Shown here: positions 1 to 64,000 of the stretch, piece by piece
Position numbering within the stretch: position 1 is the first letter of the stretch
Layout: every line of letters starts with the position of its first letter
DNA from: Candidatus Latescibacterota bacterium
GTDB taxonomy: Bacteria; Latescibacterota; UBA2968; UBA8231
Length of the DNA stretch: 64,000 nt
Assembly (NCBI GenBank): GCA_965215195.1
Contig: CBDCDC010000002.1
Location: 2,688,001 to 2,752,000, forward strand
Direction: 5' to 3'
Program-made: the position numbers and the translations under genes
Notes under the pieces: model-generated
Databases searched by the model: none
What the model was told of the DNA's origin: nothing
The model's input: the letters and a program-made list of their open reading frames with translations, nothing else

Positions 1-2
1 TG

Positions 3-971
3 CCGCTGCCGGTCCTCTTCGGCTCCCTGCTGCTCGGCCCTTCGGCCAGTGCCGAGGCAGGGGAAATTCTCGTCTGGCTCTACGGCCTGCTCTTTCGCGG
101 AGCAGCCGCCGGAACCGAAGAGTCGCTGGTGGGGACAATCGTGTGGGAGGTGCGCCTGCCGCGCATTCTCCTCACCTTTCTGGTGGGGGGGGCCTTGGCC
201 GCGGCCGGCAATGCCTTGCAGGCCCTGTTTCGCAACCCCCTCGTGGCCCCCTACATCCTCGGGCTTTCCTCCGGGGCCGCTTTTGGCGCGGCCATAGCGC
301 TGGTCCTGCCGTTTCTTCCGATCCAGCCGACGGCCTTTGGCTTTGGCCTGCTCGCCGTGGGCTTGGCCTACTTCTTGGCCCGCACCCGCAAGACTGTGTC
401 GGTGGTCTCCCTCATTCTCTCGGGGGTGATCGTCACCGGGATCTTCACCGCTTTGCTGACCATCGTCCAGTTCCTCACCGACCCGTACAAGCTGCAAACT
501 ATCGTCCATTGGACCATGGGCAACCTGCACAATTCGAGCTGGGCCAAGCTGCGCTCGGCAGCTCCGGGGGTGGGCATCGGCGTGGTCTGGCTCTTTCTCT
601 TTCGCTGGCGCATGAACGTGCTGGCCCAAGGCGACGAAGAAGCCCGCGCAGTCGGCCTAAACCCGGAGCGGGAGCGGGTGCTAATTCTCATTCCAGCGAC
701 TTTGGCCGCCTCCGCGGCAATCGCCGTGGCCGGCGTCATCAGCATGATTGGCCTCGCCGTGCCGCACATGGTGCGCATGATGCTGGGGCCGGACAACCGC
801 CACACCCTGCCGGCCTCCTTTGCCTTTGGCGGGGCCTTTCTGCTGCTGGTCGATACCTGCTCGCGCACGCTGGCCTCCTTTGAAATCCCAGTCGGGGTCT
901 TCACCACTCTGCTCGGCGGGCCGTTCTTCATCTTCCTCCTCAAAAAGGCGCGGATCGGATGGGAGACCTAG
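3..971 (+). CDS. FecCD/BtuC-family iron-chelate ABC permease (5' end outside window)
   Basis: Frame is open from the window start; RLPRI, QALFRNPL, GLSSGA and EIPVGVFTTLLGGPFF motifs. Confidence 0.92.
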   Translation, partial: PLPVLFGSLLLGPSASAEAGEILVWLYGLLFRGAAAGTEESLVGTIVWEVRLPRILLTFLVGGALAAAGNALQALFRNPLVAPYILGLSSGAAFGAAIALVLPFLPIQPTAFGFGLLAVGLAYFLARTRKTVSVVSLILSGVIVTGIFTALLTIVQFLTDPYKLQTIVHWTMGNLHNSSWAKLRSAAPGVGIGVVWLFLFRWRMNVLAQGDEEARAVGLNPERERVLILIPATLAASAAIAVAGVISMIGLAVPHMVRMMLGPDNRHTLPASFAFGGAFLLLVDTCSRTLASFEIPVGVFTTLLGGPFFIFLLKKARIGWET

Positions 972-1732
972 TGCCGGCCATCCAAGTTGAGCGGCTCTCC
1001 TTTGCCTACGAAGAGAGGCCGATCCTCAACGATATCTCGCTGGAGATCCCGGCGGGGCAGTTCACCGTTCTCCTCGGCAAAAACGGCAGCGGCAAATCAA
1101 CCCTCATGCGCATTCTCGGCGGTTTCCTCGACTTCGAGCGCGGCAAAGTGCGTATCATGGGGGAGGAGCTCCGCTCCTTCTCGTCTCGGCGGCGGGCCCG
1201 CGTCCTCGGCTACCTGCCCCAGCACCACCGGCCGGTCTTTCCCTTTTCCGTGCAGGACGTGGTTCTGACCGGCCGCGCCAGCTACGTCACCTACGTCCCC
1301 AAGCAGGAGGACGTGGAAATCGGCATCGCCGCGCTGGAGCGGGTCGGCATTATCCACCTGAAGGAGCGCCCGTACACCGAGCTGTCGGGGGGCGAGCAAC
1401 AGCTCGTCCGCATCGCCCGGGTTCTGGCCCAGCAGCCCCGTCTCATCCTCCTCGACGAACCCAGTTCGCACCTCGACTTCCTCAACCAAGCGCACCTGCT
1501 GCGCCTAATCCGCGAGTTGGTCGATGCCGACCTCACCGTCCTCGCCGTCCTGCACGACCCCAACAGCGCCTTCCTCTACGGGGATCACTTCATTTTTCTC
1601 AAGGATGGTGCAGTAGAGCGGCTACCAGCGGCCGAACGGCCGTGGGACCGCGACTTCTTGGAGCGGATCTACGACACTGAGATGGATTCAATCCCCTACG
1701 GCGACCGCGCTCTCGTGGTGCCGAAGGGGTGA
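959..1732 (+). CDS. Iron-chelate ABC transporter ATP-binding protein
   Basis: Walker A GKNGSGKST, LSGGE signature, LLDEP; overlaps the permease stop. Confidence 0.93.
   Translation: MGDLVPAIQVERLSFAYEERPILNDISLEIPAGQFTVLLGKNGSGKSTLMRILGGFLDFERGKVRIMGEELRSFSSRRRARVLGYLPQHHRPVFPFSVQDVVLTGRASYVTYVPKQEDVEIGIAALERVGIIHLKERPYTELSGGEQQLVRIARVLAQQPRLILLDEPSSHLDFLNQAHLLRLIRELVDADLTVLAVLHDPNSAFLYGDHFIFLKDGAVERLPAAERPWDRDFLERIYDTEMDSIPYGDRALVVPKG
1640..1732 (+). repeat. 93-bp direct repeat, copy 1 (3' end of ABC ATPase gene through TGA)
   Basis: Identical by eye to 2669-2761. Confidence 0.95.
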
Positions 1733-1845
1733 GGGAACGTGCCGGAGATGAATGCACGTGAGGCATTGTAAGCCGCTGGCCTCCCTATGGCGGCGATCGA
1801 GAAGCGGGTTACCTCAATAACGACGCCTGCGATTCACAATTTGAC

Positions 1846-2475
1846 TCAGGTACGCCTAAACCCTTCGCAAATGCGAGGAATGCAAATACTGCCCCAGCAC
1901 TTCTGGGTCAACTCAGCAGCCTGTGGCGGAAATGCGCCATGTACGACCTTAATGCCTCTTGTTCCCAGAAATTCCACTACGGGAACGAAATCTCGGTCGG
2001 AGGAAGCCAGAACGGCTACATCGTAGTTGGCGACCCAAGCCAGACTGATCATCTCAGTCGCAATTCTCGTGTCAATGCCTTTTTCTTCAGTGCCGCGCAT
2101 GTCCGCGTTGCATCTCGGGCACTGGGACACGACTTGGTGACAGGCCGGGCAGGTCGGCCCCCTGTGCTTGCGCCTCCTCGGCACCATTGTGACGTGTACA
2201 CCGGGAAATGTATTGAGCGTGCGAGTTGACCAGCGGCGCAACTCCTGATCGCGGTCGCTATATGAACCATAGACATTCATTCCCTGATAATCGACATGTG
2301 CAGTCTCGTCGATAATAAGCAAGGCTTCCCGCGCCAAATGTGGACCCAAGGCACGCCAGTCGATCTTGAAATCGGGCCGAGCTTCCCTTACGGAAAGCTC
2401 AAAATTCCAGAAGTCGACGAACACCCTTACGCGAACGCGATGTTCAGCAACGAGCTCATCACGGCACTCATCCAA
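1846..2475 (-). CDS. NYN/LabA-DUF88 (PIN-fold) nuclease with CxxC...CxxC insertion
   Basis: VFVDFWN, EEKGIDTRIA and ASSDRDFVP acidic motifs; CPAC...CPRC; TTG start 7 nt after GGAG. Confidence 0.88.
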   Translation of the reverse strand: MDECRDELVAEHRVRVRVFVDFWNFELSVREARPDFKIDWRALGPHLAREALLIIDETAHVDYQGMNVYGSYSDRDQELRRWSTRTLNTFPGVHVTMVPRRRKHRGPTCPACHQVVSQCPRCNADMRGTEEKGIDTRIATEMISLAWVANYDVAVLASSDRDFVPVVEFLGTRGIKVVHGAFPPQAAELTQKCWGSICIPRICEGFRRT

Positions 2476-2486
2476 ACTTTAACTCC

Positions 2487-2524
2487 AAAAATAAAAACAG
2501 GGACACCCACAAGAGTGTCCCTGT
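2487..2524 (-). terminator. Intrinsic terminator directly upstream of the NYN RBS
   Basis: Minus strand ACAGGGACAC-TCTTGTGG-GTGTCCCTGT followed by TTTTATTTTT. Confidence 0.8.
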
Positions 2525-2600
2525 CGCATACGCATAGAGTAATAATAATCAAGTGGTCGTTGATCCTGTCTGCCAGGCGACTTCTTGATGGATTTTAATA
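2490..2600 (-). ncRNA. Candidate structured leader or antitoxin RNA upstream of NYN gene
   Basis: Lies between a predicted promoter and a terminator; nested pairing ATCAAG/CTTGAT, GTCG/CGAC, CCTG/CAGG (2548-2589). Confidence 0.5.
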
Positions 2601-2606
2601 CTATTC

Positions 2607-2635
2607 AAAGTAATTGATCATGCCGCTGTTGTCCA
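2607..2635 (-). promoter_or_regulatory. sigma70-like promoter for the NYN leader
   Basis: TGGACA-17 nt-TACTTT on minus strand. Confidence 0.55.
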
Positions 2636-2668
2636 CACTCCATCGGGTAATCTTTGGATTTTTAGCGA

Positions 2669-2761
2669 CCGTGGGACCGCGACTTCTTGGAGCGGATCTA
2701 CGACACTGAGATGGATTCAATCCCCTACGGCGACCGCGCTCTCGTGGTGCCGAAGGGGTGA
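2669..2761 (+). repeat. 93-bp direct repeat, copy 2 (displaced 3' end of ABC ATPase gene)
   Basis: Identical to 1640-1732; ends 7 bp before the convergent gene's stop. Confidence 0.95.
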
Positions 2762-2768
2762 ACGACCA

Positions 2769-3845
2769 TCAGCCGCTGTGCAGGACGAGGTCGCGGGCGT
2801 CGCCGCTCAGCGGCAGCTCAACCCAAGCACCGCCGGCGCGGTGGGAGGCGTGAAAGGCGATAATCGCCTCCAGAGTACGCACGGCCTCCCCTGCGTCGTA
2901 GGAGAAGGGTCCCGCCCCGTCGAGCCAATGGACGATCTCGGCAACGGCCCGGTCCATGCCGCTACCGGGGAAATCGTCGGGCAGGTACTCGCGGTCGTCG
3001 CCGCGCACGATCTCGATGTCGCGGCCACGGCAGATAGCATAGCCTTCGGTGCCGTGGAAGCGGTGGCGCATAGGCGCGGTGCCGTAGTCGGCTGCGTCAA
3101 CCGTGCAGATCAAATCGCCCCTCGGTGCGCCGGCGGCCGCGGGCAAGTCGCGTCCGAGGCGCAGCAGGCCCCAGCCGCCAGGATCGGCGAAGGCTGCGCC
3201 GCGGCAGTCGGATTTCCCCGACAGGTCAAGGGTGCCGGAGACCGCAGTCACCGGCAGGCCAGTAGCCATCTGCACGGCGTCGATCATGTGCGTACCCACG
3301 TTGCCGAGGCGGCCAGAGGTCCACTGGAGCGAGGCCGAGGTCAGGGTGCCGAGGACACCAGCGGCGATGCGGTCGCGCAGCACCCGATAGCCGGGGTGGA
3401 AGCGCAGGTTGTGGTTGATGACGAGCAGGGCACCGGCCTCGTTACAGGCGGACAACATGCCCTCGGCCTCGGTGACCGTCGCCGCAACGGGCTTTTCGCA
3501 GTAGATGGCGCGGACACCAGCTTCCACTGCCGCTTGGGTGATCTCGGCGTGGACGGGCGTGTACGTGGCAACCGAGACGATGTCGAGGGGCGCGGCCGCG
3601 CCGAACATCTCGCGCCAGTCGGCGAACACGGGCACGCCATAGCGCGCGTGGAAACGCGCGCGTCGCCCGTCGTCGCGGCTGCTACCAGCGACTAGATCGA
3701 CCCGGTCGTGGTTGCGCAGTGCCCCTACGTGCGTACCGTCGAGATCCTCAACGCGCTGGCCGAGGGCGTCGCCCGAGACCTGATCCGCACCCCCGATAAA
3801 GCCCAGCCCCACGATTGCTGCACGGTATCTCGTTTCTCCTGTCAT
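2769..3845 (-). CDS. Gfo/Idh/MocA family oxidoreductase
   Basis: IVGLGFIG Rossmann motif, CEKP, GTHMID; AGGAGG RBS before MTGETR. Confidence 0.9.
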   Translation of the reverse strand: MTGETRYRAAIVGLGFIGGADQVSGDALGQRVEDLDGTHVGALRNHDRVDLVAGSSRDDGRRARFHARYGVPVFADWREMFGAAAPLDIVSVATYTPVHAEITQAAVEAGVRAIYCEKPVAATVTEAEGMLSACNEAGALLVINHNLRFHPGYRVLRDRIAAGVLGTLTSASLQWTSGRLGNVGTHMIDAVQMATGLPVTAVSGTLDLSGKSDCRGAAFADPGGWGLLRLGRDLPAAAGAPRGDLICTVDAADYGTAPMRHRFHGTEGYAICRGRDIEIVRGDDREYLPDDFPGSGMDRAVAEIVHWLDGAGPFSYDAGEAVRTLEAIIAFHASHRAGGAWVELPLSGDARDLVLHSG

Positions 3846-3875
3846 AGCATTCCTCCTAGACATTGCCCCAAATCA

Positions 3876-5024
3876 TCAGACCCCGAGGCCCAGTACGCGC
3901 GCACAGGTCCCTCCCATGATCGCAGCCAGATCCTCGGCCGAGAGGAACTCGCAGTAGTCCTCAATCCAGCGGCGAGACTGGCGATAGGTGCAGAAGCGGT
4001 TCTGGAAGGGCATGTCAGTACCCCACAGCAGCCGCTCGGCCCCGATGCGCTCAACCATCTGCTCAAGCGTCGGCCACAACTCGCGGTACGGGTAGTCAAA
4101 CAAGTCGCCAAGGCGCACCGGGAAGCAGACCTCTAAGCTCAGATTCGGATTGGCGAAGGGAGCCCATATCTCGTCGGGCAGCTCGATCCGGCTCGGGGAG
4201 CCGGAGGGATCGTCGTCGAGGAAGAGACGCCACGGGAAGCCATGCGTGAGGCTGCAAAGCGTTTCCGGGTAGCGCTCCATCCAGCGCACCAAGATGTCGA
4301 GCTCAGCTAGGTAGCCGCGACGCCGGCTCTCCACGGTCTGCAACACCGACGCTTCGCCCGGCCCGGTGCCGAGCGTGAAGAACACCGGCACGCCGAGCGC
4401 GGCCACCGCCTCCCAGAACGGACGCAGGTGCTCCCCATCCCACGGATCGGAGCGGTAGTAGTAAGCGTGGGGCGGGTTGAACTTGATGGCGTGCAGGCCG
4501 TGCTTCTCGACAGCAGCGACCGTCTCGGCGATGACGGCATCAAGTTCGCCGGCCAAGCGCCACTCATCGACCGGAGCCATCGAATAGATGCGCTCTGGAT
4601 CGGCAGCCACCGACTCCGCTTGGAAGGCGGGATCGCGGCCCAGCATGGCATCGACGTGCAACAGAACCTTATCGACGCCGGCGTAGTCCATCTCGGCCAG
4701 CAGATTGTGGGGCGTGTATTCCAAGTGGGGCAAGTTGGGCGGATAGAACTGCTTGGTGAAGTCCTCGCCGTCAATCGTCCACACCACCCGTCCCTTGTCG
4801 TGGTCAACGCGGAAGTTGACGTCGGGCAAGTTGTCGAAATCCATGGCCCCACCGGGCGCTGCCAGCACATCCGCAGAGGCCGGTGCGCGGTCGCGGATGC
4901 GCCAAGCGGGCTGGTGGTGAGAGGCCTGACCGCCCTGGACCCAGCGCAGGTGGTCGGCCGCGGTGGGATGCCCGGCAGGAGAGTCAGCCGGGGGGAAGCA
5001 GTAGGCGTGGGAGTCGATAATCAT
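3876..5024 (-). CDS. Amidohydrolase_2 family protein
   Basis: MIIDSHAY start, LLWGTDMP motif. Confidence 0.85.
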   Translation of the reverse strand: MIIDSHAYCFPPADSPAGHPTAADHLRWVQGGQASHHQPAWRIRDRAPASADVLAAPGGAMDFDNLPDVNFRVDHDKGRVVWTIDGEDFTKQFYPPNLPHLEYTPHNLLAEMDYAGVDKVLLHVDAMLGRDPAFQAESVAADPERIYSMAPVDEWRLAGELDAVIAETVAAVEKHGLHAIKFNPPHAYYYRSDPWDGEHLRPFWEAVAALGVPVFFTLGTGPGEASVLQTVESRRRGYLAELDILVRWMERYPETLCSLTHGFPWRLFLDDDPSGSPSRIELPDEIWAPFANPNLSLEVCFPVRLGDLFDYPYRELWPTLEQMVERIGAERLLWGTDMPFQNRFCTYRQSRRWIEDYCEFLSAEDLAAIMGGTCARVLGLGV

Positions 5025-5113
5025 GGCAGTACCTTGGCAGTCGCGGCCGGAGGTCAGGAGAGTTCCCGCGCAAATTCGCAGGTCCAATCGACGACCCGGA
5101 AACCGTAGAAGGA

Positions 5114-5142
5114 AGGGTATATCTCTTAGAGAATGATGTCAA
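5114..5142 (-). promoter_or_regulatory. sigma70-like promoter
   Basis: TTGACA-17 nt-TACCCT on minus strand upstream of the amidohydrolase. Confidence 0.5.
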
Positions 5143-5145
5143 CGA

Positions 5146-5248
5146 GTAGTGGGTCTCTTTGAAAATTACACGGGCGGCGGGGGTGGACGGATCGTGCGGC
5201 ACACTCGGCGTCCGAGGACTAGCGTAAAAATTCAAAGGGACCCACCAC
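5146..5248. mobile_element. Small inverted-repeat element (MITE-like, family 2)
   Basis: GTAGTGGGTCTCTTTGAAAATTAC ... GTAAAAATTCAAAGGGACCCACCAC imperfect IR; a similar end occurs at 21090-21109. Confidence 0.5.
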
Positions 5249-5401
5249 GAATCTTCTACGCCGAATTTAAGTATCGAGCGCAGCTTGACCCACCATTAGA
5301 AACGCCGTTTATTCGGCCCATCTACTGTCGCCTCCAACCTTGCGCAACCACGGCTCCCATCTCCCCAAGACATTCTCTGTGCCGAAATCACCCGTCGAAT
5401 C

Positions 5402-5603
5402 ACGCCTAAGAAAATCAGAGAATTAATTCAGAACTTGAGAAAAGCGGGATTTTACGAAATTTCTGGTGGAGGCAAAGGATCGCATAGAAAATTTGCCCAT
5501 GATCGCTATCGCGGCGTCGTTACACTCAGCGGAAATTTTGGCAATGACGCAAAACCATATAGAACAGCAAGTCCAAAGCGCAGTGAAGGAAGTTAAAAAA
5601 TGA
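5402..5603 (+). pseudogene. hicA: HicA toxin pseudogene
   Basis: Manual translation (ACG)PKKIRELIQNLRKAGFYEISGGGKGSHRKFAH...DAKPY then frameshift EQQVQSAVKEVKK*; KGSH motif; start codon appears mutated. Confidence 0.8.
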
Positions 5604-5764
5604 AAGCCATTGATCGGTACCATAAATGGGTGGAGTGGAGTGAAGAAGACCAAGTATATATCGGCCAATGTCCGGACTTGATTACGGGAATTCACGGCGA
5701 CGATCCGCTGCAGGTTTATGAAACTGTGTGACGTCATAGCAGACGTTATTCACCATTTCGAGTC
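5600..5764 (+). pseudogene. hicB: HicB antitoxin pseudogene
   Basis: MKAIDRYHKWVEWSEEDQVYIGQCPDLITGIHGDDP, frameshift, then runs into the MITE; ATGA overlap with hicA. Confidence 0.75.
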
Positions 5765-5914
5765 TAAGAAGCGGTCTGAAAATTCCGGGTATCGCCCTTG
5801 TATGTAGCAAACAATCGAGGATCGAGGGCGTCTCGCCCTCGAAAAACGCGCCATCCGAGGGCCTCTCAACCGCTGCTCAACGCGGTTCGCCGAGGGTTTG
5901 CAGACCGCTTCTTA
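5765..5914. mobile_element. MITE family 1, copy A
   Basis: Terminal IR TAAGAAGCGGTCTGAAAA / TTTGCAGACCGCTTCTTA; internal hairpin GAGGGCGTCTCGCCCTC. Confidence 0.75.
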
Positions 5915-5949
5915 ACGGAAACGATTCCCCATCCCCGAAAGGCTTTCGC

Positions 5950-8610
5950 ATGACTGCAAATAACGACGAATTTGATGCGCGCACCCGGCTGGAATGCAGC
6001 GGCGGTAGCGGCGTCCTGTACCGCATTAAAAAGTTAGAAGAGGAGGGCGTAGCCGAGGTGAGCCGGCTGCCCTATTCGATCAAAATTCTGCTAGAGGCCG
6101 CGCTCAGGCAGTGCGACGGGTTTGAGATTACCCGCGAGGACGTCGAGCGCATTGCGCGCTGGAGTCCCGAGACAGCAGGCAAGGAAGAGATTCCCTTCAA
6201 GCCGGCGCGGGTAGTGATGCAGGATTTTACCGGCGTACCAGCCGTGGTTGATTTGGCCGCGATGCGCGACGCCGTGGCCGATTTGGGCGGCGACCCGGAA
6301 AAGGTCAATCCCCTGATTCCGGTCGACTTGGTCATCGATCATTCGGTGCAGGTTGATTACTACGGCATCCGCGAGGCACTGGCCATGAACGCTGCGCGCG
6401 AATTCGAGCGCAACCGCGAGCGCTACGAGTTTTTGCGCTGGGGTCAGGAGTCGTTCGACAATTTTCGCGTGGTGCCGCCGGCCACCGGCATCGTGCATCA
6501 GGTCAACCTAGAATATCTGGCGCAGGTGGTGCAGGAGCAGGACGGAGAATTTTATCCCGATAGCCTAGTGGGCACGGACAGCCACACGACGATGATCAAC
6601 GGCCTCGGCGTACTCGGCTGGGGTGTGGGCGGCATCGAGGCCGAGGCCGTGATGTTGGGGCAGCCGATCTACATGCTTTTGCCCCAAGTGGTCGGCGTCA
6701 AACTGACGGGCGCATTGCCCACCGGGACGACGGCTACGGACTTGGTCTTGACGGTGGTGCAGATGCTCCGGGCGCATGGCGTGGTCGGCAAATTCGTCGA
6801 ATTTTACGGACCGGGCTTGAGCGAGCTGAGCCTAGCCGACCGGGCGACCCTCGCCAACATGGCCCCGGAATACGGGGCGACGATGGGCATTTTTCCGGTT
6901 GACGAGGAGACGCTGGCGTACTTGGTGCTCACCGGGCGCAAGAAGGCGGTGGTCGAGCGAGTCCGCGCCTACATGGAAGCGCAGGGCATGCTCTACCACG
7001 CCGAGGCCCCTGATCCGGTCTTCAGCGAGCACTTGGCACTGGATATGGGTACGGTTGAGCCGAGCTTGGCCGGCCCGACGCGGCCGCAGGATCGGGTCGC
7101 GCTCAAGGACGTGCCGGCCGCATTCGCCGCCTCGCTAGCGGACCGCTTTGAGGTGGAGGACCGCGGCCAAAAGGTCGCCGTTGAAGTGGGCGAGCTGGGC
7201 CACGGCGCAGTGCTCATCGCCGCCATCACCTCCTGCACGAATACCAGCAACCCGAGCGCGATGGTGGGGGCGGGGCTGTTGGCGCGCAACGCGGCCAAGC
7301 GGGGTCTCGCGGTCCCGGCCTACGTCAAGACCAGCTTGGCACCGGGCAGCCGGGTCGTTTCCCGCTACCTCGACGCGGCCGGCCTCACCGAGAGCCTAGA
7401 GGCCCTCGGCTTCCACACGGTCGGCTACGGTTGCACGACCTGCATTGGCAACTCGGGGCCCCTGCCGGAAGAAATCGCCGCGGCCGTGGCCGACAACGAC
7501 TTGGTGGTGTGTAGCGTACTCAGCGGCAACCGCAATTTCGAGGGCCGGGTACACCCAGTGACGAAGGCCAATTTCCTCGCCTCGCCGCCTTTGGTCGTGG
7601 CCTACGCCCTTGCGGGCCGGGCGACAATTGACTTCGAGCGCGAGCCACTCGGCCGCGACCAAGGGGGCCGCGAGGTATTCCTGCGCGACATCTGGCCCGC
7701 GCAGGACCAGATCCGCGACGCGATTGCCGGCTCGCTGACGCCTAAGATGTTCGAGGAAGAATACGGCAATGCGTTCCGTCAAAACGAGACTTGGAACGCG
7801 ATCTCCGTGCCCGCGGGTACGCGCTACGCTTGGGCTGAGGAGAGCACGTACATTCGCAAGCCGAATTTCTTTGACGGCCTTACCAAACAGGCCCAGCCGA
7901 TCCAGCCGATTCAAGGTGCGCGCGTCTTGGCCAAGCTCGGCGACAGCGTGACGACCGACCACATCTCGCCGGCCGGTGCGATAGCCGCAGGCAGTCCGGG
8001 GGGTGAGTATCTCGCCAGCCACGGCGTTGAGCGCAAGGACTGGAACAGCTATGGCTCTAGACGCGGCAACCACGAGGTGATGATGCGGGGCACGTTTGCC
8101 AATATCCGCATCCGCAACGAGCTGGTGCCCGGCGTCGAGGGGGGTTATACGCGCCATCTGCCTTCGGGCGAGCAGATGACCATGTACGAAGCGGCCATGC
8201 GCTACATAGAAGAAGGCGTGCCGTCGATCATTATCGCGGGCAAGGAATACGGATCGGGCTCGAGCCGCGACTGGGCCGCCAAAGGTCCCTTCCTGCAAGG
8301 CGTCAAGGCCGCCATCGCCGAGAGCTACGAGCGCATCCACCGCTCGAACCTGATTGGGATGGGCATTCTGCCGCTGCAATTTTCCCCCGGCGAAGATCGC
8401 CACGCGCTGGGGCTGACCGGCGAGGAGATATACGATGTCGAGGGCCTCGACGACGACCTGCAGCCGGGGCAGGTGTTGGAGGTGGTGGCCAAGAGCGCTG
8501 CGGGCGAGCAGCGCTTTGCGGTGATATGCCGGATAGACACCCCCGTGGAGATCAACTACTACCGCAACGGGGGGATCTTACACGCAGTGCTCAGGCGGAT
8601 GGCCGAGTAG
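5950..8610 (+). CDS. acnA: Aconitate hydratase A
   Basis: [52 protein letters not shown]. Confidence 0.98.
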
Positions 8611-8628
8611 GGCCGGCGAGAGGATGCG

Positions 8629-9879
8629 ATGAGTTCTTGTGCTGTTAAAGACGTCGTGCGCACCGTGCTACACGTGCCGTTCCACGCACGCTGCGCCGAC
8701 GCCATGGAAGTCTACGGGCCGGGTTGGTCCATCGTCGAGCTGATCGAAGTAGAGACCGAGGGCGGCGTTGTCGGCATTGGCGAGACGATTCAGGGATATA
8801 CGTGGGGCCACTCGCGCCAAGCGCAGTTTGCCCGCGTGCGCGGTCGGAATGTTTTCGAGGTGCTGTGGGACGACTCGCTGGGGGCCGGCTTGCAGATGGC
8901 GCTTTTCGACGCGGCCGGCAAGCACCTAGGCGTACCCTGCCACCGGCTGATGGGGCCGCAGCACCGCGACGCCTGTCCGGTTTCTTGGTGGGCGCAAAGT
9001 ATGCCACCCGCAGCGTGGGCGGCCGAGGCTCGGACGGCCGAGGCGCATGGTTTTACCACCATGAAGGTCAAGGCGCGGCCTTGGTACGATATTGCGGCGC
9101 AGTTGCAGGCCGTGGACGAGGCCACCTCTCAGCACTTCAAGTTAGATGCCGACTTCAACACCATGTTGCTGGGGGTTGACCAAGCCGCCCCGCTCATCGC
9201 GCGCTTAGAGCGAGACAACGCCTGTCTCGCCATCGTTGAGTCGCCGATTCCGCAGGACGACGTGGAGGGCAACAAGCTCCTGCGGCGCAAGATCCAATCT
9301 CCAATCGCCATGCACATAGGCCAGCCGCCGCCCATGACGGCGATCCGCGAGGGTGTGTGCGATGGGTTTGTCATCGGCGGCGGAGTGAGCCGCGTCTTGA
9401 GCGACGGCAACTTGGCCGCGCGGGCGCACCTGCCGTTCTGGTTGCAGATGGTGGGCACTGGCCTGACCGCGACCTTTGCGGCGCACTTGGGGGCGGTGCT
9501 AAAGCAAGCGCGCTGGCCGGCGATTCCCTGCGTCAACATCTATTCGCACGTTTTGGTGCAGGAGTTCGCCGTGGAGGGGGGGCATCTGCGGGTGCCGGAG
9601 GCACCGGGCTTGGGGGTTGAGTTGGACCGGGAGGCCGTGGAGCGCCTGCGCGTCGAGCCGGACTTTGCAAAAGCGCCGGTGCGCCAAATACACGCCGTGC
9701 GCTGGCCCGACGGTCGGGTCCTCTGGGCTGCCGACGGCAGCTACCGCAGCGATTTCACTGCTGGCAAGCGAACCGGGTTCTTGCCGGGGATGCAGCTAGA
9801 GGTGCGGCTCGACGACGGCAGCGAAGAATTTGATCGAGAGTACCGGGAGCGGTTTCCGGGGCGAGCGAAGAGACGCTGA
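8629..9879 (+). CDS. Mandelate racemase/muconate lactonizing enzyme family protein
   Basis: ETEGGVVGIGE, KVK, D.N, ESP and PEAPGLGVELD motifs. Confidence 0.88.
   Translation: MSSCAVKDVVRTVLHVPFHARCADAMEVYGPGWSIVELIEVETEGGVVGIGETIQGYTWGHSRQAQFARVRGRNVFEVLWDDSLGAGLQMALFDAAGKHLGVPCHRLMGPQHRDACPVSWWAQSMPPAAWAAEARTAEAHGFTTMKVKARPWYDIAAQLQAVDEATSQHFKLDADFNTMLLGVDQAAPLIARLERDNACLAIVESPIPQDDVEGNKLLRRKIQSPIAMHIGQPPPMTAIREGVCDGFVIGGGVSRVLSDGNLAARAHLPFWLQMVGTGLTATFAAHLGAVLKQARWPAIPCVNIYSHVLVQEFAVEGGHLRVPEAPGLGVELDREAVERLRVEPDFAKAPVRQIHAVRWPDGRVLWAADGSYRSDFTAGKRTGFLPGMQLEVRLDDGSEEFDREYRERFPGRAKRR
9733..9878 (+). repeat. 146-bp direct repeat, copy 1 (3' end of racemase gene)
   Basis: Matches 10996-11141 with 3 mismatches. 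Confidence 0.95.
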
Positions 9880-9920
9880 GACGATTCGATGAATGGACTA
9901 CTGTGACGTTGATGGAGGCC

Positions 9921-10298
9921 TCAACTCGTGTATTGACGCAACCATATTTTGACTGAGCGACTCGTTTCGGGCGAGCGGCTCAGTGCGGCTCTTATATGAG
10001 ACAGATCGTCTCGGGAAAGACTGCCTGCTTCCTTGATCTGCCGGAGTACCATGCGGTCAATTAATTTTTTTACAGGTGCAATGCGGGTATCGTGGATAAA
10101 ATGGGTGCGGTTCGTAGAAGGCAAGCAGGTCGGCTCTATAATGACTACATCCTCACCCTCGTCGTCTTCATAGAGCGGGTGCAATAGTGCCACCAGTACC
10201 TCCTGAGCACGAGAAGGATCGGTCAGAATTAGGAACAGCCGAAAAGGCTGTGCGGTCATGCGAAGGATCGAGCCAGCCTTCAACACTATGAAAGCCAC
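9921..10298 (-). CDS. Putative toxin, possibly PemK/MazF-like fold, partner of Panacea antitoxin
   Basis: 125 aa; overlaps the Panacea gene end; LFLILTDP..VLVALL strand pattern; fold assignment is inference. Confidence 0.55.
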   Translation of the reverse strand: MAFIVLKAGSILRMTAQPFRLFLILTDPSRAQEVLVALLHPLYEDDEGEDVVIIEPTCLPSTNRTHFIHDTRIAPVKKLIDRMVLRQIKEAGSLSRDDLSHIRAALSRSPETSRSVKIWLRQYTS

Positions 10299-10858
10299 TC
10301 GTCGAGTTGGTTGCTCACCTTTACGCGCGCTACGACTTCCTGTATATAATCGTCCTCTTTTCCCAAGGCCGTGAGAATGTCCTCTAGGGGCAACGGCCGA
10401 CTAGCCGGCCCCACAGGATCGGCACCGGGGTCTTGCCATTCGGGAAGATGATCGTGGGTATACTGGACCAATTCTTGCCAAGGCCAACTGCCAAAATGTG
10501 CTACCACCTCTTGAGCGATGCCGATCTCGTTTTCCGACATTGCCTCAATCGTCAGGGGATCTTGTACCAGTTCTATATGATAGGTCCCCTTTCGGCGAAT
10601 ATGGCTCTGCCAGACTGATTCACGCTCCGGCCACGGTGGCTCTCGAATAAGGTCATAGGTTCGGCTTAAAACGGGACCATGAGCCATCGACACATAGACA
10701 TCGGTAGAAATCGGCCATCCTCGCTCGTTTAGTGCCGCGCGGTCCACCAAGTACATTAGCTTTATGAGCTTGATATACTCCATCGAACCGCCGGCCTCGC
10801 GCAACAACACAACGGCCAGTTCGGTGACCTTTCGGAGATTAAAGCGCAAGTTTTCCAT
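10286..10858 (-). CDS. Panacea (DUF4065/SocA-like) antitoxin
   Basis: IKLIKLMYLVD, MAHGPVLS and LVQYTH..LPEW motifs. Confidence 0.88.
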   Translation of the reverse strand: MENLRFNLRKVTELAVVLLREAGGSMEYIKLIKLMYLVDRAALNERGWPISTDVYVSMAHGPVLSRTYDLIREPPWPERESVWQSHIRRKGTYHIELVQDPLTIEAMSENEIGIAQEVVAHFGSWPWQELVQYTHDHLPEWQDPGADPVGPASRPLPLEDILTALGKEDDYIQEVVARVKVSNQLDEWLS

Positions 10859-10995
10859 AGGGCATCTTTAGGAAAAGGGTATATCTAGTTAGGTACCAAT
10901 AAACGAAAACCGTGTCAATTCTAAAAGGCTGCCTCATGCGGCCAGCCCATTGGGCCGATGCGGATCAGACCCAAACGGACGGAGCATGTGGGCCT

Positions 10996-11172
10996 GACGG
11001 CAGTTACCGCAGCGATTTCACTGCTGGCAAGCGAACCGGGTTCTTACCGGGGATGCAGCTAGAGGTGCGGCTCGACGATGGCAGCGAAGAATTTGATCGA
11101 GAGTACCGGGAGCGGTTTCCGGGGCGAGCGAAGAGACGCTGCGAGTTGGAAGGTTCCCATGCGACGAACTGA
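10996..11172 (+). pseudogene. Displaced 3' end of racemase gene (repeat copy 2 plus in-frame tail CELEGSHATN*)
   Basis: 146-bp match to 9733-9878; followed by a terminator. Confidence 0.85.
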
Positions 11173-11214
11173 CTGTGTTTTGAGGTGCCGTCACGCAACT
11201 TTAGCTAAAAGAGG

Positions 11215-11251
11215 AAGCGGCCCGTGTCGAGAGACATTGGCCGCTTTTTTT
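11215..11251 (+). terminator. Intrinsic terminator
   Basis: AAGCGGCC..TGTC-GAGA-GACA..GGCCGC followed by T7. Confidence 0.75.
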
Positions 11252-11292
11252 GTGCTGTTGGCCTTGCGGAAACGCTGCTGAATAATACCCCC

Positions 11293-11370
11293 TCACTTGA
11301 GCACGGCGACGGCCACGCCCATGGCTGTGATGAGGATGCTGGTGCAAGCGATGAGCATGGCCATCAGCCG
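11293..11370 (-). pseudogene. Separated 3' (membrane-anchor) end of the coiled-coil gene starting at 13685
   Basis: Translates RLMAMLIACTSILITAMGVAVAVLK*; joins in frame to ...DSRYARL through shared CAGCCG; resembles the C-terminus of paralog 57494-58228. Confidence 0.8.
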
Positions 11371-11483
11371 GGGTTCTGGGGGTAGTCGCCTATGTTACCG
11401 TGGAGGATGAACACGGTCGCCTGCTGGGTACGCAGCATGCCGCAGACGGTCTCGTCATACCACGACAGGGGGCGGAGGCTCAT
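11364..11483 (-). pseudogene. Truncated gene start at the insert edge (possibly AAA ATPase N-terminus)
   Basis: MSLRPLSWYDETVCGMLRTQQATVFILHGNIGDYPQNPG*; ATGA overlap with the upstream ORF; stop formed at the junction. Confidence 0.4.
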
Positions 11484-11716
11484 CCGAACGACTCCTCGCC
11501 TAGGATGACCGCAGAAACAGACAGCTGGTCCTGGGTCTCTTCGTCGTCGGCGTTGTAGGGGAGAAAGAGGTCGGGGGTGTTGGGGTCGGCTTGGACATCG
11601 GTGGCCACGACGCTGCCCGCGTACAGCCGCCAGTAGCCCACCGAGCTGTCGGTCAGCACGAGGGCCTCGGGCTCACAGTGGGACGTGAGGAGGTCACACA
11701 GTTCCTTGACCGTCAT
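11480..11716 (-). CDS. Small acidic hypothetical protein (phage/ICE-like)
   Basis: GAAAGGAG RBS before MTVKELCDLL; 78 aa. Confidence 0.55.
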   Translation of the reverse strand: MTVKELCDLLTSHCEPEALVLTDSSVGYWRLYAGSVVATDVQADPNTPDLFLPYNADDEETQDQLSVSAVILGEESFG

Positions 11717-11765
11717 AGGGTCTCCTTTCGGGGGATAGGGAAGGGAACGTATAGACTTAGCCCCA

Positions 11766-12479
11766 CTAAATGAGGCGTTCTTTTTTGCGATAGAGGCGGC
11801 AAATGTCATTCGGGGCCACCCTGAACTTCGTGCCGTGATTGCGTAGGCCCTGGCTGTCTGGCTTGGATTCCCGTGCATCGAAGTCTATGCACACAGACCC
11901 CGCGACCAGATCAAAGACGAAGAACGAAATCTGCAAGTCCTCAAAGCAATCAATCCGGTCAAAGGTTACAGTCCGTCCCTTTTTGGAACCCTGCACCAAC
12001 ACCAAGCGGCGCAATTTCGCTCCGGCCGCACTGAGAATATCGTCTTGCGCCCAATAGGGGATTGATCCGTTGCCGCCAATGGGACGGACAAAAATCTGGT
12101 TGGCGTCGGAGTCCACCCGAAAGCGGTCTGATTTACCTCGAATCGTATGACGAAAACTGCGCCGTCCGTGCTGGTCCTTCTGCCCAAATCGCCTGACCAT
12201 GTAGCGCATAATCCCCGCAGGCTTTGGCTCCTTGTGGAACAGCGTTACTAGGTGCGTCTGGGGCGTGTAGTACTTCAACTCCCAACCGAGGCTATCGGGT
12301 ATATCCGCGTTGCCAGCGGTCAACCCAAGTAGGTCCTCTAAGAAGTTGCCGGGGGCCCCTGTGCCATTGTAGCGCGACTGGTGGGGCATTTCATGGGGAG
12401 ATTGCTGGACCACATTGACGAGGCGTTCAAACAGTTCCTTACCCGTCTTAGGTGGGGCTGGTCTGAACTGTACCGTCAT
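11766..12479 (-). CDS. MvaI/BcnI family restriction endonuclease
   Basis: GNFLEDLLGL...IPD...WELK, TLFHKEP, RNHGTKFR; adjacent to an MTase. Confidence 0.85.
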   Translation of the reverse strand: MTVQFRPAPPKTGKELFERLVNVVQQSPHEMPHQSRYNGTGAPGNFLEDLLGLTAGNADIPDSLGWELKYYTPQTHLVTLFHKEPKPAGIMRYMVRRFGQKDQHGRRSFRHTIRGKSDRFRVDSDANQIFVRPIGGNGSIPYWAQDDILSAAGAKLRRLVLVQGSKKGRTVTFDRIDCFEDLQISFFVFDLVAGSVCIDFDARESKPDSQGLRNHGTKFRVAPNDICRLYRKKERLI

Positions 12480-13326
12480 GGCGAAGGAGCTTCCTCTGTG
12501 CTTGGATGCGTTCCCGAGCAAGTTGACAATAATCCTCTGACAACTCAAAGCCTATCCATTGGCGCTTACAGCCTTCCGCTGCAAGGGCCGTAGAACCAGA
12601 CCCCATAAAGGGATCGAGGACCACGGGCGCGTCGGTGGCCTGAATACAGCGTTGGGGCAACGCTACGGGGAAGGGAGCCGGGTGGGGATTGTTACTCTCT
12701 TGGGGGATTTTCCACACATCGCCTACGGCGTTGGCTTTATCAGCAAGGCGGAACTCTTTTTTGCAGATTAGATAAATCACTTCATAGCAGGGGAGGAAGT
12801 ACCCCTTGTTGAAGTTAATACCGCCTGCTCGCTGCCAAATGATAATCTGGCGTACAGGAAAGCCCTTGACTATATCCGCTCGATCTTGGAGCAAGCCATT
12901 TTGAACACGCCATTTGTGATTGTAGAAGATGCAACCGTCATTGCGAAGAACACGCATCATCGCTCGCAGACACTGGCGTTGCCATTTGACATACGCATCG
13001 TGCGGCATGTTGTCGCCGTGATCGGCATAGCCCTTGATAAGCTCCGCCTTTTCCCACTTGCCGCCTCGTCCGTCTTTCATGCCGTTACCGGACGAGTTGC
13101 GGAGGTTGTACGGAGGACTAGTAACGATTACGCTAATGGATTCTTTGGGGAGCTTTTTAAGCAGCTCGACGCAATCGCCTTGATGCACTTTGCCAACCCA
13201 ATCCGCTAGCGCAGAGAGGGGGGGGATGCGATTGACGGCGGAAGAGAGTGTGCCATTGAAGGAGAGGGGAATATGTAGCTTGAGTTGCTCGCTCATGCTA
13301 TTAGCCGGTGGCTTGACGATGCTCAT
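12448..13326 (-). CDS. Beta-class N4-C/N6-A DNA methyltransferase
   Basis: VTSPPYN precedes HPAPFP and VLDPFMGSGST. Confidence 0.92.
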   Translation of the reverse strand: MSIVKPPANSMSEQLKLHIPLSFNGTLSSAVNRIPPLSALADWVGKVHQGDCVELLKKLPKESISVIVTSPPYNLRNSSGNGMKDGRGGKWEKAELIKGYADHGDNMPHDAYVKWQRQCLRAMMRVLRNDGCIFYNHKWRVQNGLLQDRADIVKGFPVRQIIIWQRAGGINFNKGYFLPCYEVIYLICKKEFRLADKANAVGDVWKIPQESNNPHPAPFPVALPQRCIQATDAPVVLDPFMGSGSTALAAEGCKRQWIGFELSEDYCQLARERIQAQRKLLRHDGTVQTSPT

Positions 13327-13439
13327 GGGGGGATCCTTTCACCCGGGTACAGGTAGTCGCCTAGGATGCGACCGACCATGAAGGCGAGGTACAGGTCGGG
13401 GGGGTCGGCGAACAGCGGCTGCTCCTCATCGGGATCATC

Positions 13440-13685
13440 CAGCCGCGCATAGCGCGAGTCGAGTTGTTTAGCTAAGTCGTCGATGCGCTCGTTCATCTCG
13501 GTGCGCAAGTCGTCCATACGCTGATTCATCTCGGTGCGCAGGCCATCAATGCGCTCGTTGGTCTGGTCGATGCGCTCATTGGTTTGGCGCAGGTCTTGGC
13601 GCAGGTCCTGAATATCCTCGCGCAGGAAGCTCAGAGCGAGGGTGGACTCTGTTGGCTGGACGGGTTTGGGTGCTTGCTCGGCCAT
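13440..13685 (-). pseudogene. 5' part of a coiled-coil membrane-anchored protein gene, interrupted by the R-M insert
   Basis: GGAGG RBS; LSFLREDIQDLR shared with paralog (ISYLREDIQDLR); reads on into insert sequence to 13323. Confidence 0.8.
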
Positions 13686-13728
13686 GAGAAGTTCCTCCAT
13701 TGATGAATGTAAGTGCTAGCCTCCTACA

Positions 13729-13744
13729 TGCAAAAAGCAGGCCA
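13729..13744 (-). promoter_or_regulatory. sigma54 (-24/-12) promoter
   Basis: TGGCCT-GCTTT-TTGCA about 44 bp upstream of the ATG. Confidence 0.65.
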
Positions 13745-13846
13745 TGCTTGGGCAGCCGCCCGTTCCCTCTGGTAGCGGTATGTGCTGTATGCGCCGTACT
13801 GTTACCTCGTAGAAACAACGCTGTTCCTCAGAGGCAACAGCACCCC

Positions 13847-14386
13847 TCACTTGACCAATGCGGCAATTTGCTTGAACTCGGCCGTCCCCGCCTCTTGCAG
13901 CAATTCAAATAGACACATTTCCACCCCTGTGATCTGCGCACCCGCAGCCGCCATTTTTTGTAGCCCCAGCGCCTTGTTCTCGGCGGTGCGCGAGGAGATG
14001 GCGTCGGCGACGACTTCGACTTGATAGCCGGAGTCCAGCAAATCGCGGGCAGTCTGATAGACGCAGATGTGGCTTTCGATCCCGGCCAAGAGGAGCTGGC
14101 GGCGGCCGCTCTGGCGCAGTTGGGTTTGGAAAGCACTGAGGCCCCAAGCGCTAAAGCAGGTTTTGACCAAGGGCTTTTGGCCGGAGAGCAGGTCGGCGAC
14201 TTCGGGAATGGTGGGGCCAAGCCCTTTGGGATACTGCTCCAGCCATAGAATGGGCAACCCCAGTACCTGCGCACCCTTGACGAGAATCTGTAGCTGGCGG
14301 TAGAGCGCCTCGCGTTCGCGCATCAGGGAGGCCAGCTTGCCCTGAATGTCGATGAGGACGAGCGCGGCGTGGTCGCGGCTGAGCAT
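13847..14386 (-). CDS. Isochorismatase-family hydrolase
   Basis: LVLIDIQ, EQYPKGLGPT, KTCFS, GIESHICVYQT; TAATG overlap with the upstream gene. Confidence 0.92.
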   Translation of the reverse strand: MLSRDHAALVLIDIQGKLASLMREREALYRQLQILVKGAQVLGLPILWLEQYPKGLGPTIPEVADLLSGQKPLVKTCFSAWGLSAFQTQLRQSGRRQLLLAGIESHICVYQTARDLLDSGYQVEVVADAISSRTAENKALGLQKMAAAGAQITGVEMCLFELLQEAGTAEFKQIAALVK

Positions 14387-15531
14387 TAGATGTACCCGGT
14401 TGAGCCGTCGGGGCGCGTCGGGCTGGAGCGTTCCCAATGGATGTATTCGTTGTCGCGGATGGCGTCCTCATTCACCTCGACGCCTAGCCCCGGCCGGTCT
14501 GGTCGCAGCTCTAAGTAGCCGTCTTTGGGCAGGTAGGGTTCGTCAACCCAGTCGTTCCACTCGGACTCGGTCGGCAGGAGGTATTCGAGAATTTTGAAGT
14601 TCGGTGCCGAGGCGCAGAAGTGCAGGTTGACCGCAGTCGCCAACGGCCCCATGGGGTTGTGCGGAGCGATGCTGATGTAGTGAGCTTCGGCAATGGCGTT
14701 GATCTTGCGCATTTCGAGCAGGCCGCCGCAGACGCAGATGTCGGGTTGGATGATGTCGGCCCCTTGGTTGGCGATTAGGTTGAGGAACTCAAAGCGGGCG
14801 TAGAGGCTCTCGCCGGTGGCCAATGGCACCTGCATTTGCGACTTGAGGCTGGTCCACGCCGGAATGTGCTCGGGGCGTAGCGGCTCTTCGTAGAAAAAGG
14901 GGTCGTACGGTGCGAGGGCGTTGGCTAGCTGCAAGGCGCGAATCGGCTCGAAGATCTTGGCGTGTGGGTCGAAGGCAAACTCCCAGTCGTCCGGGCAGTT
15001 GACGCGCAACTCTTCAAAGTACTGGGTCGCTTCCGTGCAGACCCGGCCCCAGCGATGGGCGTCTGGGTCGAACCGATAGGGGCTGGTTTTGAAGGCGGTG
15101 AAGCCATACTCCTCGTTCAGACGCCGCGCTTGGTCGGCGGCTTCTTGGCCGTCGCGGCCGCCAATCCCGCGGTACACGCGCACTCGATCGCGGGCGTGGC
15201 CGCCCAAGAGCTGATAGACCGGGACGCCCGCGGCTTTGCCGGAGATGTCCCACAGCGCGTGGTCAATGCCGGAGATGGCCGACAGGCCGATCCCGCCCGG
15301 TGGAAAGCGAAACTGCTGGTGCAGTTTCATCGTGATGAACTCGATCCGCCGAGGGTCAATGCCCTTGATTAGCTCGAAGCAATAATCAACGGTTGGGCCG
15401 ACAGCTAGGTCGGGGCCGATGGAGTAGGTCTCGCCCCAGCCGGTGATGCCCTCGTCGGTCTCGACCTTGACCAAGACGCGGGGGCGGTTGCCGAAGCGGG
15501 CGACGATGGGGGTGATGGCGGTAATTTTCAC
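14386..15531 (-). CDS. Galactonate dehydratase-like enolase-superfamily protein
   Basis: GTG start VKITAI; VETDEGITGWGE, EEP, ATGE, QPD, APHNPMGP. Confidence 0.9.
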   Translation of the reverse strand: MKITAITPIVARFGNRPRVLVKVETDEGITGWGETYSIGPDLAVGPTVDYCFELIKGIDPRRIEFITMKLHQQFRFPPGGIGLSAISGIDHALWDISGKAAGVPVYQLLGGHARDRVRVYRGIGGRDGQEAADQARRLNEEYGFTAFKTSPYRFDPDAHRWGRVCTEATQYFEELRVNCPDDWEFAFDPHAKIFEPIRALQLANALAPYDPFFYEEPLRPEHIPAWTSLKSQMQVPLATGESLYARFEFLNLIANQGADIIQPDICVCGGLLEMRKINAIAEAHYISIAPHNPMGPLATAVNLHFCASAPNFKILEYLLPTESEWNDWVDEPYLPKDGYLELRPDRPGLGVEVNEDAIRDNEYIHWERSSPTRPDGSTGYI

Positions 15532-15542
15532 GGCAAGCCTCG

Positions 15543-16916
15543 CTATTGGAAGAAGAGGGGATAAGGAGCGTTTTCTGCTTCGCGTTTGATCAGACTCATC
15601 AGCTCCATTGCGTGGTAGTCGCCCCACATGGCCGCCTCGCCGCAGGGAATTTTGCGGCCTTGGGGCACGTAGTCCCAGCCGTTGGGGCGATGGTAGATCG
15701 CGTGGAGGGTGATGCCTTGGTGTTGGGGGTCGACGGCGAGATACGGCTCCTCTAGGAGGGCGCGGGCCATGGTGAAGGCCGCAGCGCGATAGCGCGTTCC
15801 TTTCGCTGCGTCTCCCTTGGACAAATAGTAGTTGCCCAAGCGCAAATACCCTTGGCCGCAGACGGCCGCAGCCGAGCTGTCGAGCGGCTCGACGTCGTTG
15901 TACGGATCGGAGGGCTGGTCGGTTATCGCGCCAAAGGAAGCGACCCCGGGTGCGCCGGTGTCCCAAAACGGTACGCCGTCGGCAAAGCTGTTGGCGATGT
16001 GGAATTCAGCGGTGGCTAAGGCGGCTTTTTCCATGGTTTGCACGAGGTCGGCCTTGGCACCGAAAGGCTCGACGTCGGCCTCGCTGAGCGCGGCGAAGTA
16101 CTCTAGCTGCTCGGCGTAGCCCAAAAGCACCCAAGACAGACCGCGAGTCCAAGTCGAGAACGGAGTGTAACCCTGCTGGGTGCTAGGGCAGCGGTATTGG
16201 CCGTCGCGGACGTTGAAGATGGACTCGTGTACCACGCGGCCAGGCACGTCAAACGCATCGCGCCCCTCGCCGTAGTACACGTTAAAACGGGCGTTGGTCC
16301 GGGCGTGTTCGATCAAACGGCCGAGCAGGCTGATGCGCCTGTCGCCTTCGCCCATCAGGGCGTGGCCTAGCTGGTGTGCAGCCCCTAGGATGCGCAGCGA
16401 GCGCATGGTGTCGGAAAAGAGCGAATGCGGGCCGTTGAAGGAGTGGATAAAACCCGTGCCGTACGCGGTCTCGGTCCAGCGCGCCGCTTGCACGGCCCCC
16501 GACAGCTTGATGGCCAGCTCGTACAAGTCCAACTCGCGCTGATCGTGCGGAATGCGGCCTTCGAGCATTAGGCGGCGCAAGTTGCCATAGGTGGAGAGGT
16601 TGTTGAAGCCGTGGTCGTGGACGCCGACATGCGACACATGCGGCGCCATGTGCGCGATGGTGCGGTCGCGGCCGAGCGCGAGAAAGCGCGCGTCGTCGGT
16701 CATGTCGTACTGTAGTAGGGCACAGCCGTATTGGAAGCCCTGCGTCCACTCGGTCCAGCCGCGGGTGCTGTAACGCCCCTGCTGGGTGAAGACCGGGGTG
16801 CCGCGATCCGGATCCCAGGTGTTGTCGAGATCGAGGATCTTGGTGCCGGTAAGGGCTAAAAAGCGCTGGATCGCCGGAAGGAGCTGTTGGGCGCTTAGGT
16901 CTTGGTCTGGTTTCAC
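15543..16916 (-). CDS. GH88-like unsaturated glucuronyl hydrolase
   Basis: WTQGF, HDHGF, STWTRGLSW, DSSAAA, WGDY. Confidence 0.78.
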   Translation of the reverse strand: MKPDQDLSAQQLLPAIQRFLALTGTKILDLDNTWDPDRGTPVFTQQGRYSTRGWTEWTQGFQYGCALLQYDMTDDARFLALGRDRTIAHMAPHVSHVGVHDHGFNNLSTYGNLRRLMLEGRIPHDQRELDLYELAIKLSGAVQAARWTETAYGTGFIHSFNGPHSLFSDTMRSLRILGAAHQLGHALMGEGDRRISLLGRLIEHARTNARFNVYYGEGRDAFDVPGRVVHESIFNVRDGQYRCPSTQQGYTPFSTWTRGLSWVLLGYAEQLEYFAALSEADVEPFGAKADLVQTMEKAALATAEFHIANSFADGVPFWDTGAPGVASFGAITDQPSDPYNDVEPLDSSAAAVCGQGYLRLGNYYLSKGDAAKGTRYRAAAFTMARALLEEPYLAVDPQHQGITLHAIYHRPNGWDYVPQGRKIPCGEAAMWGDYHAMELMSLIKREAENAPYPLFFQ

Positions 16917-17044
16917 GGGATGGTTCCTTTTGCTTGGGCAGCGAGAAGATAGGAGGGGCGTGGGGGTGGGTCAATGCGGATTGGTCGGGCGTTGGTCGCT
17001 TGCTTACTTTTCTCGCCACGCAGACGAGGCCAAGGAGAAATCAC

Positions 17045-19567
17045 GTGAGCATTCCCTTAAAAGTAGTAGAGAGCGCGGGCATTACCCGGCGAAAGTACCC
17101 CCTGACAAGGGGCGTCCCCCTGCCCCAAGGTGCCGTAGTAGAGGTGGAACACCTGTCTTTGCAGGACGCACAGGACCGAGATGTCCCGGTGCAGGTGCGG
17201 GTCTTGGGCCGCTGGCCGGACGAGAGCGCGAAGTGGGTCTTGTTAGACTTTCAGGCCGATGTGGAAGCCGGCCAAGAGGCCGTGTACACCCTGCAGTACA
17301 CAAAGAACAAAAAAGCCGCGGCGAGCGTCCTCGGCGTGGAAATCGCCGAGCGGGAAGATCGCTTTGAGGTGTGTACTGGCCCCCTGCGCTTTGGCATTGG
17401 CAAAAAGGCATTTGCGCTTTTTGACGGGGTAGTGCTAGGGCAGCGAGCCGAAGAGTCGTTTGTCGCCGAAGTAGAAGTCGCACCTCGGGGGGGCGGTGAC
17501 GCTTGGGCCAAGATCTCCGAGTCTGAATTCGCCGGAGGAACGCAGCGGCGCATCTACGGGATGGGGGGCACGTGTCTGGCGTCAGAGGGCGTGGAGGAGT
17601 ACGCCGTTGAGATCGAAGAGGCCGGTCCCTTGCGGGCGGTGATTTGCTGCCGAGGGGCCTACGAGTCAACCGCGCCCATGCACCACTACACAGGCTATCG
17701 CCCGCTGCGCTTTGCGACCCGGATCTACGCCTATGCCGGCAAGGCGCAGGTGCGGGTGGTACACACAGTTGTAGCCACCTGCAATCCGCGCGAGACCGAA
17801 GTGGAGGAACTGGGCTTGCGCGTCCCGCTCTTGCCCGCAGGCAGCGGCAGTTGGCGCGTTGGGGCCGGGCGGGTCATGGCGGGGCCTTGGGTGGCCGGGC
17901 GTTACGCACTGCTCTCACAGCGGCTGGACAATCACTTCTATTGGGAGGAGTACGAGGGCATTGAGCGCACCGTGCGGGCCGAGGGCGAGCGCGCGGCCGG
18001 CTGGATTTGCGCCGAGAACGACCGCGCTGGCGCTGGCGTTGCGCTGCGCTACATGGCCGAGGAGTATCCCAAGGCCCTCGGCGTTGGTGCCCAAGGCATT
18101 GACGTCTTTTTTTGGCGCGACCCAGAGGGCCGGCGGCTCAGCTTCAAACGCTACGCCGAAGAGGTGGCTTGGCACGAGGGCGAAGGGGTCTATGCCGACG
18201 GCACGGGCACGGCGAAGAGCAGCGAGTTTTTCGTCGATTTTTTTCGCGCCGGGTCCGCCGACGGCGAGCGGTTGCAGGGCCTTTTGCACCCACCACAGGT
18301 GAGCGTTGCGCCGGATTGGGTGGTGCGAAGCGGGGCAGTAGGCGGCTTGGCAACCGGCGCGGGGTTCCCGCGCTCGGACCGCATGTTGACGGGCTTTGTC
18401 GCTTGGATGGAAAGACACATCGAGCACTATCGCTGGAAGGGTTTTTTCGATTGGGGCGACGTGATGGCCACTTGGGAAGAGCGCGCCGGGGGCTGGCGCT
18501 TCAAGGGCCGCTGGGGTTGGTGCAACAGCGAATGGGATCCGCGCCACGCCGTGTGGTTGCAGTACTTGCGCACGGGCGCGGGGCGCTATTACGCGCTCGG
18601 CGAGGCCATGACCCGGCACTCGCTGGACGTAGATACCTGTCACTATCACCCATTTCGGCCCTACATGGTCGGCGGCTGTTTCCGCCACAGCATGGACCAC
18701 TTTGGCGACGAGCCGTGCGCTTCGCACACCTTCATCGACAATTGGGTGGATTACTACTACTTGAGCGGCGACGAGCGGGCGCGGGAGGTCTTGCGCGAGG
18801 CCGGGGAATTTTTCCTGCGCTACCGCTGGAGCGAGGACCCTCGCTACAGCTTCAGCTTGCGCTCCATCGCCAACGCGCTGCGGGGCTTGCTCTACTTGTA
18901 CGAGCTAACCGGCGAAGCGCGCTTCATGCGCCGCGCCGAGCAAGTGTACGACGCGGTGGTGTGCGGCCAAAACGAAGACGGCAGTTGGCACAAGCGCTTC
19001 CAGATATCTACTGAGGGCAAGCTGCCCGACCAAGGGCCGTACGGCATGGCCACCGAGGGCACGACCCTTGCGGTGGAAATGGGTGCGGCGGTCCCGTTTA
19101 GCGACGAAGAATACCTCGCGCTGCGGGGGAGCTTTAGTGCATTAAAGCGGGTTTTGCCCTACGAAGAGCAAAAGGGCTATCAGACTCACTATTTGATGGT
19201 CGGGCTGGAGCGGCTCCACAGGATGACCGGGCGCGCGGATGTGGCCGAGGTTTTCGTGCGCGCCGTCGATTGGTTTTGCGGCGGCAAAGGCGCGTTTGAT
19301 GCCGAGTTTGCCAAGGCCCAAAGCTACCACGGCGTACTCTGCGGCTCGCTGGCGTACGCTTGGCGGCTGACCGGGGAGCGGGCCTATCTGGAGGTAGGGC
19401 GTGCGCTGCTGGCCGAATTGATCGCCCAGCAGGACTGGAGCGACCGCCCAGATTATCGGGGTGCGGTGGCCATGCACCCGACCGCGTTGAGCTTGGTGTT
19501 CTTTGGCGTACCGTCGCTGATGGGGGCGCTTAAAGAAGCTGACCTAGAGGAGATACCCAATGACTGA
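17045..19567 (+). CDS. Exo-rhamnogalacturonan lyase-like protein (PL26/YetA-like)
   Basis: GVPLPQG, RWPDESAKW, GPLRAVI, GFFDWGD, WCNSE; AAGGAG RBS before GTG. Confidence 0.7.
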   Translation: MSIPLKVVESAGITRRKYPLTRGVPLPQGAVVEVEHLSLQDAQDRDVPVQVRVLGRWPDESAKWVLLDFQADVEAGQEAVYTLQYTKNKKAAASVLGVEIAEREDRFEVCTGPLRFGIGKKAFALFDGVVLGQRAEESFVAEVEVAPRGGGDAWAKISESEFAGGTQRRIYGMGGTCLASEGVEEYAVEIEEAGPLRAVICCRGAYESTAPMHHYTGYRPLRFATRIYAYAGKAQVRVVHTVVATCNPRETEVEELGLRVPLLPAGSGSWRVGAGRVMAGPWVAGRYALLSQRLDNHFYWEEYEGIERTVRAEGERAAGWICAENDRAGAGVALRYMAEEYPKALGVGAQGIDVFFWRDPEGRRLSFKRYAEEVAWHEGEGVYADGTGTAKSSEFFVDFFRAGSADGERLQGLLHPPQVSVAPDWVVRSGAVGGLATGAGFPRSDRMLTGFVAWMERHIEHYRWKGFFDWGDVMATWEERAGGWRFKGRWGWCNSEWDPRHAVWLQYLRTGAGRYYALGEAMTRHSLDVDTCHYHPFRPYMVGGCFRHSMDHFGDEPCASHTFIDNWVDYYYLSGDERAREVLREAGEFFLRYRWSEDPRYSFSLRSIANALRGLLYLYELTGEARFMRRAEQVYDAVVCGQNEDGSWHKRFQISTEGKLPDQGPYGMATEGTTLAVEMGAAVPFSDEEYLALRGSFSALKRVLPYEEQKGYQTHYLMVGLERLHRMTGRADVAEVFVRAVDWFCGGKGAFDAEFAKAQSYHGVLCGSLAYAWRLTGERAYLEVGRALLAELIAQQDWSDRPDYRGAVAMHPTALSLVFFGVPSLMGALKEADLEEIPND

Positions 19568-21053
19568 AAGACCCAATATCATCCTGATTATGACCGACCA
19601 ACAGCGCTTCGACACAATCGGTGCTTGGGGCTACGACTACGCGATTACGCCGGCCATGGACCGCTTGGCCGGCGAGGGGCTTTCCTTCCGCAATGCCTTT
19701 TGCCCGGGGGCGACCTGCATTGCCTCGCGGGCGGCGATTTTCACGGGTATGTACCCGCACAATACCGGCGTGTACAGCTTCGACCACTGGGCCGATCACC
19801 GCAATTGGGTGCAAGACCTCAACGACGCGGGTTATCACTGCGTCAACATTGGCAAGATGCACTTTGCTCCGCGCGATGTCGCCGGGGGCTTCCACGAGCG
19901 GGTCGTGGTGGAGAATCCCACCAGCAGGTACATCGACTCGGGTGGGGCCGACGACGATTGGGGCCGCTATTTGCGGATTCACGGCTTAGCGCGGCCCAAC
20001 GACCGCAACAAGACCGACCCCAATTGGCTGCAGAAATACCAAGGCGTCCCTTGGCACTTGGAGGAGTGCTTTCACTCGGATGTCTTTATCGGCGACTCGG
20101 CCCTTGCGTGGATCCGCGATTACAAGGGCCGAACTCCGTTTTTCTTACAGGTAGGTTTTACCGGCCCGCACGAGCCGTGGGACCCGCTGCCGAGGCATCT
20201 GGAGCAGTACGCGGGGCGTCCAATGCCCGGGCGCGTAATGCGCGAGGGCGAGTTAGAGGACAAGCCGCCCCAGCACGCGGCGCAGAGAAAGATGCACGCT
20301 GAGACCGAGCACGAGTCTGTGATCGACATGTACTCGCCCGGCGAAGAGGACATCGCCCACATGCGGCGGCACTACTACGCTAAAATCACTACGGTCGATG
20401 AGAAGCTGGGCGAGGTCCTCGATGCACTTCAGGAGCGGGGCTTTTTGGACCATAGCCTGCTGATGTTCTGCTCGGACCACGGCGAGCTATTGGGCGATCA
20501 CGGGCTGGCGTACAAATGGCTGATGTACGATCCCGTGGTACACGTGCCGCTGATTGTGCGCGACAGTCGTCTGACGCAACAGGGCCGCGCGATCGGCGAC
20601 TTGGTCTCGCTGATGGATTTGGGACCGACGATCCTAGAAGCGGCTGGCGTGGAAGTGCCCAGCTACCTAGAGGGGCGCTCGCTGCGGCCCTACTTGGAGG
20701 GGACAGCGGATTGCGCACCGCGCGAGTGGGTGTTCTGCGAGGACAACTATCAAGTGATGATGCGCGGCCAGCGGCACAAAATGGTCTATTACATCGGCCA
20801 AGAGCAGGGCGAGCTATACGACTTGGCGCAGGACCCGCACGAGTTGTGGAACCTCTGGGGCCGACCCGAGCATCAAGCGCTGCAAAACGAGCTTACGGCC
20901 CGTCTGCTCGGCTGGCTCGCCGCGAGCACTTATTACAATGCTGGCTACCGCCGCCAGCGCAGCCGGCAGTACGCGATGCGCTGGCCGCGCCCGGACGACG
21001 CGTTTTTACACGGGGCGCGGGGAAGGCCAGTGCCGCGCTCGTTTGATCTTTAG
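19560..21053 (+). CDS. Sulfatase (Cys-type)
   Basis: RPNIILIMTDQQR, CIASRAAIFTG, GKMH, SDHGE. Confidence 0.94.
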   Translation: MTERPNIILIMTDQQRFDTIGAWGYDYAITPAMDRLAGEGLSFRNAFCPGATCIASRAAIFTGMYPHNTGVYSFDHWADHRNWVQDLNDAGYHCVNIGKMHFAPRDVAGGFHERVVVENPTSRYIDSGGADDDWGRYLRIHGLARPNDRNKTDPNWLQKYQGVPWHLEECFHSDVFIGDSALAWIRDYKGRTPFFLQVGFTGPHEPWDPLPRHLEQYAGRPMPGRVMREGELEDKPPQHAAQRKMHAETEHESVIDMYSPGEEDIAHMRRHYYAKITTVDEKLGEVLDALQERGFLDHSLLMFCSDHGELLGDHGLAYKWLMYDPVVHVPLIVRDSRLTQQGRAIGDLVSLMDLGPTILEAAGVEVPSYLEGRSLRPYLEGTADCAPREWVFCEDNYQVMMRGQRHKMVYYIGQEQGELYDLAQDPHELWNLWGRPEHQALQNELTARLLGWLAASTYYNAGYRRQRSRQYAMRWPRPDDAFLHGARGRPVPRSFDL

Positions 21054-21298
21054 GTCTTATATAATCCACTACCGAACGAATAAGGGGTCGTGGGTCGCTT
21101 TGAATTTTTTGGGACGTTCTGCCTCTTTATCCGGGGACTGCAATTTCAAATATCCCTTGCTTTGTTCACTCGGCGACCATAGAATACAAGGCCATGAGAT
21201 GTTGTGTTTGTCTTTTACAGCGCGCGGCGCACCGAATACACCACCGATTCTCGACCTGCTAAAAAATGTTACGTAAGTCGTTAAAAAACAGTAATTTA

Positions 21299-21312
21299 CC
21301 CCCCCCCCCCCC
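21299..21312. repeat. Poly-C tract (C14)
   Basis: Direct reading; about 210 bp upstream of the LRR gene. Confidence 0.85.
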
Positions 21313-21320
21313 TCGAAATT

Positions 21321-21364
21321 CTGCTCAAGCACTAAAGCGCTAGATTCCCTACTGCTCAAGCACT
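21321..21364. promoter_or_regulatory. 13-bp direct repeat CTGCTCAAGCACT x2 (31-bp period), candidate operator
   Basis: Copies at 21321-21333 and 21352-21364. Confidence 0.5.
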
Positions 21365-21521
21365 GGCGACGGATCCCAAGCGGCCGTTTGGCGATCCGTC
21401 CCAACCCGCGCCGCATGTTGCCCGTGCGGCCTTCGTCTGTACGCCGTGACCGTCGTCCGCCATGGCGGCCGGTTCCTGTTCCTTTCTATCCACCCCTTTA
21501 TTTCGTAGAAGGAGGCAAACA

Positions 21522-22910
21522 ATGCCTTTATGGAAGCGAATAAACGCCCTCGGTGTCGTCGTTTTAGGCGTAGTGGTTACTTGGATGGCCTGTTCCGATC
21601 CGCCGGTCGCGCCGGTGCCGGCGGGCAAAGCCTTGGGGCAGGCCGAAGCCGATAGCACACCATCGGACGCTGCAACCGTCTCGTTTGCCGATGCCAACCT
21701 AGAGCTTGCGGTGCGGCGGACGCTGAACAAGCCGGAAGGCCCGCTGACCGCCGACGATCTGGCGTCCCTGACGAAGATCGACGTAGAACAGCAAGACGTC
21801 TCAGGTATTGAGAGCTTGGCCGGCCTCGAACACGCGACAGCGCTGGACACGCTGAACCTGTGGGGCAACCAGATTGCGGATTTGAGTCCATTGTCCGGCT
21901 TGACCCAGTTGACCCACCTGAACTTAGGGCACAATCAGGTGGCGGATGTGGGTGCGTTGGCGGGCTTGACCAATTTGAAATGGTTGAGTCTGTGGGGCAA
22001 CGAAGTGGCGGACGTGAGTCCGTTGGCAGGCTTGACGAAGCTGACCTACCTGAACCTGTGGGGCAACGCGATTGAAGCGGTGAGTGCGTTGGCGGGGTTG
22101 ACGAAGCTGATCTCGCTGGACTTGGGGCACAACGCGGTGGCGGATGTAAGTGCGTTGGATGACCTGACCCGGCTAGACTGGCTGGGCTTGGTGGATAATC
22201 CCATTCGCCAACCGGACCTCGCCGCACAGGTTCCCACCTTGATAGAAGGGGACGTCAAGGTCTCCGTCGTCCTGCCGAACCCGCAACCACCGGCTCCACC
22301 CCCGGCCCCGGCTCCACCCCCAGCCCCGGCTCCACCCCCGACTCCGGCTCCACCCCCAGCCCCGGTAGTCATCTCGTTCGCCAACGCCAAATTAGAGCAG
22401 GCGGTGCGGCTGACGCTGGGTAAACCGACAGGCGCACTTACATCCGACGATCTGGCGTCCCTAACGCGGCTTGATGCAACAGATCTAAGCATTGAGAGCG
22501 TGGCCGTCCTCGAATACGCGACGGCGCTGACTTGGCTGGACCTGTCCAGCAACGCGGCTCTTGCGGATTTGAGTCCGTTGGCGAGCCTGACCAAGTTGGA
22601 AACGCTGAGTCTGGGTAACAACACGTCCATCGGGGATGCGGGGGTGGCTTCGTTGACGAGCCTGACCAACCTGACATCTCTGACTCTGGGTGCCACGTCC
22701 ATCGGGGATGCGGGGGTGGCTTCGTTGACGAGCCTGACCAACCTGCAAACGCTGTATCTGAGTAGCACGTCCATTACGGATGTGAGTCCGTTGCTCAGTC
22801 TGACCAAGTTGAAATCGCTGTTTCTGATTAACATCCCTACCCTCAGTGCCGAGTCAATCAACACACACATCCCCGCCCTCAAAGCAGCAGGCGTTACGGT
22901 CCATCAATAA
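21522..22910 (+). CDS. Internalin-like leucine-rich-repeat lipoprotein with two LRR modules and a Pro-rich linker
   Basis: AAGGAGG RBS; signal ending WMA-C; two SFA[DN]A.LE.AVR caps; LxxLTxLxxLxLxxN repeats. Confidence 0.9.
   Translation: MPLWKRINALGVVVLGVVVTWMACSDPPVAPVPAGKALGQAEADSTPSDAATVSFADANLELAVRRTLNKPEGPLTADDLASLTKIDVEQQDVSGIESLAGLEHATALDTLNLWGNQIADLSPLSGLTQLTHLNLGHNQVADVGALAGLTNLKWLSLWGNEVADVSPLAGLTKLTYLNLWGNAIEAVSALAGLTKLISLDLGHNAVADVSALDDLTRLDWLGLVDNPIRQPDLAAQVPTLIEGDVKVSVVLPNPQPPAPPPAPAPPPAPAPPPTPAPPPAPVVISFANAKLEQAVRLTLGKPTGALTSDDLASLTRLDATDLSIESVAVLEYATALTWLDLSSNAALADLSPLASLTKLETLSLGNNTSIGDAGVASLTSLTNLTSLTLGATSIGDAGVASLTSLTNLQTLYLSSTSITDVSPLLSLTKLKSLFLINIPTLSAESINTHIPALKAAGVTVHQ
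22290..22365 (+). repeat. 18-bp tandem repeat x4 encoding PAPPP[AT]
   Basis: CCGGCTCCACCCCCRGCC units. Confidence 0.9.
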
Positions 22911-23164
22911 TGAAAACCTTCATTCTTGTAGTAGGGGTGTTTCATGTCGCTGGACGATCCGGCTGAGAAGCCCAGCGGGTGATCGACGAACACAAATGGA
23001 TGGTTCATATCGGTAACGGATGTTCCGCATCCCCGGCCTTGGCCGGGGCAGGCTCTTATGCCGCGTCTGCGGCTTGCAGCCGCCGGTCGGGTGTCATTGC
23101 CGCGCTTGGCCGGACAAGCCGGCTTCGACGTTGAGGGCCGCTGAAACGTGAAGTAGGCAGCACG

Positions 23165-23192
23165 GTAGGGCATAACGATCGTTATGCCCTAC
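23165..23192. repeat. Perfect 28-bp palindrome, GTAG-type REP-like
   Basis: GTAGGGCATAACGATCGTTATGCCCTAC between convergent genes. Confidence 0.75.
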
Positions 23193-23259
23193 TTTGCTAG
23201 ACGCGCAAGGAGCACCAACGCCTGAATGGCGCGTAACATCAGTTACTTAGCAACGCTTC

Positions 23260-24213
23260 TCAAGCACCCGCAGCGCGGGTGCGAACTTGGTCGAGGCCGA
23301 CGGCCAACAGAAGCACTGCACCGCGCGTTACGTCCTGCCAGAAGCTAGACACATCCATCAGGGTCAGTCCGTTGTTGAGGGTGCCGAGCAAGAGCACTGC
23401 CAACAAGGTGCCCCAGACCGTGCCCCGCCCCCCGAAGAGACTCGTGCCGCCCAAGATCACGGCCGCGATCACCGTCAACAGATGTTGCCCCGCCGCGTCG
23501 GGTGCGGCTGCGTAGAGCATGGCCGCGAGGATGAGACCGCTGACTGCTCCGCTGAGGCCGGAGAGGACGTAGAGGATCATCAGGGTGCGGGCGACCGGAA
23601 CGCCGACCAGCCGGCTGGCTTCGGGGTTGCTGCCGGCCGCATAGACGAAGCGGCCGAAGCGGGTCCGCGCCAAGACCCAGCCGAGCGCGCTATAAACCAG
23701 CAGCATCAGCACCAGCGGCACTGGCAACCGCAAAAGCTGGCCGCTGCCGATCCAATTGAAACCGGGTTCCATCAGCGGCTTGGTCAGCCCGCCGGTCAAG
23801 ACTAGGGCCAGCCCGCCGATGACGCTCATCGTGCCCAGCGTGGCGATCAGCGGATTGAGCCCGAGGCGCACGGCCAACAGGCCGTTGAGCAGGCCGATGC
23901 TCCCGCCCAGTGCCAGTGCGACGAGACAGGCCGCGACAATGCCGACGCCCGCGGCGTGCAGCAGCGCAACGACGACTCCGGCCAGCCCGGCGACGGCCGC
24001 CACTGACAGATCGAGGCCCCCGGCGATGATCAGGGGCGTTTGCAACGCGCACATCAAGCCGATAAAGGCCATATTGGCACCAATGCTCACCATATTGTCG
24101 AAGGACAAAAACCAAGGCGAGAGTACGCTGAAGAGCACGGCGACCAAGAGGTAGAACGCCAATAACAAGGCGACGCCGGCTCCGGGGCGATTTAGCAAGG
24201 CGGCGATACTCAT
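23260..24213 (-). CDS. Sugar ABC permease (RbsC-like)
   Basis: GGLDLSV, PLIATLG, TRFGR, AAVILGGTSLFGGRG; ATGA overlap. Confidence 0.92.
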   Translation of the reverse strand: MSIAALLNRPGAGVALLLAFYLLVAVLFSVLSPWFLSFDNMVSIGANMAFIGLMCALQTPLIIAGGLDLSVAAVAGLAGVVVALLHAAGVGIVAACLVALALGGSIGLLNGLLAVRLGLNPLIATLGTMSVIGGLALVLTGGLTKPLMEPGFNWIGSGQLLRLPVPLVLMLLVYSALGWVLARTRFGRFVYAAGSNPEASRLVGVPVARTLMILYVLSGLSGAVSGLILAAMLYAAAPDAAGQHLLTVIAAVILGGTSLFGGRGTVWGTLLAVLLLGTLNNGLTLMDVSSFWQDVTRGAVLLLAVGLDQVRTRAAGA

Positions 24214-25721
24214 CGAGGGACCTGCGCGGTCGGGGTGTGAAGCAGGTCGGCCGGGGCCGCGCCGCCGGAAAAGCGGCTGGACACCCGACCGCGGTCGAGC
24301 GCGATGGAACGGTCGCAGACGCCAGCGACTTCTTCGGCGTCCGAGGAAATCAAGAGTACGGCAAGCCCCTGTTGGGTCCACTGCCGCAGTGCCAAGTAGA
24401 GCTCGTGGCGAGCGCCCACATCCACGCCTCTAGTCGGTTCTTCGAGAATGAGCACCTTGAGGCCCTCGACCAGCCAGCGGGCCAAGCAGGCCTTTTGCTG
24501 ATTGCCGCCCGAGAGCAAGCGCAGGGGTTGGTCGAGGTGAGCGGCGCGAATCCCGAGGCGGTCGATCCAGCTTTGCGCGTGGCTTGCCTCGCGCGGCTTG
24601 GACACCGCGAACAAGCGCACGAAGCGGTCGATAAAGGGCAGGGTGATATTGGCACGGACGCCGAGGTCGGGGACGATGCCCTCGCGCTGGCGTTCGGCCG
24701 CGACAAAACCAATGCCGGCGTCGCGGCCTTGGCGCGGGTTGGTCGGGACATAGGGCACACCCCCGAGCGCAATGCGTGCGCCGGGCAGCGGACCCAGTGC
24801 GCCGTAGATGGCCCGACCGAGCTGATCAATCCCCGAGCCGAGCAGGCCGAAGACGCCGAGAATCTCGCCGCGGTGGAGCGCGAAGGACACGCGGTTGAGT
24901 GCGCCGGGCAGGCTAAGGTTTTCGACTTCCAGCGCAACCTCGCCAGTGCTTGCGCCTCGCGGCGGGTAAAGTTCGTCAACGGTGGTGCCGAGCATGGCGT
25001 CGAGGACGGTGCGCCGCGAAGCAGTGGCAGTGGCGAAGTCGCCGGCGTTTAGCCCGTCGCGGAGCACGGTGATGCGGTCGGCGATCGCAAAGACCTCGTC
25101 GAGGTAGTGGGAGATGTAGATGATGCCGATCTGCTGCGCCTTGAGCCGCTCAATGACCGCGAAAAGCGCTTGCACCTCGCGGTCGGCGAGGGCGGCGGTT
25201 GGCTCGTCCATGACGATGATCCGCGCTTGGCCGGCGAGGGCGCGGGCGATTTCCACTAGGCGCTTGTGCGGTGCGGAAAGCTGGTGTACTGGCGCGTCGG
25301 GATCGAGGTCGCAGCCGAGCCGGTCGAGCAGTGCCCGCGCTTTTGCGTACAGCGCCGGGCGATCTACCTGCTTGCCGAGCCACGAGCGTTTGAGCGGCAG
25401 GTCGGCGATGAGGATGTTTTCGGCGACCGTGAGGTCGGGCAAGACCGATACTTCCTGGGGCAAAAAGCGGACGCCGTGGGCGATGGCCTCTTCGGGCCGG
25501 TCGTAGCGCACGGCCTCGCCATCGCGGCGGACGGTGCCGGCGTCGCGCTGGTACACGCCGCAGAGGATTTTCACTAGCGTGGATTTACCCGCCCCGTTGG
25601 CGCCCAGCAGTGCTAAGACCTCCCCGGCGTCCAAGCGGAGATCGACCTCGCGCAAGACTTGGGCACTGCCGAAGGATTTGCAGATGCCCGCCATCTGCAA
25701 CAGAAGTGCGGTATGGTCCAT
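24210..25721 (-). CDS. Sugar ABC ATP-binding protein (RbsA-like)
   Basis: GANGAGKST, MDEPT, LSGGNQQK, EPTRGVDVGA. Confidence 0.94.
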   Translation of the reverse strand: MDHTALLLQMAGICKSFGSAQVLREVDLRLDAGEVLALLGANGAGKSTLVKILCGVYQRDAGTVRRDGEAVRYDRPEEAIAHGVRFLPQEVSVLPDLTVAENILIADLPLKRSWLGKQVDRPALYAKARALLDRLGCDLDPDAPVHQLSAPHKRLVEIARALAGQARIIVMDEPTAALADREVQALFAVIERLKAQQIGIIYISHYLDEVFAIADRITVLRDGLNAGDFATATASRRTVLDAMLGTTVDELYPPRGASTGEVALEVENLSLPGALNRVSFALHRGEILGVFGLLGSGIDQLGRAIYGALGPLPGARIALGGVPYVPTNPRQGRDAGIGFVAAERQREGIVPDLGVRANITLPFIDRFVRLFAVSKPREASHAQSWIDRLGIRAAHLDQPLRLLSGGNQQKACLARWLVEGLKVLILEEPTRGVDVGARHELYLALRQWTQQGLAVLLISSDAEEVAGVCDRSIALDRGRVSSRFSGGAAPADLLHTPTAQVPR

Positions 25722-25722
25722 G

Positions 25723-26895
25723 CTAGTGATCGGGGATCAACTGCTCGTAGCCGGCGAGTTCGGGCTTGTCCATCAGGGTAGCCAAGTGTGCGCCGAAGGC
25801 TTCCTGTGGGAAGACGTAGTCGAAGCTCGGTTCGCCTTGGCATTCGTAGTCGGGATAGAATTGACAGATGTTGGCTGGGCTGATCATCACATGGTTGACG
25901 GTGACCGCGGCCGGCACGTCGCGGCCAGCTAAGCGCATTAGGCTCAGCGGGATGAGATAGTTGCCGTAGCGCTCGGGGAAATAGGCGACCGAGGCGATAA
26001 AGTGCTCCTCGGCGACCATGGTCTCCAGCTCGTCGGCCCCCTTGCCTACGACCAGCGCGTCTTGGCCGCGCCCCTGCTGCTGCACAGCGCGCAACATGCC
26101 GGAGACCGACTGGTCGTTGATGGCGGTGATCAGAATCGGTGCGCCTTGGGGGATGCGGCCGAGTGCGTTGCTCATCTGTTGGAAGGAGTATTGCAGCGTG
26201 TTTTTGGTGTCGATGCGGATGATGCGCTCGGGCGGGAAGCCGGGCAGGGAGGCGAGGAAGCCGGCGAGCTGGCCCTCGGTGCGCATGGCCGGGATTGCGC
26301 CCGACTGGGGCAGCTCGCCGACGACGAAATACCCCTCTTGAAGTGCCCGATCGCCAAAGCGCGCTTTGGCTGCCTGCGCCAGATAGGAGCCGCCCATAAA
26401 GCCGGAGCGGGGGTTGTTGGCGCCGAAGTACGTAGCCCCCGGCATGGGTATGTCGATGGCGACCACCCCGATCTGCTGGCGGTTGAAGTGCTGCATGATG
26501 GCCGGGCCGAAGTTGACGTCGGTTTGGAACTCAATGCAGAAGTCAACTTGGCGGCGGGCAAAGCTCTCGGCATTGGCCAAAGCAGTCGGCCCGTCGAGCC
26601 GGTTGTCGGCGATCAGCAATTCGATGCCAGCGGCCTCGGCATTGCGCTCGATGCTCTTTTCGACCTTGATGCCAAAGCTGATGTCGCGCTGTAGGTTGGC
26701 GAAGCCAAAGACTAGGGCTTTGCCGTTTTTAGGGGGCGAGTGGTGCGCGGCTTCGGCGGCCATCGCCCGCAGAGTGTCAGGTGGAAGCGGCAGACCGTCA
26801 AAAGAAGCGGGGTCAAAGCCGTGGAAGCCTTCGCTTGATGCGGGGACCGGGGCGAGGAACAGACAAGCGAAGAGAATGAGTCGGATCGAGATCAT
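25723..26895 (-). CDS. Sugar ABC substrate-binding protein
   Basis: Signal peptide; periplasmic-binding pattern; heads the ABC operon. Confidence 0.85.
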   Translation of the reverse strand: MISIRLILFACLFLAPVPASSEGFHGFDPASFDGLPLPPDTLRAMAAEAAHHSPPKNGKALVFGFANLQRDISFGIKVEKSIERNAEAAGIELLIADNRLDGPTALANAESFARRQVDFCIEFQTDVNFGPAIMQHFNRQQIGVVAIDIPMPGATYFGANNPRSGFMGGSYLAQAAKARFGDRALQEGYFVVGELPQSGAIPAMRTEGQLAGFLASLPGFPPERIIRIDTKNTLQYSFQQMSNALGRIPQGAPILITAINDQSVSGMLRAVQQQGRGQDALVVGKGADELETMVAEEHFIASVAYFPERYGNYLIPLSLMRLAGRDVPAAVTVNHVMISPANICQFYPDYECQGEPSFDYVFPQEAFGAHLATLMDKPELAGYEQLIPDH

Positions 26896-27033
26896 AGATG
26901 CGCTTTCGTTTGGAATTGGGCTGAGAATATACGGAGCGGCTAGCGGGTGGCTCAAGGCGCGATTGCTTTTCAGGGACGATGCGGTTGGTTACTATTGAGC
27001 ACAAAGAAGCTACACAAAGAAAGGAAATATCAT

Positions 27034-27297
27034 ATGGAATTCGTTATCGTCTGGATTCTATGTGGGATTATCGGAGCGGTAGTTGCCACTAATAAGGGAC
27101 GAAGCGGTTGTGGCTGGTTTGCACTTGGCGTGTTATTTGGTCCCCTTGGTCTTGTTTTGGCTTTAGTCGTTCCTAAAAATCAGGAAGTGGTGGAAGAAAA
27201 AGCCGTTCAAAGTGGTGAGATGAAAAAGTGTCCATACTGTGCTGAACTGATAAAAACAGAAGCGGTCAAGTGCCGCTACTGTGGAGAAGAGATTTAA
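27034..27297 (+). CDS. Small membrane protein with C-terminal zinc ribbon
   Basis: Two hydrophobic segments; KKCPYCAELIKTEAVKCRYCG; low GC; AAGGA RBS. Confidence 0.8.
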   Translation: MEFVIVWILCGIIGAVVATNKGRSGCGWFALGVLFGPLGLVLALVVPKNQEVVEEKAVQSGEMKKCPYCAELIKTEAVKCRYCGEEI

Positions 27298-27344
27298 CGG
27301 AAAAAGGCTTACTACACGACACCAGCCACAGCCTTCCAAGGAGC

Positions 27345-27367
27345 GAGGGCGGGACGCCCTCAATCCC
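27345..27367. repeat. REP-like hairpin GAGGGCGGGACGCCCTC
   Basis: Same motif as inside MITE copies A and C. Confidence 0.65.
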
Positions 27368-27416
27368 GGACATAGCGGGAGTAGGTGTAGTGTACTTAGA
27401 GGAAAAGGTCTCGTGC

Positions 27417-27560
27417 TAAGAGGCTGTCTGAAAACTCTGGTGGTCGTCCCTTGCGTCTAAACGATCTCGGCTGGATGGCATCCCGCAAGGTGAAGCGCGG
27501 GAATGGCGGCGACCCTGCTTGTTCAACACGACTCAAGGTGGGTTTTCAGACCGCTTCTAA
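27417..27560. mobile_element. MITE family 1, copy B
   Basis: TAAGAGGCTGTCTGAAAAC ... GTTTTCAGACCGCTTCTAA terminal IRs. Confidence 0.72.
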
Positions 27561-27591
27561 GACAGCGACCCATCGCTAACAGGAGAGAATT

Positions 27592-28728
27592 ATGCTGACC
27601 AAAGAAGGATGCCGCACGCGGCAGCAACGTCTGTGTGCGCGGCTGGCCGAACTCGACATTGACGCGGCCGTGATCAACCATCCAAAGGAAATCTACTACT
27701 TCACCGGAATTATCATCCCCGAAGAATTTCCCGGCCCGCCAGCGATCTTTTGGCTGGGGGCCGATGGGCGATCCTTGCTGATCGCGCATACCGACGAAGG
27801 CGAGCCGTGCGCCGACGAGTGTTTCACCTTTTCCTTCAACGTCGGCGGCACAGTAACGCCCGACCTGCGCGAGGTGATAAGCGGGCTAATCGTCGATGTG
27901 CTGCGCGCCAAAAAGCCGGCCGCCGGTCGCTTGGGCTGGCAGAGCGAGTTTTTGCCGCGTCGCTTGGGACTGGCGGTTGAGGAAGGGTTGGGCAAAACGC
28001 CCGCATGGTTCGCAGTCGACGACCTGCTCGCCGACATGCAGGAGGTCAAGGACCCCGACGAAATCGAGCTATTGCGCAAGGCCGTGCAGGTCGATCTGGC
28101 CGCTTATGCCGCGGCCGAAGCGGCGATGGCTCCCGGCGTCAACGAGCTGGAGGTGCTAGCGGCCGCTCAGCGAGCAGCGCATCTTGCAGCCGGTGAAAAG
28201 GTTTTCCACGACGGCGATTACCAGTGCGGCGAGCTGGGCGGTTTTGCGCGCAATCGCCCGATTGAGGCCGGGGAACTCTACATCATCGACGCTTGGTCGG
28301 TGTACCGCGGCTACTGGGCCGACTTGTGCCGCAGCTTTGCGGTGGGCCAGCCGACCGAGGTACAGCAGTCCGTGTTCGAGCACGTCAAAGGCTTTCACGA
28401 CCGCGTCGGCGACTATTTGCGGCCGGGCAAGGATGGCCGCGAGTGCGCGGTGGCCATGGACGCCTATATCCGCGAGCATCCCAAACTGGCCGACGTCGGC
28501 TTGATCCACCACGCCGGGCACAACATCGGCCTGCGGGCGCACCAGATGCCCGATCTCAACAAGGAGCGCGGCGGCACCTTGCGGGTGGGCAATGTGGTCT
28601 CGGTCGAGCCGGGGGCCTATATCCCGCAGGCGCGGGCCGGGGTGCGGCTGGAAAACATGTACCTGATTACCGAAGATGGCTTGGAAAACTTGTCGCCGTA
28701 TCCGCTGGAGTTGGGAGCGCACTGTTGA
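27592..28728 (+). CDS. M24 Xaa-Pro peptidase family protein
   Basis: VKDPDEI, GYWADLCRS, HHAGHNIGL, SVEPGAY, GVRLENMY. Confidence 0.88.
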   Translation: MLTKEGCRTRQQRLCARLAELDIDAAVINHPKEIYYFTGIIIPEEFPGPPAIFWLGADGRSLLIAHTDEGEPCADECFTFSFNVGGTVTPDLREVISGLIVDVLRAKKPAAGRLGWQSEFLPRRLGLAVEEGLGKTPAWFAVDDLLADMQEVKDPDEIELLRKAVQVDLAAYAAAEAAMAPGVNELEVLAAAQRAAHLAAGEKVFHDGDYQCGELGGFARNRPIEAGELYIIDAWSVYRGYWADLCRSFAVGQPTEVQQSVFEHVKGFHDRVGDYLRPGKDGRECAVAMDAYIREHPKLADVGLIHHAGHNIGLRAHQMPDLNKERGGTLRVGNVVSVEPGAYIPQARAGVRLENMYLITEDGLENLSPYPLELGAHC

Positions 28729-29525
28729 GCGAGGTGCTCGAATTTGCCGAAGACCTCGCCCGGTGCGCTGGTGTGATAATCGCCCAAGCACGGGCGGACC
28801 GGGTGCTGGACCTGAGCTACAAGGAAGGGATAGAGCTGTTGACGTCGGCCGATTTGCAGGCCGACCAGTTCATCCGCAGCGCGATCGAAAAGACCTTTCC
28901 CGCACACTACATCCTCTCCGAAGAGTCCTCGCCCGCCCTTGCAAATCCCGCCCAACTGCGCGGCCCCTTGTGGATCATCGACCCGATTGACGGCACCGTC
29001 AACTACGCCTATAACCAGCACCAAGTAGCCGTGTCTATCGCCTTTGCCGAAGGCGGCCAAGTGCAGGTCGGGGTGGTGCGCTGCCCGTTTGTAGAAGAGA
29101 CCTTTACCGCCCGGCGCGGTGCGGGTGCTTGGCTCAACGGCCGCGCCATTCGGGCCAGCAAGTGCAGCGAGCTACCCCGCGCCCTGATTGGCACGGGCTT
29201 TCCCTACGCCGCCGAGGCCAGAGTGGCGCTGGTGGAGCACCTGCGCCGCGTCCTCGGGCACTGCCGCGACATCCGCCGCGTAGGCTCGGCCGCTATTGAT
29301 CTCTGCTGGGTGGCAATGGGCCGGCTCGACGGCTTTTACGAGACGCTCAAGCCTTGGGACTTGGCGGCGGCAGCCCTGATTGCGCGGGAAGCAGGCGCTC
29401 GCGTCGGGCACTTACAACCCGTGCAGGGCGAGCTGCCGGAAGAATTGGACGGCCGCGACTTGGTCGCGGCTGCGCCGGGAATCTACGAACCATTGGTCGC
29501 GCTGTTGCGCGGGACCCCATCGTAG
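28725..29525 (+). CDS. suhB: Inositol monophosphatase family protein
   Basis: WIIDPIDGTVNY, RRVGSAA, KPWDLAAA; TTG start overlaps the upstream TGA. Confidence 0.88.
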   Translation: MSEVLEFAEDLARCAGVIIAQARADRVLDLSYKEGIELLTSADLQADQFIRSAIEKTFPAHYILSEESSPALANPAQLRGPLWIIDPIDGTVNYAYNQHQVAVSIAFAEGGQVQVGVVRCPFVEETFTARRGAGAWLNGRAIRASKCSELPRALIGTGFPYAAEARVALVEHLRRVLGHCRDIRRVGSAAIDLCWVAMGRLDGFYETLKPWDLAAAALIAREAGARVGHLQPVQGELPEELDGRDLVAAAPGIYEPLVALLRGTPS

Positions 29526-29560
29526 AGACGACGCTTGTATGTTGAACATCCTCATGGCAC

Positions 29561-29630
29561 TCGGGCGCACTTTGACAAGCTCAGTGCGCGTTGAGCTATC
29601 GTGGGTGCTGAGCCTGTCGAAGTGCCCCGA
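29561..29630. repeat. REP-like inverted pair
   Basis: GCACTTTGACAAGCTCAGTGC ... GTGCTGAGCCTGTCGAAGTGC long hairpin. Confidence 0.7.
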
Positions 29631-29672
29631 ATCGACGCGTCTAGCAACTCTTATATAAGGAGACGACAACCC

Positions 29673-30833
29673 ATGAAAATCAGCGACATCAAAGCCTATC
29701 CTACGTGGGTCGGCCACCGCAATCAGCTCATCGTCAAGGTCGAAACCGACGAAGGCATCCACGGCTGGGGCGAGTCCGGGCTATCCGGGCGCGAGCTCGC
29801 CGTAGTGGGCGCAGTGCGGCACTACCGGGAGTTTTTGCTCGGGCGCGACCCGCGCGAGATCGGGCGGCTCTGGCAGGAGATGTACCGCGGCCAATACTTT
29901 GAAGGCGGGCGGGTGTTGACCGCGGCGATTTCGGCCATTGACATCGCCTTGCACGACGTGGTGGGCAAGGCCCTCGGGGTGCCGGTGTACCAGCTTTTGG
30001 GCGGCAAGCAGCGCGAGTGGGTGCCCTGCTTTGCGACGACCGGAGCACCGGACCTAGAGACCTTGGTCAAAAACTGCAAGCTGCTGTTGGACAAGGGGTG
30101 GGACGTGATTCGCACGGGAATCGCCCAGCGCAAACAGTACGACGACGAGCGGCTGTTCGAGCCGCGCGAGACCATCGGCATCACGGCGGCTTGGCTGACG
30201 GAAGTGCGCCAAGAAATTGGTCCCGACCCGATCTTGGGCATTGACTATCACCATCGGCTGACGGTTGCCGAGAGCGCGTCGTTCTGCCAGAAGATGCGGC
30301 CGGGGACGCTCGACTTCCTCGAAGAACCCATCCGCGACGAGTGCCCGGAAGCCTACGAATCGCTCCGCACCATGACCGACGTGCCCTTTGCCATCGGCGA
30401 GGAGTTTGCCAGCAAATGGCAGTTTTTGCCCTATCTCGAACGGGGCATCGCGCAGTTTGCGCGGATCGACGTGTGCAACGTCGGCGGGCTGACCGAGTCG
30501 ATGAAGGTGGCGAGCTTGGCTGAGTCGCACTACATCGACCTGATGCCACACAATCCGCTGGGGCCAATCTGCACCGCCGCGACCGTGCATCTGGCGGCGG
30601 CCGTGCCCAACTTTGCGTGGCTTGAGCATCGGGTGACGCCGACCGAAGCAGGGAAGTTCATGGACGAGGAATTGTTTCCGGTGCAGTGCGAATTGGTGGG
30701 TTCCATGTTGAAGGTGCCCGAGGGGCCGGGGTTGGGCGTGGAGTTCAACGAGGAACTGGCCGCGGAGCAGGAGTTCAAGTTTTGGGAAGCGCCGCATTTG
30801 CGCCGGCGGGATGGGTCGCATACGAACTGGTAG
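29673..30833 (+). CDS. Mandelate racemase/galactonate dehydratase-like protein
   Basis: AAGGAG RBS; VETDEGIHGWGE, EEP, AIGEE, MPHNPLGP. Confidence 0.92.
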   Translation: MKISDIKAYPTWVGHRNQLIVKVETDEGIHGWGESGLSGRELAVVGAVRHYREFLLGRDPREIGRLWQEMYRGQYFEGGRVLTAAISAIDIALHDVVGKALGVPVYQLLGGKQREWVPCFATTGAPDLETLVKNCKLLLDKGWDVIRTGIAQRKQYDDERLFEPRETIGITAAWLTEVRQEIGPDPILGIDYHHRLTVAESASFCQKMRPGTLDFLEEPIRDECPEAYESLRTMTDVPFAIGEEFASKWQFLPYLERGIAQFARIDVCNVGGLTESMKVASLAESHYIDLMPHNPLGPICTAATVHLAAAVPNFAWLEHRVTPTEAGKFMDEELFPVQCELVGSMLKVPEGPGLGVEFNEELAAEQEFKFWEAPHLRRRDGSHTNW

Positions 30834-30839
30834 TGGCTA

Positions 30840-30898
30840 TTTTGAATGTTCCTCCAGATTAGTTGAACTTTTTTGGAGTTTACTCCAGAATGGTTCAG
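30840..30898. repeat. Orphan copy of the AAA-ATPase upstream region
   Basis: Close match to 32859-32917; includes palindrome TGGAGTTTACTCCA. Confidence 0.75.
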
Positions 30899-30911
30899 TG
30901 AATTCGATGTG

Positions 30912-30929
30912 GCAACTAAATATAGTTGC
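30912..30929. promoter_or_regulatory. Palindromic hicAB-type operator
   Basis: GCAACTA-AATA-TAGTTGC upstream of hicB. Confidence 0.65.
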
Positions 30930-31006
30930 TCCTCTATACAGGGGGCATACATTCTTTTTTAGGAATGCGCTTAGATGCCTAAAGCCCTTGAACAGGAGGG
31001 ACTGAT

Positions 31007-31486
31007 ATGAAAGGCATGATGACTTATAAGGGTTACACCGGCTCGGTGCACTACGACGACGACGAGCGGATTTTCTACGGCAAGCTCGAATTTATCCGCG
31101 ATCTGGTCAATTACGAGGGGACGGATGTGGACTCACTGCGCTCCGCTTTTGAGGAAGCAGTGGATGGCTATCTCGACCTATGTCGGCAGGAAGGACGACA
31201 ACCCGAACAGCCGTTCAAAGGCAGTTTTAACGTGCGGATGAGCAGCCAACTACATCGGCGGGTAGCCCTATGCGCCAAGGAGAAGGGCGCAAACCTCAAC
31301 CAAGTGGTCAAAGAGGCGTTGGAGCAGTACTTGGCTGGCGTAGCCCCCCCTTCGCCAAGTGCCTCGCGTTCCTATTGGGAGCTAATGGCAGATATACGCG
31401 CTCGACAGCAGGTGCGTGGCCATAAACCCCCAACTCGGGAAGAGGTTGATGCCGCCCTACACACTGAGCGGGAAAGCTGGGAGTAG
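31007..31486 (+). CDS. hicB: HicB antitoxin with chimeric C-terminal extension
   Basis: YKGYTGSV, FEEAVDGYL, PFKGSFNVR; preceded by hicA-like remnant KALEQEGLI* (30981-31010). Confidence 0.88.
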   Translation: MKGMMTYKGYTGSVHYDDDERIFYGKLEFIRDLVNYEGTDVDSLRSAFEEAVDGYLDLCRQEGRQPEQPFKGSFNVRMSSQLHRRVALCAKEKGANLNQVVKEALEQYLAGVAPPSPSASRSYWELMADIRARQQVRGHKPPTREEVDAALHTERESWE

Positions 31487-31594
31487 TAACCTATGCGGCT
31501 TTACCTAGATCTGGATCGCTTTAGCGGTATTAGATATGAATTGGTAACAGATGGGCCAAGGAAAACTCCCCAGCCTGAATGACTTGAGTTAAAG

Positions 31595-31669
31595 GTTTCC
31601 GGTGCAGTGCGAATTGGTGGGGTCAATGTTGAAGGTGTCGCATTTGCGCCGGCGGGATGGGTCGCATAC
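31595..31669 (+). pseudogene. Decayed duplicate of the racemase 3' end
   Basis: Matches 30674-30716 plus 30792-30823 with a 75-bp internal deletion. Confidence 0.88.
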
Positions 31670-31692
31670 CCTAGCGGCGATGCAGGCAGCCG

Positions 31693-32859
31693 TCAGAAAA
31701 TTACCTCACCGGCCCACAGCGACTGTAAAAACGCGTTCCAAGGCACAATGCGGATTGGGCCGACGACGCGCTCCGCCGGTTCATTGCAAACGACGAGTGC
31801 TTTTGAGGGCGCGTATTCATCGATAAATGCGCGTAGAGGCCGAAGGGCCTTGTCTTCTACCCGGCTCGTGCCCTTTACCTCAATGGCCACCTCGCCGCTG
31901 CCCAGCACAAAGTCAACCTCCAACCCCGACTTTGTGCGCCAAAAGTGAATGTCGTAATGTAACGCGTTATAAGAAGCGTGTGCCCTCAATTCGCAAAAAA
32001 TGAAATGCTCAAACGCCTTGCCAAAAACTGCGCCTTGCGCGTCCTGCAAATGTCGTTTCGCAAGGGTTCCGGCTACACCCACATCAAATAAGTAAAACTT
32101 GGATGCGCGCGAAATGACTTGGCGGCTTTGTCGTCTCTTGAAAGGTGCGACCATGCTGCCCAAAAGCGTATCAACGAGGATCTGATAATACTCTTTCACG
32201 GTCTTGGAACTGACGCCGCACTCGCGTGCGATATTGGAAAAGTTGGTCAACTCGCCGTGCGAGTATCCCAGCGCCTCAAAAAACCTGGAAAACGCTGGAA
32301 TATCGCGCGTCAATCCCTCGGCAAAAACCTCTTCCTTTAGGTAATCTTGCAGATATGCGTTCAGAGAGCGGCGGTATTGCATACTGGCAAAGTGATCGGG
32401 AATCAGGCCGCGATTCAAGATCGTCAAAAGATCCATATCGCCGTCGTTCAATTCATCGGTCACTAATGGAAACATTTCGTAGCGCCAAGCTCGTCCTCCG
32501 AGCAAATTGGCTCGTCCCCGCTTGAGCTTGCGCGCACTGGAACCACACAGGATAAAACGCAGCCCCTTGTTTTCAATGAGCCAATGCACTTCATCTAACA
32601 AGAGTGGTACGCGCTGCACTTCGTCCAAGATAATCGGCTGCGCCAGCAATGCTTCGGATTGTGTGAGTAGCTGTTCGCGCAGCAGGGCCGGCCGGCGGTT
32701 GAAATCCAGCATCAAATCCGTCTTAAGAAAATCATAGACCAAACTGTTGGGAAACGCCTGTTTGAGATAGGTGGATTTACCCGTCTTGCGCGGCCCCCAC
32801 AAAAAGGCCGACTGCCGCTTGGGCAAGTCCATTTCTAATCGCCGTAGATACTGAACCAT
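31693..32859 (-). CDS. AAA_14/DUF4143 family ATPase
   Basis: GPRKTGKST, ILDEVQ, CGSSA, KFYLFDVG, FWRTKSGLEVDFV, AIEVK. Confidence 0.92.
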   Translation of the reverse strand: MVQYLRRLEMDLPKRQSAFLWGPRKTGKSTYLKQAFPNSLVYDFLKTDLMLDFNRRPALLREQLLTQSEALLAQPIILDEVQRVPLLLDEVHWLIENKGLRFILCGSSARKLKRGRANLLGGRAWRYEMFPLVTDELNDGDMDLLTILNRGLIPDHFASMQYRRSLNAYLQDYLKEEVFAEGLTRDIPAFSRFFEALGYSHGELTNFSNIARECGVSSKTVKEYYQILVDTLLGSMVAPFKRRQSRQVISRASKFYLFDVGVAGTLAKRHLQDAQGAVFGKAFEHFIFCELRAHASYNALHYDIHFWRTKSGLEVDFVLGSGEVAIEVKGTSRVEDKALRPLRAFIDEYAPSKALVVCNEPAERVVGPIRIVPWNAFLQSLWAGEVIF

Positions 32860-32966
32860 TTTGAACCTTCCTCCAAATTAGTCGAACTTTTTTGGAGTTT
32901 AGTCCAAAATGGTCAAGCCGTCAAGCCGCGAGACGGCCCGTGCCGATCCAATGCGGCACGGGCCGC

Positions 32967-33131
32967 GACTTCGAAGATGCTGTTCTCCACGAGGCGGCAC
33001 GCCAAGCCGACGCCGATGCCTTAGTGACGCGCAACGAAAGCGATTTCAGAGCGGCGCTATTGGCGGTTTACGAACCGCGCGAATTGATCGCCATCGTCCA
33101 AGCCCGCCTTGCGGACCCACTTGATGAATGA
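32967..33131 (+). pseudogene. 3' fragment of a PIN-domain toxin gene
   Basis: DFEDAVLHEAA...ALVTRNESDF; no N-terminal half. Confidence 0.7.
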
Positions 33132-33142
33132 TCTTGCTGTAC

Positions 33143-33790
33143 CTAGGTACGGAGCAGTCGAGGCAACGCTGAAATGTCATTGATAACCGCAATTTTGGGT
33201 ACTTCGTTAAATTCAACTTTGCTCGTAGCACCTGATAGCACTGCAATAAAGGGCACCTTGGCCCGTGCGGCCGTTAACGCATCAACTTTACTGTCGCCCA
33301 CGTAAAGTACGTCACTAGCATCCATTTGCATTCTAGATATAGCGGTTGTCAAAGCGCCGGGATGTGGCTTGTGTTCGGCAACGTCTTCTCCGCCTATGAT
33401 GACGCCAAAGCGATTGGATAGTCCTTCTCTTGCTAGAATCTCCTCAATTCTATAGCGAAATTTCGTTGACACAATTCCCAGTTCAAAACCCATTTCGATC
33501 AATCGCTCAGTTGTCGCGGAGACGCTATCAAATACAGATGTTAAGTCCACCATAACCTGATCGGCCCGCTTGACAAAGTTGCTTGCGAACAAACTGACGT
33601 TCTGACCGTTTGCCTGCCCAGTCAAACGTAGAAAGGTGTCCTCCAAAGACATACCGATAGTTCGCTTAATTCGCTCGTCATCGGCTTGGGGCAGATTCAA
33701 CCTTTCCAGCGCAAAATTGACACACTCAATGATGCCTTTTGTTGAATCCGCTAGTGTAAGGTCGAAGTCAAAAATGATCGCCCGAGCCAT
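33143..33790 (-). CDS. HAD-family hydrolase (phosphoglycolate phosphatase-like)
   Basis: IIFDFDLTLAD, KPHP, YVGDS; lower GC than the backbone. Confidence 0.9.
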   Translation of the reverse strand: MARAIIFDFDLTLADSTKGIIECVNFALERLNLPQADDERIKRTIGMSLEDTFLRLTGQANGQNVSLFASNFVKRADQVMVDLTSVFDSVSATTERLIEMGFELGIVSTKFRYRIEEILAREGLSNRFGVIIGGEDVAEHKPHPGALTTAISRMQMDASDVLYVGDSKVDALTAARAKVPFIAVLSGATSKVEFNEVPKIAVINDISALPRLLRT

Positions 33791-33839
33791 AGCTTGTCGT
33801 GCGAATCCCTTTCTCAATACAGGGCGATGCGCCCGCTTC

Positions 33840-33906
33840 TGGTTGCCGACGATTAGGTAGGTGCCCGAAGTTGCGCGGGTGTGACGGCAATACACCCGCC
33901 GGTCGG
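33840..33906 (-). pseudogene. Decayed duplicate of the lactonase 3' region
   Basis: Matches 34379-34449 (PTGG..PRNFG..GTYLIVGN) with a 14-bp deletion and a small insertion. Confidence 0.75.
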
Positions 33907-34089
33907 TAGCGCACCGCCCGGTCCAAAAACGGCTCGGCGCTGTGTCTTACCGCGATTAGCAGAGCGGCATCGCATCGCCTAGCGCCAGCGAGTCGAGTAC
34001 GATCCGCTCGATCTCGGGGTGCTGCTCACCGCTTGAGACGCTCCAGCCACAACACCTTCACAGAGTGGACAAGCGTACGCTCTGCCTCC

Positions 34090-34263
34090 TTAGAAGCCGT
34101 CTGCTTCACCGCGCCTTTAGGCGTGACAAACCCCTGTCGGGCTGCTTTGCAAGGAGGTCCAGCGACCTCGGCATCCGGCGTTTTTCGAGGGCGAGACGCC
34201 CTCGATCCCAGCGGCTTGGAGTCAAGGCCGAGAGCGAAACCCTAGTTTTCAGACGGCTTCTTA
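34090..34263. mobile_element. MITE family 1, copy C (inverted relative to A)
   Basis: TTAGAAGCCGTCTGC ... GTTTTCAGACGGCTTCTTA; internal 28 bp is the reverse complement of 5819-5846; end coincides with the lactonase TAA. Confidence 0.75.
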
Positions 34264-35334
34264 GAACACCGGAATGAACTTGTGGCACACTGGCGATGGC
34301 ACTTCCGCCTTGTGCCCGGTCGGCGTCAGCTTCCCGGTGTCCTGATCAATTTTGAACGTGAAGATGTCGTCGGTGCTGTGGTTGCCGACGATTAGGTACG
34401 TGCCCGTGGGGTCGAGGCCGAAGTTGCGCGGGTTGGCACCGCCGGTCGGCACGATCTCCACGAGTGCGAGCTGGCCGGTGTCTTGGGCGATGGCATAGAC
34501 GGCAATGGAGTCGTGACCGCGGTTGGACCCGTAGAGAAAGCGGCCAGTGGGGTGGACGTGGATGTCGGCGGTGTGGCTGACCTCGGCATAGCCTTCGGGC
34601 AGCGTCGAGATCGTCTGAGTGGTGGCGAGCGTACCGGCGTCGGCGTCGTAGTCGAAAGCCGTGATGGTGTTGCTCAGCTCGTTGATGACGTAAGCGCGTT
34701 GGCTGTCGGGGTGGAAGGCGAGGTGGCGCGGGCCGCTGCCCGGGGCGATTTCCGCCGGCGTCTGTGCGACGAGCGTCCCCTCGTCGTGGTCAATGGCGTA
34801 GATGAGCACCTTGTCGATGCCCAAGTCTGGGGCCAAGGCGTGTTTGTTGTTGGGGGACACCATAATCGAGTGGGCGTGTGGCCCCTCTTGGCGGCCCGGG
34901 TTGACCGAAGAACCCTCGTGTTGGACGAAATCCGTGGCCGCGCCGAGCGAGCCGTCTTCCCGAATCGGCAGGATGGCAACGCTGCCGCCGCCGTAGTTGG
35001 CAACCAGCGCGTACTGGCCAGCGCGATCAATGCTGATGTGACACGGGCCAGTGCCCACGGTTGATTCGGTGTTAATGTGGGTCAAGGCTCCGCTCTGCTG
35101 GTCAATGGCAAAGGCCGCAACCGCGCCGCCGGGCCGGTCGCCGACCGCGCTAACCTCGCCGATGGCATAGAGGAAGCGGCGATTGGGCGCGATGTCTAAG
35201 AAGGAGGGGTTGTCAATGCCGCCAATGCTACTTTGATGCGCGAGCGCACCGGTGGCCATGTCGAGGCGATAGACGTGAATGCCGTCGTCATCGCCGCTGG
35301 AATAGGTGCCGATATAGACGAGATAATCGCTCAT
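34261..35334 (-). CDS. pgl: 6-phosphogluconolactonase-family beta-propeller lactonase
   Basis: YIGTY, NPSFL, ANYGGGS, PHAHS, GSGPRH, SNRGHDS; AAGGAG RBS (an upstream start with signal peptide is possible). Confidence 0.9.
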   Translation of the reverse strand: MSDYLVYIGTYSSGDDDGIHVYRLDMATGALAHQSSIGGIDNPSFLDIAPNRRFLYAIGEVSAVGDRPGGAVAAFAIDQQSGALTHINTESTVGTGPCHISIDRAGQYALVANYGGGSVAILPIREDGSLGAATDFVQHEGSSVNPGRQEGPHAHSIMVSPNNKHALAPDLGIDKVLIYAIDHDEGTLVAQTPAEIAPGSGPRHLAFHPDSQRAYVINELSNTITAFDYDADAGTLATTQTISTLPEGYAEVSHTADIHVHPTGRFLYGSNRGHDSIAVYAIAQDTGQLALVEIVPTGGANPRNFGLDPTGTYLIVGNHSTDDIFTFKIDQDTGKLTPTGHKAEVPSPVCHKFIPVF

Positions 35335-35411
35335 GGTGGAACTCCTTTGCGCTGTGAAAGCTATGGAAGGGAGGAAGAGAAGAATGAGTAGATTCCATCT
35401 CATAATACGCC

Positions 35412-35693
35412 TCATTGGCCGCCAGACACCCGAACCCTAGCGTGCTCCGGCAGAGTTTTAACGACGACTAGGGCGATGGCGTCGCAAGCGTCCGGGTGCG
35501 CGAGCACGGCGTCGGCCGAACTGGGCTTGGGAATCTCCATGCCCTCGATATGAAGTGCTAGGGCCTCGGCGGCCATTGCTCGGGCTTCCTCCAAGGTGCC
35601 GCCAGCAGTGATACAGCCGGGAAGGTCGGGGAAACTCACGCCGTAGTCGCTGTTCGGCTCCTTGTGAACTAAGCCGATATACGTTCGCTCCAT
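35412..35693 (-). CDS. hicB: Orphan HicB-like antitoxin
   Basis: YGVSFPDLPGCITAGGTLEEARAMAAEAL; no hicA adjacent; probably shortened. Confidence 0.8.
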   Translation of the reverse strand: MERTYIGLVHKEPNSDYGVSFPDLPGCITAGGTLEEARAMAAEALALHIEGMEIPKPSSADAVLAHPDACDAIALVVVKTLPEHARVRVSGGQ

Positions 35694-35705
35694 TTCACAG
35701 ATCGG

Positions 35706-38051
35706 CTAATAGATGACGGAAATGACACCTGTGTGCGTGTCGCGGCCCGCCTCGGCCCCCAAATCAAGGCGGTAGAGATACATGCCCGGCGCGACCACGG
35801 CCCCGGACTCGTCGCGGCCCGTCCACGTGACGCGATGGCCCGTTGCGGTCGGCATGGATTCGACCAGAGCGACTCGGCGGCCCGCTAGGTCGTAGAGCGC
35901 GAGCGCGGGGGTGGCCGCGTCTAGCTTAAAGACCACAAAGCGCATGTCGAGCGCGTCGTTGATCCCGTCGCCGTTGGGCGTGATCACGGAGGAGGCCAGT
36001 TCCAATGCGTCGATGAGCAGGCCGTGCTCAGCTAGTTCCGGGAGCATTACTACTTGGGCGCGGCGCTCGGCCGGCTCAACCGACTGCCAGAGGCCGGGCC
36101 GCTCGCTCAGCCCGAGGTCGAGGGGAAAAACCGTGGCATTGTGCAAAACCCGCGTCGTGAAACCCACCCGAATCGAGTCCTCGGTCGCGATGCGCGGCAG
36201 GGCGACCAACAGGGAATCGCCCCGCTGCTCAACGCGGGCGGGCGCGACCGGCGCAGAGCCGATGTGCAGCTCGACATCCTCGGCGGCAACCTCGCCGGGC
36301 AGGGTAAAGCGCAACAGATCAAAACCCGAGTCCTCGGCCTCCATCTGTGGCCAAAGCGTATAGGTGAAACGGGTGTCCTCGTTGGGGCTGGCTTGGCGCG
36401 GCTCAATGCGGCCCACCGCGCCCTGCAACAGCGCGTCCTCAAACTCAACCGACAGCGAACGGACCACCGGTGCCACGCTGGGGTCGTCGGTAGAGAGGAT
36501 CATCTCCAGCAGAATGAAGCGGCGCGGGCTTTCCGACTGGAATACCTCGCCCGAGAACTGATAGACGTTGCTCCACTCGCCCCAATCCTCGCCCACCACG
36601 AGCGTCGTATCGACCGGGCCGCGCAGCACCTTGGGCGAGCTCTTCCACTTCTCCTCGGTGACCTGCTCGCCGATCTTGTTGTAGAAGGTATAGACCGGCT
36701 CTAGCGAATTGCCCGAGCGCGAGCGCAGTTGCAGGCGGGTGCCCGCGGCCAGCTCGGCGTCCCAAGAGAGGTTTTTGATGACTTTCGGACGGCCATCGCC
36801 CGCAAGTTGGCCCAAGTCCACGAAGTCCGAGTGCAATACGACTTCGGCCGGATAGCCCGGGGAAAACAGCATGAATTCGGCCCATTTGACGATGCCCCAG
36901 CCGGTGTCCTTGATGCCGTGCCAGAAGAAGTAGCGCATCTTGCGCGGCTTGAACACATAGCGAATGTAAAGCAGGCGGTCGGCGTTGGGGTTGATGTGGG
37001 TCAGGAGCTCGGTGTAGTCAAACGCATCGGGCACGGGCAGATTGGAGCTGAGGCTGCGGGTGCCGTCTGAATAGAGCACGGTATGGCCCGGGCCCGTGCC
37101 ATTGATCGAGAAGCCCACCAAGCCCTCGTCGGGCCTAAAGGAATAGAGGAAGAACTCATCGACGAAAAATACCGCCCCCAGATCCACGCCAAACCACACC
37201 CCGCCCTCCTTCCAGCCGAGGCTGCCATAGGAAGAGCCGATTAGGTTGTTGGTGTTCATGTCGGCGTCGAAGAGATTTTGCGGATCGACCGAATTGACGC
37301 CGTTGACAAAGCGACCCCGCTGCATGGTGCCAATGCTGATGTTGTCGCCGATGGCGCGGATTTCGACCTCGGCCAAGGCCGCGCCTGGGGTCTGCTCTTC
37401 GGCCTCAATGCGGATGCGCTGGATCACGCGATAGTTGTTTTTGGCCACCGCGTCAATGGCCAAGCCCTCGTCGAGCTGAAGTACACTGTCGCGGGCGGCG
37501 AATCCGAGGGGGATAGCAATTTCGCTGGCCGCATTGGGCTGGGTGGTGCGGAAGAGTGGGTCCAGCAGTACCAAGTCGTCTTGCACCGAGATGCGGGTCC
37601 CGGTGCTGCCGTACACGGTAAACTGGCGGAAGGGACGCGCACCCTCCTCGTCGGGAAAAACGAGGCGTATTTCCCGAGCCAGCACGGCCCGGCCCAAGTC
37701 TATTTCAATGGCCCAGTCCTCGACCGCGTCCGCTGGATCTGGACGCCAGAAGGTCTGGAGATCCCCGTCGATGATGTGGTCTGCATCGGCTGGATTGGAG
37801 GCCGCCTCCCAGATGCCGCCGGCAACTCGCCCGCGGCTCTTGCTCTCGTAGGAAAAGCGATGAGCGTCCGCGACCGCGTTGATGTCCTTGCGGAACTTGA
37901 CGAGCTGTAGCTGGCCATTCTCGCCCACCTCGGTCAGGCCGAAGGGCACCTGCCAAGTTCCCCAAGCATCGCGGCCTTGGAAAGTCAGGATTTCGCTGCG
38001 GGCGGCCACGGCCGCAAATGCGACGCAGACGAGCGGCCAAAGAATTCGCAT
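35706..38051 (-). CDS. Secreted protein with C-terminal FlgD-Ig/CHU_C-like tail
   Basis: Signal peptide; discoidin-like IIDGDLQTFW..IDLG; TPNGDGIND, YDLAGRRV, WTGRDESG, PGMY. Confidence 0.8.
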   Translation of the reverse strand: MRILWPLVCVAFAAVAARSEILTFQGRDAWGTWQVPFGLTEVGENGQLQLVKFRKDINAVADAHRFSYESKSRGRVAGGIWEAASNPADADHIIDGDLQTFWRPDPADAVEDWAIEIDLGRAVLAREIRLVFPDEEGARPFRQFTVYGSTGTRISVQDDLVLLDPLFRTTQPNAASEIAIPLGFAARDSVLQLDEGLAIDAVAKNNYRVIQRIRIEAEEQTPGAALAEVEIRAIGDNISIGTMQRGRFVNGVNSVDPQNLFDADMNTNNLIGSSYGSLGWKEGGVWFGVDLGAVFFVDEFFLYSFRPDEGLVGFSINGTGPGHTVLYSDGTRSLSSNLPVPDAFDYTELLTHINPNADRLLYIRYVFKPRKMRYFFWHGIKDTGWGIVKWAEFMLFSPGYPAEVVLHSDFVDLGQLAGDGRPKVIKNLSWDAELAAGTRLQLRSRSGNSLEPVYTFYNKIGEQVTEEKWKSSPKVLRGPVDTTLVVGEDWGEWSNVYQFSGEVFQSESPRRFILLEMILSTDDPSVAPVVRSLSVEFEDALLQGAVGRIEPRQASPNEDTRFTYTLWPQMEAEDSGFDLLRFTLPGEVAAEDVELHIGSAPVAPARVEQRGDSLLVALPRIATEDSIRVGFTTRVLHNATVFPLDLGLSERPGLWQSVEPAERRAQVVMLPELAEHGLLIDALELASSVITPNGDGINDALDMRFVVFKLDAATPALALYDLAGRRVALVESMPTATGHRVTWTGRDESGAVVAPGMYLYRLDLGAEAGRDTHTGVISVIY

Positions 38052-38064
38052 CGTTCCCACTCCC

Positions 38065-40116
38065 TCAGTACGCTAGGCCCACGGGGCGGAGCACGGCAGC
38101 AGCGCGGAGCTCGGATTGCAGGGCTACGGAAATTAGGTACACGCCCGGAGGCAGGGCAGCGCCCTGTGCGTCGCGTCCGTCCCAGCGCACCGCTTGCGGA
38201 CCGGCCGTTTGCAAGCCTTGGGGCACGGCGGCTACGCGGCGTCCGTCAAGTGCATAGACCACCAGTTCGACGGGCACTTGTTCCGGCAGGCCATAGAGGG
38301 CATAGGCCACGCCCAGCTCGTCGTGAACGCCGTCGCCATTGGGCGTCAGCACGGGCGTTGAAAAGCGCAAGTCTTGCAGCAGAGCGGGTTGCTGAACCGA
38401 AGTGCTGAGGACGCGCAGGCTGTTGGTGGAAAGCAATTCGCTGGCGTCGCCAGAGACGATGGGTTGGGGCAAGGTCTCGGCCTGTGAGTCAGTGACTGTG
38501 CCCAAGAACGTGGTGGCCAGTTCAAAAACTTCTGCTGCAAAGACGATGCGCAACGGCGCGTTGTTGGCGCGGGTGACGCGCTCGGGCAGGATCACCGTTA
38601 GCCCGTCGTCCTCTTCGCGGACGGTGGCTGGATCGGTCGCTTGGCCGCCGACGAGCAACGCTTTGAACGCGGGCCGGCCCCCCGTGCGGATACGCACTTG
38701 GTCGAAGCCGCGCTGACTCCCCCCCGAAAAGGAGGCCGATAGGTCGTACGCAAACTCGACCATCGCGCCCAAGGCCACCTCCCCGAATCCATGTGCGGGC
38801 TGCGGGTCGGCGAGCGGGGCCACCTCCCCGAGAACGCGCGCCGCCAACAGGGGTGCCCGCTCGACCCACAACGAGTCCAAGCGCACAAAATCCGCAAAGC
38901 GGGTGCTGTGCAAGGTAATGAGCACCTGTATGAAGGAGCCGCTGTCGAGGTTGAGCGGCAGACCCGACTGGGTCGTGGGCGTCGACCAGAAGGTCCAGTT
39001 GTCGCTGTCATAGGTAATAGAGGCCCTCATGCCAGGCCGAGGACTGCGCTGTTCGAAGTCGCAGGAGGCGCACGTGCGGGCAAATCCGGTGCGGAGATCG
39101 TTCTCGTAGCGGTCGCGGGAGACGACCTTCTCCTTGCCGGTGACCGTGTATTCGTGATAAATGTTCGGGTCGTGGTCGCGGCCCGTGCGCACCTCAATCT
39201 CGGCGAAGGCCCGTGCATCGGGTGCCTCGACAGCCTCGCCATCGACAAAGCGCATCGGCGTGGCAGAAAAGAACAATCGGCCAAAATTTTGCTCAACCCC
39301 GAGGTTGATGATTTTGGAGCGGTACGTGGCTCGCTTGGGAAAGCCCTCGCCATAGACCTCAAACTCGCTGATGGTGCCCAAGAGCGAGCGGGCTTGATTG
39401 CCTTGGCCGCCGGACGTGCCGCTGACGCGGGTCAAGGCCGTCTCGTCGATGATGGAGAATTTGCGCGCCCAGCGGAAGAAGCGCACGTATTGCTGGTCGA
39501 AGCCAATGCGCACGTCAGGCGCAAAATTTTGCGTCGGCTCGGCGATGACCCTTGCGAGGGGCAACGGGCCTTTGACGGCGAAAATCTCGCTGTTTTCCTC
39601 TTGGATCGAGACTTGAAAGGCCGGCGTCGAATCCGTGCGCAGGGGAGTGCCATCGGAGCGGAAGCCGCCCGCAGGCGCGTGGAAGCCGAAGGTGTGCGCT
39701 GGCATAGGCACCGCTAGGTCGATGGTGAAAAACTGCTTGCCAATGCCCTCGGCTTTGGAGGAATTGTACGTGGTGCTGTCGGCATCGATGAGTGCCACGC
39801 CGTTTTCGGTCGGGTCGCCGTTGCCCTCGTTCCACTTCCAGATGCGAGGCCGCTCGCCGTCGATATAGCCCAAGTCTTTGGGCTGGCGAAAGGTCGTCCA
39901 GTTGTCGAGCAGGGAAATGATGTTGACGCCCGGCTCAACGCGCACCGGCTGGATGGCACCGGGGACGCGCTCAAAGTCAATCATAATGCTGACCGTGTCT
40001 TGGCCGGCCCAAGGCTGGCTGCCGCCGAGTTGCCAAGTAGTAACCTCGGCTTTTAGGGCTGCCGGTGCTAGGAGCGCAATACCAGCGGCGAGCGCGAAGC
40101 TGCGGATACTCAGCAT
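38065..40116 (-). CDS. Secreted protein with C-terminal FlgD-Ig/CHU_C-like tail (paralog)
   Basis: Signal peptide; TPNGDGVHD, YALDGRRV, WDGRDAQG, PGVY. Confidence 0.8.
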   Translation of the reverse strand: MLSIRSFALAAGIALLAPAALKAEVTTWQLGGSQPWAGQDTVSIMIDFERVPGAIQPVRVEPGVNIISLLDNWTTFRQPKDLGYIDGERPRIWKWNEGNGDPTENGVALIDADSTTYNSSKAEGIGKQFFTIDLAVPMPAHTFGFHAPAGGFRSDGTPLRTDSTPAFQVSIQEENSEIFAVKGPLPLARVIAEPTQNFAPDVRIGFDQQYVRFFRWARKFSIIDETALTRVSGTSGGQGNQARSLLGTISEFEVYGEGFPKRATYRSKIINLGVEQNFGRLFFSATPMRFVDGEAVEAPDARAFAEIEVRTGRDHDPNIYHEYTVTGKEKVVSRDRYENDLRTGFARTCASCDFEQRSPRPGMRASITYDSDNWTFWSTPTTQSGLPLNLDSGSFIQVLITLHSTRFADFVRLDSLWVERAPLLAARVLGEVAPLADPQPAHGFGEVALGAMVEFAYDLSASFSGGSQRGFDQVRIRTGGRPAFKALLVGGQATDPATVREEDDGLTVILPERVTRANNAPLRIVFAAEVFELATTFLGTVTDSQAETLPQPIVSGDASELLSTNSLRVLSTSVQQPALLQDLRFSTPVLTPNGDGVHDELGVAYALYGLPEQVPVELVVYALDGRRVAAVPQGLQTAGPQAVRWDGRDAQGAALPPGVYLISVALQSELRAAAVLRPVGLAY

Positions 40117-40126
40117 ATCCTGTCTC

Positions 40127-40867
40127 CTAGCGGAAGTGAACGTCGGCCGCGTGGGGGATGCCGGGACCGCGCTGCATTCTCATTAGCTGGCGCTGACGCG
40201 GGCTCAAGCCATCCCACCACTCGGGCGGAAAGCCGTCGTGCGGGTCGAGCTGGAAGACCAGCATGTGCTTTCTGTAGTGGCCGAAGAGGGCGTGGCGGTT
40301 GCGGTCGCTGGTGTTGGCACCGCCGCCGTGCCAGCACTGCCCGTTGAAGACGATCACCGAGCCGGCCGGGGCGGTAGGCTGCACTTCGTGCTGGACCGCG
40401 AATCCCTCCGGGGGCGCGGCGAGTCCGCTCTTGTGCGAGCCGGGCACCACGCGAGTGCCGCCGGTCTCGGGGCTGAAGTCGTCGAGCATCCACACGGTAT
40501 TCATCATCACCGGCGTGTCCATGTTGAGCATATAGGCGGGGATGTCGCTGTGCAGGTCTTGGAAGCCGTCGCCGGGGCGGACGATGCGCGAGTTGAGGCT
40601 GCCCAAAATCAGCGAGGACTCGAGAAAGTGTTCGAGGATGGGCAAGACGCGAGGGTGGTCAATGCACTGGTGGAAGATGCGATCCATGACCGGGAGGTTG
40701 GCCACGTGGCGGGCCGAGCCGCGGTGGGTGTGTTCGGTGCCGTGCTCTTGTGCGCAGCGGATCAGAGCACGGCGCATGGCAGCGGCCGTGTCGGCGTCAA
40801 GGACGCTTTCGAGCAGGGTGAAGCCGTAGAGTTCGATTTCTTGGGTGGCTTGTTCGCGTTCGTTCAT
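40127..40867 (-). CDS. PhyH-family Fe(II)/2-oxoglutarate dioxygenase
   Basis: LHSD, GGTRVVPGSH, WHGGGAN..R; AAGGAG RBS. Confidence 0.9.
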   Translation of the reverse strand: MNEREQATQEIELYGFTLLESVLDADTAAAMRRALIRCAQEHGTEHTHRGSARHVANLPVMDRIFHQCIDHPRVLPILEHFLESSLILGSLNSRIVRPGDGFQDLHSDIPAYMLNMDTPVMMNTVWMLDDFSPETGGTRVVPGSHKSGLAAPPEGFAVQHEVQPTAPAGSVIVFNGQCWHGGGANTSDRNRHALFGHYRKHMLVFQLDPHDGFPPEWWDGLSPRQRQLMRMQRGPGIPHAADVHFR

Positions 40868-41318
40868 GGAGGTCTCCTTTACAGGGGGGAGTAAGATAAA
40901 GGAGAGTGATTTAATCGTCAAACTCAGGTGGTGGATCAAACAAGCTAGGGGATTCCATACTTTATTTGCTTTGTCTCGATCCTTTTCTTTCCAGTTAAAA
41001 TCAATGTCAAACTCACTTAGTGTCTCACCATATATGACTAAAGGGAATCAAAAATAGATTTATGTCATTACTACGCATCATCGCTTGAGACGACCCACTC
41101 CAGTTACCAGCCAAAACCGCGATAGAGCTTCTGATGCTATGATATCTTCGCCTAATAGCAGAATGGGCATTGCAAAAATTGCTAAGTACACGACAGTAAA
41201 GTCACTTTGTCGCCACCGCTCTCGACGCTGTTGCTCCCGGCCTTCGGCGGCACTCTGATATTGAACTCCATGCGTTGCACTTACTAAATCGAATCGAGCC
41301 AGTCCCCGTTCACTTCCA

Positions 41319-42632
41319 CTATGGACGACGGAAACAAGTATTCACCGTTTCATATAATTCACTTGGACTATTAGGCGACGCAAATAGTGAGAAATCATGT
41401 ATAGCGTTGTGTTTGGATTTTGGATTACTCTGTGCGCGAGGAGTATCTCCGCTAAGTGAATCGAACAGCGTCTGTTGACTATAACTATCTTGGCAATGTG
41501 CATCTTTGTTTACGAAATCGCCCATAGCCTGTAGTCCTCTAGCAAAGCGTGTTAGTATCGTCTTTATTGCTTCAATGCTGTTATCTGCACCTATCCAACT
41601 GCGTTGCATTTCGTTTGCAACAGCAAGAGTTGTCCCAGAACCGGTAAAACAATCAAGCACCAAATCACCGGGGTTAGAAGAAGCGGCAATAATTCTTCTA
41701 ATTAATCTTGGATTCTTTTCAGTTGGGTAGCCAGTAATTTTTATATTCTGATTATGTGCATCACGGAACTCCAACCATATGTCCTGAACGCTAACTCCTG
41801 GGTGTTCGTCAAGATAAACTTTTCTTCTTGGATTTCCGTTCTTTGACCAGAATATTTCTCCCCTCGCGTCCATTTCATCTAGCACCTTAGGCGTGTACTG
41901 CCAGTGTTTGCCCGAGGGGGGCATTTTCCCCCTCCATGGTTTACCAGTTTCCCCCCTGCGTGTTCCCGGAGCATGAACAGGGACTTTCATATACTTCCGT
42001 CCAGTACCCTCTTCGACGTACTGATATTCTTTTTTTCTTTCTTCAGATAAAGGAACAGTTTGTTTATTCCAGATATACTTATCTGTTTTGGTATAAAAAA
42101 GTACGAAGTCTGCGATATTGCCGTATGTTTTTCGCGTATAGTTTTTAGGATTACATTTCTTCCGAACAATCATATTTCGGTAATTTTCGGCTCCAAATAC
42201 TTCATCCATGATGAGTTTCATTTCGAAGATCATTTTTTCATCTAAGTGTAAGTAAAGCGATCCTTTACTCGACAAAAGTTTATGAAGCAAAATAATTCTT
42301 TTACGTAAAAATTCAACGAATAGAGCACCAGTTAAGGTGTCTTCATAGGCTCGCGATTGCTTTCGGGAAACAAATTGGCTTTGAGTGGCAAATGGAGGAT
42401 CTATGTATATGAGGTTTATCTTACCGCATATATCAGGATCTGCCACAAGGACGCGAAGGACATCGAGATTATCGCCAAAGTACAATCGCTTACGAGATGG
42501 ATTGGAATAGAGTTTATCAAAAGAGACTACGGAATCATTGAATATTTCTTCCTCAGTCGCTTTACCTCTATAATCAAGATGCACTCTACCACCTAATAGA
42601 GTATCATTTTTTTTGGGAATACCGATCGCCAT
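41319..42632 (-). CDS. Beta-class amino-methyltransferase
   Basis: IYIDPPF, YPTEKN, LVLDCFTGSGTT; low GC. Confidence 0.92.
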   Translation of the reverse strand: MAIGIPKKNDTLLGGRVHLDYRGKATEEEIFNDSVVSFDKLYSNPSRKRLYFGDNLDVLRVLVADPDICGKINLIYIDPPFATQSQFVSRKQSRAYEDTLTGALFVEFLRKRIILLHKLLSSKGSLYLHLDEKMIFEMKLIMDEVFGAENYRNMIVRKKCNPKNYTRKTYGNIADFVLFYTKTDKYIWNKQTVPLSEERKKEYQYVEEGTGRKYMKVPVHAPGTRRGETGKPWRGKMPPSGKHWQYTPKVLDEMDARGEIFWSKNGNPRRKVYLDEHPGVSVQDIWLEFRDAHNQNIKITGYPTEKNPRLIRRIIAASSNPGDLVLDCFTGSGTTLAVANEMQRSWIGADNSIEAIKTILTRFARGLQAMGDFVNKDAHCQDSYSQQTLFDSLSGDTPRAQSNPKSKHNAIHDFSLFASPNSPSELYETVNTCFRRP

Positions 42633-43524
42633 ATCTAATACCTCCCCTGCAAGAATGTAACCAGTCCATAGTGATACGTTCGGGGAACATTCTGAGTGTT
42701 ACGACTTTCACTTTTCCATGCCATGAATTTTCAATATGGGCGTAATCACTCCACATTGAACCAAGAAGTAATCCTGGACCATCGTTTAAGAATATTACTT
42801 TTACGTCTATACCTTTTGACTCGACATACCCAAGGATTTCGCTTGCACAATCTCGATACTGACCCGTTCTGTCGTCTTCTTGTGCGCCACCTCTATCAGA
42901 ATCATAACGGGCCAAACCTATGGCGAGCGGGATGCCGTCCCTGATTAATACAAAATCGACTGGACGCTTCGGGTTGGGATAATCTTCAAAAATTTCGCCA
43001 AGGTTCACGTCTTTTCCGGCACGCTCTGGCCCAATAATGTCAAGTTCAGAATATCTCTCTCGGATTATCGTGAATAAACGTTCTGTCAGATCATAACCCT
43101 TCTTGCCGCGATCCTTATATTCCCAAAGAACGGCGCATAATGCCTCATCGGGCATAGGACGTGATTGGAATGCCGACTGCACTTCATTGATTGCGCGAAA
43201 TCCTTTGCCAAACTGATCGCATATATCTTGAGCAGCAGATTTCTTCTTCAGCATTTCTACTGAAGTTTCTGGACTTACGTATTTCCTAAATACTCGGCAT
43301 AGCTGTATTCGCATCCATTGCGGTGTGGTTTCAGCTATTGCAAGAAAGAGATCGGTTGAGGAATGTGAGGATTTCAACAAATGCTCAAATGTAACCAATA
43401 CAGGCTCATACCGTTTACATGCGAGCGGAAGTATATCAGGATAATACTCGCCGGTTGATAACGTGATCCATAGATAATCTTCCTCTTGATAGTCAGCGAA
43501 TGATAATTCTCTTCGTTTTGTCAA
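42604..43524 (-). CDS. Probable type II restriction endonuclease (tentatively BstEII-like)
   Basis: Overlaps the MTase; low GC; PVDFV..ARYDSDRGGAQEDDR; family assignment from memory, unverified. Confidence 0.65.
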   Translation of the reverse strand: MTKRRELSFADYQEEDYLWITLSTGEYYPDILPLACKRYEPVLVTFEHLLKSSHSSTDLFLAIAETTPQWMRIQLCRVFRKYVSPETSVEMLKKKSAAQDICDQFGKGFRAINEVQSAFQSRPMPDEALCAVLWEYKDRGKKGYDLTERLFTIIRERYSELDIIGPERAGKDVNLGEIFEDYPNPKRPVDFVLIRDGIPLAIGLARYDSDRGGAQEDDRTGQYRDCASEILGYVESKGIDVKVIFLNDGPGLLLGSMWSDYAHIENSWHGKVKVVTLRMFPERITMDWLHSCRGGIRYGDRYSQKK

Positions 43525-43622
43525 TTTTCCCTCTCTTCAAAAAATATCTAATTGAGCAGTAAGGAAGTCAAATATACCTCTACACCTAGTACGGACGAGA
43601 GACCCCGCGCCCCAACTGCGAA

Positions 43623-43750
43623 TTACTCGACCACGGTCAGCCCGGTGAAGATGCGGCCGTTCTTAAAGAAGTACGCCTTCGATATATCCTTGCGCTCCAC
43701 CCCGCCGCCGTGCAAAAGCCCGCCCTCGCAGCCCGCATCTGCGTCTAAGT
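43623..43750 (-). pseudogene. Orphan 3' gene fragment
   Basis: GC-rich coding-like ...YLDADAGCEGGLLHGGGVERKDISKAYFFKNGRIFTGLTVVE* without a credible start. Confidence 0.4.
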
Positions 43751-43803
43751 ACATTATGAAAAACGCTCTCATGTGCAAGGCATCCATCAGCAGCAAACAA
43801 AGA

Positions 43804-44523
43804 TTACACTGAATAGAGCGCATCCGCGATCATGCGCAGCGACAGGAGCGTGAGCACTATCCTGAAGACCTTGCGGAAGAGGCTTTCGGAAAGCCGGTCG
43901 CGCAAGCGCGTCCCGCACCACGAGCCAAGCGCGGCCGCGCCAATCATCCCGGCGATGAGCGGCAAGTAGGGCGCGAAGGCGAAGCCGACAAAGCCGAAGA
44001 CCAAAATTTTGCACAGGTGAGTGACGGCCATGACCGTGCCGTGGGTAATGACCAAGCGGTCCTTGGGCAAACCCGCGCCGGCTAAGAAGGCACCGCTCAG
44101 AGGTCCGGCCACGCCGACGAAGAGGGAGAGAAAGGTCTGGAGGGCACCGAAAATGGCAAAGTGGCCGGGCAGGCGAAACGCGCGTTTGGGCACGGGAATC
44201 CAGATGACGAGGAGGATGACGAGGCCGAGGTACAGAGGGAGGTTGTCAAAGCTAAAGCCACCGACTACCTGCGTTCCCACGACAGCACCGAGGACTGCGC
44301 CGCCGGAGAAGGGCCAGAAGATGCGCCATTCGATGTGGCGCAGGCCAAAAAATACGCGGCTGGCGTTGGAGGCTAGCTGCACGGTACCGTGGACGGGAAT
44401 GATGGCCGCGGCGGGCAGCAAGCCCGGCATGACCGAGATCAGCGCAATACCGCCGCCCACCCCGATGATGGCGGTAAAGGTCGAGGTCAGGAAGGAGACG
44501 CCGATCAGGAAAAGGGGCTCCAT
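43804..44523 (-). CDS. TauE/SafE sulfite exporter family membrane protein
   Basis: GVGGG, VQLASN, multiple TM segments. Confidence 0.88.
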   Translation of the reverse strand: MEPLFLIGVSFLTSTFTAIIGVGGGIALISVMPGLLPAAAIIPVHGTVQLASNASRVFFGLRHIEWRIFWPFSGGAVLGAVVGTQVVGGFSFDNLPLYLGLVILLVIWIPVPKRAFRLPGHFAIFGALQTFLSLFVGVAGPLSGAFLAGAGLPKDRLVITHGTVMAVTHLCKILVFGFVGFAFAPYLPLIAGMIGAAALGSWCGTRLRDRLSESLFRKVFRIVLTLLSLRMIADALYSV

Positions 44524-45549
44524 TTAGTCGGCGAGCACTTCTTGAGCATAGGCGAACAGGGCGGGGGTGCCGCCAGTGTGCAGGAAGATGGCCTCGCCGT
44601 CGAGCCTGCCGTCGCGTGCGTGGGCAACAAGGCCGGCGAGGGCCTTGCTGGTGTACACGGGATCGAGGAGAATGCCCTCCTTGCGCGCCAAGGTGCGCAA
44701 GGCATCCAAGCCGGCGGGAGTGGGGATGCCGTACCCCTCGCCGACGAAGGAATCGTCGTTGTCGAAGTCGGCCGCGCTCATGGCAACGTCGAGGCCGAGG
44801 CGGCGGGCGGCTTGGTTGGCGATGGTGGCCATGTCCTCGTGGCGACCGTCGGCACCGGGGAAAGGGCTGAAGCCGCGCACTTGGATTGGCGACTCGATGT
44901 AGGCCAAGCCTAGTGCCACGCCGGCTTGGGTAGTGTCGAGGGCGCAGAGATAGAGGTAGGACGGGTTGATGCCTTGCTCTGGGCATTGGCGGGCAATCTC
45001 CACACCCGCTTCGGCATAGGCGATGGCGTCGAGGTCGATGGTATCTTCGCGGCGCGGCCAATACACCTGTTTCCCCTGTGCGGAAAGCTCCTCGACCTTG
45101 GCTTGGATGGCGTTTTGCTGGCCGCGCTGATCGCCTTCCGCTAGGACGGTGATCTGTGCGCCGAGCAGGTGTTGTAGCAGGTTGTTGCCTTGCGATTCGG
45201 TTCGGTCGATTGCGCGCACCGGCCGGAGGAGCAGGTGCAGTTCCAAGTCCAGTTTGGCGCAGGCCGCGGCGAGTTGGCGGCAGTAGTTGGACTGCACGGC
45301 CGCGCCCGAGACGATGGTATCGGCCCCTTTGGCCAAGGCGTCGGCCAAGGCAAACTCGAACATCCGCGTCTTGTTGCCGCCAAAGGCCAGACCGGTCAGG
45401 TCGTCGCGCTTGATGTAGAGCGCAGGGCTGTCGAGGTGAGCGGTTAGGCGCGGCAGTGGCTCCAGCGGGGTGGGGCGGATTGAAGCTAGCTGGACGCGGG
45501 GTAGCTTGGCGATGGCTGCGGTGAGGGCGTTCGCTTTTACAGGGTTCAT
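44524..45549 (-). CDS. D-cysteine desulfhydrase/ACC deaminase family PLP enzyme
   Basis: KRDDLTGLAFGGNKTR, QSN, LDPVYTSKA, FLHTGG. Confidence 0.92.
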   Translation of the reverse strand: MNPVKANALTAAIAKLPRVQLASIRPTPLEPLPRLTAHLDSPALYIKRDDLTGLAFGGNKTRMFEFALADALAKGADTIVSGAAVQSNYCRQLAAACAKLDLELHLLLRPVRAIDRTESQGNNLLQHLLGAQITVLAEGDQRGQQNAIQAKVEELSAQGKQVYWPRREDTIDLDAIAYAEAGVEIARQCPEQGINPSYLYLCALDTTQAGVALGLAYIESPIQVRGFSPFPGADGRHEDMATIANQAARRLGLDVAMSAADFDNDDSFVGEGYGIPTPAGLDALRTLARKEGILLDPVYTSKALAGLVAHARDGRLDGEAIFLHTGGTPALFAYAQEVLAD

Positions 45550-46646
45550 GTCGTGCATTCCTTTGGCCAGCCTTGGGGCGGCAGTTGGGAGAGGCGGTTT
45601 TGGCGGTGGGACTCTTCAATGACGGCAATCTGGACGCGCACCTGTTGCGGCGTGATCTGGGGTTGGGCTTCTTCCCGCAGCACGGCGAATACGCCGTCGT
45701 AATAGGCGTTGGACATATAGGCAAACGAGTTTTGCTCGGCCTCGTTTGGAGTCCAGGACCGCTCGATCATTGCTAGCTCTTCGCGGCAATAGCTCGGGCC
45801 GGGCAGCGGACTGCGGATGAGGGTTTGCTTGGGGGCCGTTTGCGGATCGTAGTAGCGCCAAGTCAGCTCCGCAGGGCCGCCGGAAAGGCCGCCGCGCTCG
45901 CCGTGGACGGTGTACATGGGCTGCGGGAAGGGGGTACAGGAAGAGATCTCGATGTCGATGACGGGTTTGTCTTTGGTGCGCAACAGAATTTTGACGTAGT
46001 CCTCGGCATCGCCGGATGTGTTAGCGCGATCCATGGCGCAGAGGATTTGGTCCGGCATTTTGAAGTCGAGCAGACGCATGGCTTGGTCTATGGGATGCGG
46101 GCCGGTGTTGAGCAGATTGCCACCCCGGTATTCCTGTAGAGTCTGCCAGTCCCAGCGGCGGGCGAAACCGCTGAAGGAAATCGAGACTTGGACGATGCGG
46201 CCGAGGACGCCCGAATCAATGACTTGGAGCATCTTTTGGAATTGGGGCGCATTGCGCGACTGCTGAAAGGGCAGGAGCCAGCGGCCGGCCTTGTGGGCGG
46301 CCGCGATCATGGTGTCGAGTTCGGCCACGCTCCAGGCGAGGGGTTTTTCACAGATGGTGTGGTGGCCGGTGCTGAGGGAATCGATAGTGGCTTGAGGATG
46401 GAGATGGCTGGGCAGGGCGTTGACGACCAAGTCGATGTCGCCGCGGCCGAGGAGGTCGCGGTAGTCGGCGTAGGTATCGCAGCCCATTTCGCTTTCGGTG
46501 CGCTGGCGGCGGTCGTCAAGCAGGTCGGCGACCGCGACTATTTGGTACTTGTGCGGGGCGGTCTTGAAGTAGCGGCAGTGGATGTCGAGGCCGGAGCGGC
46601 CTTGGCCGAGCACGGCGACGCGGATGGGGTCTTTTTGGGTAGGCAA
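45546..46646 (-). CDS. Gfo/Idh/MocA family oxidoreductase
   Basis: VLGQGRSG, CEKP, GGNLLNTGPHPID; start approximate (TTG). Confidence 0.88.
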   Translation of the reverse strand: MPTQKDPIRVAVLGQGRSGLDIHCRYFKTAPHKYQIVAVADLLDDRRQRTESEMGCDTYADYRDLLGRGDIDLVVNALPSHLHPQATIDSLSTGHHTICEKPLAWSVAELDTMIAAAHKAGRWLLPFQQSRNAPQFQKMLQVIDSGVLGRIVQVSISFSGFARRWDWQTLQEYRGGNLLNTGPHPIDQAMRLLDFKMPDQILCAMDRANTSGDAEDYVKILLRTKDKPVIDIEISSCTPFPQPMYTVHGERGGLSGGPAELTWRYYDPQTAPKQTLIRSPLPGPSYCREELAMIERSWTPNEAEQNSFAYMSNAYYDGVFAVLREEAQPQITPQQVRVQIAVIEESHRQNRLSQLPPQGWPKECTT

Positions 46647-46787
46647 TGTGGGTAGCTTTGTGTAGAGATGGGCGTTTATGTTGGGGGTTGAGAGGGAAGG
46701 TGTCAAGGGTTTGTGAAGGGGGGTAGGGATGCGTAGTTTACCGTGGCAGCAGGGGTTCTTTAGTAAAAGAACAACAGAGGGAAAAGC

Positions 46788-47642
46788 ATGAATCACGTTC
46801 ATATCAGTGAGTTGGACCAAGAGGGCGCCCCGGTCTTTTCCTTTGCGAAGGTGCAGCGAGAGACGCCGTGGTTTGCATTCGACTATTGGGCATTGACACC
46901 AAGGGAAATGCGCTCGGTGGAAGGTATGGGAATAACTTGTGAACAGGGGTATGTGTTTGCGGGCGGGCCGGTGGAGTTGACTGTGCGGCAACAGCGAGTA
47001 GAAAGTGGAGAAGGAGCCGGTTTTATCGTCGAACCTACCGGGTGTGATCACGTGCTGAAAAACTTGACCGATACGTTTGTGCATGTGCTGCGCGTACGCG
47101 TTGCGATGGGGGGTTGGCGACCTGGTATTGGGCCAGTGCAAGTGCTGCGCCGGCGCGTTGCGAGGGACGTGGCTTCACGGGCGCAGCAACACCTTTGGGG
47201 CGTCGAAATAGAGGCAACGCCAGATGTGGTGCCCAAGGCCGGTACCTTTGACGCGCACAAGCTAACGTGGCGCGATGCAATCCACGGCGGCTGTGGGCAG
47301 ATCGCCACCCGGCACGTGCTCTCGCCCGATGACTTCTACAGCGACTGGACCTTTCTCGACCACGCGATCCTCGGCGCGGGGGGATCGGTGGGGTATCACT
47401 ATCACGACTTTCTCGAAGAGAGCTTTGTGGTGCTGAGAGGACGAGGGCTGATGACGATTGCCGACGAAACCTTTGCGGTGAGGCCGGGATCGGTGACTTG
47501 GCAGGGCGTTAGGCAGGGGCACGGCATGTACAATCCCGGGCCGGAGAATCTGGAGTTTGTGCGCATCGCCGTGAAACAAGCAGACAAAGAGTACACTACC
47601 ATTGACCTGCACGACGATTTGTCGGCGCGGCGACCGGGGTGA
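46788..47642 (+). CDS. Cupin-domain protein (bicupin-like)
   Basis: HYH..EESFVVLRGRG, HGMYN. Confidence 0.8.
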   Translation: MNHVHISELDQEGAPVFSFAKVQRETPWFAFDYWALTPREMRSVEGMGITCEQGYVFAGGPVELTVRQQRVESGEGAGFIVEPTGCDHVLKNLTDTFVHVLRVRVAMGGWRPGIGPVQVLRRRVARDVASRAQQHLWGVEIEATPDVVPKAGTFDAHKLTWRDAIHGGCGQIATRHVLSPDDFYSDWTFLDHAILGAGGSVGYHYHDFLEESFVVLRGRGLMTIADETFAVRPGSVTWQGVRQGHGMYNPGPENLEFVRIAVKQADKEYTTIDLHDDLSARRPG

Positions 47643-47686
47643 GCAATACTTCAGGAGAGTGATCTGTTTCTGGCTCAGGCCAAGGA

Positions 47687-47716
47687 TTGAAAATAATAAC
47701 CTTAAAGTTATATTGT
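47687..47716 (+). promoter_or_regulatory. TA promoter with palindromic operator
   Basis: TTGAAA-18 nt-TATTGT overlapping ATAAC-CTTAAA-GTTAT. Confidence 0.6.
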
Positions 47717-47717
47717 A

Positions 47718-48068
47718 GTGACTTGGGCTGTTGGTTTTGCAGAGGAATTCAAGGTCGAATTCGATGCTTTTTCGGCGTCGATTCAGGACGAACTGTTGCT
47801 GCATGCGCGGTTGTTGGAAGAGTTTGGCCCGCAGCTTGGTCGGCCGCACGTAGATACACTGAACGGATCGGATTACGCCAATATGAAGGAGTTGCGGTTC
47901 AAAGCCGATGGCGGGGTTTGGCGAGTTGCCTTCGCCTTCGATCCGAAGCGGAATGCCATCTTGCTGGTCGCCGGTGACAAGAGCGGTACCAATCCAGCGC
48001 GATTCTATAAGCGTCTTATCGAGAAGGCGGACGGGCGTTACAAGGCGCACTTGAAACGGATGGAATAA
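47718..48068 (+). CDS. higB: RelE/HigB (Gp49-like) toxin
   Basis: GPQLGRPHVDTLNGS..NMKELR, FAFDPKRNAILLVAGDKSG. Confidence 0.9.
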   Translation: MTWAVGFAEEFKVEFDAFSASIQDELLLHARLLEEFGPQLGRPHVDTLNGSDYANMKELRFKADGGVWRVAFAFDPKRNAILLVAGDKSGTNPARFYKRLIEKADGRYKAHLKRME

Positions 48069-48071
48069 TAC

Positions 48072-48398
48072 ATGATGGTCACACTCAAAGAAGTTCTCGA
48101 CGCTCTGCCACCCAGTCGGCGTGAGGAGATCGACCGTCGATATGAGGAGTTGCTCAATGAGGTCGAGTCGCTCAAGGAGCTGCGACGGCTGTCAAAACTG
48201 TCTCAAGCCAAGATGGCCGAGGTGCTAAAGATCAGCCAGCCCGCTGTCTCCAAGATCGAAAAGCAGACGGATATGTATCTTTCCACTCTGCGCGGCTATG
48301 TGGAGGCCATGGGCGGCGAGATGGATATCGTCATTCGCCTGCCCAACCGAGGGCCGGTGAAGGTGAGATCGCTGGAGGCCATGACTGATAGTACCTAA
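48072..48398 (+). CDS. higA: XRE-HTH antitoxin (HigA-like)
   Basis: LSQAKMAEVLKISQPAVSKIEKQTDMYLSTLR. Confidence 0.9.
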   Translation: MMVTLKEVLDALPPSRREEIDRRYEELLNEVESLKELRRLSKLSQAKMAEVLKISQPAVSKIEKQTDMYLSTLRGYVEAMGGEMDIVIRLPNRGPVKVRSLEAMTDST

Positions 48399-48451
48399 AA
48401 TTACGCACCATAGGCCAGATCAGTCCTTTCTCGCCAAAGGAGGCGTTTGCA

Positions 48452-49438
48452 ATGGCAGCAAAAAGCATGGACCAAACCAATACAGCACAGCGCATGGCCG
48501 AGGCCGCCGGCAACTTCCTCGCATCACTGGACGAGGCCGGGCGGCAGAAGGCGGTGATCGACTTTGCCGACAGCACCGAGCGCGAAAACTGGCACTACGT
48601 ACCGCGGGAGCGCGCTGGACTGCCGCTAAAGGAAATGGACGAGCGACAGCGCGAGTTAGCGCACGCGCTGGTAGTGACCGGAGTCAGCGCGTCGGGGTAC
48701 GAAAAAGTCTCGACGATCATTTCGCTGGAGCCGATACTGGCCGAGCTAGAAGGAGCGGGGCGGCGCTTCCCGCGCGACCCCGAGCTGTACTACGTGAGTA
48801 TTTTCGGCGAGATAGGTGGAGACGCGCCCTGGGGCTGGCGCTTTGAGGGCCATCACGTCTCGCTCAACCACACGGTAGTACAAGGTCGGATGCTGGGATC
48901 GACGCCGCTGTTTTTTGGCTCAAATCCCGCCGAAGTGCGCCACGGCGAGCGAGCTGGGTTGCGGGCTTTGCGGGAGGAGGAAGATCTGGGGCGGCAGCTT
49001 TTGCACGAGTTGGATGGCGAGCAGAAAGCAGTGGCCGTCGTCAATGCGGAGGCACCGCGAGACATCCTCACAACCAATGTGCCCCACGTGCGCGGCGAGG
49101 TTGCGCCGGAGGGCTTGGGCAGCGCGGACATGAGCGCAGCGCAGCGCCAAATTCTGGACGCCTTGATCGAAGTGTACGTACGGCGCTTGCCCGAAGCGGT
49201 GGCCGAAGCCGAATGGGCGCGCCTCGGAGCAGCAGATTTACGGGCCGCGCACTTTGCTTGGGCTGGCGCAGAGGAACGAGGGGGACCGCACTACTACCGG
49301 GTGCAGGGGCCGAGTTTCCTAGCCGAGTACGACAACACCCAAAACGACGCCAACCACATCCACGCGGTTTGGCGCGACCTGCACAACGATTTCGGCGAGG
49401 ATATGCTCAGGCGACACTATCGGCAGAACCATAGATAA
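48452..49438 (+). CDS. DUF3500 domain protein
   Basis: WHYVP..R.GL, WGWRFEGHHVSLN, YYRVQGP, NHIHAVWRD. Confidence 0.88.
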   Translation: MAAKSMDQTNTAQRMAEAAGNFLASLDEAGRQKAVIDFADSTERENWHYVPRERAGLPLKEMDERQRELAHALVVTGVSASGYEKVSTIISLEPILAELEGAGRRFPRDPELYYVSIFGEIGGDAPWGWRFEGHHVSLNHTVVQGRMLGSTPLFFGSNPAEVRHGERAGLRALREEEDLGRQLLHELDGEQKAVAVVNAEAPRDILTTNVPHVRGEVAPEGLGSADMSAAQRQILDALIEVYVRRLPEAVAEAEWARLGAADLRAAHFAWAGAEERGGPHYYRVQGPSFLAEYDNTQNDANHIHAVWRDLHNDFGEDMLRRHYRQNHR

Positions 49439-49454
49439 TTGTAGGAATTGCGAA

Positions 49455-51617
49455 TTGAGCAATGAACCAATTCCCAATGCTCTTGGAGAGCATTTTTTGA
49501 CCCTTACGGCCGCCTTAGGTTTACGCGCTGCGTTCTACGAACAATTGCACTGCCGCTACCAGCGCCGCGAGTTCGACAACTGGCAGGTCTGGGGCGGCAA
49601 CCTGACCATTGAAATCGACGGCCGGGTTTGCGAGCCGCCCCTCGCTAGGGCCTACATCAAACCCGGCAAAACAGCGGCCCGCGCCCGAGTGCGCTGCGAG
49701 CTTTTTGTCGCAACAGTTGATCCGCACCAAGTCCAGCCAAGGGATGTAGATGCGCGGCTGTGGACCGATGCCAGTGGGACCAACGCGTACGTAGAGATGC
49801 GGCTGCTTATAGACGAGGAAGGCGATCCCATCCTCGCCGACAACAACCTCGTCTTTGAGTCAGCAGCTTTTGCGCTTGAGCGCACCGGGGCCTTCAACTA
49901 CGCGGTGGAGTTTTCCGCCGACAGCTACGCCGAGGCCGGGCGCAAGGAATGGATCAGCCTCAACGATTTGGCCGAAAACCGCGATGGGATCATCGTCGTC
50001 AGCCCGGACTGGGTGTGCAAGGGGCCGACGGTCGCCGAAGTGTGTGTTCGCAAGGTCGGTGCGTGTGTAGCAGAGGGCCGCTTCCGCTCCGGTAGGATCG
50101 CCGACCTGACGCGGCATTTAGATGCCATTCCGGCCGATGTGATCTACCTACTGCCCTTCTTCCGCCTTGGTTTTGCGGACCTGCACACTGGCGAGGACGT
50201 GCGCAAGGGCACCCTCGGCAGCGTCTATGCGGTACAGGACTTTTTTCAGGTCGATCCCGCGCTGGTTTCGTCAGCCGAAGAAGTGGATTGGGGGGAACTG
50301 GTGGCGGAGGGTCTCGTGCTCCCAAGCGAGATGGAAGGTTTCGCCGGATTGTCGGCCGCCGCCGCGGAAAAAGCACTCGGCCGCCAAGCCTTCGTCCAGC
50401 TCGTCGGCCGCGCCGAGTTACGCGCTCTCACCCGGCGGGCGCACGCCCTCGGCAAGAAGGTCATCTTCGACTTGGTCCTGATGCAGAGCAGCCGCGACTG
50501 CCCGCTAATTGCCGAACATCCCGAATGGTATCTGCGCGATGAACGCGGTGTGCCGCAAATCCACCAGATCGCTTGGCTGGTCTATTCGGACGTGGCGCTC
50601 TTCGACTTGATCGACAATCAGTCGTTGCAGGAGTACCTGCTGGAGATTGCCCCGTATTGGATTGAGCAATGCGGGTTCGACGGAGTGCGGATCGACGCCA
50701 GCCAGACCATTGATCGGCCCTTCCTCAAAAAGCTCAAGAACCGCATTCAAGCTGCCGCGCCCGACGCCCTCGTGCTGGGCGAAACCCTGTGTCCGCTGAC
50801 CGAGGCCGTGGACGTCCCGGCCGATGCGATCTACGCGCTCTTGGTTGACTTTCACCGCGACGTCGAATACGCCCAGCCCCTCATCGATTTCCTAGAGGAG
50901 ATGAATCGGACCTTCGCATCGGGCACCGTGGCCATGGCCTACTTTGAAAATCACGACAGCCCGCGCGCCACCCAAGTGTGGCACGAGCGGTTCGAGGAAC
51001 TTTTGCGCTGCGACGAGCAGGCGCGGTCCCACTGGCAGGGCCTCATCTGTCCCATCCAGCCGGATCTGGGAAATCGGGCGTTGCTGATGGCATTGCTCAA
51101 GAACTTGCAGGCCGCCCTGATCGACTGTTCGGCTGGCTCGGCCTCTAAGTGCAATCTGACGCGAGGTTTGGAGCTGGGCAGCGAGTGGGGCGAGGAAACG
51201 CGCACTGACTTTGAAAACGAGACTCTCCTGCATTTCGACTGGGCCGAGCGCGAGCCACACGCCAGCCTAGCGAGGGCCTACGGACGTCTCTTCGCCCTGC
51301 AAAAGGAGTGGCCGGAATTTTGCGCCGGGGAGATTTACTTCCACCGCAACGAATTCGCGGGCGGCGACCCAGACGACCGCATCCTAACTTACGTGCGCTA
51401 TACCGAGCAGCGCGCGCTTTTGGTGGCGCACAACTTCGATCCGCGCACCGTGCGGCGGGCGTCCTACCGCTTCGATTACCTGCCGCAGCCGCCGACATCG
51501 CGCCAAAAGTGCTTCGACACGTACGAGGCCCTTGCGATTGAGGCTATATCTGCCAGTGAGGAGATCGCGGAGGTCAGCCTCATGCCGCTACAGACGCAGG
51601 TGTGGCGACTTTACTGA
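49455..51617 (+). CDS. GH13 alpha-amylase-family protein
   Basis: GSVYAVQD, DGVRIDAS, LGET, FENHD. Confidence 0.8.
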   Translation: MSNEPIPNALGEHFLTLTAALGLRAAFYEQLHCRYQRREFDNWQVWGGNLTIEIDGRVCEPPLARAYIKPGKTAARARVRCELFVATVDPHQVQPRDVDARLWTDASGTNAYVEMRLLIDEEGDPILADNNLVFESAAFALERTGAFNYAVEFSADSYAEAGRKEWISLNDLAENRDGIIVVSPDWVCKGPTVAEVCVRKVGACVAEGRFRSGRIADLTRHLDAIPADVIYLLPFFRLGFADLHTGEDVRKGTLGSVYAVQDFFQVDPALVSSAEEVDWGELVAEGLVLPSEMEGFAGLSAAAAEKALGRQAFVQLVGRAELRALTRRAHALGKKVIFDLVLMQSSRDCPLIAEHPEWYLRDERGVPQIHQIAWLVYSDVALFDLIDNQSLQEYLLEIAPYWIEQCGFDGVRIDASQTIDRPFLKKLKNRIQAAAPDALVLGETLCPLTEAVDVPADAIYALLVDFHRDVEYAQPLIDFLEEMNRTFASGTVAMAYFENHDSPRATQVWHERFEELLRCDEQARSHWQGLICPIQPDLGNRALLMALLKNLQAALIDCSAGSASKCNLTRGLELGSEWGEETRTDFENETLLHFDWAEREPHASLARAYGRLFALQKEWPEFCAGEIYFHRNEFAGGDPDDRILTYVRYTEQRALLVAHNFDPRTVRRASYRFDYLPQPPTSRQKCFDTYEALAIEAISASEEIAEVSLMPLQTQVWRLY

Positions 51618-51640
51618 ACCCAAACAAGAGGAGTACGAAC

Positions 51641-52447
51641 ATGGCAAAAATAGGCGCGATTCACTACAACTGGCCCGGCTGCGACTTAGAAGGCTTTGCC
51701 CGGCGGGCCAGCGAAATCGGCTACCAGTACTGCGAATTGCAGATCGGCGATATCTGGGATGGCGCGTCCAAAAACGGCGAGCAGACGGCCGAGGCCACGC
51801 GCGAGTTATTGGCCAAATACGGGATGCAAACCTCGGCCGTAGCGGCTGGCAACGACTTCCTGCAAGCGGACCGCCGCGACTTGGACGCGCAAATCGAGCG
51901 CTACCGCTACGTCTGCCAGATCATCCCCCTAACCGGCACCGACATTGTGCGCTCGGACGGCGGCTGGAACCGCAACGGCGACGTGCCGGAAGACCAGTGG
52001 GACGCCATGTTATTGGAGGCGTTCAAACGCTGCGCTGACTTTCTGGAGGAGTACAACGTGCGGATCGCCCTCGACAATCACGGGCTTTCCACTAACGACG
52101 GCGCCTGGCAGTTAAGCCTGATCGAGCGCGTTGGCTCGGCTCGGCTCGGCGTCAACCTCGATACCATGAACTACCGTTGGTTCGGGCACGAGTTGGACCA
52201 AATCGACCGTTTCTACGAGATTTTGGCACCGCACGTTTTTCACACCCACCTCAAGGACGGAACCGGCTCGCAGCAGAATTACAAGGGGGCGGCCTTGGGC
52301 GAGGGAGAAATCCACCTCGCCCACGCGGTCGAATGCCTCAAGGCGGCTGGGTACGACGGGGCTTGGACGGCTGAATACGAGGGGCCGGAGACCGAGGGAC
52401 AGGTGGGATACGAAAAGTGCTATCAGTGGCTGGTGGAGAACGTCTGA
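51641..52447 (+). CDS. Sugar phosphate isomerase/epimerase (TIM barrel)
   Basis: DNHG, NLDTMN, HTHLKD, GEGEI, EYE; GAGGAG RBS. Confidence 0.88.
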   Translation: MAKIGAIHYNWPGCDLEGFARRASEIGYQYCELQIGDIWDGASKNGEQTAEATRELLAKYGMQTSAVAAGNDFLQADRRDLDAQIERYRYVCQIIPLTGTDIVRSDGGWNRNGDVPEDQWDAMLLEAFKRCADFLEEYNVRIALDNHGLSTNDGAWQLSLIERVGSARLGVNLDTMNYRWFGHELDQIDRFYEILAPHVFHTHLKDGTGSQQNYKGAALGEGEIHLAHAVECLKAAGYDGAWTAEYEGPETEGQVGYEKCYQWLVENV

Positions 52448-52459
52448 TTTCGTTTGAGA

Positions 52460-53257
52460 CTACGACCCCGTACCTTGATACGACCTGATCCCTAGCTTCC
52501 AAAACTGGTAGGTGGCCGCAAACAGCAGGGCCGCTACCAGCGGCGAGAATGTGCCCCAATGACCGTCGGCCTCGCTCTTGCCCAACAAGTACAGGGCCGG
52601 GTAATAAGCGACAAACGCATAGGGGACGATAAAGGTGAGAAACCCCTTAAGATACGGTCCGTATATGCTGAGTGGATACCGCGTCAATTCGTACAGGCCG
52701 ATTACGAGGTTGCACAGGGCGTTGGTGCGCGTAACCCAAAAGGACATTGCGCCGAAGAAGAACATGATGGAGAACCAAATCAGGTTCCCCGAGACGATGA
52801 ACACAACCACCAACAGAACCTTGAAAACATCCCACTGCATATTGACGACCCCGCTTGCGACCACCAGATAGAAGATGCCGATTATTAGGTTGCCCAAACC
52901 GAGGGGCGTATAGCGGCGGGCCACCATATAAAAAAGCGTGTTGACCGGCAGGCACAGTAGCTGATCGAACGTACCATCCCTTATAAACTCTTCCATGTAA
53001 ATGACGCTATTGGTGAAAGCGTGGTGAAAACTCATGCCGATTATGGAAAGTGCGTAGAGAAAGAATAACTCCGGGAATGTCCACCCCGCGATCTCGTCCA
53101 CATGGGTAAAAACGATCCCGATCGTCGCCAAGCCAGCGGCGGTCGTGGCGACCATGGAGACGAAAGAGAGCCAAAAGTTGGCCTTGTATTCCAACATGCT
53201 CTTCAGGTGGCTTACGAAGAGAAAGCCGTACAAGGCCGCATACCTACGCACGCTCAA
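52460..53257 (-). CDS. ABC-2 type permease (ABC2_membrane_6)
   Basis: IRDGTFDQLLCLPVN, RYPLSIY, YQGTGS. Confidence 0.88.
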   Translation of the reverse strand: MSVRRYAALYGFLFVSHLKSMLEYKANFWLSFVSMVATTAAGLATIGIVFTHVDEIAGWTFPELFFLYALSIIGMSFHHAFTNSVIYMEEFIRDGTFDQLLCLPVNTLFYMVARRYTPLGLGNLIIGIFYLVVASGVVNMQWDVFKVLLVVVFIVSGNLIWFSIMFFFGAMSFWVTRTNALCNLVIGLYELTRYPLSIYGPYLKGFLTFIVPYAFVAYYPALYLLGKSEADGHWGTFSPLVAALLFAATYQFWKLGIRSYQGTGS

Positions 53258-54093
53258 CCTCCCAAGATGACGATCTTACGCAGTGCCTTCTTCCACAGCA
53301 ACTGTGACACGCCCAGCACCACCAAAACCCACACCAACTGCTCAGTTATCAGCAGCAACTCGTAGCTCGGCACGTGAGCAAGCAACCAGTCGTAGAGGGC
53401 ACTCTCTTGGGGCTTTATCCCGAGACAGATGGCGAGCGGGGTATAAAAACATCCCTTGAACGGCATGACGGCCAGCACGTCCCGCAGGAACGCGGGATAA
53501 AAATCCAGTGGCATAATCCCCCCAGCGCAAAACGCCATGAACACGTTTTTGAACATGTTGACGCCATAGGTCTGCATTATCCAGAACGCGACGCTACCCA
53601 AAGACAGGTCAATCAAGAAGTACGTCACAAATCCCAGCACACAGCTAAGAACCGCCAGCAGTAGGCGCGTTGGATCGAACGGGACGGATATGTCCAAGAC
53701 GTAGCCAAAGAGAATGAACACCGGCACTCCTTTGAACAACAGGTTGAATACCGCCTGCCCAACCGCAGTATATAGAACCACAAGTTGATAGCTAATGGGC
53801 TTGGTCAACTCGACGGCGATGTCGCCCTCATAGACCTTATCGCCGATCATCACGTTCACGTCTTGTCGCACGATAAAGCCGATGATCGTCGAGACCAACG
53901 TATAGGCTACCATCGAGGCGAGCGATATACCTTCTATTTCCGCTTTGCCGGCGTAAATCGCTTGCCACAGGTAGTAAAACGACAGCAAATATACGCAACT
54001 CGCAGACACGTCTGACAGGAACTGAATTCTATACGTCAGCCCTTCTTGGAACGTTACCTTTACAACCCCTACAAAGCGGCCCATATAGCTCAT
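53254..54093 (-). CDS. ABC-2 type permease (ABC2_membrane_6)
   Basis: GDIAVELTKP, MPLDFYP, ILGG end. Confidence 0.88.
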   Translation of the reverse strand: MSYMGRFVGVVKVTFQEGLTYRIQFLSDVSASCVYLLSFYYLWQAIYAGKAEIEGISLASMVAYTLVSTIIGFIVRQDVNVMIGDKVYEGDIAVELTKPISYQLVVLYTAVGQAVFNLLFKGVPVFILFGYVLDISVPFDPTRLLLAVLSCVLGFVTYFLIDLSLGSVAFWIMQTYGVNMFKNVFMAFCAGGIMPLDFYPAFLRDVLAVMPFKGCFYTPLAICLGIKPQESALYDWLLAHVPSYELLLITEQLVWVLVVLGVSQLLWKKALRKIVILGG

Positions 54094-55082
54094 GCACCTG
54101 TGGGTTCTCGTCGGTACAGGCTTTTGACGATGGTGCCGATCGCCTGCTCCTGTATGACGAGATCCCGCACTTCGTTGTGTGTGGCTATCTCAGTGATCAA
54201 CCGGGTCGTCGATAGCTGGTCGCCGTCAAACTCTATTTCCAACTTATTGCCTTTGCTTTTGACGACGGCCATGTCACTCAAGCCGTCGAGATGCTGCGGG
54301 GGATGGGCTAGCTCCAAAGTCATAATCCGCGTCTTGCCATAGATGTTTTTGAGCTTTTCAAGGCTGCCGTCAAACAGCATCTGGCCTTTGTCGATGACGA
54401 TAATCCGCTCACACAATTTTTCCACATCCTCCAAGTCATGGCTGGTAAGTATGATGGAGACGCCATGCTCGCGGTTCATGTGGACGAAGAAGTCGCGGAT
54501 GTTTTCCTTGACCACGATATCCAAGCCGATCGTCGGCTCGTCGAGATAGACTATCGGGGGCTTGTGCAGCAGGGAGAGGGCGATGTTGCACAACATTTTC
54601 TGCCCCAAGCTCAAGCTGCGGGCGTTTTTCCTCAATAAGCCGCCAAGGTTCAAAATGGACTCAAACAGCGCCATCTGCTGTTGATAGAGCACGTTGGACA
54701 GGCCGTAGAGCCTGCGGTGGAGTTCAAACGACTCAATGACGGGCAGGTCCCAACGCAATTGCGAACGCTGGCCGAACACCACGCCAATGTTACGCGCATT
54801 CTCGATGCGTTGCTCGTAGGGTTCGATTCCCAAGACATCGATGCGGCCGGCCGAGGGCGTGAGAATGCCGGTCAGCAGCTTTATCGTCGTCGATTTGCCA
54901 GCACCGTTGGGGCCTAAGTACGCGACGATTTCGCCGGCCTCGATAGCGAAATTTAGATTTTGGACGGCGTGTATAGCTGAAGTCCGCGGCCAGAATAGGC
55001 TTTTGAAGGCTCCCTTTAGGCCCGGATCTTTTAGGGGGATTTTATAGGACTTGGATAGGTTACTCACCTTGATGATCGACAT
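54090..55082 (-). CDS. ABC exporter ATP-binding protein
   Basis: GPNGAGKST, LSLGQKM, YLDEPTIGLD. Confidence 0.93.
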   Translation of the reverse strand: MSIIKVSNLSKSYKIPLKDPGLKGAFKSLFWPRTSAIHAVQNLNFAIEAGEIVAYLGPNGAGKSTTIKLLTGILTPSAGRIDVLGIEPYEQRIENARNIGVVFGQRSQLRWDLPVIESFELHRRLYGLSNVLYQQQMALFESILNLGGLLRKNARSLSLGQKMLCNIALSLLHKPPIVYLDEPTIGLDIVVKENIRDFFVHMNREHGVSIILTSHDLEDVEKLCERIIVIDKGQMLFDGSLEKLKNIYGKTRIMTLELAHPPQHLDGLSDMAVVKSKGNKLEIEFDGDQLSTTRLITEIATHNEVRDLVIQEQAIGTIVKSLYRREPTGA

Positions 55083-55131
55083 TTCCCTCTCTTTTCTGGA
55101 AGTGGGAAACTTGAAAAGCGAGTAGCGCGGT

Positions 55132-57252
55132 TCAAAAGTTCGACATATAGCTAATTTTCGTCAGCAACACGCGCTCTACGGCTTCGTCCTTGGCGCGATG
55201 TTCGTTATACGCGATATAGAACCGGCTGTCGTTCACCCCGAATCTGTGGCTCAAAAGCAGGTTGAGATCGAGCGTGTCCTCGTGGAAACTGCGCTGAAAA
55301 AAGCTGCGGACGAACAGATCGCGATGGAAAAAGTACGTCGTCCGCAGCAGTAAGACGCGCTTGACTTCGTCCAATGCGCCGGACGGGAAATACTCCCACA
55401 CGGACTCCGTGCTCGAATCGAAAAAGAACCCCTTCCACAAGTTGAACCCCAGCGTCCCGGATACGCGACGGATGTCGCCCAAATACTCGTCGGCAAAGTC
55501 GTACTGATCCCGCAGTTGACCGGTGAGACGGATGCGGTATTTGCGCCCGTTGCCCGTGTCAAAGTTCGCGGTAAACGAGTCGCCGTTATACGTTTTTTGC
55601 TGCCACCGCAGTTGCCAATTCTCGTGATTGAACCACGCCCGGGAGTCGTCCCACCGCCGTACGTACACATCGACATTGCTCCACTGCCATTCCCACCCCT
55701 CTTCGCTCGTCCGCTTCTCAGCGGCGAGATCTTGACCCAAATAGATTTTTTGGATGCCGAGAAACTGAGGGCGCAGGGCGTAGCTACCGTTGACGCCGAA
55801 TTCTCGCGTCCCCACATCCGCGTCGTGGGGGATGAAGCCGATCTGATCGACGTTGAACCCCGGATCAATCCAAGACGCCCACACCCGGAAGGGCCAGCGG
55901 TCGGAATTGCGCGTCAGGCGACCGGTGTGCATGCGGTTGCGCTCGCCCACATCCGCGCCAAAGCTCATGGCCGAACTGAGAAAGAGCTGGGCGTTTTCGT
56001 CCAAGCTCCACACCAGGTCGCTGCCGACCGCTTGCTGCCCTGAGCTACCATCCTTCCCAACCGCTAACGCACCGATAGAGGAATTGACCCCCAAGTCGCG
56101 CTTGAGACGCAAGACGCCAAAATGCGGCTGGTCGCCGTCGGCTTGGCGGTTGCGCGCCGCGATCAGGCCGAGGCTATTCTTGCCGATCTTGCCCGTTACT
56201 TTGCTGCCGACATCCGGGTCGCTGATTCGGCGACTGTAAAAGAGATCCATCGGCGTAAAGAGCGTTTGCCCTTCGATGAAGAAGGGCCGCTTCTCTTTGA
56301 GGAAGAGTTCAAAGCGCGTCAGGTTGATCTGGTTTTCGTCGGCTTCGATGTGGGCAAAGTCCGGGTTGAGGGTGGCGTCTAAGGTGAGGTTGGAGGCGAT
56401 ACCGTATTTCAGGTCAAGCCCCAAGTCGCCAGCCCAACCTTCGGTGGGCTGGTCGCGCAGCTTCTCGTAGCGCCCGGTCATATAGGGCAGCGTCTCTAAG
56501 TGCAGCCCCTGTTTGATGCGGCCGAGGCCGTGGAGGTGGCCGGCTTTGGATACCTTCAACAGGTAGCGGACGTCTCTGGAGATAAACGCCCAGTTGCTGT
56601 TCTCGGTATCGGTCCGGGCGATGCGTTGGACGTTGAGGCCCCACGTGTGCTGCTCGTGTTCGGGGAACCGCAACGTCTTGAACGGGATGGCCAACTCGGC
56701 ACTCCAGCCGCGGTCGTGGAGGTGCGTCTCGGCCTGCCAGACGCCGTCCCAGTTCTGGTCGATGCCACCCCAGCCGCCCGCCCCGTCGTCTTGGACGCGA
56801 AAATCGTTCTGGATGCCATACGTATTTATATAGAAGCCGTACGCGTTTTGGTGATCGTGATAGGTGTCTAGCACGAGGCCGACTAGGTCCAGCGGCGCGA
56901 ACCGGCCATCCCGCACCACCATGCGCCCCTCTATATTGCTGGGTTCCTCGTCTATCATATCGAGGCCGATGTACAGGTGCTCGGCGTCGTAGAGGATGCG
57001 GATGAAGGTTTGGTTGGTGGCGGCGACGCCCTCATGGGGGTCTATCAAAATGAAGCCGGTCGAAGGGGTGGCGATCTGCCAGCATTCGTCGTCTAAGGCA
57101 CCATCTATTTTCGGTTGGACGTGTGTCTTGAAGGCGTGCATTTCCTTGTCGCTCTCGTGGGCCTGTGTAAATGGCGCGACGACGAGCGCGGCCCCGTAAA
57201 GTATCCACGCGAGGATGCGTTTGGTCGCGTAAGCTGTGCTGCTCACTGGCAT
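55132..57252 (-). CDS. CBM9-like plus DUF5916 outer-membrane protein
   Basis: PKIDGALDD..W, GWSAELAIPF, ATLNPDF, EKRPFFIEG, FYSRRI; C-terminal Phe. Confidence 0.82.
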   Translation of the reverse strand: MPVSSTAYATKRILAWILYGAALVVAPFTQAHESDKEMHAFKTHVQPKIDGALDDECWQIATPSTGFILIDPHEGVAATNQTFIRILYDAEHLYIGLDMIDEEPSNIEGRMVVRDGRFAPLDLVGLVLDTYHDHQNAYGFYINTYGIQNDFRVQDDGAGGWGGIDQNWDGVWQAETHLHDRGWSAELAIPFKTLRFPEHEQHTWGLNVQRIARTDTENSNWAFISRDVRYLLKVSKAGHLHGLGRIKQGLHLETLPYMTGRYEKLRDQPTEGWAGDLGLDLKYGIASNLTLDATLNPDFAHIEADENQINLTRFELFLKEKRPFFIEGQTLFTPMDLFYSRRISDPDVGSKVTGKIGKNSLGLIAARNRQADGDQPHFGVLRLKRDLGVNSSIGALAVGKDGSSGQQAVGSDLVWSLDENAQLFLSSAMSFGADVGERNRMHTGRLTRNSDRWPFRVWASWIDPGFNVDQIGFIPHDADVGTREFGVNGSYALRPQFLGIQKIYLGQDLAAEKRTSEEGWEWQWSNVDVYVRRWDDSRAWFNHENWQLRWQQKTYNGDSFTANFDTGNGRKYRIRLTGQLRDQYDFADEYLGDIRRVSGTLGFNLWKGFFFDSSTESVWEYFPSGALDEVKRVLLLRTTYFFHRDLFVRSFFQRSFHEDTLDLNLLLSHRFGVNDSRFYIAYNEHRAKDEAVERVLLTKISYMSNF

Positions 57253-57493
57253 CGCAAAGGTCCTTCTGTTTCTAGTGGACGAACTGCAATATCCCATACA
57301 CCGATCGGTCGTAGAGATTCCTACCGCCGCCGCTAGACCAGACGATAGTAGATTTTATGCCTTCTCCGGGAAGGTCGCAGTCGTCTATCTCGAGGTTCAA
57401 CCAAGCCTCTGTTGCAGAGCGATTGGTTGGTGCTGGTCCTGTGGTTCGTTTCCGGCGAGCGGCCCTGCCGGGCGGTGGTGCTTGGGGGTGTGT

Positions 57494-58228
57494 TCAGAGC
57501 TTGATGACGGCGATGAGGATGCCGGTGATGGCGACCAAGGTGGTCATCGTCCACCTGAAATAGGTATCCATGCGCTTATTGGTCTCGTCGATGCGGTGGT
57601 GAACGGCTCCTACTTGGTTACGCAGGTCTTGGATTTGTTCGCCCAACGAGTGATTGGTTTCGTCGATGCGGTGATGCACCGCTTGGATTTGTTCGCCCAA
57701 TGAACGGTTGGTTTCGTCGATGCGGTGATGCACCGCTTGGATTTGCTCGCCCAATGAACGGTTGGTTTCGTCGATGCGGTGGTGAACCGCTCCTATCTGA
57801 CTGCGCAGGTCTTGTATTTGTTCGCCCAACGAGTGGTTGGTTTCGTCAATGCGGTGATGCACTGCTTGGATTTGCTCACCCAACGAGTGGTTGGTTTCGT
57901 CGATGCGGTGGTGAACCGCTCCTACCTGATTACGCAGGTCTTGTATTTGTTCGCCCAACGAGCGGTTGGTTTCGTCGATGCGGTGATGCACTGCTTGGAT
58001 TTGCTCACCCAACGAGTGGTTGGTTTCGTCGATGCGGTGGTGAACCGCTCCTACCTGATTACGCAGGTCTTGTATTTGTTCGCCCAACGAGCGGTTGGTC
58101 TCGTCGATGCGGTGGTGAACCGCTCCTATCTGACTACGCAGGTCTTGGATGTCTTCGCGCAGATAGCTGATGCCCCAGTGCAGCTCTTCGGGGGCGGGAC
58201 GAGGTTGAGGGTTGGAACTCGCGGTCAT
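57494..58228 (-). CDS. His-rich tandem-repeat coiled-coil protein with C-terminal membrane anchor
   Basis: AAGGAG RBS before MTASS; 9 x AVHHRIDETN in 18- and 25-aa units; hydrophobic C-terminus. Confidence 0.85.
   Translation of the reverse strand: MTASSNPQPRPAPEELHWGISYLREDIQDLRSQIGAVHHRIDETNRSLGEQIQDLRNQVGAVHHRIDETNHSLGEQIQAVHHRIDETNRSLGEQIQDLRNQVGAVHHRIDETNHSLGEQIQAVHHRIDETNHSLGEQIQDLRSQIGAVHHRIDETNRSLGEQIQAVHHRIDETNRSLGEQIQAVHHRIDETNHSLGEQIQDLRNQVGAVHHRIDETNKRMDTYFRWTMTTLVAITGILIAVIKL
57580..58150 (-). repeat. Intragenic 54/75-bp tandem repeat array
   Basis: Near-identical TTCGTCGATGCGGTG-containing units; all lengths are multiples of 3. Confidence 0.92.
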
Positions 58229-58286
58229 GGTGGACTCCTTGAGGGCGGCAAGGTTAGGGAGTAATATGACGACGCAAGAACAGGAA

Positions 58287-58302
58287 AGCAACTTACATGC
58301 CA
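58287..58302 (-). promoter_or_regulatory. sigma54 (-24/-12) promoter
   Basis: TGGCAT-GTAAG-TTGCT about 59 bp upstream of the ATG. Confidence 0.7.
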
Positions 58303-58444
58303 GCGCCGATCTCTGAGTAGGGACGGCGATTAGCTGGCTCGATCTGTGTGCGTTTGCACACGCGGATGAGTTCTTTTCGATACACGAGAAGTCGGCCGGC
58401 GGAGCGCACAACGGTGTCGCAAAGATCGAAGCTCAGGGCGCGGA

Positions 58445-61400
58445 TCACCGAATTTGACGAATCTGATCGATCTTCTTGTCGAGCCGCTTGGGGGAAATCG
58501 GGTGGGCGGTGCCTAGCTCTTGGGCGAAGACTGAGACGCGATATTCCTCCAGCATCCAGCGCAATTCCTCGATTTGGGCCTCTCGCCCGGGCGAATGGGT
58601 CTCCCCGGCGAGCTTTTCCAACTGACTCTGGTACACCTCGATCAACTCGGCCTTCTGCGCGTCCTTGCGCGGGTCGGTCGCAGCGCGCTCAGTGCGCACC
58701 TCGACGGCTTTGAGGTAGCGGAGCAGATGGCTAAGACGGTGGTAGGGAACGCGGGCGAGGAAGTCGTCTGGCAGCAGTCGCTCTAAGTCCGCGTCCAGCC
58801 CGCGATAGGCCCGGCTCGCAAGGCGAATTGCCCGGCGGGCTTCGAGCAGGCTATCGACCAAGGAGATGAAGCGCGGGGCCAAGCCGCGCAGCCGCAACTT
58901 GGCCTGTGCGAGCGTTGCGTCGAAATCCTCTTGGCGCAGGGGTAGGATTTGCTCGCGGTGGAAGAGATAGCGCTCGAGATGTTCAAATGCTTGGGTGCGC
59001 AACTCTAGGGAACTGCCTTGGTAGCGCACTTTGAACTGGGCCAGCTCCTTGAGTTCGCGGCGCAGCCACGCTAGCTCGTCGCGCAACGCTAAGGCACAGA
59101 GGCCGAAAAAACCCTCCTGCGAGCGGGTTTCGGCTTCGGCGCGACTTTTGTAGAGCCGCAGCGACACGCCGCCTTCGTCGCGGCGGAGGCCGGGCCATCC
59201 ATAAAGGGGCACCCCGCCCGCTTGGGTCACCTCTATTCGCTCGGGCAGGTCGCCGAAATCCCAAGTAGCTATTCCTTCCCGTTCCCACTGTTGGGCCACC
59301 TTTTTCCAAGCGTCGAGCTCGACTGGGGTGTCGTGCTGTTCGAGGCGTTGAGTCAGTTGCTGCAAATCGCGGCCGGCCGCGACGGATTGCTCGTTAGTGC
59401 CTTGGATATCGACGCGCATCTTGAGGTGGTCGGGCAGGTCGTCGGCGTTCCAGTCCGACGCTTGGATTTGGATCCAGTAGTGCTGGCGAATGTGTTCCTG
59501 CAACGACTGCAAAAAGGTGGGGTGGGTCGGTTTGAGATCCGCGGCGATGCGTTGGGCCTTTGCGGGGATCGGCACTAGTTGCTTGCGGATGGACTTGGGC
59601 AACGAGCGCAGCAGGGCGGTAATTTTTTCTTCGAGCAGGCCCGGCACCAGCCACTCGAGTATTTCTGGATCCACGGCATGGGCCAGCTTGTAGGGCACTT
59701 TGACGGTGATGCCGTCCTCGTCTTGCCCCGGGCGATAGGCGTAGCTGAGGGCTAGTTTATTGCCGTCGAGGTCAAGTGCGTCTGGGAAGGCCTGCTGCTC
59801 GAAGTCGGTGCGAGTGGTGCCGAGCAAGTCTTCCTCCTGCATCATCAGGAAGTCGTCGGCTTTGTCTTTGAGGAATCGGTTGAGGTCGGGCAGCGAGGAA
59901 ACATCGTCGAGGTGCTGGGCGTAAAAGCGGGCCGCGACCTCTTCGACGTGGACATCGGCCAAGCCGCGAGCGCGGGTCTGCCAAGTTTCGATCTTCTGAC
60001 ACAGGCGAATGTTGTGCGCGAGAAACTTGTGCGGAGTATGCACTGTCCCGGGCACCAACGCCTCGCGGATGAATATCTCGGTGGCCTCGCGGGCGTTGAT
60101 GCGGCTATAAGGGATGCGGCGGCTGAGCACTTCGAGGCCGTAGAGGGTCAGCTTTTCGCGCACCAGCACCCGTCCCGAGCGCGGGTTGAAGTAGGGCTGG
60201 TCGTAGGAAGCGCGGCACAGGTGGCTGCCTAGCTCAGCGAGCCATTCGGGCTGGATGCGAGCGACGGTGCGGGCGAACAGGCGCGAGGTTTCGACGATCT
60301 CGGCCGCGACTAGCCACCCGGGTGGCCCGCCCGTGGCCGGCTTCTTGCCCTTGTTGGGGCGGAAGAGTCCCGAGCCGGGAAAAATCATCACTTCGCGGTT
60401 GCGCGCTGCCTGATAGACATTGCCCTCCTCTTGGCGCGCCACACTCGAAAGCAGGCCGGTGAGTACCGCGCGGTGGATCGCGTCGTACCCGGCGGGTGCT
60501 CGGTTGAAGCGGAAGCCTTTTATCTCGTTCAGTGCCTCGCGGAGCTGCGCGTGGATATCGCGCCATTCGCGCATCCGCATATAGGAGAGAAAGTGCGCCT
60601 TGCAGAATTTGCGTAGCTGGTTCTGGGAGGCGCGTTCCACTTGGTCGTGATAGGCGTTCCAGATGTTGAGATAGCCTAGGAAATCGGAATTTTTGTCGTG
60701 GAACTGCCGGTGCATTTGGTCGGCCGCATCCTGCTCTTCGAGAGGCCGCTCGCGCGGATCTTGAATGCTGATGGCCGCGGCAATGACGAGCACTTCGGAC
60801 AGGGCTTGCTCCTCGCGGGCTTGGAGCAGCATCCGCGAGACCGTGGGGTCGATGGGCAGGCGCGCCATGGCGCGGCCAATGGAAGTAAGGGCGCGGTTTT
60901 CGTCGAGGGCGTTGAGCTGGCGCAGGAGTTGGAAACCGCCGGCGATAGCGGCTTTTGCCGGGGGGTCGATAAAGGGAAACGCCTCGACGTTCCCCAACTT
61001 GAGATTAATCATCCGCAGGATGACCTCGGCGAGATTGGCGCGCTGAATCTCGGGCTGGGTGTATTCGGGGCGCGAGAGAAAGTCCTGCTCCGAGTAGAGG
61101 CGAATGCACACTCCGTCGGCAACCCGCCCGCAACGCCCCTCCCGTTGGCGGGCACTGCTCTGCGAAATCGGTTCGATCGGCAGGCGCTGGGTGTGGGTGC
61201 GGGGATTGTAGCGCGACAGACGCGCCAAGCCGGTATCTACGACGTAGCGGATGCCGGGGATGGTCAGGGAAGTCTCGGCGATATTGGTGGCCAACACTAC
61301 GCGGCGGCGGTCCCCCGGGGCGAATACGCGCTGCTGCTCTCCGGCGGTTAGGCGGCCAAACAGCGGCAAAATCTCGACGCCGCGCAACTTGCGCCCTTCG

Positions 61401-62326
61401 AGCCGTTCGCGGGTCTCGCGGATGTCGCGCTCGGACGGCAGAAAGACCAAGAGGTCGCCCTGCCGCGACGCGCGCACTATTTCTTCTACCGCATTGGCGG
61501 CCGCATCCAAATACGTGTAGTCGCCGCGGTCCTGCAGCACCTCGTCGAGCGGCCAGTAGCGGACCTCGACCGGGAACATCCGGCCCGAGACCTCAATGAC
61601 GGGCGCGTCGTCAAAGGCCCGGGAGAAGGTTGCGGCGTCAATGGTGGCCGAAGTGATGACGATCTTGAGATCGGGCCGCTTGCGACGCAAAAGCCGCAGG
61701 TAGCCGAGCAAGAAGTCGATATTGAGGCTGCGCTCGTGGGCCTCATCCACGATAATGGTGTCGTATTCGAGCAAATCCGGGTCGGTTTGGGTCTCGGCCA
61801 GCAAAATGCCGTCGGTCATTACCTTGATGTAGGTCTCGGGCGCAGTCTGATCGCGGAAGCGGATTTTGCAGCCGACATCGCGGCCATAGGTCACCTTGAG
61901 CTCTTCGGCAATGCGCCGGGCGATGGAGAAAGCGGCGACGCGACGCGGCTGGGTGACCCCGATGCGAGCGGCCTCGCCTCGGCCGGCCTCTAGGCAAATT
62001 TTGGGCAATTGAGTGCTCTTGCCCGAGCCGGTCTCGCCGACGACGACCACCACCGGATGCGCCCGGATCGCCGCGAGGATTTCGTTCTTGCGGTCGCTGA
62101 TGGGCAGGGCGGGTGGGTAGGTGGGGGTCGGGCGGGTGGCGCGTAGTTTTTCGCGGCGATGGGCCGAGCGGCGGGCCTGGCCTAAGAGGCGATCAACTTC
62201 TCCCGGATCGAGGCGACCCCGACGCTTCAGACGGCGTTCGATGCGCACCCGATCCTCGAGCATACACTGCGGTAGGAGGGTTTTAAGCGCGGCGATGGGA
62301 TGGGGTTTGGTAGGCGATTGATGCAA
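58445..62326 (-). CDS. hrpA: ATP-dependent RNA helicase HrpA
   Basis: GETGSGKST, DEAH, SAT, TNIAETSLT, QREGRCGR; C-terminal RWMLEEYRVSVFAQELGT. Confidence 0.96.
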   Translation of the reverse strand: MHQSPTKPHPIAALKTLLPQCMLEDRVRIERRLKRRGRLDPGEVDRLLGQARRSAHRREKLRATRPTPTYPPALPISDRKNEILAAIRAHPVVVVVGETGSGKSTQLPKICLEAGRGEAARIGVTQPRRVAAFSIARRIAEELKVTYGRDVGCKIRFRDQTAPETYIKVMTDGILLAETQTDPDLLEYDTIIVDEAHERSLNIDFLLGYLRLLRRKRPDLKIVITSATIDAATFSRAFDDAPVIEVSGRMFPVEVRYWPLDEVLQDRGDYTYLDAAANAVEEIVRASRQGDLLVFLPSERDIRETRERLEGRKLRGVEILPLFGRLTAGEQQRVFAPGDRRRVVLATNIAETSLTIPGIRYVVDTGLARLSRYNPRTHTQRLPIEPISQSSARQREGRCGRVADGVCIRLYSEQDFLSRPEYTQPEIQRANLAEVILRMINLKLGNVEAFPFIDPPAKAAIAGGFQLLRQLNALDENRALTSIGRAMARLPIDPTVSRMLLQAREEQALSEVLVIAAAISIQDPRERPLEEQDAADQMHRQFHDKNSDFLGYLNIWNAYHDQVERASQNQLRKFCKAHFLSYMRMREWRDIHAQLREALNEIKGFRFNRAPAGYDAIHRAVLTGLLSSVARQEEGNVYQAARNREVMIFPGSGLFRPNKGKKPATGGPPGWLVAAEIVETSRLFARTVARIQPEWLAELGSHLCRASYDQPYFNPRSGRVLVREKLTLYGLEVLSRRIPYSRINAREATEIFIREALVPGTVHTPHKFLAHNIRLCQKIETWQTRARGLADVHVEEVAARFYAQHLDDVSSLPDLNRFLKDKADDFLMMQEEDLLGTTRTDFEQQAFPDALDLDGNKLALSYAYRPGQDEDGITVKVPYKLAHAVDPEILEWLVPGLLEEKITALLRSLPKSIRKQLVPIPAKAQRIAADLKPTHPTFLQSLQEHIRQHYWIQIQASDWNADDLPDHLKMRVDIQGTNEQSVAAGRDLQQLTQRLEQHDTPVELDAWKKVAQQWEREGIATWDFGDLPERIEVTQAGGVPLYGWPGLRRDEGGVSLRLYKSRAEAETRSQEGFFGLCALALRDELAWLRRELKELAQFKVRYQGSSLELRTQAFEHLERYLFHREQILPLRQEDFDATLAQAKLRLRGLAPRFISLVDSLLEARRAIRLASRAYRGLDADLERLLPDDFLARVPYHRLSHLLRYLKAVEVRTERAATDPRKDAQKAELIEVYQSQLEKLAGETHSPGREAQIEELRWMLEEYRVSVFAQELGTAHPISPKRLDKKIDQIRQIR

Positions 62327-62492
62327 AATTTACAAGAGGTTACGGCGTTTTGTGTCGGCGCACAAAATGTACGGTAGCGGTCGCATGGTGGCAAATGCGA
62401 GGGCGGGTATTACTTTTTCGTCGCCCAACTCAGGGACGACGAATGATCACCGCCGTCGATACATGTTCAGATTGGCCTCTAGCGCGGCCTAT

Positions 62493-63761
62493 TCAGGCGT
62501 CGGTGCGCCACAGGCGCGGTACCGGGCTGGTGGCTTGGCGGTCGGGCAGGTGCCAGTAGGGTTCTTCGGCTGGGATTTCTTGTAGGTGCGGGCAGGTCAT
62601 GCCGTGGCGGTCCCACACCACCTCGCCGGCGCGCAGGGTCAGGGCGCATTCGAGGCGGTGCCGGGCCTCGATACAGGCCCAGCCGCAGTCGCGAAAGTAG
62701 AAGTTGCCCTCGAGGACGCCCAGCACGGCGACATCGGCCTCAGAACCGGGCGTCAAAGTCCCCAGCTCGGGCCGGCGGATGGCGTGGGCCGGGGTGACGG
62801 TGGAGCGGTAGATCACTTCCTGTAAGGGCATGTCCATGGCCAAGCACTTGGACATGGTATCGAGCATGGAGTGGACGTGGCCGTTGATATTACCCATGTG
62901 CAGGTCGGTGCTGATCGAGTCGGGTGGGAAGCGGTCGGCGATGGCCGGTATGGCGGCGCGGTACCAAAAGCTGGCCGCTCCGTGGCCGAGGTCGAAGTGG
63001 ATGCTCTTTTGCCGCGCCTCGCGCATGTAGTCGTACACCGCGCCGTTTTCATCGACGACCGGGAACTGGCGGGCAAAGACGTGGGTGTGGATGTCGCCGG
63101 GGCGCAGGTGCTCGAGGAGGAGATCGGGATAGGAGCGCTCGGGCGGGCGCGGCCAAAAGTCAACCATCACCGGCATTTTACAGCGCTCGCCAGCCTCGAC
63201 GGCCGCGTCAACCGAGGCCCAAGGCGGATGCTCGTCGTCAAAGGGCTTGGTGGTCCAATAGTGGGCGGTTTTGATGCCGACGCACACGTCGTCGTGGGCC
63301 GCGGCCATTTCGGCCGCCTGCTGGGGGTCGAGGTTGGCGACGACTTGTTCGGGAGGGCCCATGCCTGGGGCGGCAATGTTGACATAGGCGAACATGCGGA
63401 TCGTGGAGTGGTCGATCACGGTCTCGCGGAAGTGCTCGAACTCCTCGGCACCGGCCGTGCCCGTATCGACGCAGGTCGTAACGCCCTCTTTGAGGAAGTG
63501 GGCGTCGGCGTTGAGGCTGCCCACCATTAGGCCGGGTTTGCAGGCGCGGGTATGGTACGTATGAACGTGGATGTCGAGCAGGCCCGGCACCACGACGAGA
63601 TTGCCCACGTCGATTACGCGGTGGGCGTCCGCAGGAGGAATGTCCTCTTCGACGCGGGCGATGCGGCCGTCGAGTACGCCGACGTCGCAGACGCCATCGA
63701 CATCGTTGGCAGGATCGATTACGTGGCCGCCTTTGAGCAGCATTTCGAGCTTGCGGGGCAT
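62493..63761 (-). CDS. Amidohydrolase/deacetylase (dihydroorotase-like) metallohydrolase
   Basis: PGLLDIHVH, GVTTCVDTG, LRPGDIHTH, FDLGHG, SISTDLH. Confidence 0.9.
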   Translation of the reverse strand: MPRKLEMLLKGGHVIDPANDVDGVCDVGVLDGRIARVEEDIPPADAHRVIDVGNLVVVPGLLDIHVHTYHTRACKPGLMVGSLNADAHFLKEGVTTCVDTGTAGAEEFEHFRETVIDHSTIRMFAYVNIAAPGMGPPEQVVANLDPQQAAEMAAAHDDVCVGIKTAHYWTTKPFDDEHPPWASVDAAVEAGERCKMPVMVDFWPRPPERSYPDLLLEHLRPGDIHTHVFARQFPVVDENGAVYDYMREARQKSIHFDLGHGAASFWYRAAIPAIADRFPPDSISTDLHMGNINGHVHSMLDTMSKCLAMDMPLQEVIYRSTVTPAHAIRRPELGTLTPGSEADVAVLGVLEGNFYFRDCGWACIEARHRLECALTLRAGEVVWDRHGMTCPHLQEIPAEEPYWHLPDRQATSPVPRLWRTDA

Positions 63762-63943
63762 GGCTTTTCCGTTCCGTAGAGAGCGAAAATCACAAAATAG
63801 GCCGGGCCAAAGGGAGGGGCAAATGGGGTTGTTGACAATGGTTAGACGCTTGGAGTACAATTTATAGCTTCATATATTCATATAGAAGCCCTCTCGTACA
63901 TGCCACCAACCCCATAGGCCAGCCTCTACGCTGGTCTAAACGA

Positions 63944-63970
63944 CGGGCGACCACGAGGGTCGCCCCTACA
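63944..63970 (-). repeat. GTAG-type REP
   Basis: TGTAGGGGCGACCCTCGTGGTCGCCCG on minus strand. Confidence 0.7.
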
Positions 63971-64000
63971 TACATGACGTATTTAGACGTTTATGAGATA

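Follow-up and report, generated by a model that had tools for sequence, protein, structure and literature searches.

Gene-end duplications around accessory cassettes in a Candidatus Latescibacterota genome as probable scars of host recombination

Small accessory cassettes enclosed between a gene and a second copy of that gene's own end are probably scars of host-mediated recombination at hot spots behind genes and not insertions made by a dedicated recombinase. Four such gene-end repeat pairs, noted in a preliminary description of the window (a 64,000-nucleotide stretch of a Candidatus Latescibacterota genome, here G000), were confirmed as real (Table 1), and related species carry empty sites as well as single-cassette versions without the duplication. 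The earlier interpretation, in which a gene end and its downstream cargo integrate together by single crossover or homology-facilitated illegitimate recombination, was supported.

Table 1. Features of the four loci (H1, copy at the end of the target gene; H2, orphan copy); gene calls are the output of a simple purpose-made caller
Feature	Position	Strand	Remarks
Pair 1 target gene, ABC transporter ATPase	959-1732	+	Pfam ABC_tran 8.1e-31; H1 = last 96 bp, 1637-1732
Pair 1 cargo	1733-2665		933 bp, GC ~0.52-0.55; contains NYN-domain gene
NYN-domain gene	1846-2475	-	Pfam NYN 1.1e-13
Pair 1 H2	2666-2761	+	95/96 identical to H1, exact from 1640; TGA stop terminates both copies
Convergent GFO_IDH_MocA gene	2769-3863	-	Pfam; follows 7 bp past H2
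Pair 2 target gene, enolase superfamily (MR_MLE)	8629-9879	+	Pfam; H1 = 9710-9881, clear from 9731
Pair 2 cargo	9867-10974		two minus-strand ORFs
125-aa ORF	9921-10298	-	no Pfam match
SocA_Panacea antitoxin-like gene	10286-10858	-	Pfam 1.9e-20
Pair 2 H2	10975-11144	+	10994-11144 matches 9731-9881 with 4 mismatches, 3 within 9733-9878; weaker homology back to ~9710/10975; stop altered to TGC; includes first 12 nt of cargo left end
Remnant of G043-type post-gene region	11145-11292	+	hairpin then T run; three-way alignment
Pair 3 target gene, enolase superfamily (dehydratase-like)	29601-30833	+	Pfam MR_MLE_C 2e-48; H1 = 30674-30823
Pair 3 proximal cassette	30839-31594	+	HicB gene, segment Y, DUF4143 start-region copy, filler
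Copy of ribosome-site and start region of DUF4143 gene	30839-30894		in proximal cassette
HicB gene	31007-31486		in proximal cassette
Segment Y	31510-31589		in proximal cassette
Filler at illegitimate junction	31590-31594		as aligned; 5-6 nt
Pair 3 H2	31595-31669	+	30674-30716/31595-31637 and 30795-30823/31641-31669 match; 75-bp internal deletion
Pair 3 distal cassette	31693-33131	-	AAA_14/DUF4143 gene, start region, PIN_3 fragment
AAA_14/DUF4143 ATPase gene	31693-32859	-	Pfam; start region 32858-32913
PIN_3 fragment	32892-33131	+	Pfam
HAD gene downstream of lactonase, same direction	33143-33895	-	Pfam HAD_2 1.8e-38
Pair 4 orphan lactonase fragment	33840-33906	-	matches 34379-34449 with indels, 119-189 nt from lactonase stop
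Pair 4 filling	33907-34269		178 bp partly common to G045 and G046, plus MITE
MITE, ~185 bp, terminal inverted repeats	34085-34269		~50 BLAST matches in genome
Pair 4 target gene, 7-bladed lactonase	34261-35415	-	Pfam Lactonase 8.7e-123

The cargo proved to be as first described, namely a NYN gene, a SocA_Panacea gene with its 125-aa partner, a HicB gene and a MITE. Two general statements needed narrowing. A position between convergent genes applies to pair 1, which faces the GFO_IDH_MocA gene, and fails at pair 4, where the lactonase and HAD genes share the minus strand. Differences between copies are mostly but not exclusively synonymous, since pair 2, with its diverged left part included, has four synonymous and two non-synonymous codon differences. 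All three H1/H2 differences within 9733-9878 are variants that occur in the working genes of other species.

At pair 2, the cargo join at 9866|9867 gives the target gene a new C-terminus, KRR-stop, and the alignment showed that the version of 23 relatives ends four bases later with a TAG stop. The cargo is 96.6% identical to that of G004 and 95.2% to that of G007, with the upstream gene at ~92%, and the right junction of G000 is common to both genomes. In G043 the same cassette follows the intact native stop without any duplication, and its sequence continues beyond the G000 junction. The G043-type remnant behind H2 shows that an older layer was present at the site. The gene copy and the orphan of G007 belong to two allele classes that are ~80% alike.

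The pair 3 locus displays at least six states among the species compared. It is empty in G001, and either cassette can stand directly behind the gene, the distal (DUF4143) one in G045, G043, G042 and G002 and the proximal (HicB) block in G009, G011, G041 and others; a single cassette is present in G045 (gene-DUF4143) and in G009 (gene-HicB). Both cassettes are present in G043 (gene-DUF4143-HicB), in G000 and G018 (gene-HicB-orphan-DUF4143) and in G042 (gene-DUF4143-PIN fragment-orphan-HicB), confirming the proposed stacking: the same two cassettes are found in both orders, separated each time by an orphan gene end in G000, G018 and G042. The junction with the 5-6 nt filler is common to G000 and G018, and that of G042 is its own. 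After each gene-end copy the sequence equals a normal allele elsewhere, so the only novel joint is that between cargo and orphan. Behind the same junction G018 retains an undeleted orphan, which together with the unlike remnants at pair 4 bears out the suggestion that older copies decay.

With one junction a normal allele elsewhere and the other illegitimate, pairs 2 and 3 match precisely the structure that joining in a gene end and its downstream cassette from a variant genome would produce. One ordinary and one illegitimate junction per event fits homology-facilitated illegitimate recombination. An anchor in the downstream gene would give the same product as one in the target gene, and the newcomer copy is not distinguishable.

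The pair 1 site is empty (overlapping flanks, cargo absent) in 14 of the 24 same-genus genomes searched, and the sequence beyond H2 matches these genomes. The cargo is present in G002, whose right junction is identical to that of G000; between the two genomes the cargo is 87.5% and the flanks are 89.2% and 87.7% identical. The copies differ at one position within G000 and three within G002, whereas ~10 of 96 sites differ between the genomes, a pattern that implies gene conversion. Near-identity of copies is thus apparently no sign of recency. At pair 4, G045 carries a different lactonase fragment in the same position, and the spacer in G009 and G001 measures 64-86 bp.

An assembly artefact, in which sequences of different strains were placed one after another in a metagenome-assembled genome and so gave false duplications, is barely credible. 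The lineage is known from metagenome-assembled genomes, the contamination of G000 is rated 8.5%, and the exact junctions of pair 4 stand without independent confirmation; yet three of the four pairs recur with the same junction in other species whose genomes were assembled separately (G002 for pair 1, G004 and G007 for pair 2, G018 for pair 3), which disposes, for these pairs, of the chimeric alternative raised earlier. In runs X16 and X18, possibly the window's own source, Logan contigs also extend from within H1 across the cargo into H2 at pair 1 (1703-2698) and from the cargo into H2 at pair 2 (10326-11033) with no differences.

The whole genome was surveyed for two-copy repeats of 40-400 bp, at least 90% identical and 250-5000 bp apart. 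The enrichment anticipated in the preliminary description was found, with 43 direct repeats against two inverted ones. Sixteen of the 43 touch a gene 3' end, compared with 7.2 +/- 2.4 from random placement, an association matched by 0/1000 placements; chance is thereby excluded. The orphan copy lies downstream in all 16. Only 8/43 have both copies gene-internal (23 at random), and 5'-end duplications are not in excess (7 versus 5.1 by random placement, P = 0.24). Repeat lengths range from 41 to 315 bp. Across 21 loci at or above 90% identity, 53 codon differences are synonymous and 33 non-synonymous; this 62% lies between two rough expectations, ~38% for in-situ duplication and decay (from our own model) and ~77% for two working alleles.

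Pfam-named cargo occurs at 12/20 further loci and consists of toxin-antitoxin, restriction-modification or similar genes: methylase, Eco57I/TaqI, HEPN, DUF4258 twice, DUF3800, HTH_37+Gp49, PIN, Fic, DUF4143, ParE and Schlafen AlbA_2, with restriction-modification cargo at loci L045 and L046. At L053 the cargo is contiguous with the gene in 5/30 genomes, three of which have a detected second gene-end copy. L055 is an empty site in 7/30 genus genomes, and its nearest cargo homologues (VapBC-like, 75-87%) are located elsewhere in the genomes of G009, G007 and G003. A donor-type allele, that is, cargo without duplication, was not found for pair 1 in the same-genus genomes, for pair 4 in the related genomes compared or for L055 in the genus genomes, so these three cassettes may have arrived by another route. 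Each species was represented by a single genome, with divergence of at least 6%, and consequently no fresh event is polarisable.

Prophages such as phage 21 and e14 at icd of E. coli integrate into a gene 3' end for which they bring a substitute. Integrase-borne islands or prophages of this kind, reduced by later deletions that removed the integrase along with most of their length, would leave the same form, a direct repeat of the 3' end with one copy restoring the whole gene, and addictive toxin-antitoxin genes could be the survivors of deletion. This origin is nonetheless very improbable. The genome contains four tyrosine recombinase (PF00589) matches, all outside the window as previously stated, and no serine recombinase or resolvase, for at least 16 3'-end sites. 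Pfam revealed no recombinase family or fragment in the 29 cargo ORFs of the 20 loci or in the window cargo, nor any such family among ten scanned ORFs of 129-28728. The repeats lack a common core, and comparison of 22 junction sets revealed no common motif, in agreement with the reported absence of an att-like sequence. Furthermore, the pair 3 layers equal the two single-cassette alleles of other species, and some duplications involve a 5' end or extend over both ends of a gene.

An insertion mechanism that is dedicated to the task, though unrecognised, and makes long target duplications, for example by widely staggered nicks and fill-in or by a break from the cargo's own nuclease, is unlikely, if less so. 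It predicts cassettes from non-homologous sources and both copies from the recipient. Consistent with this, genome-specific variants are common to both copies in G000 and G002 (pair 1) and G004 (pair 2), no genome has the L055 cargo at that site, and much of the cargo is nuclease by Pfam name (NYN, PIN, HEPN, restriction enzymes). The available text of Furuta et al. 2010 (PMC2853133) proposes double-strand cleavage by restriction enzymes as the driving force of such insertions. However, the junction between gene end and cargo at pairs 2 and 3 is a normal allele elsewhere, leaving one novel junction per event, and the G007 copies belong to different allele classes. Genomes with differing copies have the same right junction, so that sameness within a genome arose after the event. 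The cargo is diverse and often without a DNA nuclease (HicB, SocA, ParE, Fic), and synonymous differences are in excess.

Under host-mediated recombination, the pathway reconstructed from these alleles would begin with DNA of a related genome that brings a different cassette for the same locus. The incoming DNA would pair by homology on one side, in the gene or its downstream neighbour, and be joined illegitimately on the other; circularisation followed by single crossover would be equivalent. With the illegitimate joint inside the gene, the gene would stay whole, as a complete end came along, and an orphan second copy of 40-300 bp would remain between two cassettes. Products that delete a neighbour would be lost, such that in this compact genome the survivors would be gene-end duplications. 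Once formed, the block could spread between species through ordinary homologous recombination in its flanks. Copies would sometimes be homogenised by gene conversion, with the orphan otherwise decaying, and recombination between copies could remove the cassette without trace. The cargo is mostly toxin-antitoxin and restriction-modification genes, probably because addictive genes of this kind withstand such removal and are the variable part of these loci. No Ku homologue that could supply the end joining was found in the genome; ComEC and DprA are present, and being nearly universal they are uninformative on competence.

The comparison with a distributed integron holds for the small, promoter-poor cassettes, often toxin-antitoxin, that are serially stacked at a fixed place, but not for the machinery: no integron integrase is nearby, no common recombination site was seen at cassette ends, no Rfam family exceeded threshold in 1-36000, and the sites lie dispersed across the genome. 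Core-gene-flanked cassette exchange also characterises the minimal mobile elements of Neisseria, and at such hot spots and elements double-crossover exchange leaves no duplicated gene ends. Core-gene-flanked sites are likewise described for the core defence hotspots of P. aeruginosa in the available text (PMC10250203). The likeness lies in one site bearing different accessory or defence cassettes per genome, swapped via flanking homology.

C-terminal displacement has reportedly been described at Rhs by Jackson et al. in 2009. For T6SS effector-immunity arrays of Vibrio cholerae, homology-facilitated illegitimate recombination is proposed in the accessible part of Kirchberger et al. 2017 (PMC5361080). 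There too, a new module enters beside the conserved portion of a gene and pushes earlier 3' parts and their companion genes downstream, and the resulting orphan arrays lack an integrase. In those arrays, however, what is displaced is a variable toxin domain together with its immunity gene, and the array is functional, whereas the duplicated part here is a near-identical copy of how an ordinary metabolic or transport gene ends, an apparent by-product.

Homology-facilitated illegitimate recombination itself has reportedly been described by de Vries and Wackernagel (2002), Prudhomme et al. (2002) and Meier and Wackernagel (2003). As in that process, one end is homology-anchored, the other is joined at microhomology or filler, and foreign DNA is trapped beside the anchor. 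Its experimental products were reportedly mostly insertion-deletions, in contrast to the natural survivors here, which are insertion-duplications at gene ends and are deduced from sequence.

Insertion of restriction-modification genes with long target duplication was reportedly recognised by Nobusato et al. in 2000. As far as the text of Furuta, Abe and Kobayashi 2010 (PMC2853133) is available, restriction-modification units without mobility genes are flanked by direct repeats of 46-423 bp, which align to a single-copy target in the empty-site genome and often cover a translation start or stop, so that the target gene remains intact. The absence of mobility genes and the long variable repeats (41-315 bp here) are shared. 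Unlike those units, the cargo here is mostly toxin-antitoxin or other accessory genes, so that a restriction-enzyme break cannot be what all the events have in common; the donor-type alleles and the two stacking orders reveal one junction to be homologous, gene conversion between copies appears evident, and many events occur in one genome, with relatives in Candidatus Latescibacterota. The pattern is thus already in print for restriction-modification genes (2000-2010) and for C-terminal displacement arrays, and what stands out here is the non-restriction-modification cargo and the frequency of the pattern in an uncultured lineage.

All four gene-end repeat pairs announced in the preliminary description were found in the window at their places, each with one copy in a host gene, an orphan copy downstream and cargo between the two (see table). 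The targets encode an ABC-transporter ATPase, two enolase-superfamily enzymes and a lactonase, and the copies are 89–99% identical. The cargo likewise agreed with the first account, with toxin-antitoxin/nuclease-type genes at three pairs and a piece plus a MITE at the fourth: by Pfam, pair 1 carries an NYN-domain gene, pair 2 carries a SocA_Panacea gene and a 125-aa partner without a Pfam match, pair 3 carries a HicB gene followed by the orphan and then by an AAA_14/DUF4143 ATPase gene with a PIN fragment, and pair 4 is filled by a 178-bp piece and the MITE. The GC content of the cargo stretches is 0.50–0.56, against 0.62–0.66 in the host genes. The placement of every pair between convergent genes failed at pair 4, since the lactonase gene and the downstream HAD gene run in the same direction.

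Positions of the gene-end repeat pairs and neighbouring features (window coordinates unless marked G000, the genome holding the window; C1 and C2, its contigs)
Feature	Position	Character
Pair 1, gene copy / orphan	1637-1732 / 2666-2761	95/96 identical; TGA stop of the ABC-transporter ATPase gene is the exact end of both copies
Pair 2, gene copy / orphan	9731-9881 / 10994-11144	four mismatches; weaker homology back to ~9710/10975; end of enolase-superfamily gene
Pair 3, gene copy / orphan	30674-30716 / 31595-31637 and 30795-30823 / 31641-31669	orphan without 75 bp
Pair 4, gene copy / orphan	34379-34449 / 33840-33906	indels; fragment of minus-strand lactonase gene
Gene of pair 2	8629-9879	last ~110 bp: 9730-9840
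Small ORF	11293-11370 (minus)	23 codons, very hydrophobic
Small ORF, second copy	G000 C2:2449493-2449568	
Restriction-modification cassette	11371-13440	includes a 132-aa ORF
MvaI/BcnI-family endonuclease	11766-12548 (minus)	
N6_N4 methylase	12448-13326 (minus)	
Part of the cassette's left end / recurrence	11367-11740 / G000:C1:1113097-1113480	91%, on other contig
Leucine-rich-repeat protein gene	21462-22910	Pfam LRR_4, LRR_8
56-nt repeat	30839-30894 / 32858-32913	ribosome-site and start region of DUF4143 gene
PIN_3 fragment	32892-33131	
PIN_3 paralogue	G000:C2:3038089-3038263	92%
MITE-like element	34085-34269	~185 bp; terminal inverted repeats ~15 nt
HicB_lk_antitox gene	35412-35693 (minus)	just upstream of lactonase gene
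Stretch behind L053 orphan	G000:C2:3136908-3137400 (L053:1809-2301)	~490 bp

Several further features accompany these pairs. The HicB_lk_antitox gene and the PIN_3 fragment are two more toxin-antitoxin pieces beside the hot spots, and the paralogue of the latter sits ~0.8 kb from another orphan-bearing locus. For the MITE-like element, BLAST gave ~50 hits, spread over the two contigs of G000, and other genomes of the genus also contain it. The leucine-rich-repeat gene contains internal units of 66–72 nt, which explain the window repeat families D1, D2, D4 and D6 and are unrelated to the gene-end duplications.

The 6.13-Mb, two-contig G000 genome was compared with itself, its genes being called with a crude codon-usage caller made for this analysis (4612 genes, 85% of the genome covered). 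Near repeats, defined as two-copy repeats of 40–400 bp, at least 90% identical and 250–5000 bp apart, comprised 43 direct versus 2 inverted pairs; two-copy pairs more than 5 kb apart numbered 28 direct and 16 inverted. The enrichment at gene 3' ends that such a self-comparison had been proposed to reveal was present: 16 of the 43 direct near pairs touched the 3' end of a called gene, against 7.2 ± 2.4 by random placement (0 of 1000 placements reached 16), and the orphan lay downstream of the gene in all 16, against 54% by random placement. Both copies fell inside genes in only 8 of the 43, where random placement gives 23. Contact with 5' ends was not enriched among these pairs (7 of 43 versus 5.1 by random placement, P = 0.24). 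A looser gene-by-gene tally counted an orphan 3' end downstream for 34 genes and an orphan 5' end upstream for 22, with 13 and 11 reverse arrangements, respectively, and 0–2 inverted cases. A class of 5'-end duplications, promising in that first tally (22 versus 11), was dropped, being unenriched over random in the cleaner two-copy set.

At the 23 loci of the 3'-end type whose repeats reach 88% identity or more, the repeat length was 41–315 bp and the cargo length 337–5451 bp; the gene-side copy stopped no more than 8 nt from the stop codon at 12 loci, past that range at 9 and short of it at 2. The codon differences between copies at the 21 loci with at least 90% identity were 53 synonymous versus 33 non-synonymous; this share of 62% compares with ~25% expected under random change and departs (P = 8e-6) from the ~38% expected under a rough model of our own in which an in situ duplicate decays. 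The codon counts favour the reading that both copies were working alleles through much of their divergence, with some later decay.

Tyrosine recombinases (PF00589) gave four hits in the genome, all outside the window, as the preliminary description had held; a genome-wide profile search returned no resolvase (serine recombinase), and Pfam scans of the cargo and its neighbours returned no mobility-gene families in or beside the inserts. No common motif was seen by eye at the junctions of 22 loci, in agreement with the first impression that the four targets share no att-like sequence. An integrase acting in trans was set aside as less likely on these grounds, namely only four PF00589 hits in 6.13 Mb, no resolvase and cassette ends sharing no motif. 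No Ku homologue (end-joining) was found in the genome. Homologues of ComEC and DprA are present, and the same searches match 10–11 of 14 control genomes; these genes are near-universal, and therefore no inference on competence is drawn from them. A tRNA as the pair 2 target was discarded, ARAGORN finding no tRNA in the window and the conserved 78-bp element there being the small ORF, and Rfam gave no family at gathering score across positions 1-36000. The 56-nt repeat was also rejected as an att-like site or MITE, having just these two copies in the genome.

In the same-genus genomes (one per species), the pair 1 site is empty in 14 of 24, where the flanks overlap by ~99 bp and a single gene end is followed by the convergent gene; six of the 14 were confirmed by alignment. 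Empty sites in relatives, which had been proposed as a check, were also seen at pair 2, at pair 3 (G001) and at the further locus L055 (7 of 30 genomes). One relative, G002, carries the pair 1 cargo with both copies and shares its right junction with G000, and the insertion therefore arose once; the G000 orphan has lost 24 nt near this junction. Between the two genomes the cargo is 87.5% identical and the flanking genes are 89.2% and 87.7% identical, and the block therefore goes back to the species split. The copies differ at 1 position within G000, at 3 within G002 and at ~10 of 96 sites between the genomes, from which we infer that they were homogenised within each genome by gene conversion. 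Near-identity of the copies is therefore no sign of a recent event.

Of 23 loci where the gene is at least 89% identical, 20 lack the pair 2 cargo, the gene terminating at its native TAG stop; many of the 20 have the small ORF on the other strand within ~10 bp of the gene. G004 and G007 carry cargo and orphan with the right junction of G000. In G043 the cargo stands behind an intact native stop with no second gene-end copy within 8 kb, and the sequence runs on past the cargo-orphan joint of G000; it is thus a donor-type allele, with the cassette behind the gene without duplication. Behind the G000 orphan lies a remnant of the G043-type post-gene region, not empty-site sequence, which means that the site already had layers. 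A separate event at this site is seen in G021 and G044, where a 79-bp duplication, running over the end of the gene and that of the small ORF, surrounds a 290-bp insert.

The last ~110 bp of the pair 2 gene fall into two allele classes across the genus, ~80% alike and with mosaics in G041 and G044, a sign of frequent recombination inside the gene end. G007 combines a gene copy of one class with an orphan of the other; both G004 copies belong to one class and share private variants, and both G000 copies belong to the other. Identity of the cargo to that of G000 is 96.6% in G004 and 95.2% in G007, compared with ~92% for the gene just upstream, and therefore the cassette moved between species after their split.

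The small ORF directly behind this enolase-superfamily gene is 85–95% conserved across the genus and could be a small membrane peptide; in G022 it and the next 53 bp make up three tandem units. The adjacent restriction-modification cassette is missing in G004 and G022, where 11370 abuts 13441. It is flanked by only a 6-nt repeat, CAGCCG, and so represents a simple illegitimate insertion without long duplication.

Pair 3 is the clearest locus of the set. G001 has the gene followed by HAD and lactonase with no cassette, G045 has a DUF4143 cassette between gene and HAD, and G009 has a HicB cassette in that position. Two cassettes follow the gene in G043 (DUF4143, HicB), in G000 and G018 (HicB, orphan gene end, DUF4143) and in G042 (DUF4143, PIN fragment, orphan gene pieces, HicB). 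G000 and G018 have a common junction with 5–6 nt of filler, and the G018 orphan is undeleted and only 78% like its own gene; G042, with the opposite cassette order, has a junction of its own. In every case the gene-end copy is followed by the continuation normal in single-cassette species, and the sole new joint is that between the far end of the proximal cassette and the orphan, so that each event comprises one homologous and one illegitimate junction. The G042 orphan (L101) consists of gene pieces of 159 bp and 77 bp with ~485 bp lost between them, and at its other end the incoming block is marked by a 71-bp duplication of the PIN fragment. At pair 4, the HAD-lactonase spacing is 64–86 bp in G001 and G009 and 480 bp in G000. 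The lactonase fragments at this place derive from 119–189 nt from the stop in G000 and 518–550 nt in G045, and would be differing remnants of an older, longer orphan.

Beyond the window, a Pfam scan of 29 cargo ORFs from 20 further loci matched 13 and returned no recombinase or transposase families. The matches are to N6_N4 methylase, an Eco57I/TaqI-type enzyme, HEPN, DUF4258 (twice), DUF3800, HTH_37 with Gp49, PIN, Fic, AAA_14/DUF4143, ParE and Schlafen AlbA_2 with HATPase_c_4, which we take, partly from Pfam's wording, to be toxin-antitoxin, restriction or defence-linked families. A named cargo gene occurs at 12 of the 20 loci and none at 8, and restriction-modification cargo at 2. L055 is a PIN cassette with a 206-bp repeat of 98% identity, the cargo of which is found at that site in none of the relatives; three genomes have homologues of 75–87% identity elsewhere, with no repeats flanking them. 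L053 is an HTH_37/Gp49 cassette with a 264-bp repeat, where the cargo is contiguous with the gene in 5 of 30 genomes and a second gene-end copy was detected just past it in 3 of the 5. The stretch behind the L053 orphan is a multi-copy element or gene family, found at up to 14 places per genome (72–85%) in most genomes of the genus.

Genomes of other species, assembled separately, contain the same junctions, and Logan contigs, whose source runs may be the window's own source, run from gene copy through cargo to orphan; taken jointly, the two observations speak against an artefact of assembly.

Homology-facilitated illegitimate recombination fits the anatomy of these loci. The first interpretation, which had named this process or a single crossover, gains from the combination of one homologous junction, present as an allele elsewhere, with one illegitimate junction at pair 2 and in both arrangements of pair 3 (G000/G018; G042). 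Such recombination would require DNA uptake and, at the anchor, pairing by RecA. All comparisons are between species, and the steps of an event are read from end products. Incoming DNA from a genome with another cassette would pair in the gene or in its downstream neighbour, and its other end would be joined illegitimately. Where the crossover at the anchor falls in an upstream part of the gene and the recipient gene contains the illegitimate joint, the replaced stretch would merely be exchanged, and the net product would read gene, new end, new cassette, old end and old downstream, with nothing lost and the gene whole. Joints further downstream would delete parts of the close-packed neighbours, so that the survivors would be gene-end duplications. 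Equivalent routes, through a circular intermediate with a single crossover or in a mirror case anchored in the downstream gene, would lead to the same product, and so the newcomer copy is not assignable. The predominance of addictive cargo may be survivorship, as a cassette between 100-bp direct repeats would be easily deleted unless its loss kills. A polarity test by orphan variants in relatives was abandoned in favour of junction anatomy, because a retained ancestral state would give the same result.

Another reading, which we consider unlikely, treats the repeats as portable homology arms: a cassette with one repeat would be looped out as a circle by host RecA and enter any related genome at the same gene end, on arms that gene conversion keeps matched to the gene of each host, giving an integrase-free cassette exchange network, or 'distributed integron'. 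If true, a many-site exchange network would shape which toxin-antitoxin, restriction and defence genes these symbiont-type bacteria carry. The read comparison covered four runs, all as Logan contigs, two of which (X1 and X2) come from another study and differ at roughly 1–3 letters per 100 in the listed pieces. In these diverged contigs, cover of the pair 2 cargo (bins 9714-11015) was 0–0.6 versus 11–14 beside it in X1, and the depth of the pair 1 cargo relative to its flanks was about half in X1 and almost none in X2. Of 31 contig joints, none of the 15 listed crosses either cargo, and no circle junction was among those listed. Low cover in such contigs counts neither as absence of the cargo nor as an empty form, and no conclusion is drawn from it. 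Of the runs containing a small share of the sampled words, most bear sponge or marine metagenome labels.

It has long been asked by what means small toxin-antitoxin, restriction and defence genes travel when no mobility gene accompanies them. The class called insertion with long target duplication dates from work of 2000–2010, which settled no mechanism and linked the class to restriction enzymes. In the present genus the same loci can be seen in many natural states, before an event, after it and as donors, including both orders of one cassette pair; these states indicate ordinary host recombination in which one joint is illegitimate, whatever the cargo. Homology-facilitated illegitimate recombination would thereby give a testable account of accessory islet growth behind core genes. 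A warning also follows: near-identical flanking repeats need not be recent, because gene conversion keeps copies alike.

Furuta, Abe and Kobayashi 2010 (PMC2853133) describe 'insertion with long target duplication' of restriction-modification genes, in which the inserts lack mobility genes, the repeats measure 46–423 bp and related genomes contain the empty site; most of the cases are from naturally competent species. [quoted passage not shown] Kirchberger et al. 2017 (PMC5361080) propose that T6SS effector-immunity modules are displaced in sequence through homology-facilitated illegitimate recombination, and mention the same idea for Rhs orphan arrays. Among the literature matches listed, no title or abstract opening describes the pattern seen here. 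The pattern itself is already known; the present loci add a cargo made up mostly of genes other than restriction-modification, alleles of donor type together with both stacking orders, which expose the one-sided homology, gene conversion between copies, and a high count in one genome.

Among the closest known systems is the class of the Kobayashi group, with which the present loci share repeats >30 bp that align to a single target copy in an insert-free genome (pairs 1–3 and L055), the lack of a transposase or integrase in or beside the insert, and a repeat that is two-copy, not a multi-copy element; the cargo differs, being restriction-modification genes in the 2010 survey class and NYN, SocA_Panacea, HicB/DUF4143 and a MITE at the window pairs. 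Integrase-borne elements that replace gene 3' ends differ in carrying a tyrosine or serine recombinase gene, absent within the elements here, and no att core is common by eye to the 22 junction sets. Integron/attC arrays, which have an IntI gene with attI beside them and attC sites at the ends of cassettes, differ as well, the window containing no PF00589 hit and the cassette ends no common structure by eye. The C-terminal displacement arrays of Rhs, CDI and T6SS effector-immunity systems resemble these loci in their orphan 3' fragments downstream with companion genes, yet what is displaced there is a variable toxin domain with its cognate immunity gene, whereas here it is the ends of ordinary genes that are duplicated.

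Follow-up and report, generated by a model that had tools for sequence, protein, structure and literature searches.

In the portion of Goeders 2016 (PMC5086642) drawn on here, type III toxin-antitoxin systems are defined by the order promoter, RNA, terminator and toxin gene, and only three related toxin families are given for these RNA-antitoxin systems. NYN (PF01936) proteins abound in bacteria, yet the 2017 survey of the PIN superfamily (PMC5499597) lists its bacterial PF01936 members, in the section used, as "function unknown". Among the literature accessible in partial text, HEC-09 was the only NYN defence candidate for which a test was found, and by the available part of the published screen it gave no protection against any phage tried (bioRxiv 10.1101/2024.01.29.577857).

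The locus described here lies in a stretch of 64,000 nt from a Candidatus Latescibacterota bacterium (contig CBDCDC010000002.1, positions 2,688,001 to 2,752,000), hereafter the window, in whose coordinates all positions are given. It has the gene order of a type III system, with a single structured RNA in the place of the antitoxin and an NYN gene in the place of the toxin gene.

Results

Anatomy of the NYN cassette

The cassette is encoded on the minus strand, and every feature listed for it in a preliminary description, made from the sequence alone, was found. A sigma-70-like promoter, TGGACA-17-TACTTT, was read from the sequence at 2635-2607 (TGGACA 2635-2630, a 17-nt spacer, TACTTT 2612-2607); it was absent from the output of a generic promoter scan because its first hexamer starts with TGG, not TTG. 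Three nucleotides separate the end of the -10 hexamer from the start of the full match (2488-2603; 50.8 bits, E 4.3e-12) of the family covariance model, R1, which covers the leader RNA. By sequence and fold, the first leader hairpin, P1 (2589-2548), is a long bulged stem-loop with exactly the composition noted before, ATCAAG..GTCG-CCTG-loop-CAGG..CGAC..CTTGAT, built of three helices (outer, middle and apical) with an A-rich bulge on the 3′ side. The second hairpin with its U-tract (2525-2487) has the shape of an intrinsic terminator, and the terminator scan found 13 pairs, 7 of them G-C, in P2 itself (2525-2496), with the T-run extending to 2487. A GGAG ribosome-binding site (2486-2483) follows directly, 7 nt 5′ of the TTG start codon at 2475 of the NYN gene (1846-2475; 209 aa), which was delimited from the open reading frame (ORF) list and identified by Pfam, AlphaFold and Foldseek. 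The 118-nt leader folded into two hairpins at -40.1 kcal/mol (z = -4.87), and none of 200 shuffled sequences was as stable. Pairwise alignment with the G002 copy placed a cassette tail at 1733-1845, 3′ of the NYN stop codon, of which approximately 78 nt are missing from that copy.

The cassette had been described as having no protein antitoxin, and this was borne out. The only sizeable ORF of the insert with a Pfam match is NYN, no second conserved ORF occurs in the ORF list, and no protein family recurs next to the cassette across loci: 150 flanking ORFs fell into 114 Pfam families, none of them present in more than three. The same 150 ORFs showed no enrichment of the kind expected of a defence island, with DDE transposase in at most three ORFs and TIR and PLD in two each. 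Tandem Repeats Finder returned 0 rows for 1600-2800 at a minimum score of 30, and a repeat search found no repeats inside the leader.

The protein is a predicted zinc-ribbon NYN nuclease

The Pfam NYN profile (PF01936) matched the protein over positions 1-138 of its 145, with an E value of 1.1e-13 and a score of 52.4 bits (curated cut-off 24.2); at E <= 0.01 the Pfam scan found nothing else, and the toxin families ToxN/AbiQ, CptN and TenpN were not matched. The acidic motifs and the CxxC...CxxC insertion pointed out earlier are intact. In a 29-sequence alignment, D21, D76, E131, D160 and D162 are invariant, as are C109, C119 and C122 of a zinc-ribbon insert, CPAC...CPRC, at residues 109-122, and C112 is kept in at least 90%. 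The AlphaFold model reached a pLDDT of 87, and the top Foldseek matches were 2qip (E 1e-7) and the MARF1 NYN domain (E 7e-5). Judged by profile and modelled fold, the protein is an NYN (PIN-like) nuclease with its conserved acidic residues in place.

Searches of other collections gave little more. NCBIfam yielded just a generic NYN model, weakly matched, and TIGR00288 below its threshold, a PDB sequence search with the family profile yielded 0 matches at E <= 1, and the phage genomes of INPHARED contained no protein match. PADLOC returned a partial match only, to HEC-09 (E 3.5e-12), restricted to residues 115-197 and profile positions 87-172 of 203. HEC-09, a PADLOC candidate embedded in Hma systems, has the NYN nuclease domain in common with the cassette protein but differs in its N-terminal domain.

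The preliminary description knew of no NYN toxin family with this layout, and the literature, as far as its partial texts go, agrees. No paper was found that joins NYN with type III toxin-antitoxin systems, and the layout was absent from the titles and abstract openings retrieved for the NYN domain with antitoxin or riboswitch, a level at which a motif named only in supplements could escape. The Rfam searches given below speak against a motif named only in supplementary lists, and the main text of PMC5737381, as indexed, does not contain "NYN".

The leader RNA is conserved and covaries

Model R1, covering both hairpins, was found directly 5′ of NYN and on the same strand in all 80 fetched homologue loci and in the window (E 2e-27 to 2e-6). 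A set of nine more distant loci, which leaves out a Cobetia plasmid homologue of 29% identity, gave R1 matches in eight (45-58% protein identity), namely a class relative, four viral contigs and three plasmids. In an Aeromonas plasmid homologue (33.7% identity), R1 matched on the opposite strand only. Predicted promoter, structured RNA, terminator hairpin and NYN, in this order, are thus a conserved unit at 81/81 loci and 8/9 more distant ones, which excludes that homologues have no conserved structure upstream.

Covariation within these upstream regions supports the structure. On an alignment fitted to the model, on which both of the following counts rest, 94.4% of the pairing cells can pair, compared with 25-46% when partners are slid, and compensatory changes on both sides occur in 17 of 23 pairs; 0 of 500 shuffles reached the observed values. 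RNAalifold on a plain MAFFT alignment recovered 16 pairs, and 10 of these show compensatory changes. The two hairpins differ in what is kept. Across the family, P1 shows both-side changes at 8/8 outer and 3/3 middle pairs. The structure has the form of a plain hairpin with bulges, few of the unpaired positions are conserved, and the variable unpaired parts of the RNA measure approximately 6-10 nt. The P2 stem, CAGGGAC...GTCCCTG, is kept family-wide, its GGG/CCC pairs being identical in 80/80 scorable rows while five other P2 pairs covary. G-U pairs are common in the leader structure, which indicates the transcribed strand. Furthermore, 70 of the 82 family rows contain a promoter-like TTGnnn-16..18-nAnnnT whose end lies 1-4 nt 5′ of the model start, so that the 5′ end of the RNA appears to be fixed relative to this site.

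P2 is part of the minimum-energy fold in 82/82 family members. Within the 9 nt after P2, at least six T are present in 50/82 rows, four or five in 27/82 and three or fewer in 5/82; the Rho-independent terminator predicted between RNA and gene, which comprises 13 pairs and a T-run in the window, therefore has weaker tracts in 32/82 rows. When the 5′ half of P2 was blocked in folding, the 3′ half stayed mostly unpaired, with no consistent partner across the 82 sequences and at a mean cost of 16.5 kcal/mol. In these folding models P2 looks constitutive. One candidate antiterminator was considered: in many copies, ACAGGGA at the apex of P1 could pair with the 3′ half of P2, but the apical helix of P1 covaries away while P2 is constant, and constrained folding of the 82 sequences gave no consistent alternative partner.

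Rfam 15 gave only two chance-level matches (16.3 and 15.5 bits) for 1500-3000 of the window at E <= 10, and nothing on the motif in five representative loci at E <= 1. The motif is missing from that release and could become a family there. Assembled contigs from four metatranscriptome runs of one study contain a relative that is approximately 92% identical, with DNA carry-over possible. Two of them stop within the leader, close to its edge, at 2586 and 2581, and another reaches 2628 and the flank; given this contig past the promoter and the possible carry-over, the contigs say nothing on transcription start, termination or RNA excess.

The RNA occurs only beside NYN or its remnants

In the 6.13-Mb genome of the window, the R1 match described above is the only one. 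Five other whole genomes hold eight motif matches, of which six adjoin an intact NYN gene, one adjoins a stop-containing NYN fragment and one is an orphan, beside which only the first codons of an NYN gene remain. Across these six whole genomes, the RNA was therefore found only beside NYN or NYN remnants. One second RNA copy sits inside a rearranged NYN locus.

The cassette is a mobile insert

The NYN gene with its tail, leader RNA and promoter makes up a 933-bp insert (1733-2665, minus strand), as delimited by composition profile and empty sites, with a GC content of 45-59% compared with 63-72% in the flanks. Two direct repeats on the plus strand, 95/96 identical, enclose it and represent a target duplication of 96 nt. 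Copy 1 (1637-1732; repeat search, Pfam ABC_tran) is the functional 3′ end, stop codon included, of an ABC-transporter ATPase gene (959-1732); copy 2 (2666-2761; repeat search, ORF list, Pfam) is its orphaned duplicate and abuts the stop codon of a convergent GFO/IDH/MocA oxidoreductase gene (2769-3863, minus strand). Empty sites, in which the flanks adjoin without the insert, occur in 14 of 24 genomes of the same genus, 10 of them confirmed by BLAST, and the insert is a single copy in its own genome. This mobile insert and its 96-nt duplication go beyond the preliminary description.

Similar duplications recur in the family. Of 80 loci, 14 have direct repeats on either side of NYN; in approximately nine, these are copies of local sequence, 31-189 nt long and 0.9-2.1 kb apart, and at one locus the duplication consists of the 3′ 46 nt of tRNA-Pro. 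Neither the ORF list nor Pfam revealed an integrase or transposase inside the insert, and no conserved terminal sequence was found; the cassette ends differ between loci and lie at variable distances from the promoter. Self-contained and made up of two parts, the module is transferred horizontally.

Its distribution is sporadic. Of 40 relatives, 2 carried NYN; 151 genomes from another class yielded the motif in 2, both at already known loci. GC content is below that of the flanks in most family loci. Copies are carried on small plasmids of 6-12 kb with little else but replication genes, for example the 6.3-kb plasmid pKHC110_1 of Novacetimonas hansenii. Seven of 80 copies have one nonsense or frameshift mutation with the leader intact. 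From these patterns of spread, plasmid carriage and single-hit decay, the cassette appears to behave as an accessory, selfish element. Pseudogenised copies and plasmid location are equally expected of any dispensable accessory gene.

Discussion

We propose, with a probability of roughly 0.45, that the cassette is an RNA-plus-nuclease module working like a type III toxin-antitoxin system. A sigma-70-type promoter would start transcription a few bases 5′ of the conserved RNA of approximately 100 nt, and P2 with its U-tract, in most copies including that of the window, should end most transcripts. Read-through transcripts would carry the mRNA of the 209-aa NYN nuclease. The RNA would be the dedicated partner of this nuclease; most likely it limits the amount of nuclease mRNA made, and most likely it also binds to NYN itself, serving as an inhibitor or decoy substrate, and would thus act as the antitoxin of a type III or plasmid-addiction module. 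Termination in vivo, RNA-protein binding, toxicity and a role in addiction or defence are what we infer here from anatomy and conservation.

Some observations weigh against parts of this proposal. The antitoxin role is weakened by the short U-tract in part of the family (four or five T in 27/82 rows, three or fewer in 5/82) and by an RNA that is present as a single copy, not as a repeat array. A defence role is weakened by the failure of HEC-09 to protect against phages in the available part of the published screen (bioRxiv 10.1101/2024.01.29.577857), a comparison that extends to residues 115-197 only.

A bolder form of the type III-like reading is held tentatively, with somewhat less confidence than the reading itself. 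The cassette may represent a new class of RNA antitoxin, with type III logic and unrelated parts, in which an RNA of approximately 100 nt neutralises and throttles a zinc-ribbon NYN RNase. Present in nine or more higher taxa of bacteria as well as on small plasmids and viral contigs, this cassette of approximately 0.9 kb would serve as an addiction or abortive-infection element, and its way of inserting may leave target duplications of unusual length (30-190 nt).

The strongest competing explanation is a cis-acting autoregulatory leader. RNase E, RNase III and Regnase-1 act on their own mRNAs, and the rne 5′ UTR, the rnc leader and the pnp leader are autoregulatory. By analogy, an ordinary, non-toxic accessory NYN RNase could recognise its own 5′ UTR and cleave or repress its own mRNA, with P2 merely lowering expression. 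The exclusive tie of the motif to one nuclease family, its single copy and the kept sequence of the P2 stem, which suggests recognition by a protein, all suit such a leader. Moreover, where the U-tract is weak, as in 32/82 rows, RNA and mRNA would often be one molecule; there the RNA is probably no more than a 5′ UTR, and cis-autoregulation fits at least as well as a trans-acting antitoxin. However, the terminator-like P2 is followed by at least six T in 50/82 rows and looks constitutive in folding, and so strong a hairpin would leave most leader RNA separate from the mRNA. Small plasmids, sporadic spread and frequent single-hit inactivation likewise speak for a gene that is selfish or costly and against a housekeeping RNase. 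On balance, we regard autoregulation in cis as less likely than the type III-like reading, though as a serious contender.

Far less probable is a riboswitch or factor-dependent attenuator, in which P1 would sense a small molecule or host factor and control termination at P2. A covarying structure directly 5′ of a terminator hairpin and ribosome-binding site would suit it, and the lack of an Rfam match leaves room for a new class. However, 82 sequences revealed neither a conserved antiterminator nor a conserved alternative pairing, and the structure is a plain bulged hairpin in which few unpaired positions are kept. In six whole genomes and 89 loci, the RNA precedes only NYN, never metabolic or transport genes, and the P2 stem also keeps its sequence, a constraint beyond what a plain expression platform requires.

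Slightly less probable again is that the RNA, or its hairpins as DNA, helps a selfish nuclease gene to move or to find its target, acting as cofactor, guide or recombination site, which would explain the long target duplications. The direct repeats at 14/80 loci, approximately nine as 31-189-nt local repeats, the 96-nt duplication with empty sites in relatives and an insert lacking integrase and transposase are consistent with such a role. The variable cassette ends without a conserved terminal sequence argue against it, as does the tRNA-Pro duplication (3′ 46 nt), which is typical of islands carried by an integrase. The variable unpaired RNA parts, at approximately 6-10 nt, are too short for a guide, and G-U pairs and the fixed promoter distance indicate an RNA, not a DNA site. 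Finally, that an unrelated small RNA gene or a terminator left over from the donor locus happens to sit 5′ of NYN is effectively refuted, for although 2 terminator-like sites were seen in the region against 1.4 expected, a chance level that leaves coincidence open for the window alone, the whole leader is conserved directly 5′ of NYN, with distance and strand unchanged, in 81/81 and 8/9 loci across many higher taxa, which settles the question.

Whichever way the RNA acts, a well-defined NYN subfamily with a recurrent anatomy and horizontal mobility, exclusively linked to a strictly co-inherited, conserved and covarying RNA and having no protein partner, is a concrete RNA-protein pair in a domain family whose bacterial members the PIN survey lists as "function unknown". 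If the RNA inhibits the nuclease, RNA-based antitoxins would extend to the PIN-like superfamily, and the search space for them would widen likewise. Because copies reside on small plasmids of cultured bacteria, such as pKHC110_1, bench tests are practical.

Compared with known systems, the cassette stands closest in layout to type III systems. ToxIN, CptIN, TenpIN and AbiQ have the order predicted for the cassette, with one promoter, a non-coding RNA, a Rho-independent terminator and a predicted endoribonuclease gene, as given in the portion of PMC5086642 used; like the cassette, they have no protein antitoxin, occur on chromosomes and small plasmids and are horizontally mobile. Gene order and predicted terminator of the type III reading in the preliminary description were upheld, whereas the tandem repeat array was absent and the toxin family is NYN. 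The cassette RNA is one two-hairpin unit, in contrast to the tandem array of short repeats that forms a type III antitoxin, and the stoichiometric logic of ToxI is missing from a single-copy RNA; the protein is NYN/PIN-like with a zinc ribbon, in contrast to the ToxN-like toxins. With no tandem repeats and a different toxin fold, the cassette is not a member of ToxIN, CptIN or TenpIN. Since these are two defining features, the cassette is not type III in the family sense, and a type III-like way of working is what we infer.

The autoregulatory leaders of RNases (rne, rnc, pnp; Regnase-1) resemble the cassette leader in being conserved hairpins in the nuclease's own transcript and specific to that nuclease. 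The cassette leader differs in that it usually ends in a terminator, so that it can exist as a separate small RNA, and its gene is accessory and mobile, not core. With LabA-like NYN proteins (PF01936, COG1432; Vibrio VPA0982 = PDB 2qip; MARF1 NYN 5yaa, 6fdl), the cassette protein has the fold and the acidic active-site residues in common. The cassette subfamily is set apart from them by its CxxC...CxxC insert, and as a stand-alone mobile unit that is always accompanied by its own RNA.

Conserved structure of the promoter, leader RNA and NYN gene unit

On the minus strand of the window, the preliminary description had placed a promoter-like site, a bulged stem-loop, a T-tract hairpin, a GGAG ribosome binding site (RBS) and a TTG-started NYN gene, and all were found as described. 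A −35-like TGGACA (2635-2630) and, after a 17-nt spacer, a −10-like TACTTT (2612-2607) were followed by the bulged stem-loop (P1, 2589-2548), a 13-pair hairpin (P2, 2525-2496) located by the terminator scan, with its T-run on to 2487, the RBS (GGAG, 2486-2483) and a 209-aa ORF running from its TTG start at 2475 to 1846. The two-hairpin fold of the 118-nt leader had an energy of −40.1 kcal/mol (z = −4.87), which 0 of 200 shuffles equalled. The ORF matched the Pfam family NYN (PF01936; E 1.1e-13), and the nearest structures to the AlphaFold model of its product (pLDDT 87, pTM 0.81) were two of NYN type, 2qip and MARF1. An alignment of 29 sequences determined D21, D76, E131, D160 and D162 as invariant acidic residues, along with invariant C109, C119 and C122 and a nearly invariant C112 in the CPxC...CxxC motif.

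A protein search among 1063 candidates retained 890 NYN relatives at E <= 0.001, many of them 60-89% identical and about 209 aa long, and a relative was encoded in 214 stretches of the genome contigs searched. The best 80 of these 214 (54-86% identity) were used as the locus set; by record labels they included Dehalococcoidia, Latescibacterota, Binatia, Alpha- and Gammaproteobacteria, Gemmatimonadota, Longimicrobiales, Vicinamibacterales, Holophagales, Spirochaetia, Rhodothermales and Acidimicrobiales. A simple hairpin pattern preceded NYN in 69 of the 80 loci, and RNAalifold on a MAFFT alignment of 70 leaders predicted 16 pairs, 10 with compensatory changes. The covariance model R1, built from the same alignment (99 positions, 23 pairs), matched the coding strand directly upstream of NYN in the window and at 80/80 loci. 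It also matched 8 of 9 more distant loci, including plasmids of Novacetimonas hansenii, Pararoseomonas and Paracoccus seriniphilus; the leader-NYN architecture was not seen for an Aeromonas copy (33.7% identity), where R1 hit only the opposite strand. On the R1-fitted alignment, 94.4% of cells paired versus 25-46% with the partners slid, and both-sided changes occurred in 17 of 23 pairs, values reached by 0/500 shuffles; since this alignment leans towards the model, the independent RNAalifold/MAFFT count matters. In 70 of the 82 family members scored, a promoter-like site ended 1-4 nt before the R1 start. No Rfam 15 family matched the motif in the window or in five representative loci. These data demonstrated that promoter, RNA, hairpin and NYN gene form a conserved unit whose RNA structure is under selection; the initial observation is confirmed and now stands on much firmer ground.

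P2 is atypical of a simple terminator: its GGG/CCC core showed no variation, its neighbouring pairs covaried, and the hairpin was nevertheless kept in the 32 of 82 rows with a weak U-tract.

Exclusive association of the leader RNA with NYN

Throughout the genomes and loci examined, the RNA motif turned up only next to genes of this NYN subfamily or their remnants, which shows that the leader RNA is exclusively associated with this nuclease. Eight motif hits in five other whole genomes comprised six beside intact NYN, one beside a fragment and one orphan. The orphan (homologue locus L103, 1490-1640, minus strand) kept promoter, RNA (72 bits), RBS and ATG, and its frame stops after 7 codons. In genome G044 (C1:516684-516938), the RNA (81 bits) was kept, and what was left of the adjacent NYN gene spanned residues 12-52 and had a TAG stop codon. 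No neighbouring protein family recurred (114 families in 150 flanking ORFs, each in at most 3), in agreement with the earlier statement that the cassette has no protein antitoxin.

A single inactivating change was found in 7 of the 80 NYN copies, with the leader intact and the genes otherwise well conserved. Four carried nonsense codons (L036, L061, L067 and L089), three of them at conserved residues, namely the invariant Trp W23 and W82 and the nearly invariant zinc-ribbon C112; the other three (L077, L082 and L083) were frameshifts in long-read MAGs, where assembly errors are possible.

Duplicated leaders were seen at two loci. L060 (800-5800) carried two full leader RNA copies, the additional one (1013-1108) lying 1.9 kb upstream of the copy linked to NYN. 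A gene pair for an Xre-like HTH protein and a RES-domain protein separated the two; 463 nt of the RES gene recurred further downstream, and the whole region was enclosed by an 81-nt repeat. In L050, a 77-nt repeat (2843-2918 and 4218-4294, 88% identical) placed a partial second copy, with the promoter and the leader's 5′ half, 1.4 kb downstream of NYN; this copy stayed below the covariance-model threshold.

Mobility of the cassette

In the window, 933 bp of lower G+C lay between two direct copies (1637-1732 and 2666-2761, 95/96 identical) of a 96-nt sequence, the 3′ end of an ABC ATPase gene (959-1732). Of 24 same-genus genomes, 14 had the end of the ABC gene adjoining the convergent oxidoreductase gene with the segment in single copy, and BLAST confirmed an empty site at all 10 such loci fetched. 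The congener G002 carried the cassette at the same site within its own longer repeat (111 nt, 97% identity). Its ABC gene was 90% identical to that of the window, and those of G001 and G022, both with empty sites, were 94% identical. As G002 is not the closest relative and the closer genomes are empty, the cassette must have been either lost precisely more than once or transferred laterally. Comparison of the two repeats suggests that the window repeat is a G002-type repeat shortened by a ~24-nt deletion. After the NYN stop codon, the window's cassette had about 78 extra nt before repeat copy 1 (window 1733-1838), absent from G002 and from the relative in the RNA-run contigs.

The distribution was sporadic: the NYN gene occurred in 2 of 40 relatives of the window's genome, and of 151 genomes sampled in the class to which G043 belongs, 2 had the motif. 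Cassette, NYN gene and RNA motif were each single-copy in the window's own genome. In most loci the NYN gene had a lower G+C than its flanking sequence. Homologues were found on five plasmids (6-12 kb, 29-53% identity) and four IMG/VR contigs (48-49% identity), and none in the INPHARED phage set. Direct repeats flanked NYN in 14 of 80 loci, about nine of which had 31-189-nt repeats of local sequence spaced 0.9-2.1 kb apart. The promoter-RNA-NYN unit is mobile.

At L070 (2624-4040), the cassette lay between tRNA-Pro (3964-4040, minus) and a 46-nt copy of the tRNA 3′ end (2624-2669), an arrangement classically left by insertion into a tRNA gene, with no integrase within the 1.3 kb. At L058 (1587-3837), a 189-nt direct repeat including a gene 3′ end enclosed a 2.06-kb insert with a DUF3800 gene (Pfam E 1.9e-14) and then the leader-NYN cassette. 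The cassette ends shared no common sequence across the loci compared, and the ORF list gave no recombinase inside the window's insert. The cassette may travel with integrative elements or be left over from them.

A low-GC stretch lay at about 5100-5900 of the window. There, a 53-aa ORF (5435-5596, plus) scored 27.4 bits for Pfam HicA_toxin (cut-off 27; E 3.7e-6). The ORF after it (5600-5731, 43 aa) had no Pfam match, and an 18-nt inverted repeat (5765-5782 and 5897-5914) lay close by. The window may thus hold another small toxin-antitoxin insert here.

Proposed mechanism and comparison with known systems

The RNA-antitoxin or attenuator interpretation offered initially is plausible but unproven. 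P2 would stop most transcripts, the leader RNA would bind or occupy NYN, and NYN left unopposed would be harmful. The main rival, compatible with the same data, has NYN as a non-toxic accessory RNase whose leader autoregulates it in cis. A riboswitch-type switch is argued against, because P2 was present in the minimum-energy fold of 82/82 sequences and no conserved helix competing with it was found among them.

Our literature search found nothing combining NYN with type III toxin-antitoxin. Bacterial PF01936 is given as of unknown function in a PIN-superfamily survey (PMC5499597), and the NYN defence candidate HEC-09 conferred no protection according to a preprint (bioRxiv 10.1101/2024.01.29.577857). 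Against type III toxin-antitoxin as defined in Goeders et al. 2016 (PMC5086642), the logic of the NYN module would be alike in its proposed steps. Two defining features differ, however: the NYN locus has no tandem repeat array, and its protein is an NYN protein rather than a ToxN-like toxin, so that the module is not accepted formally into the type III families. It is therefore filed as one that would work like type III systems, not as a member.
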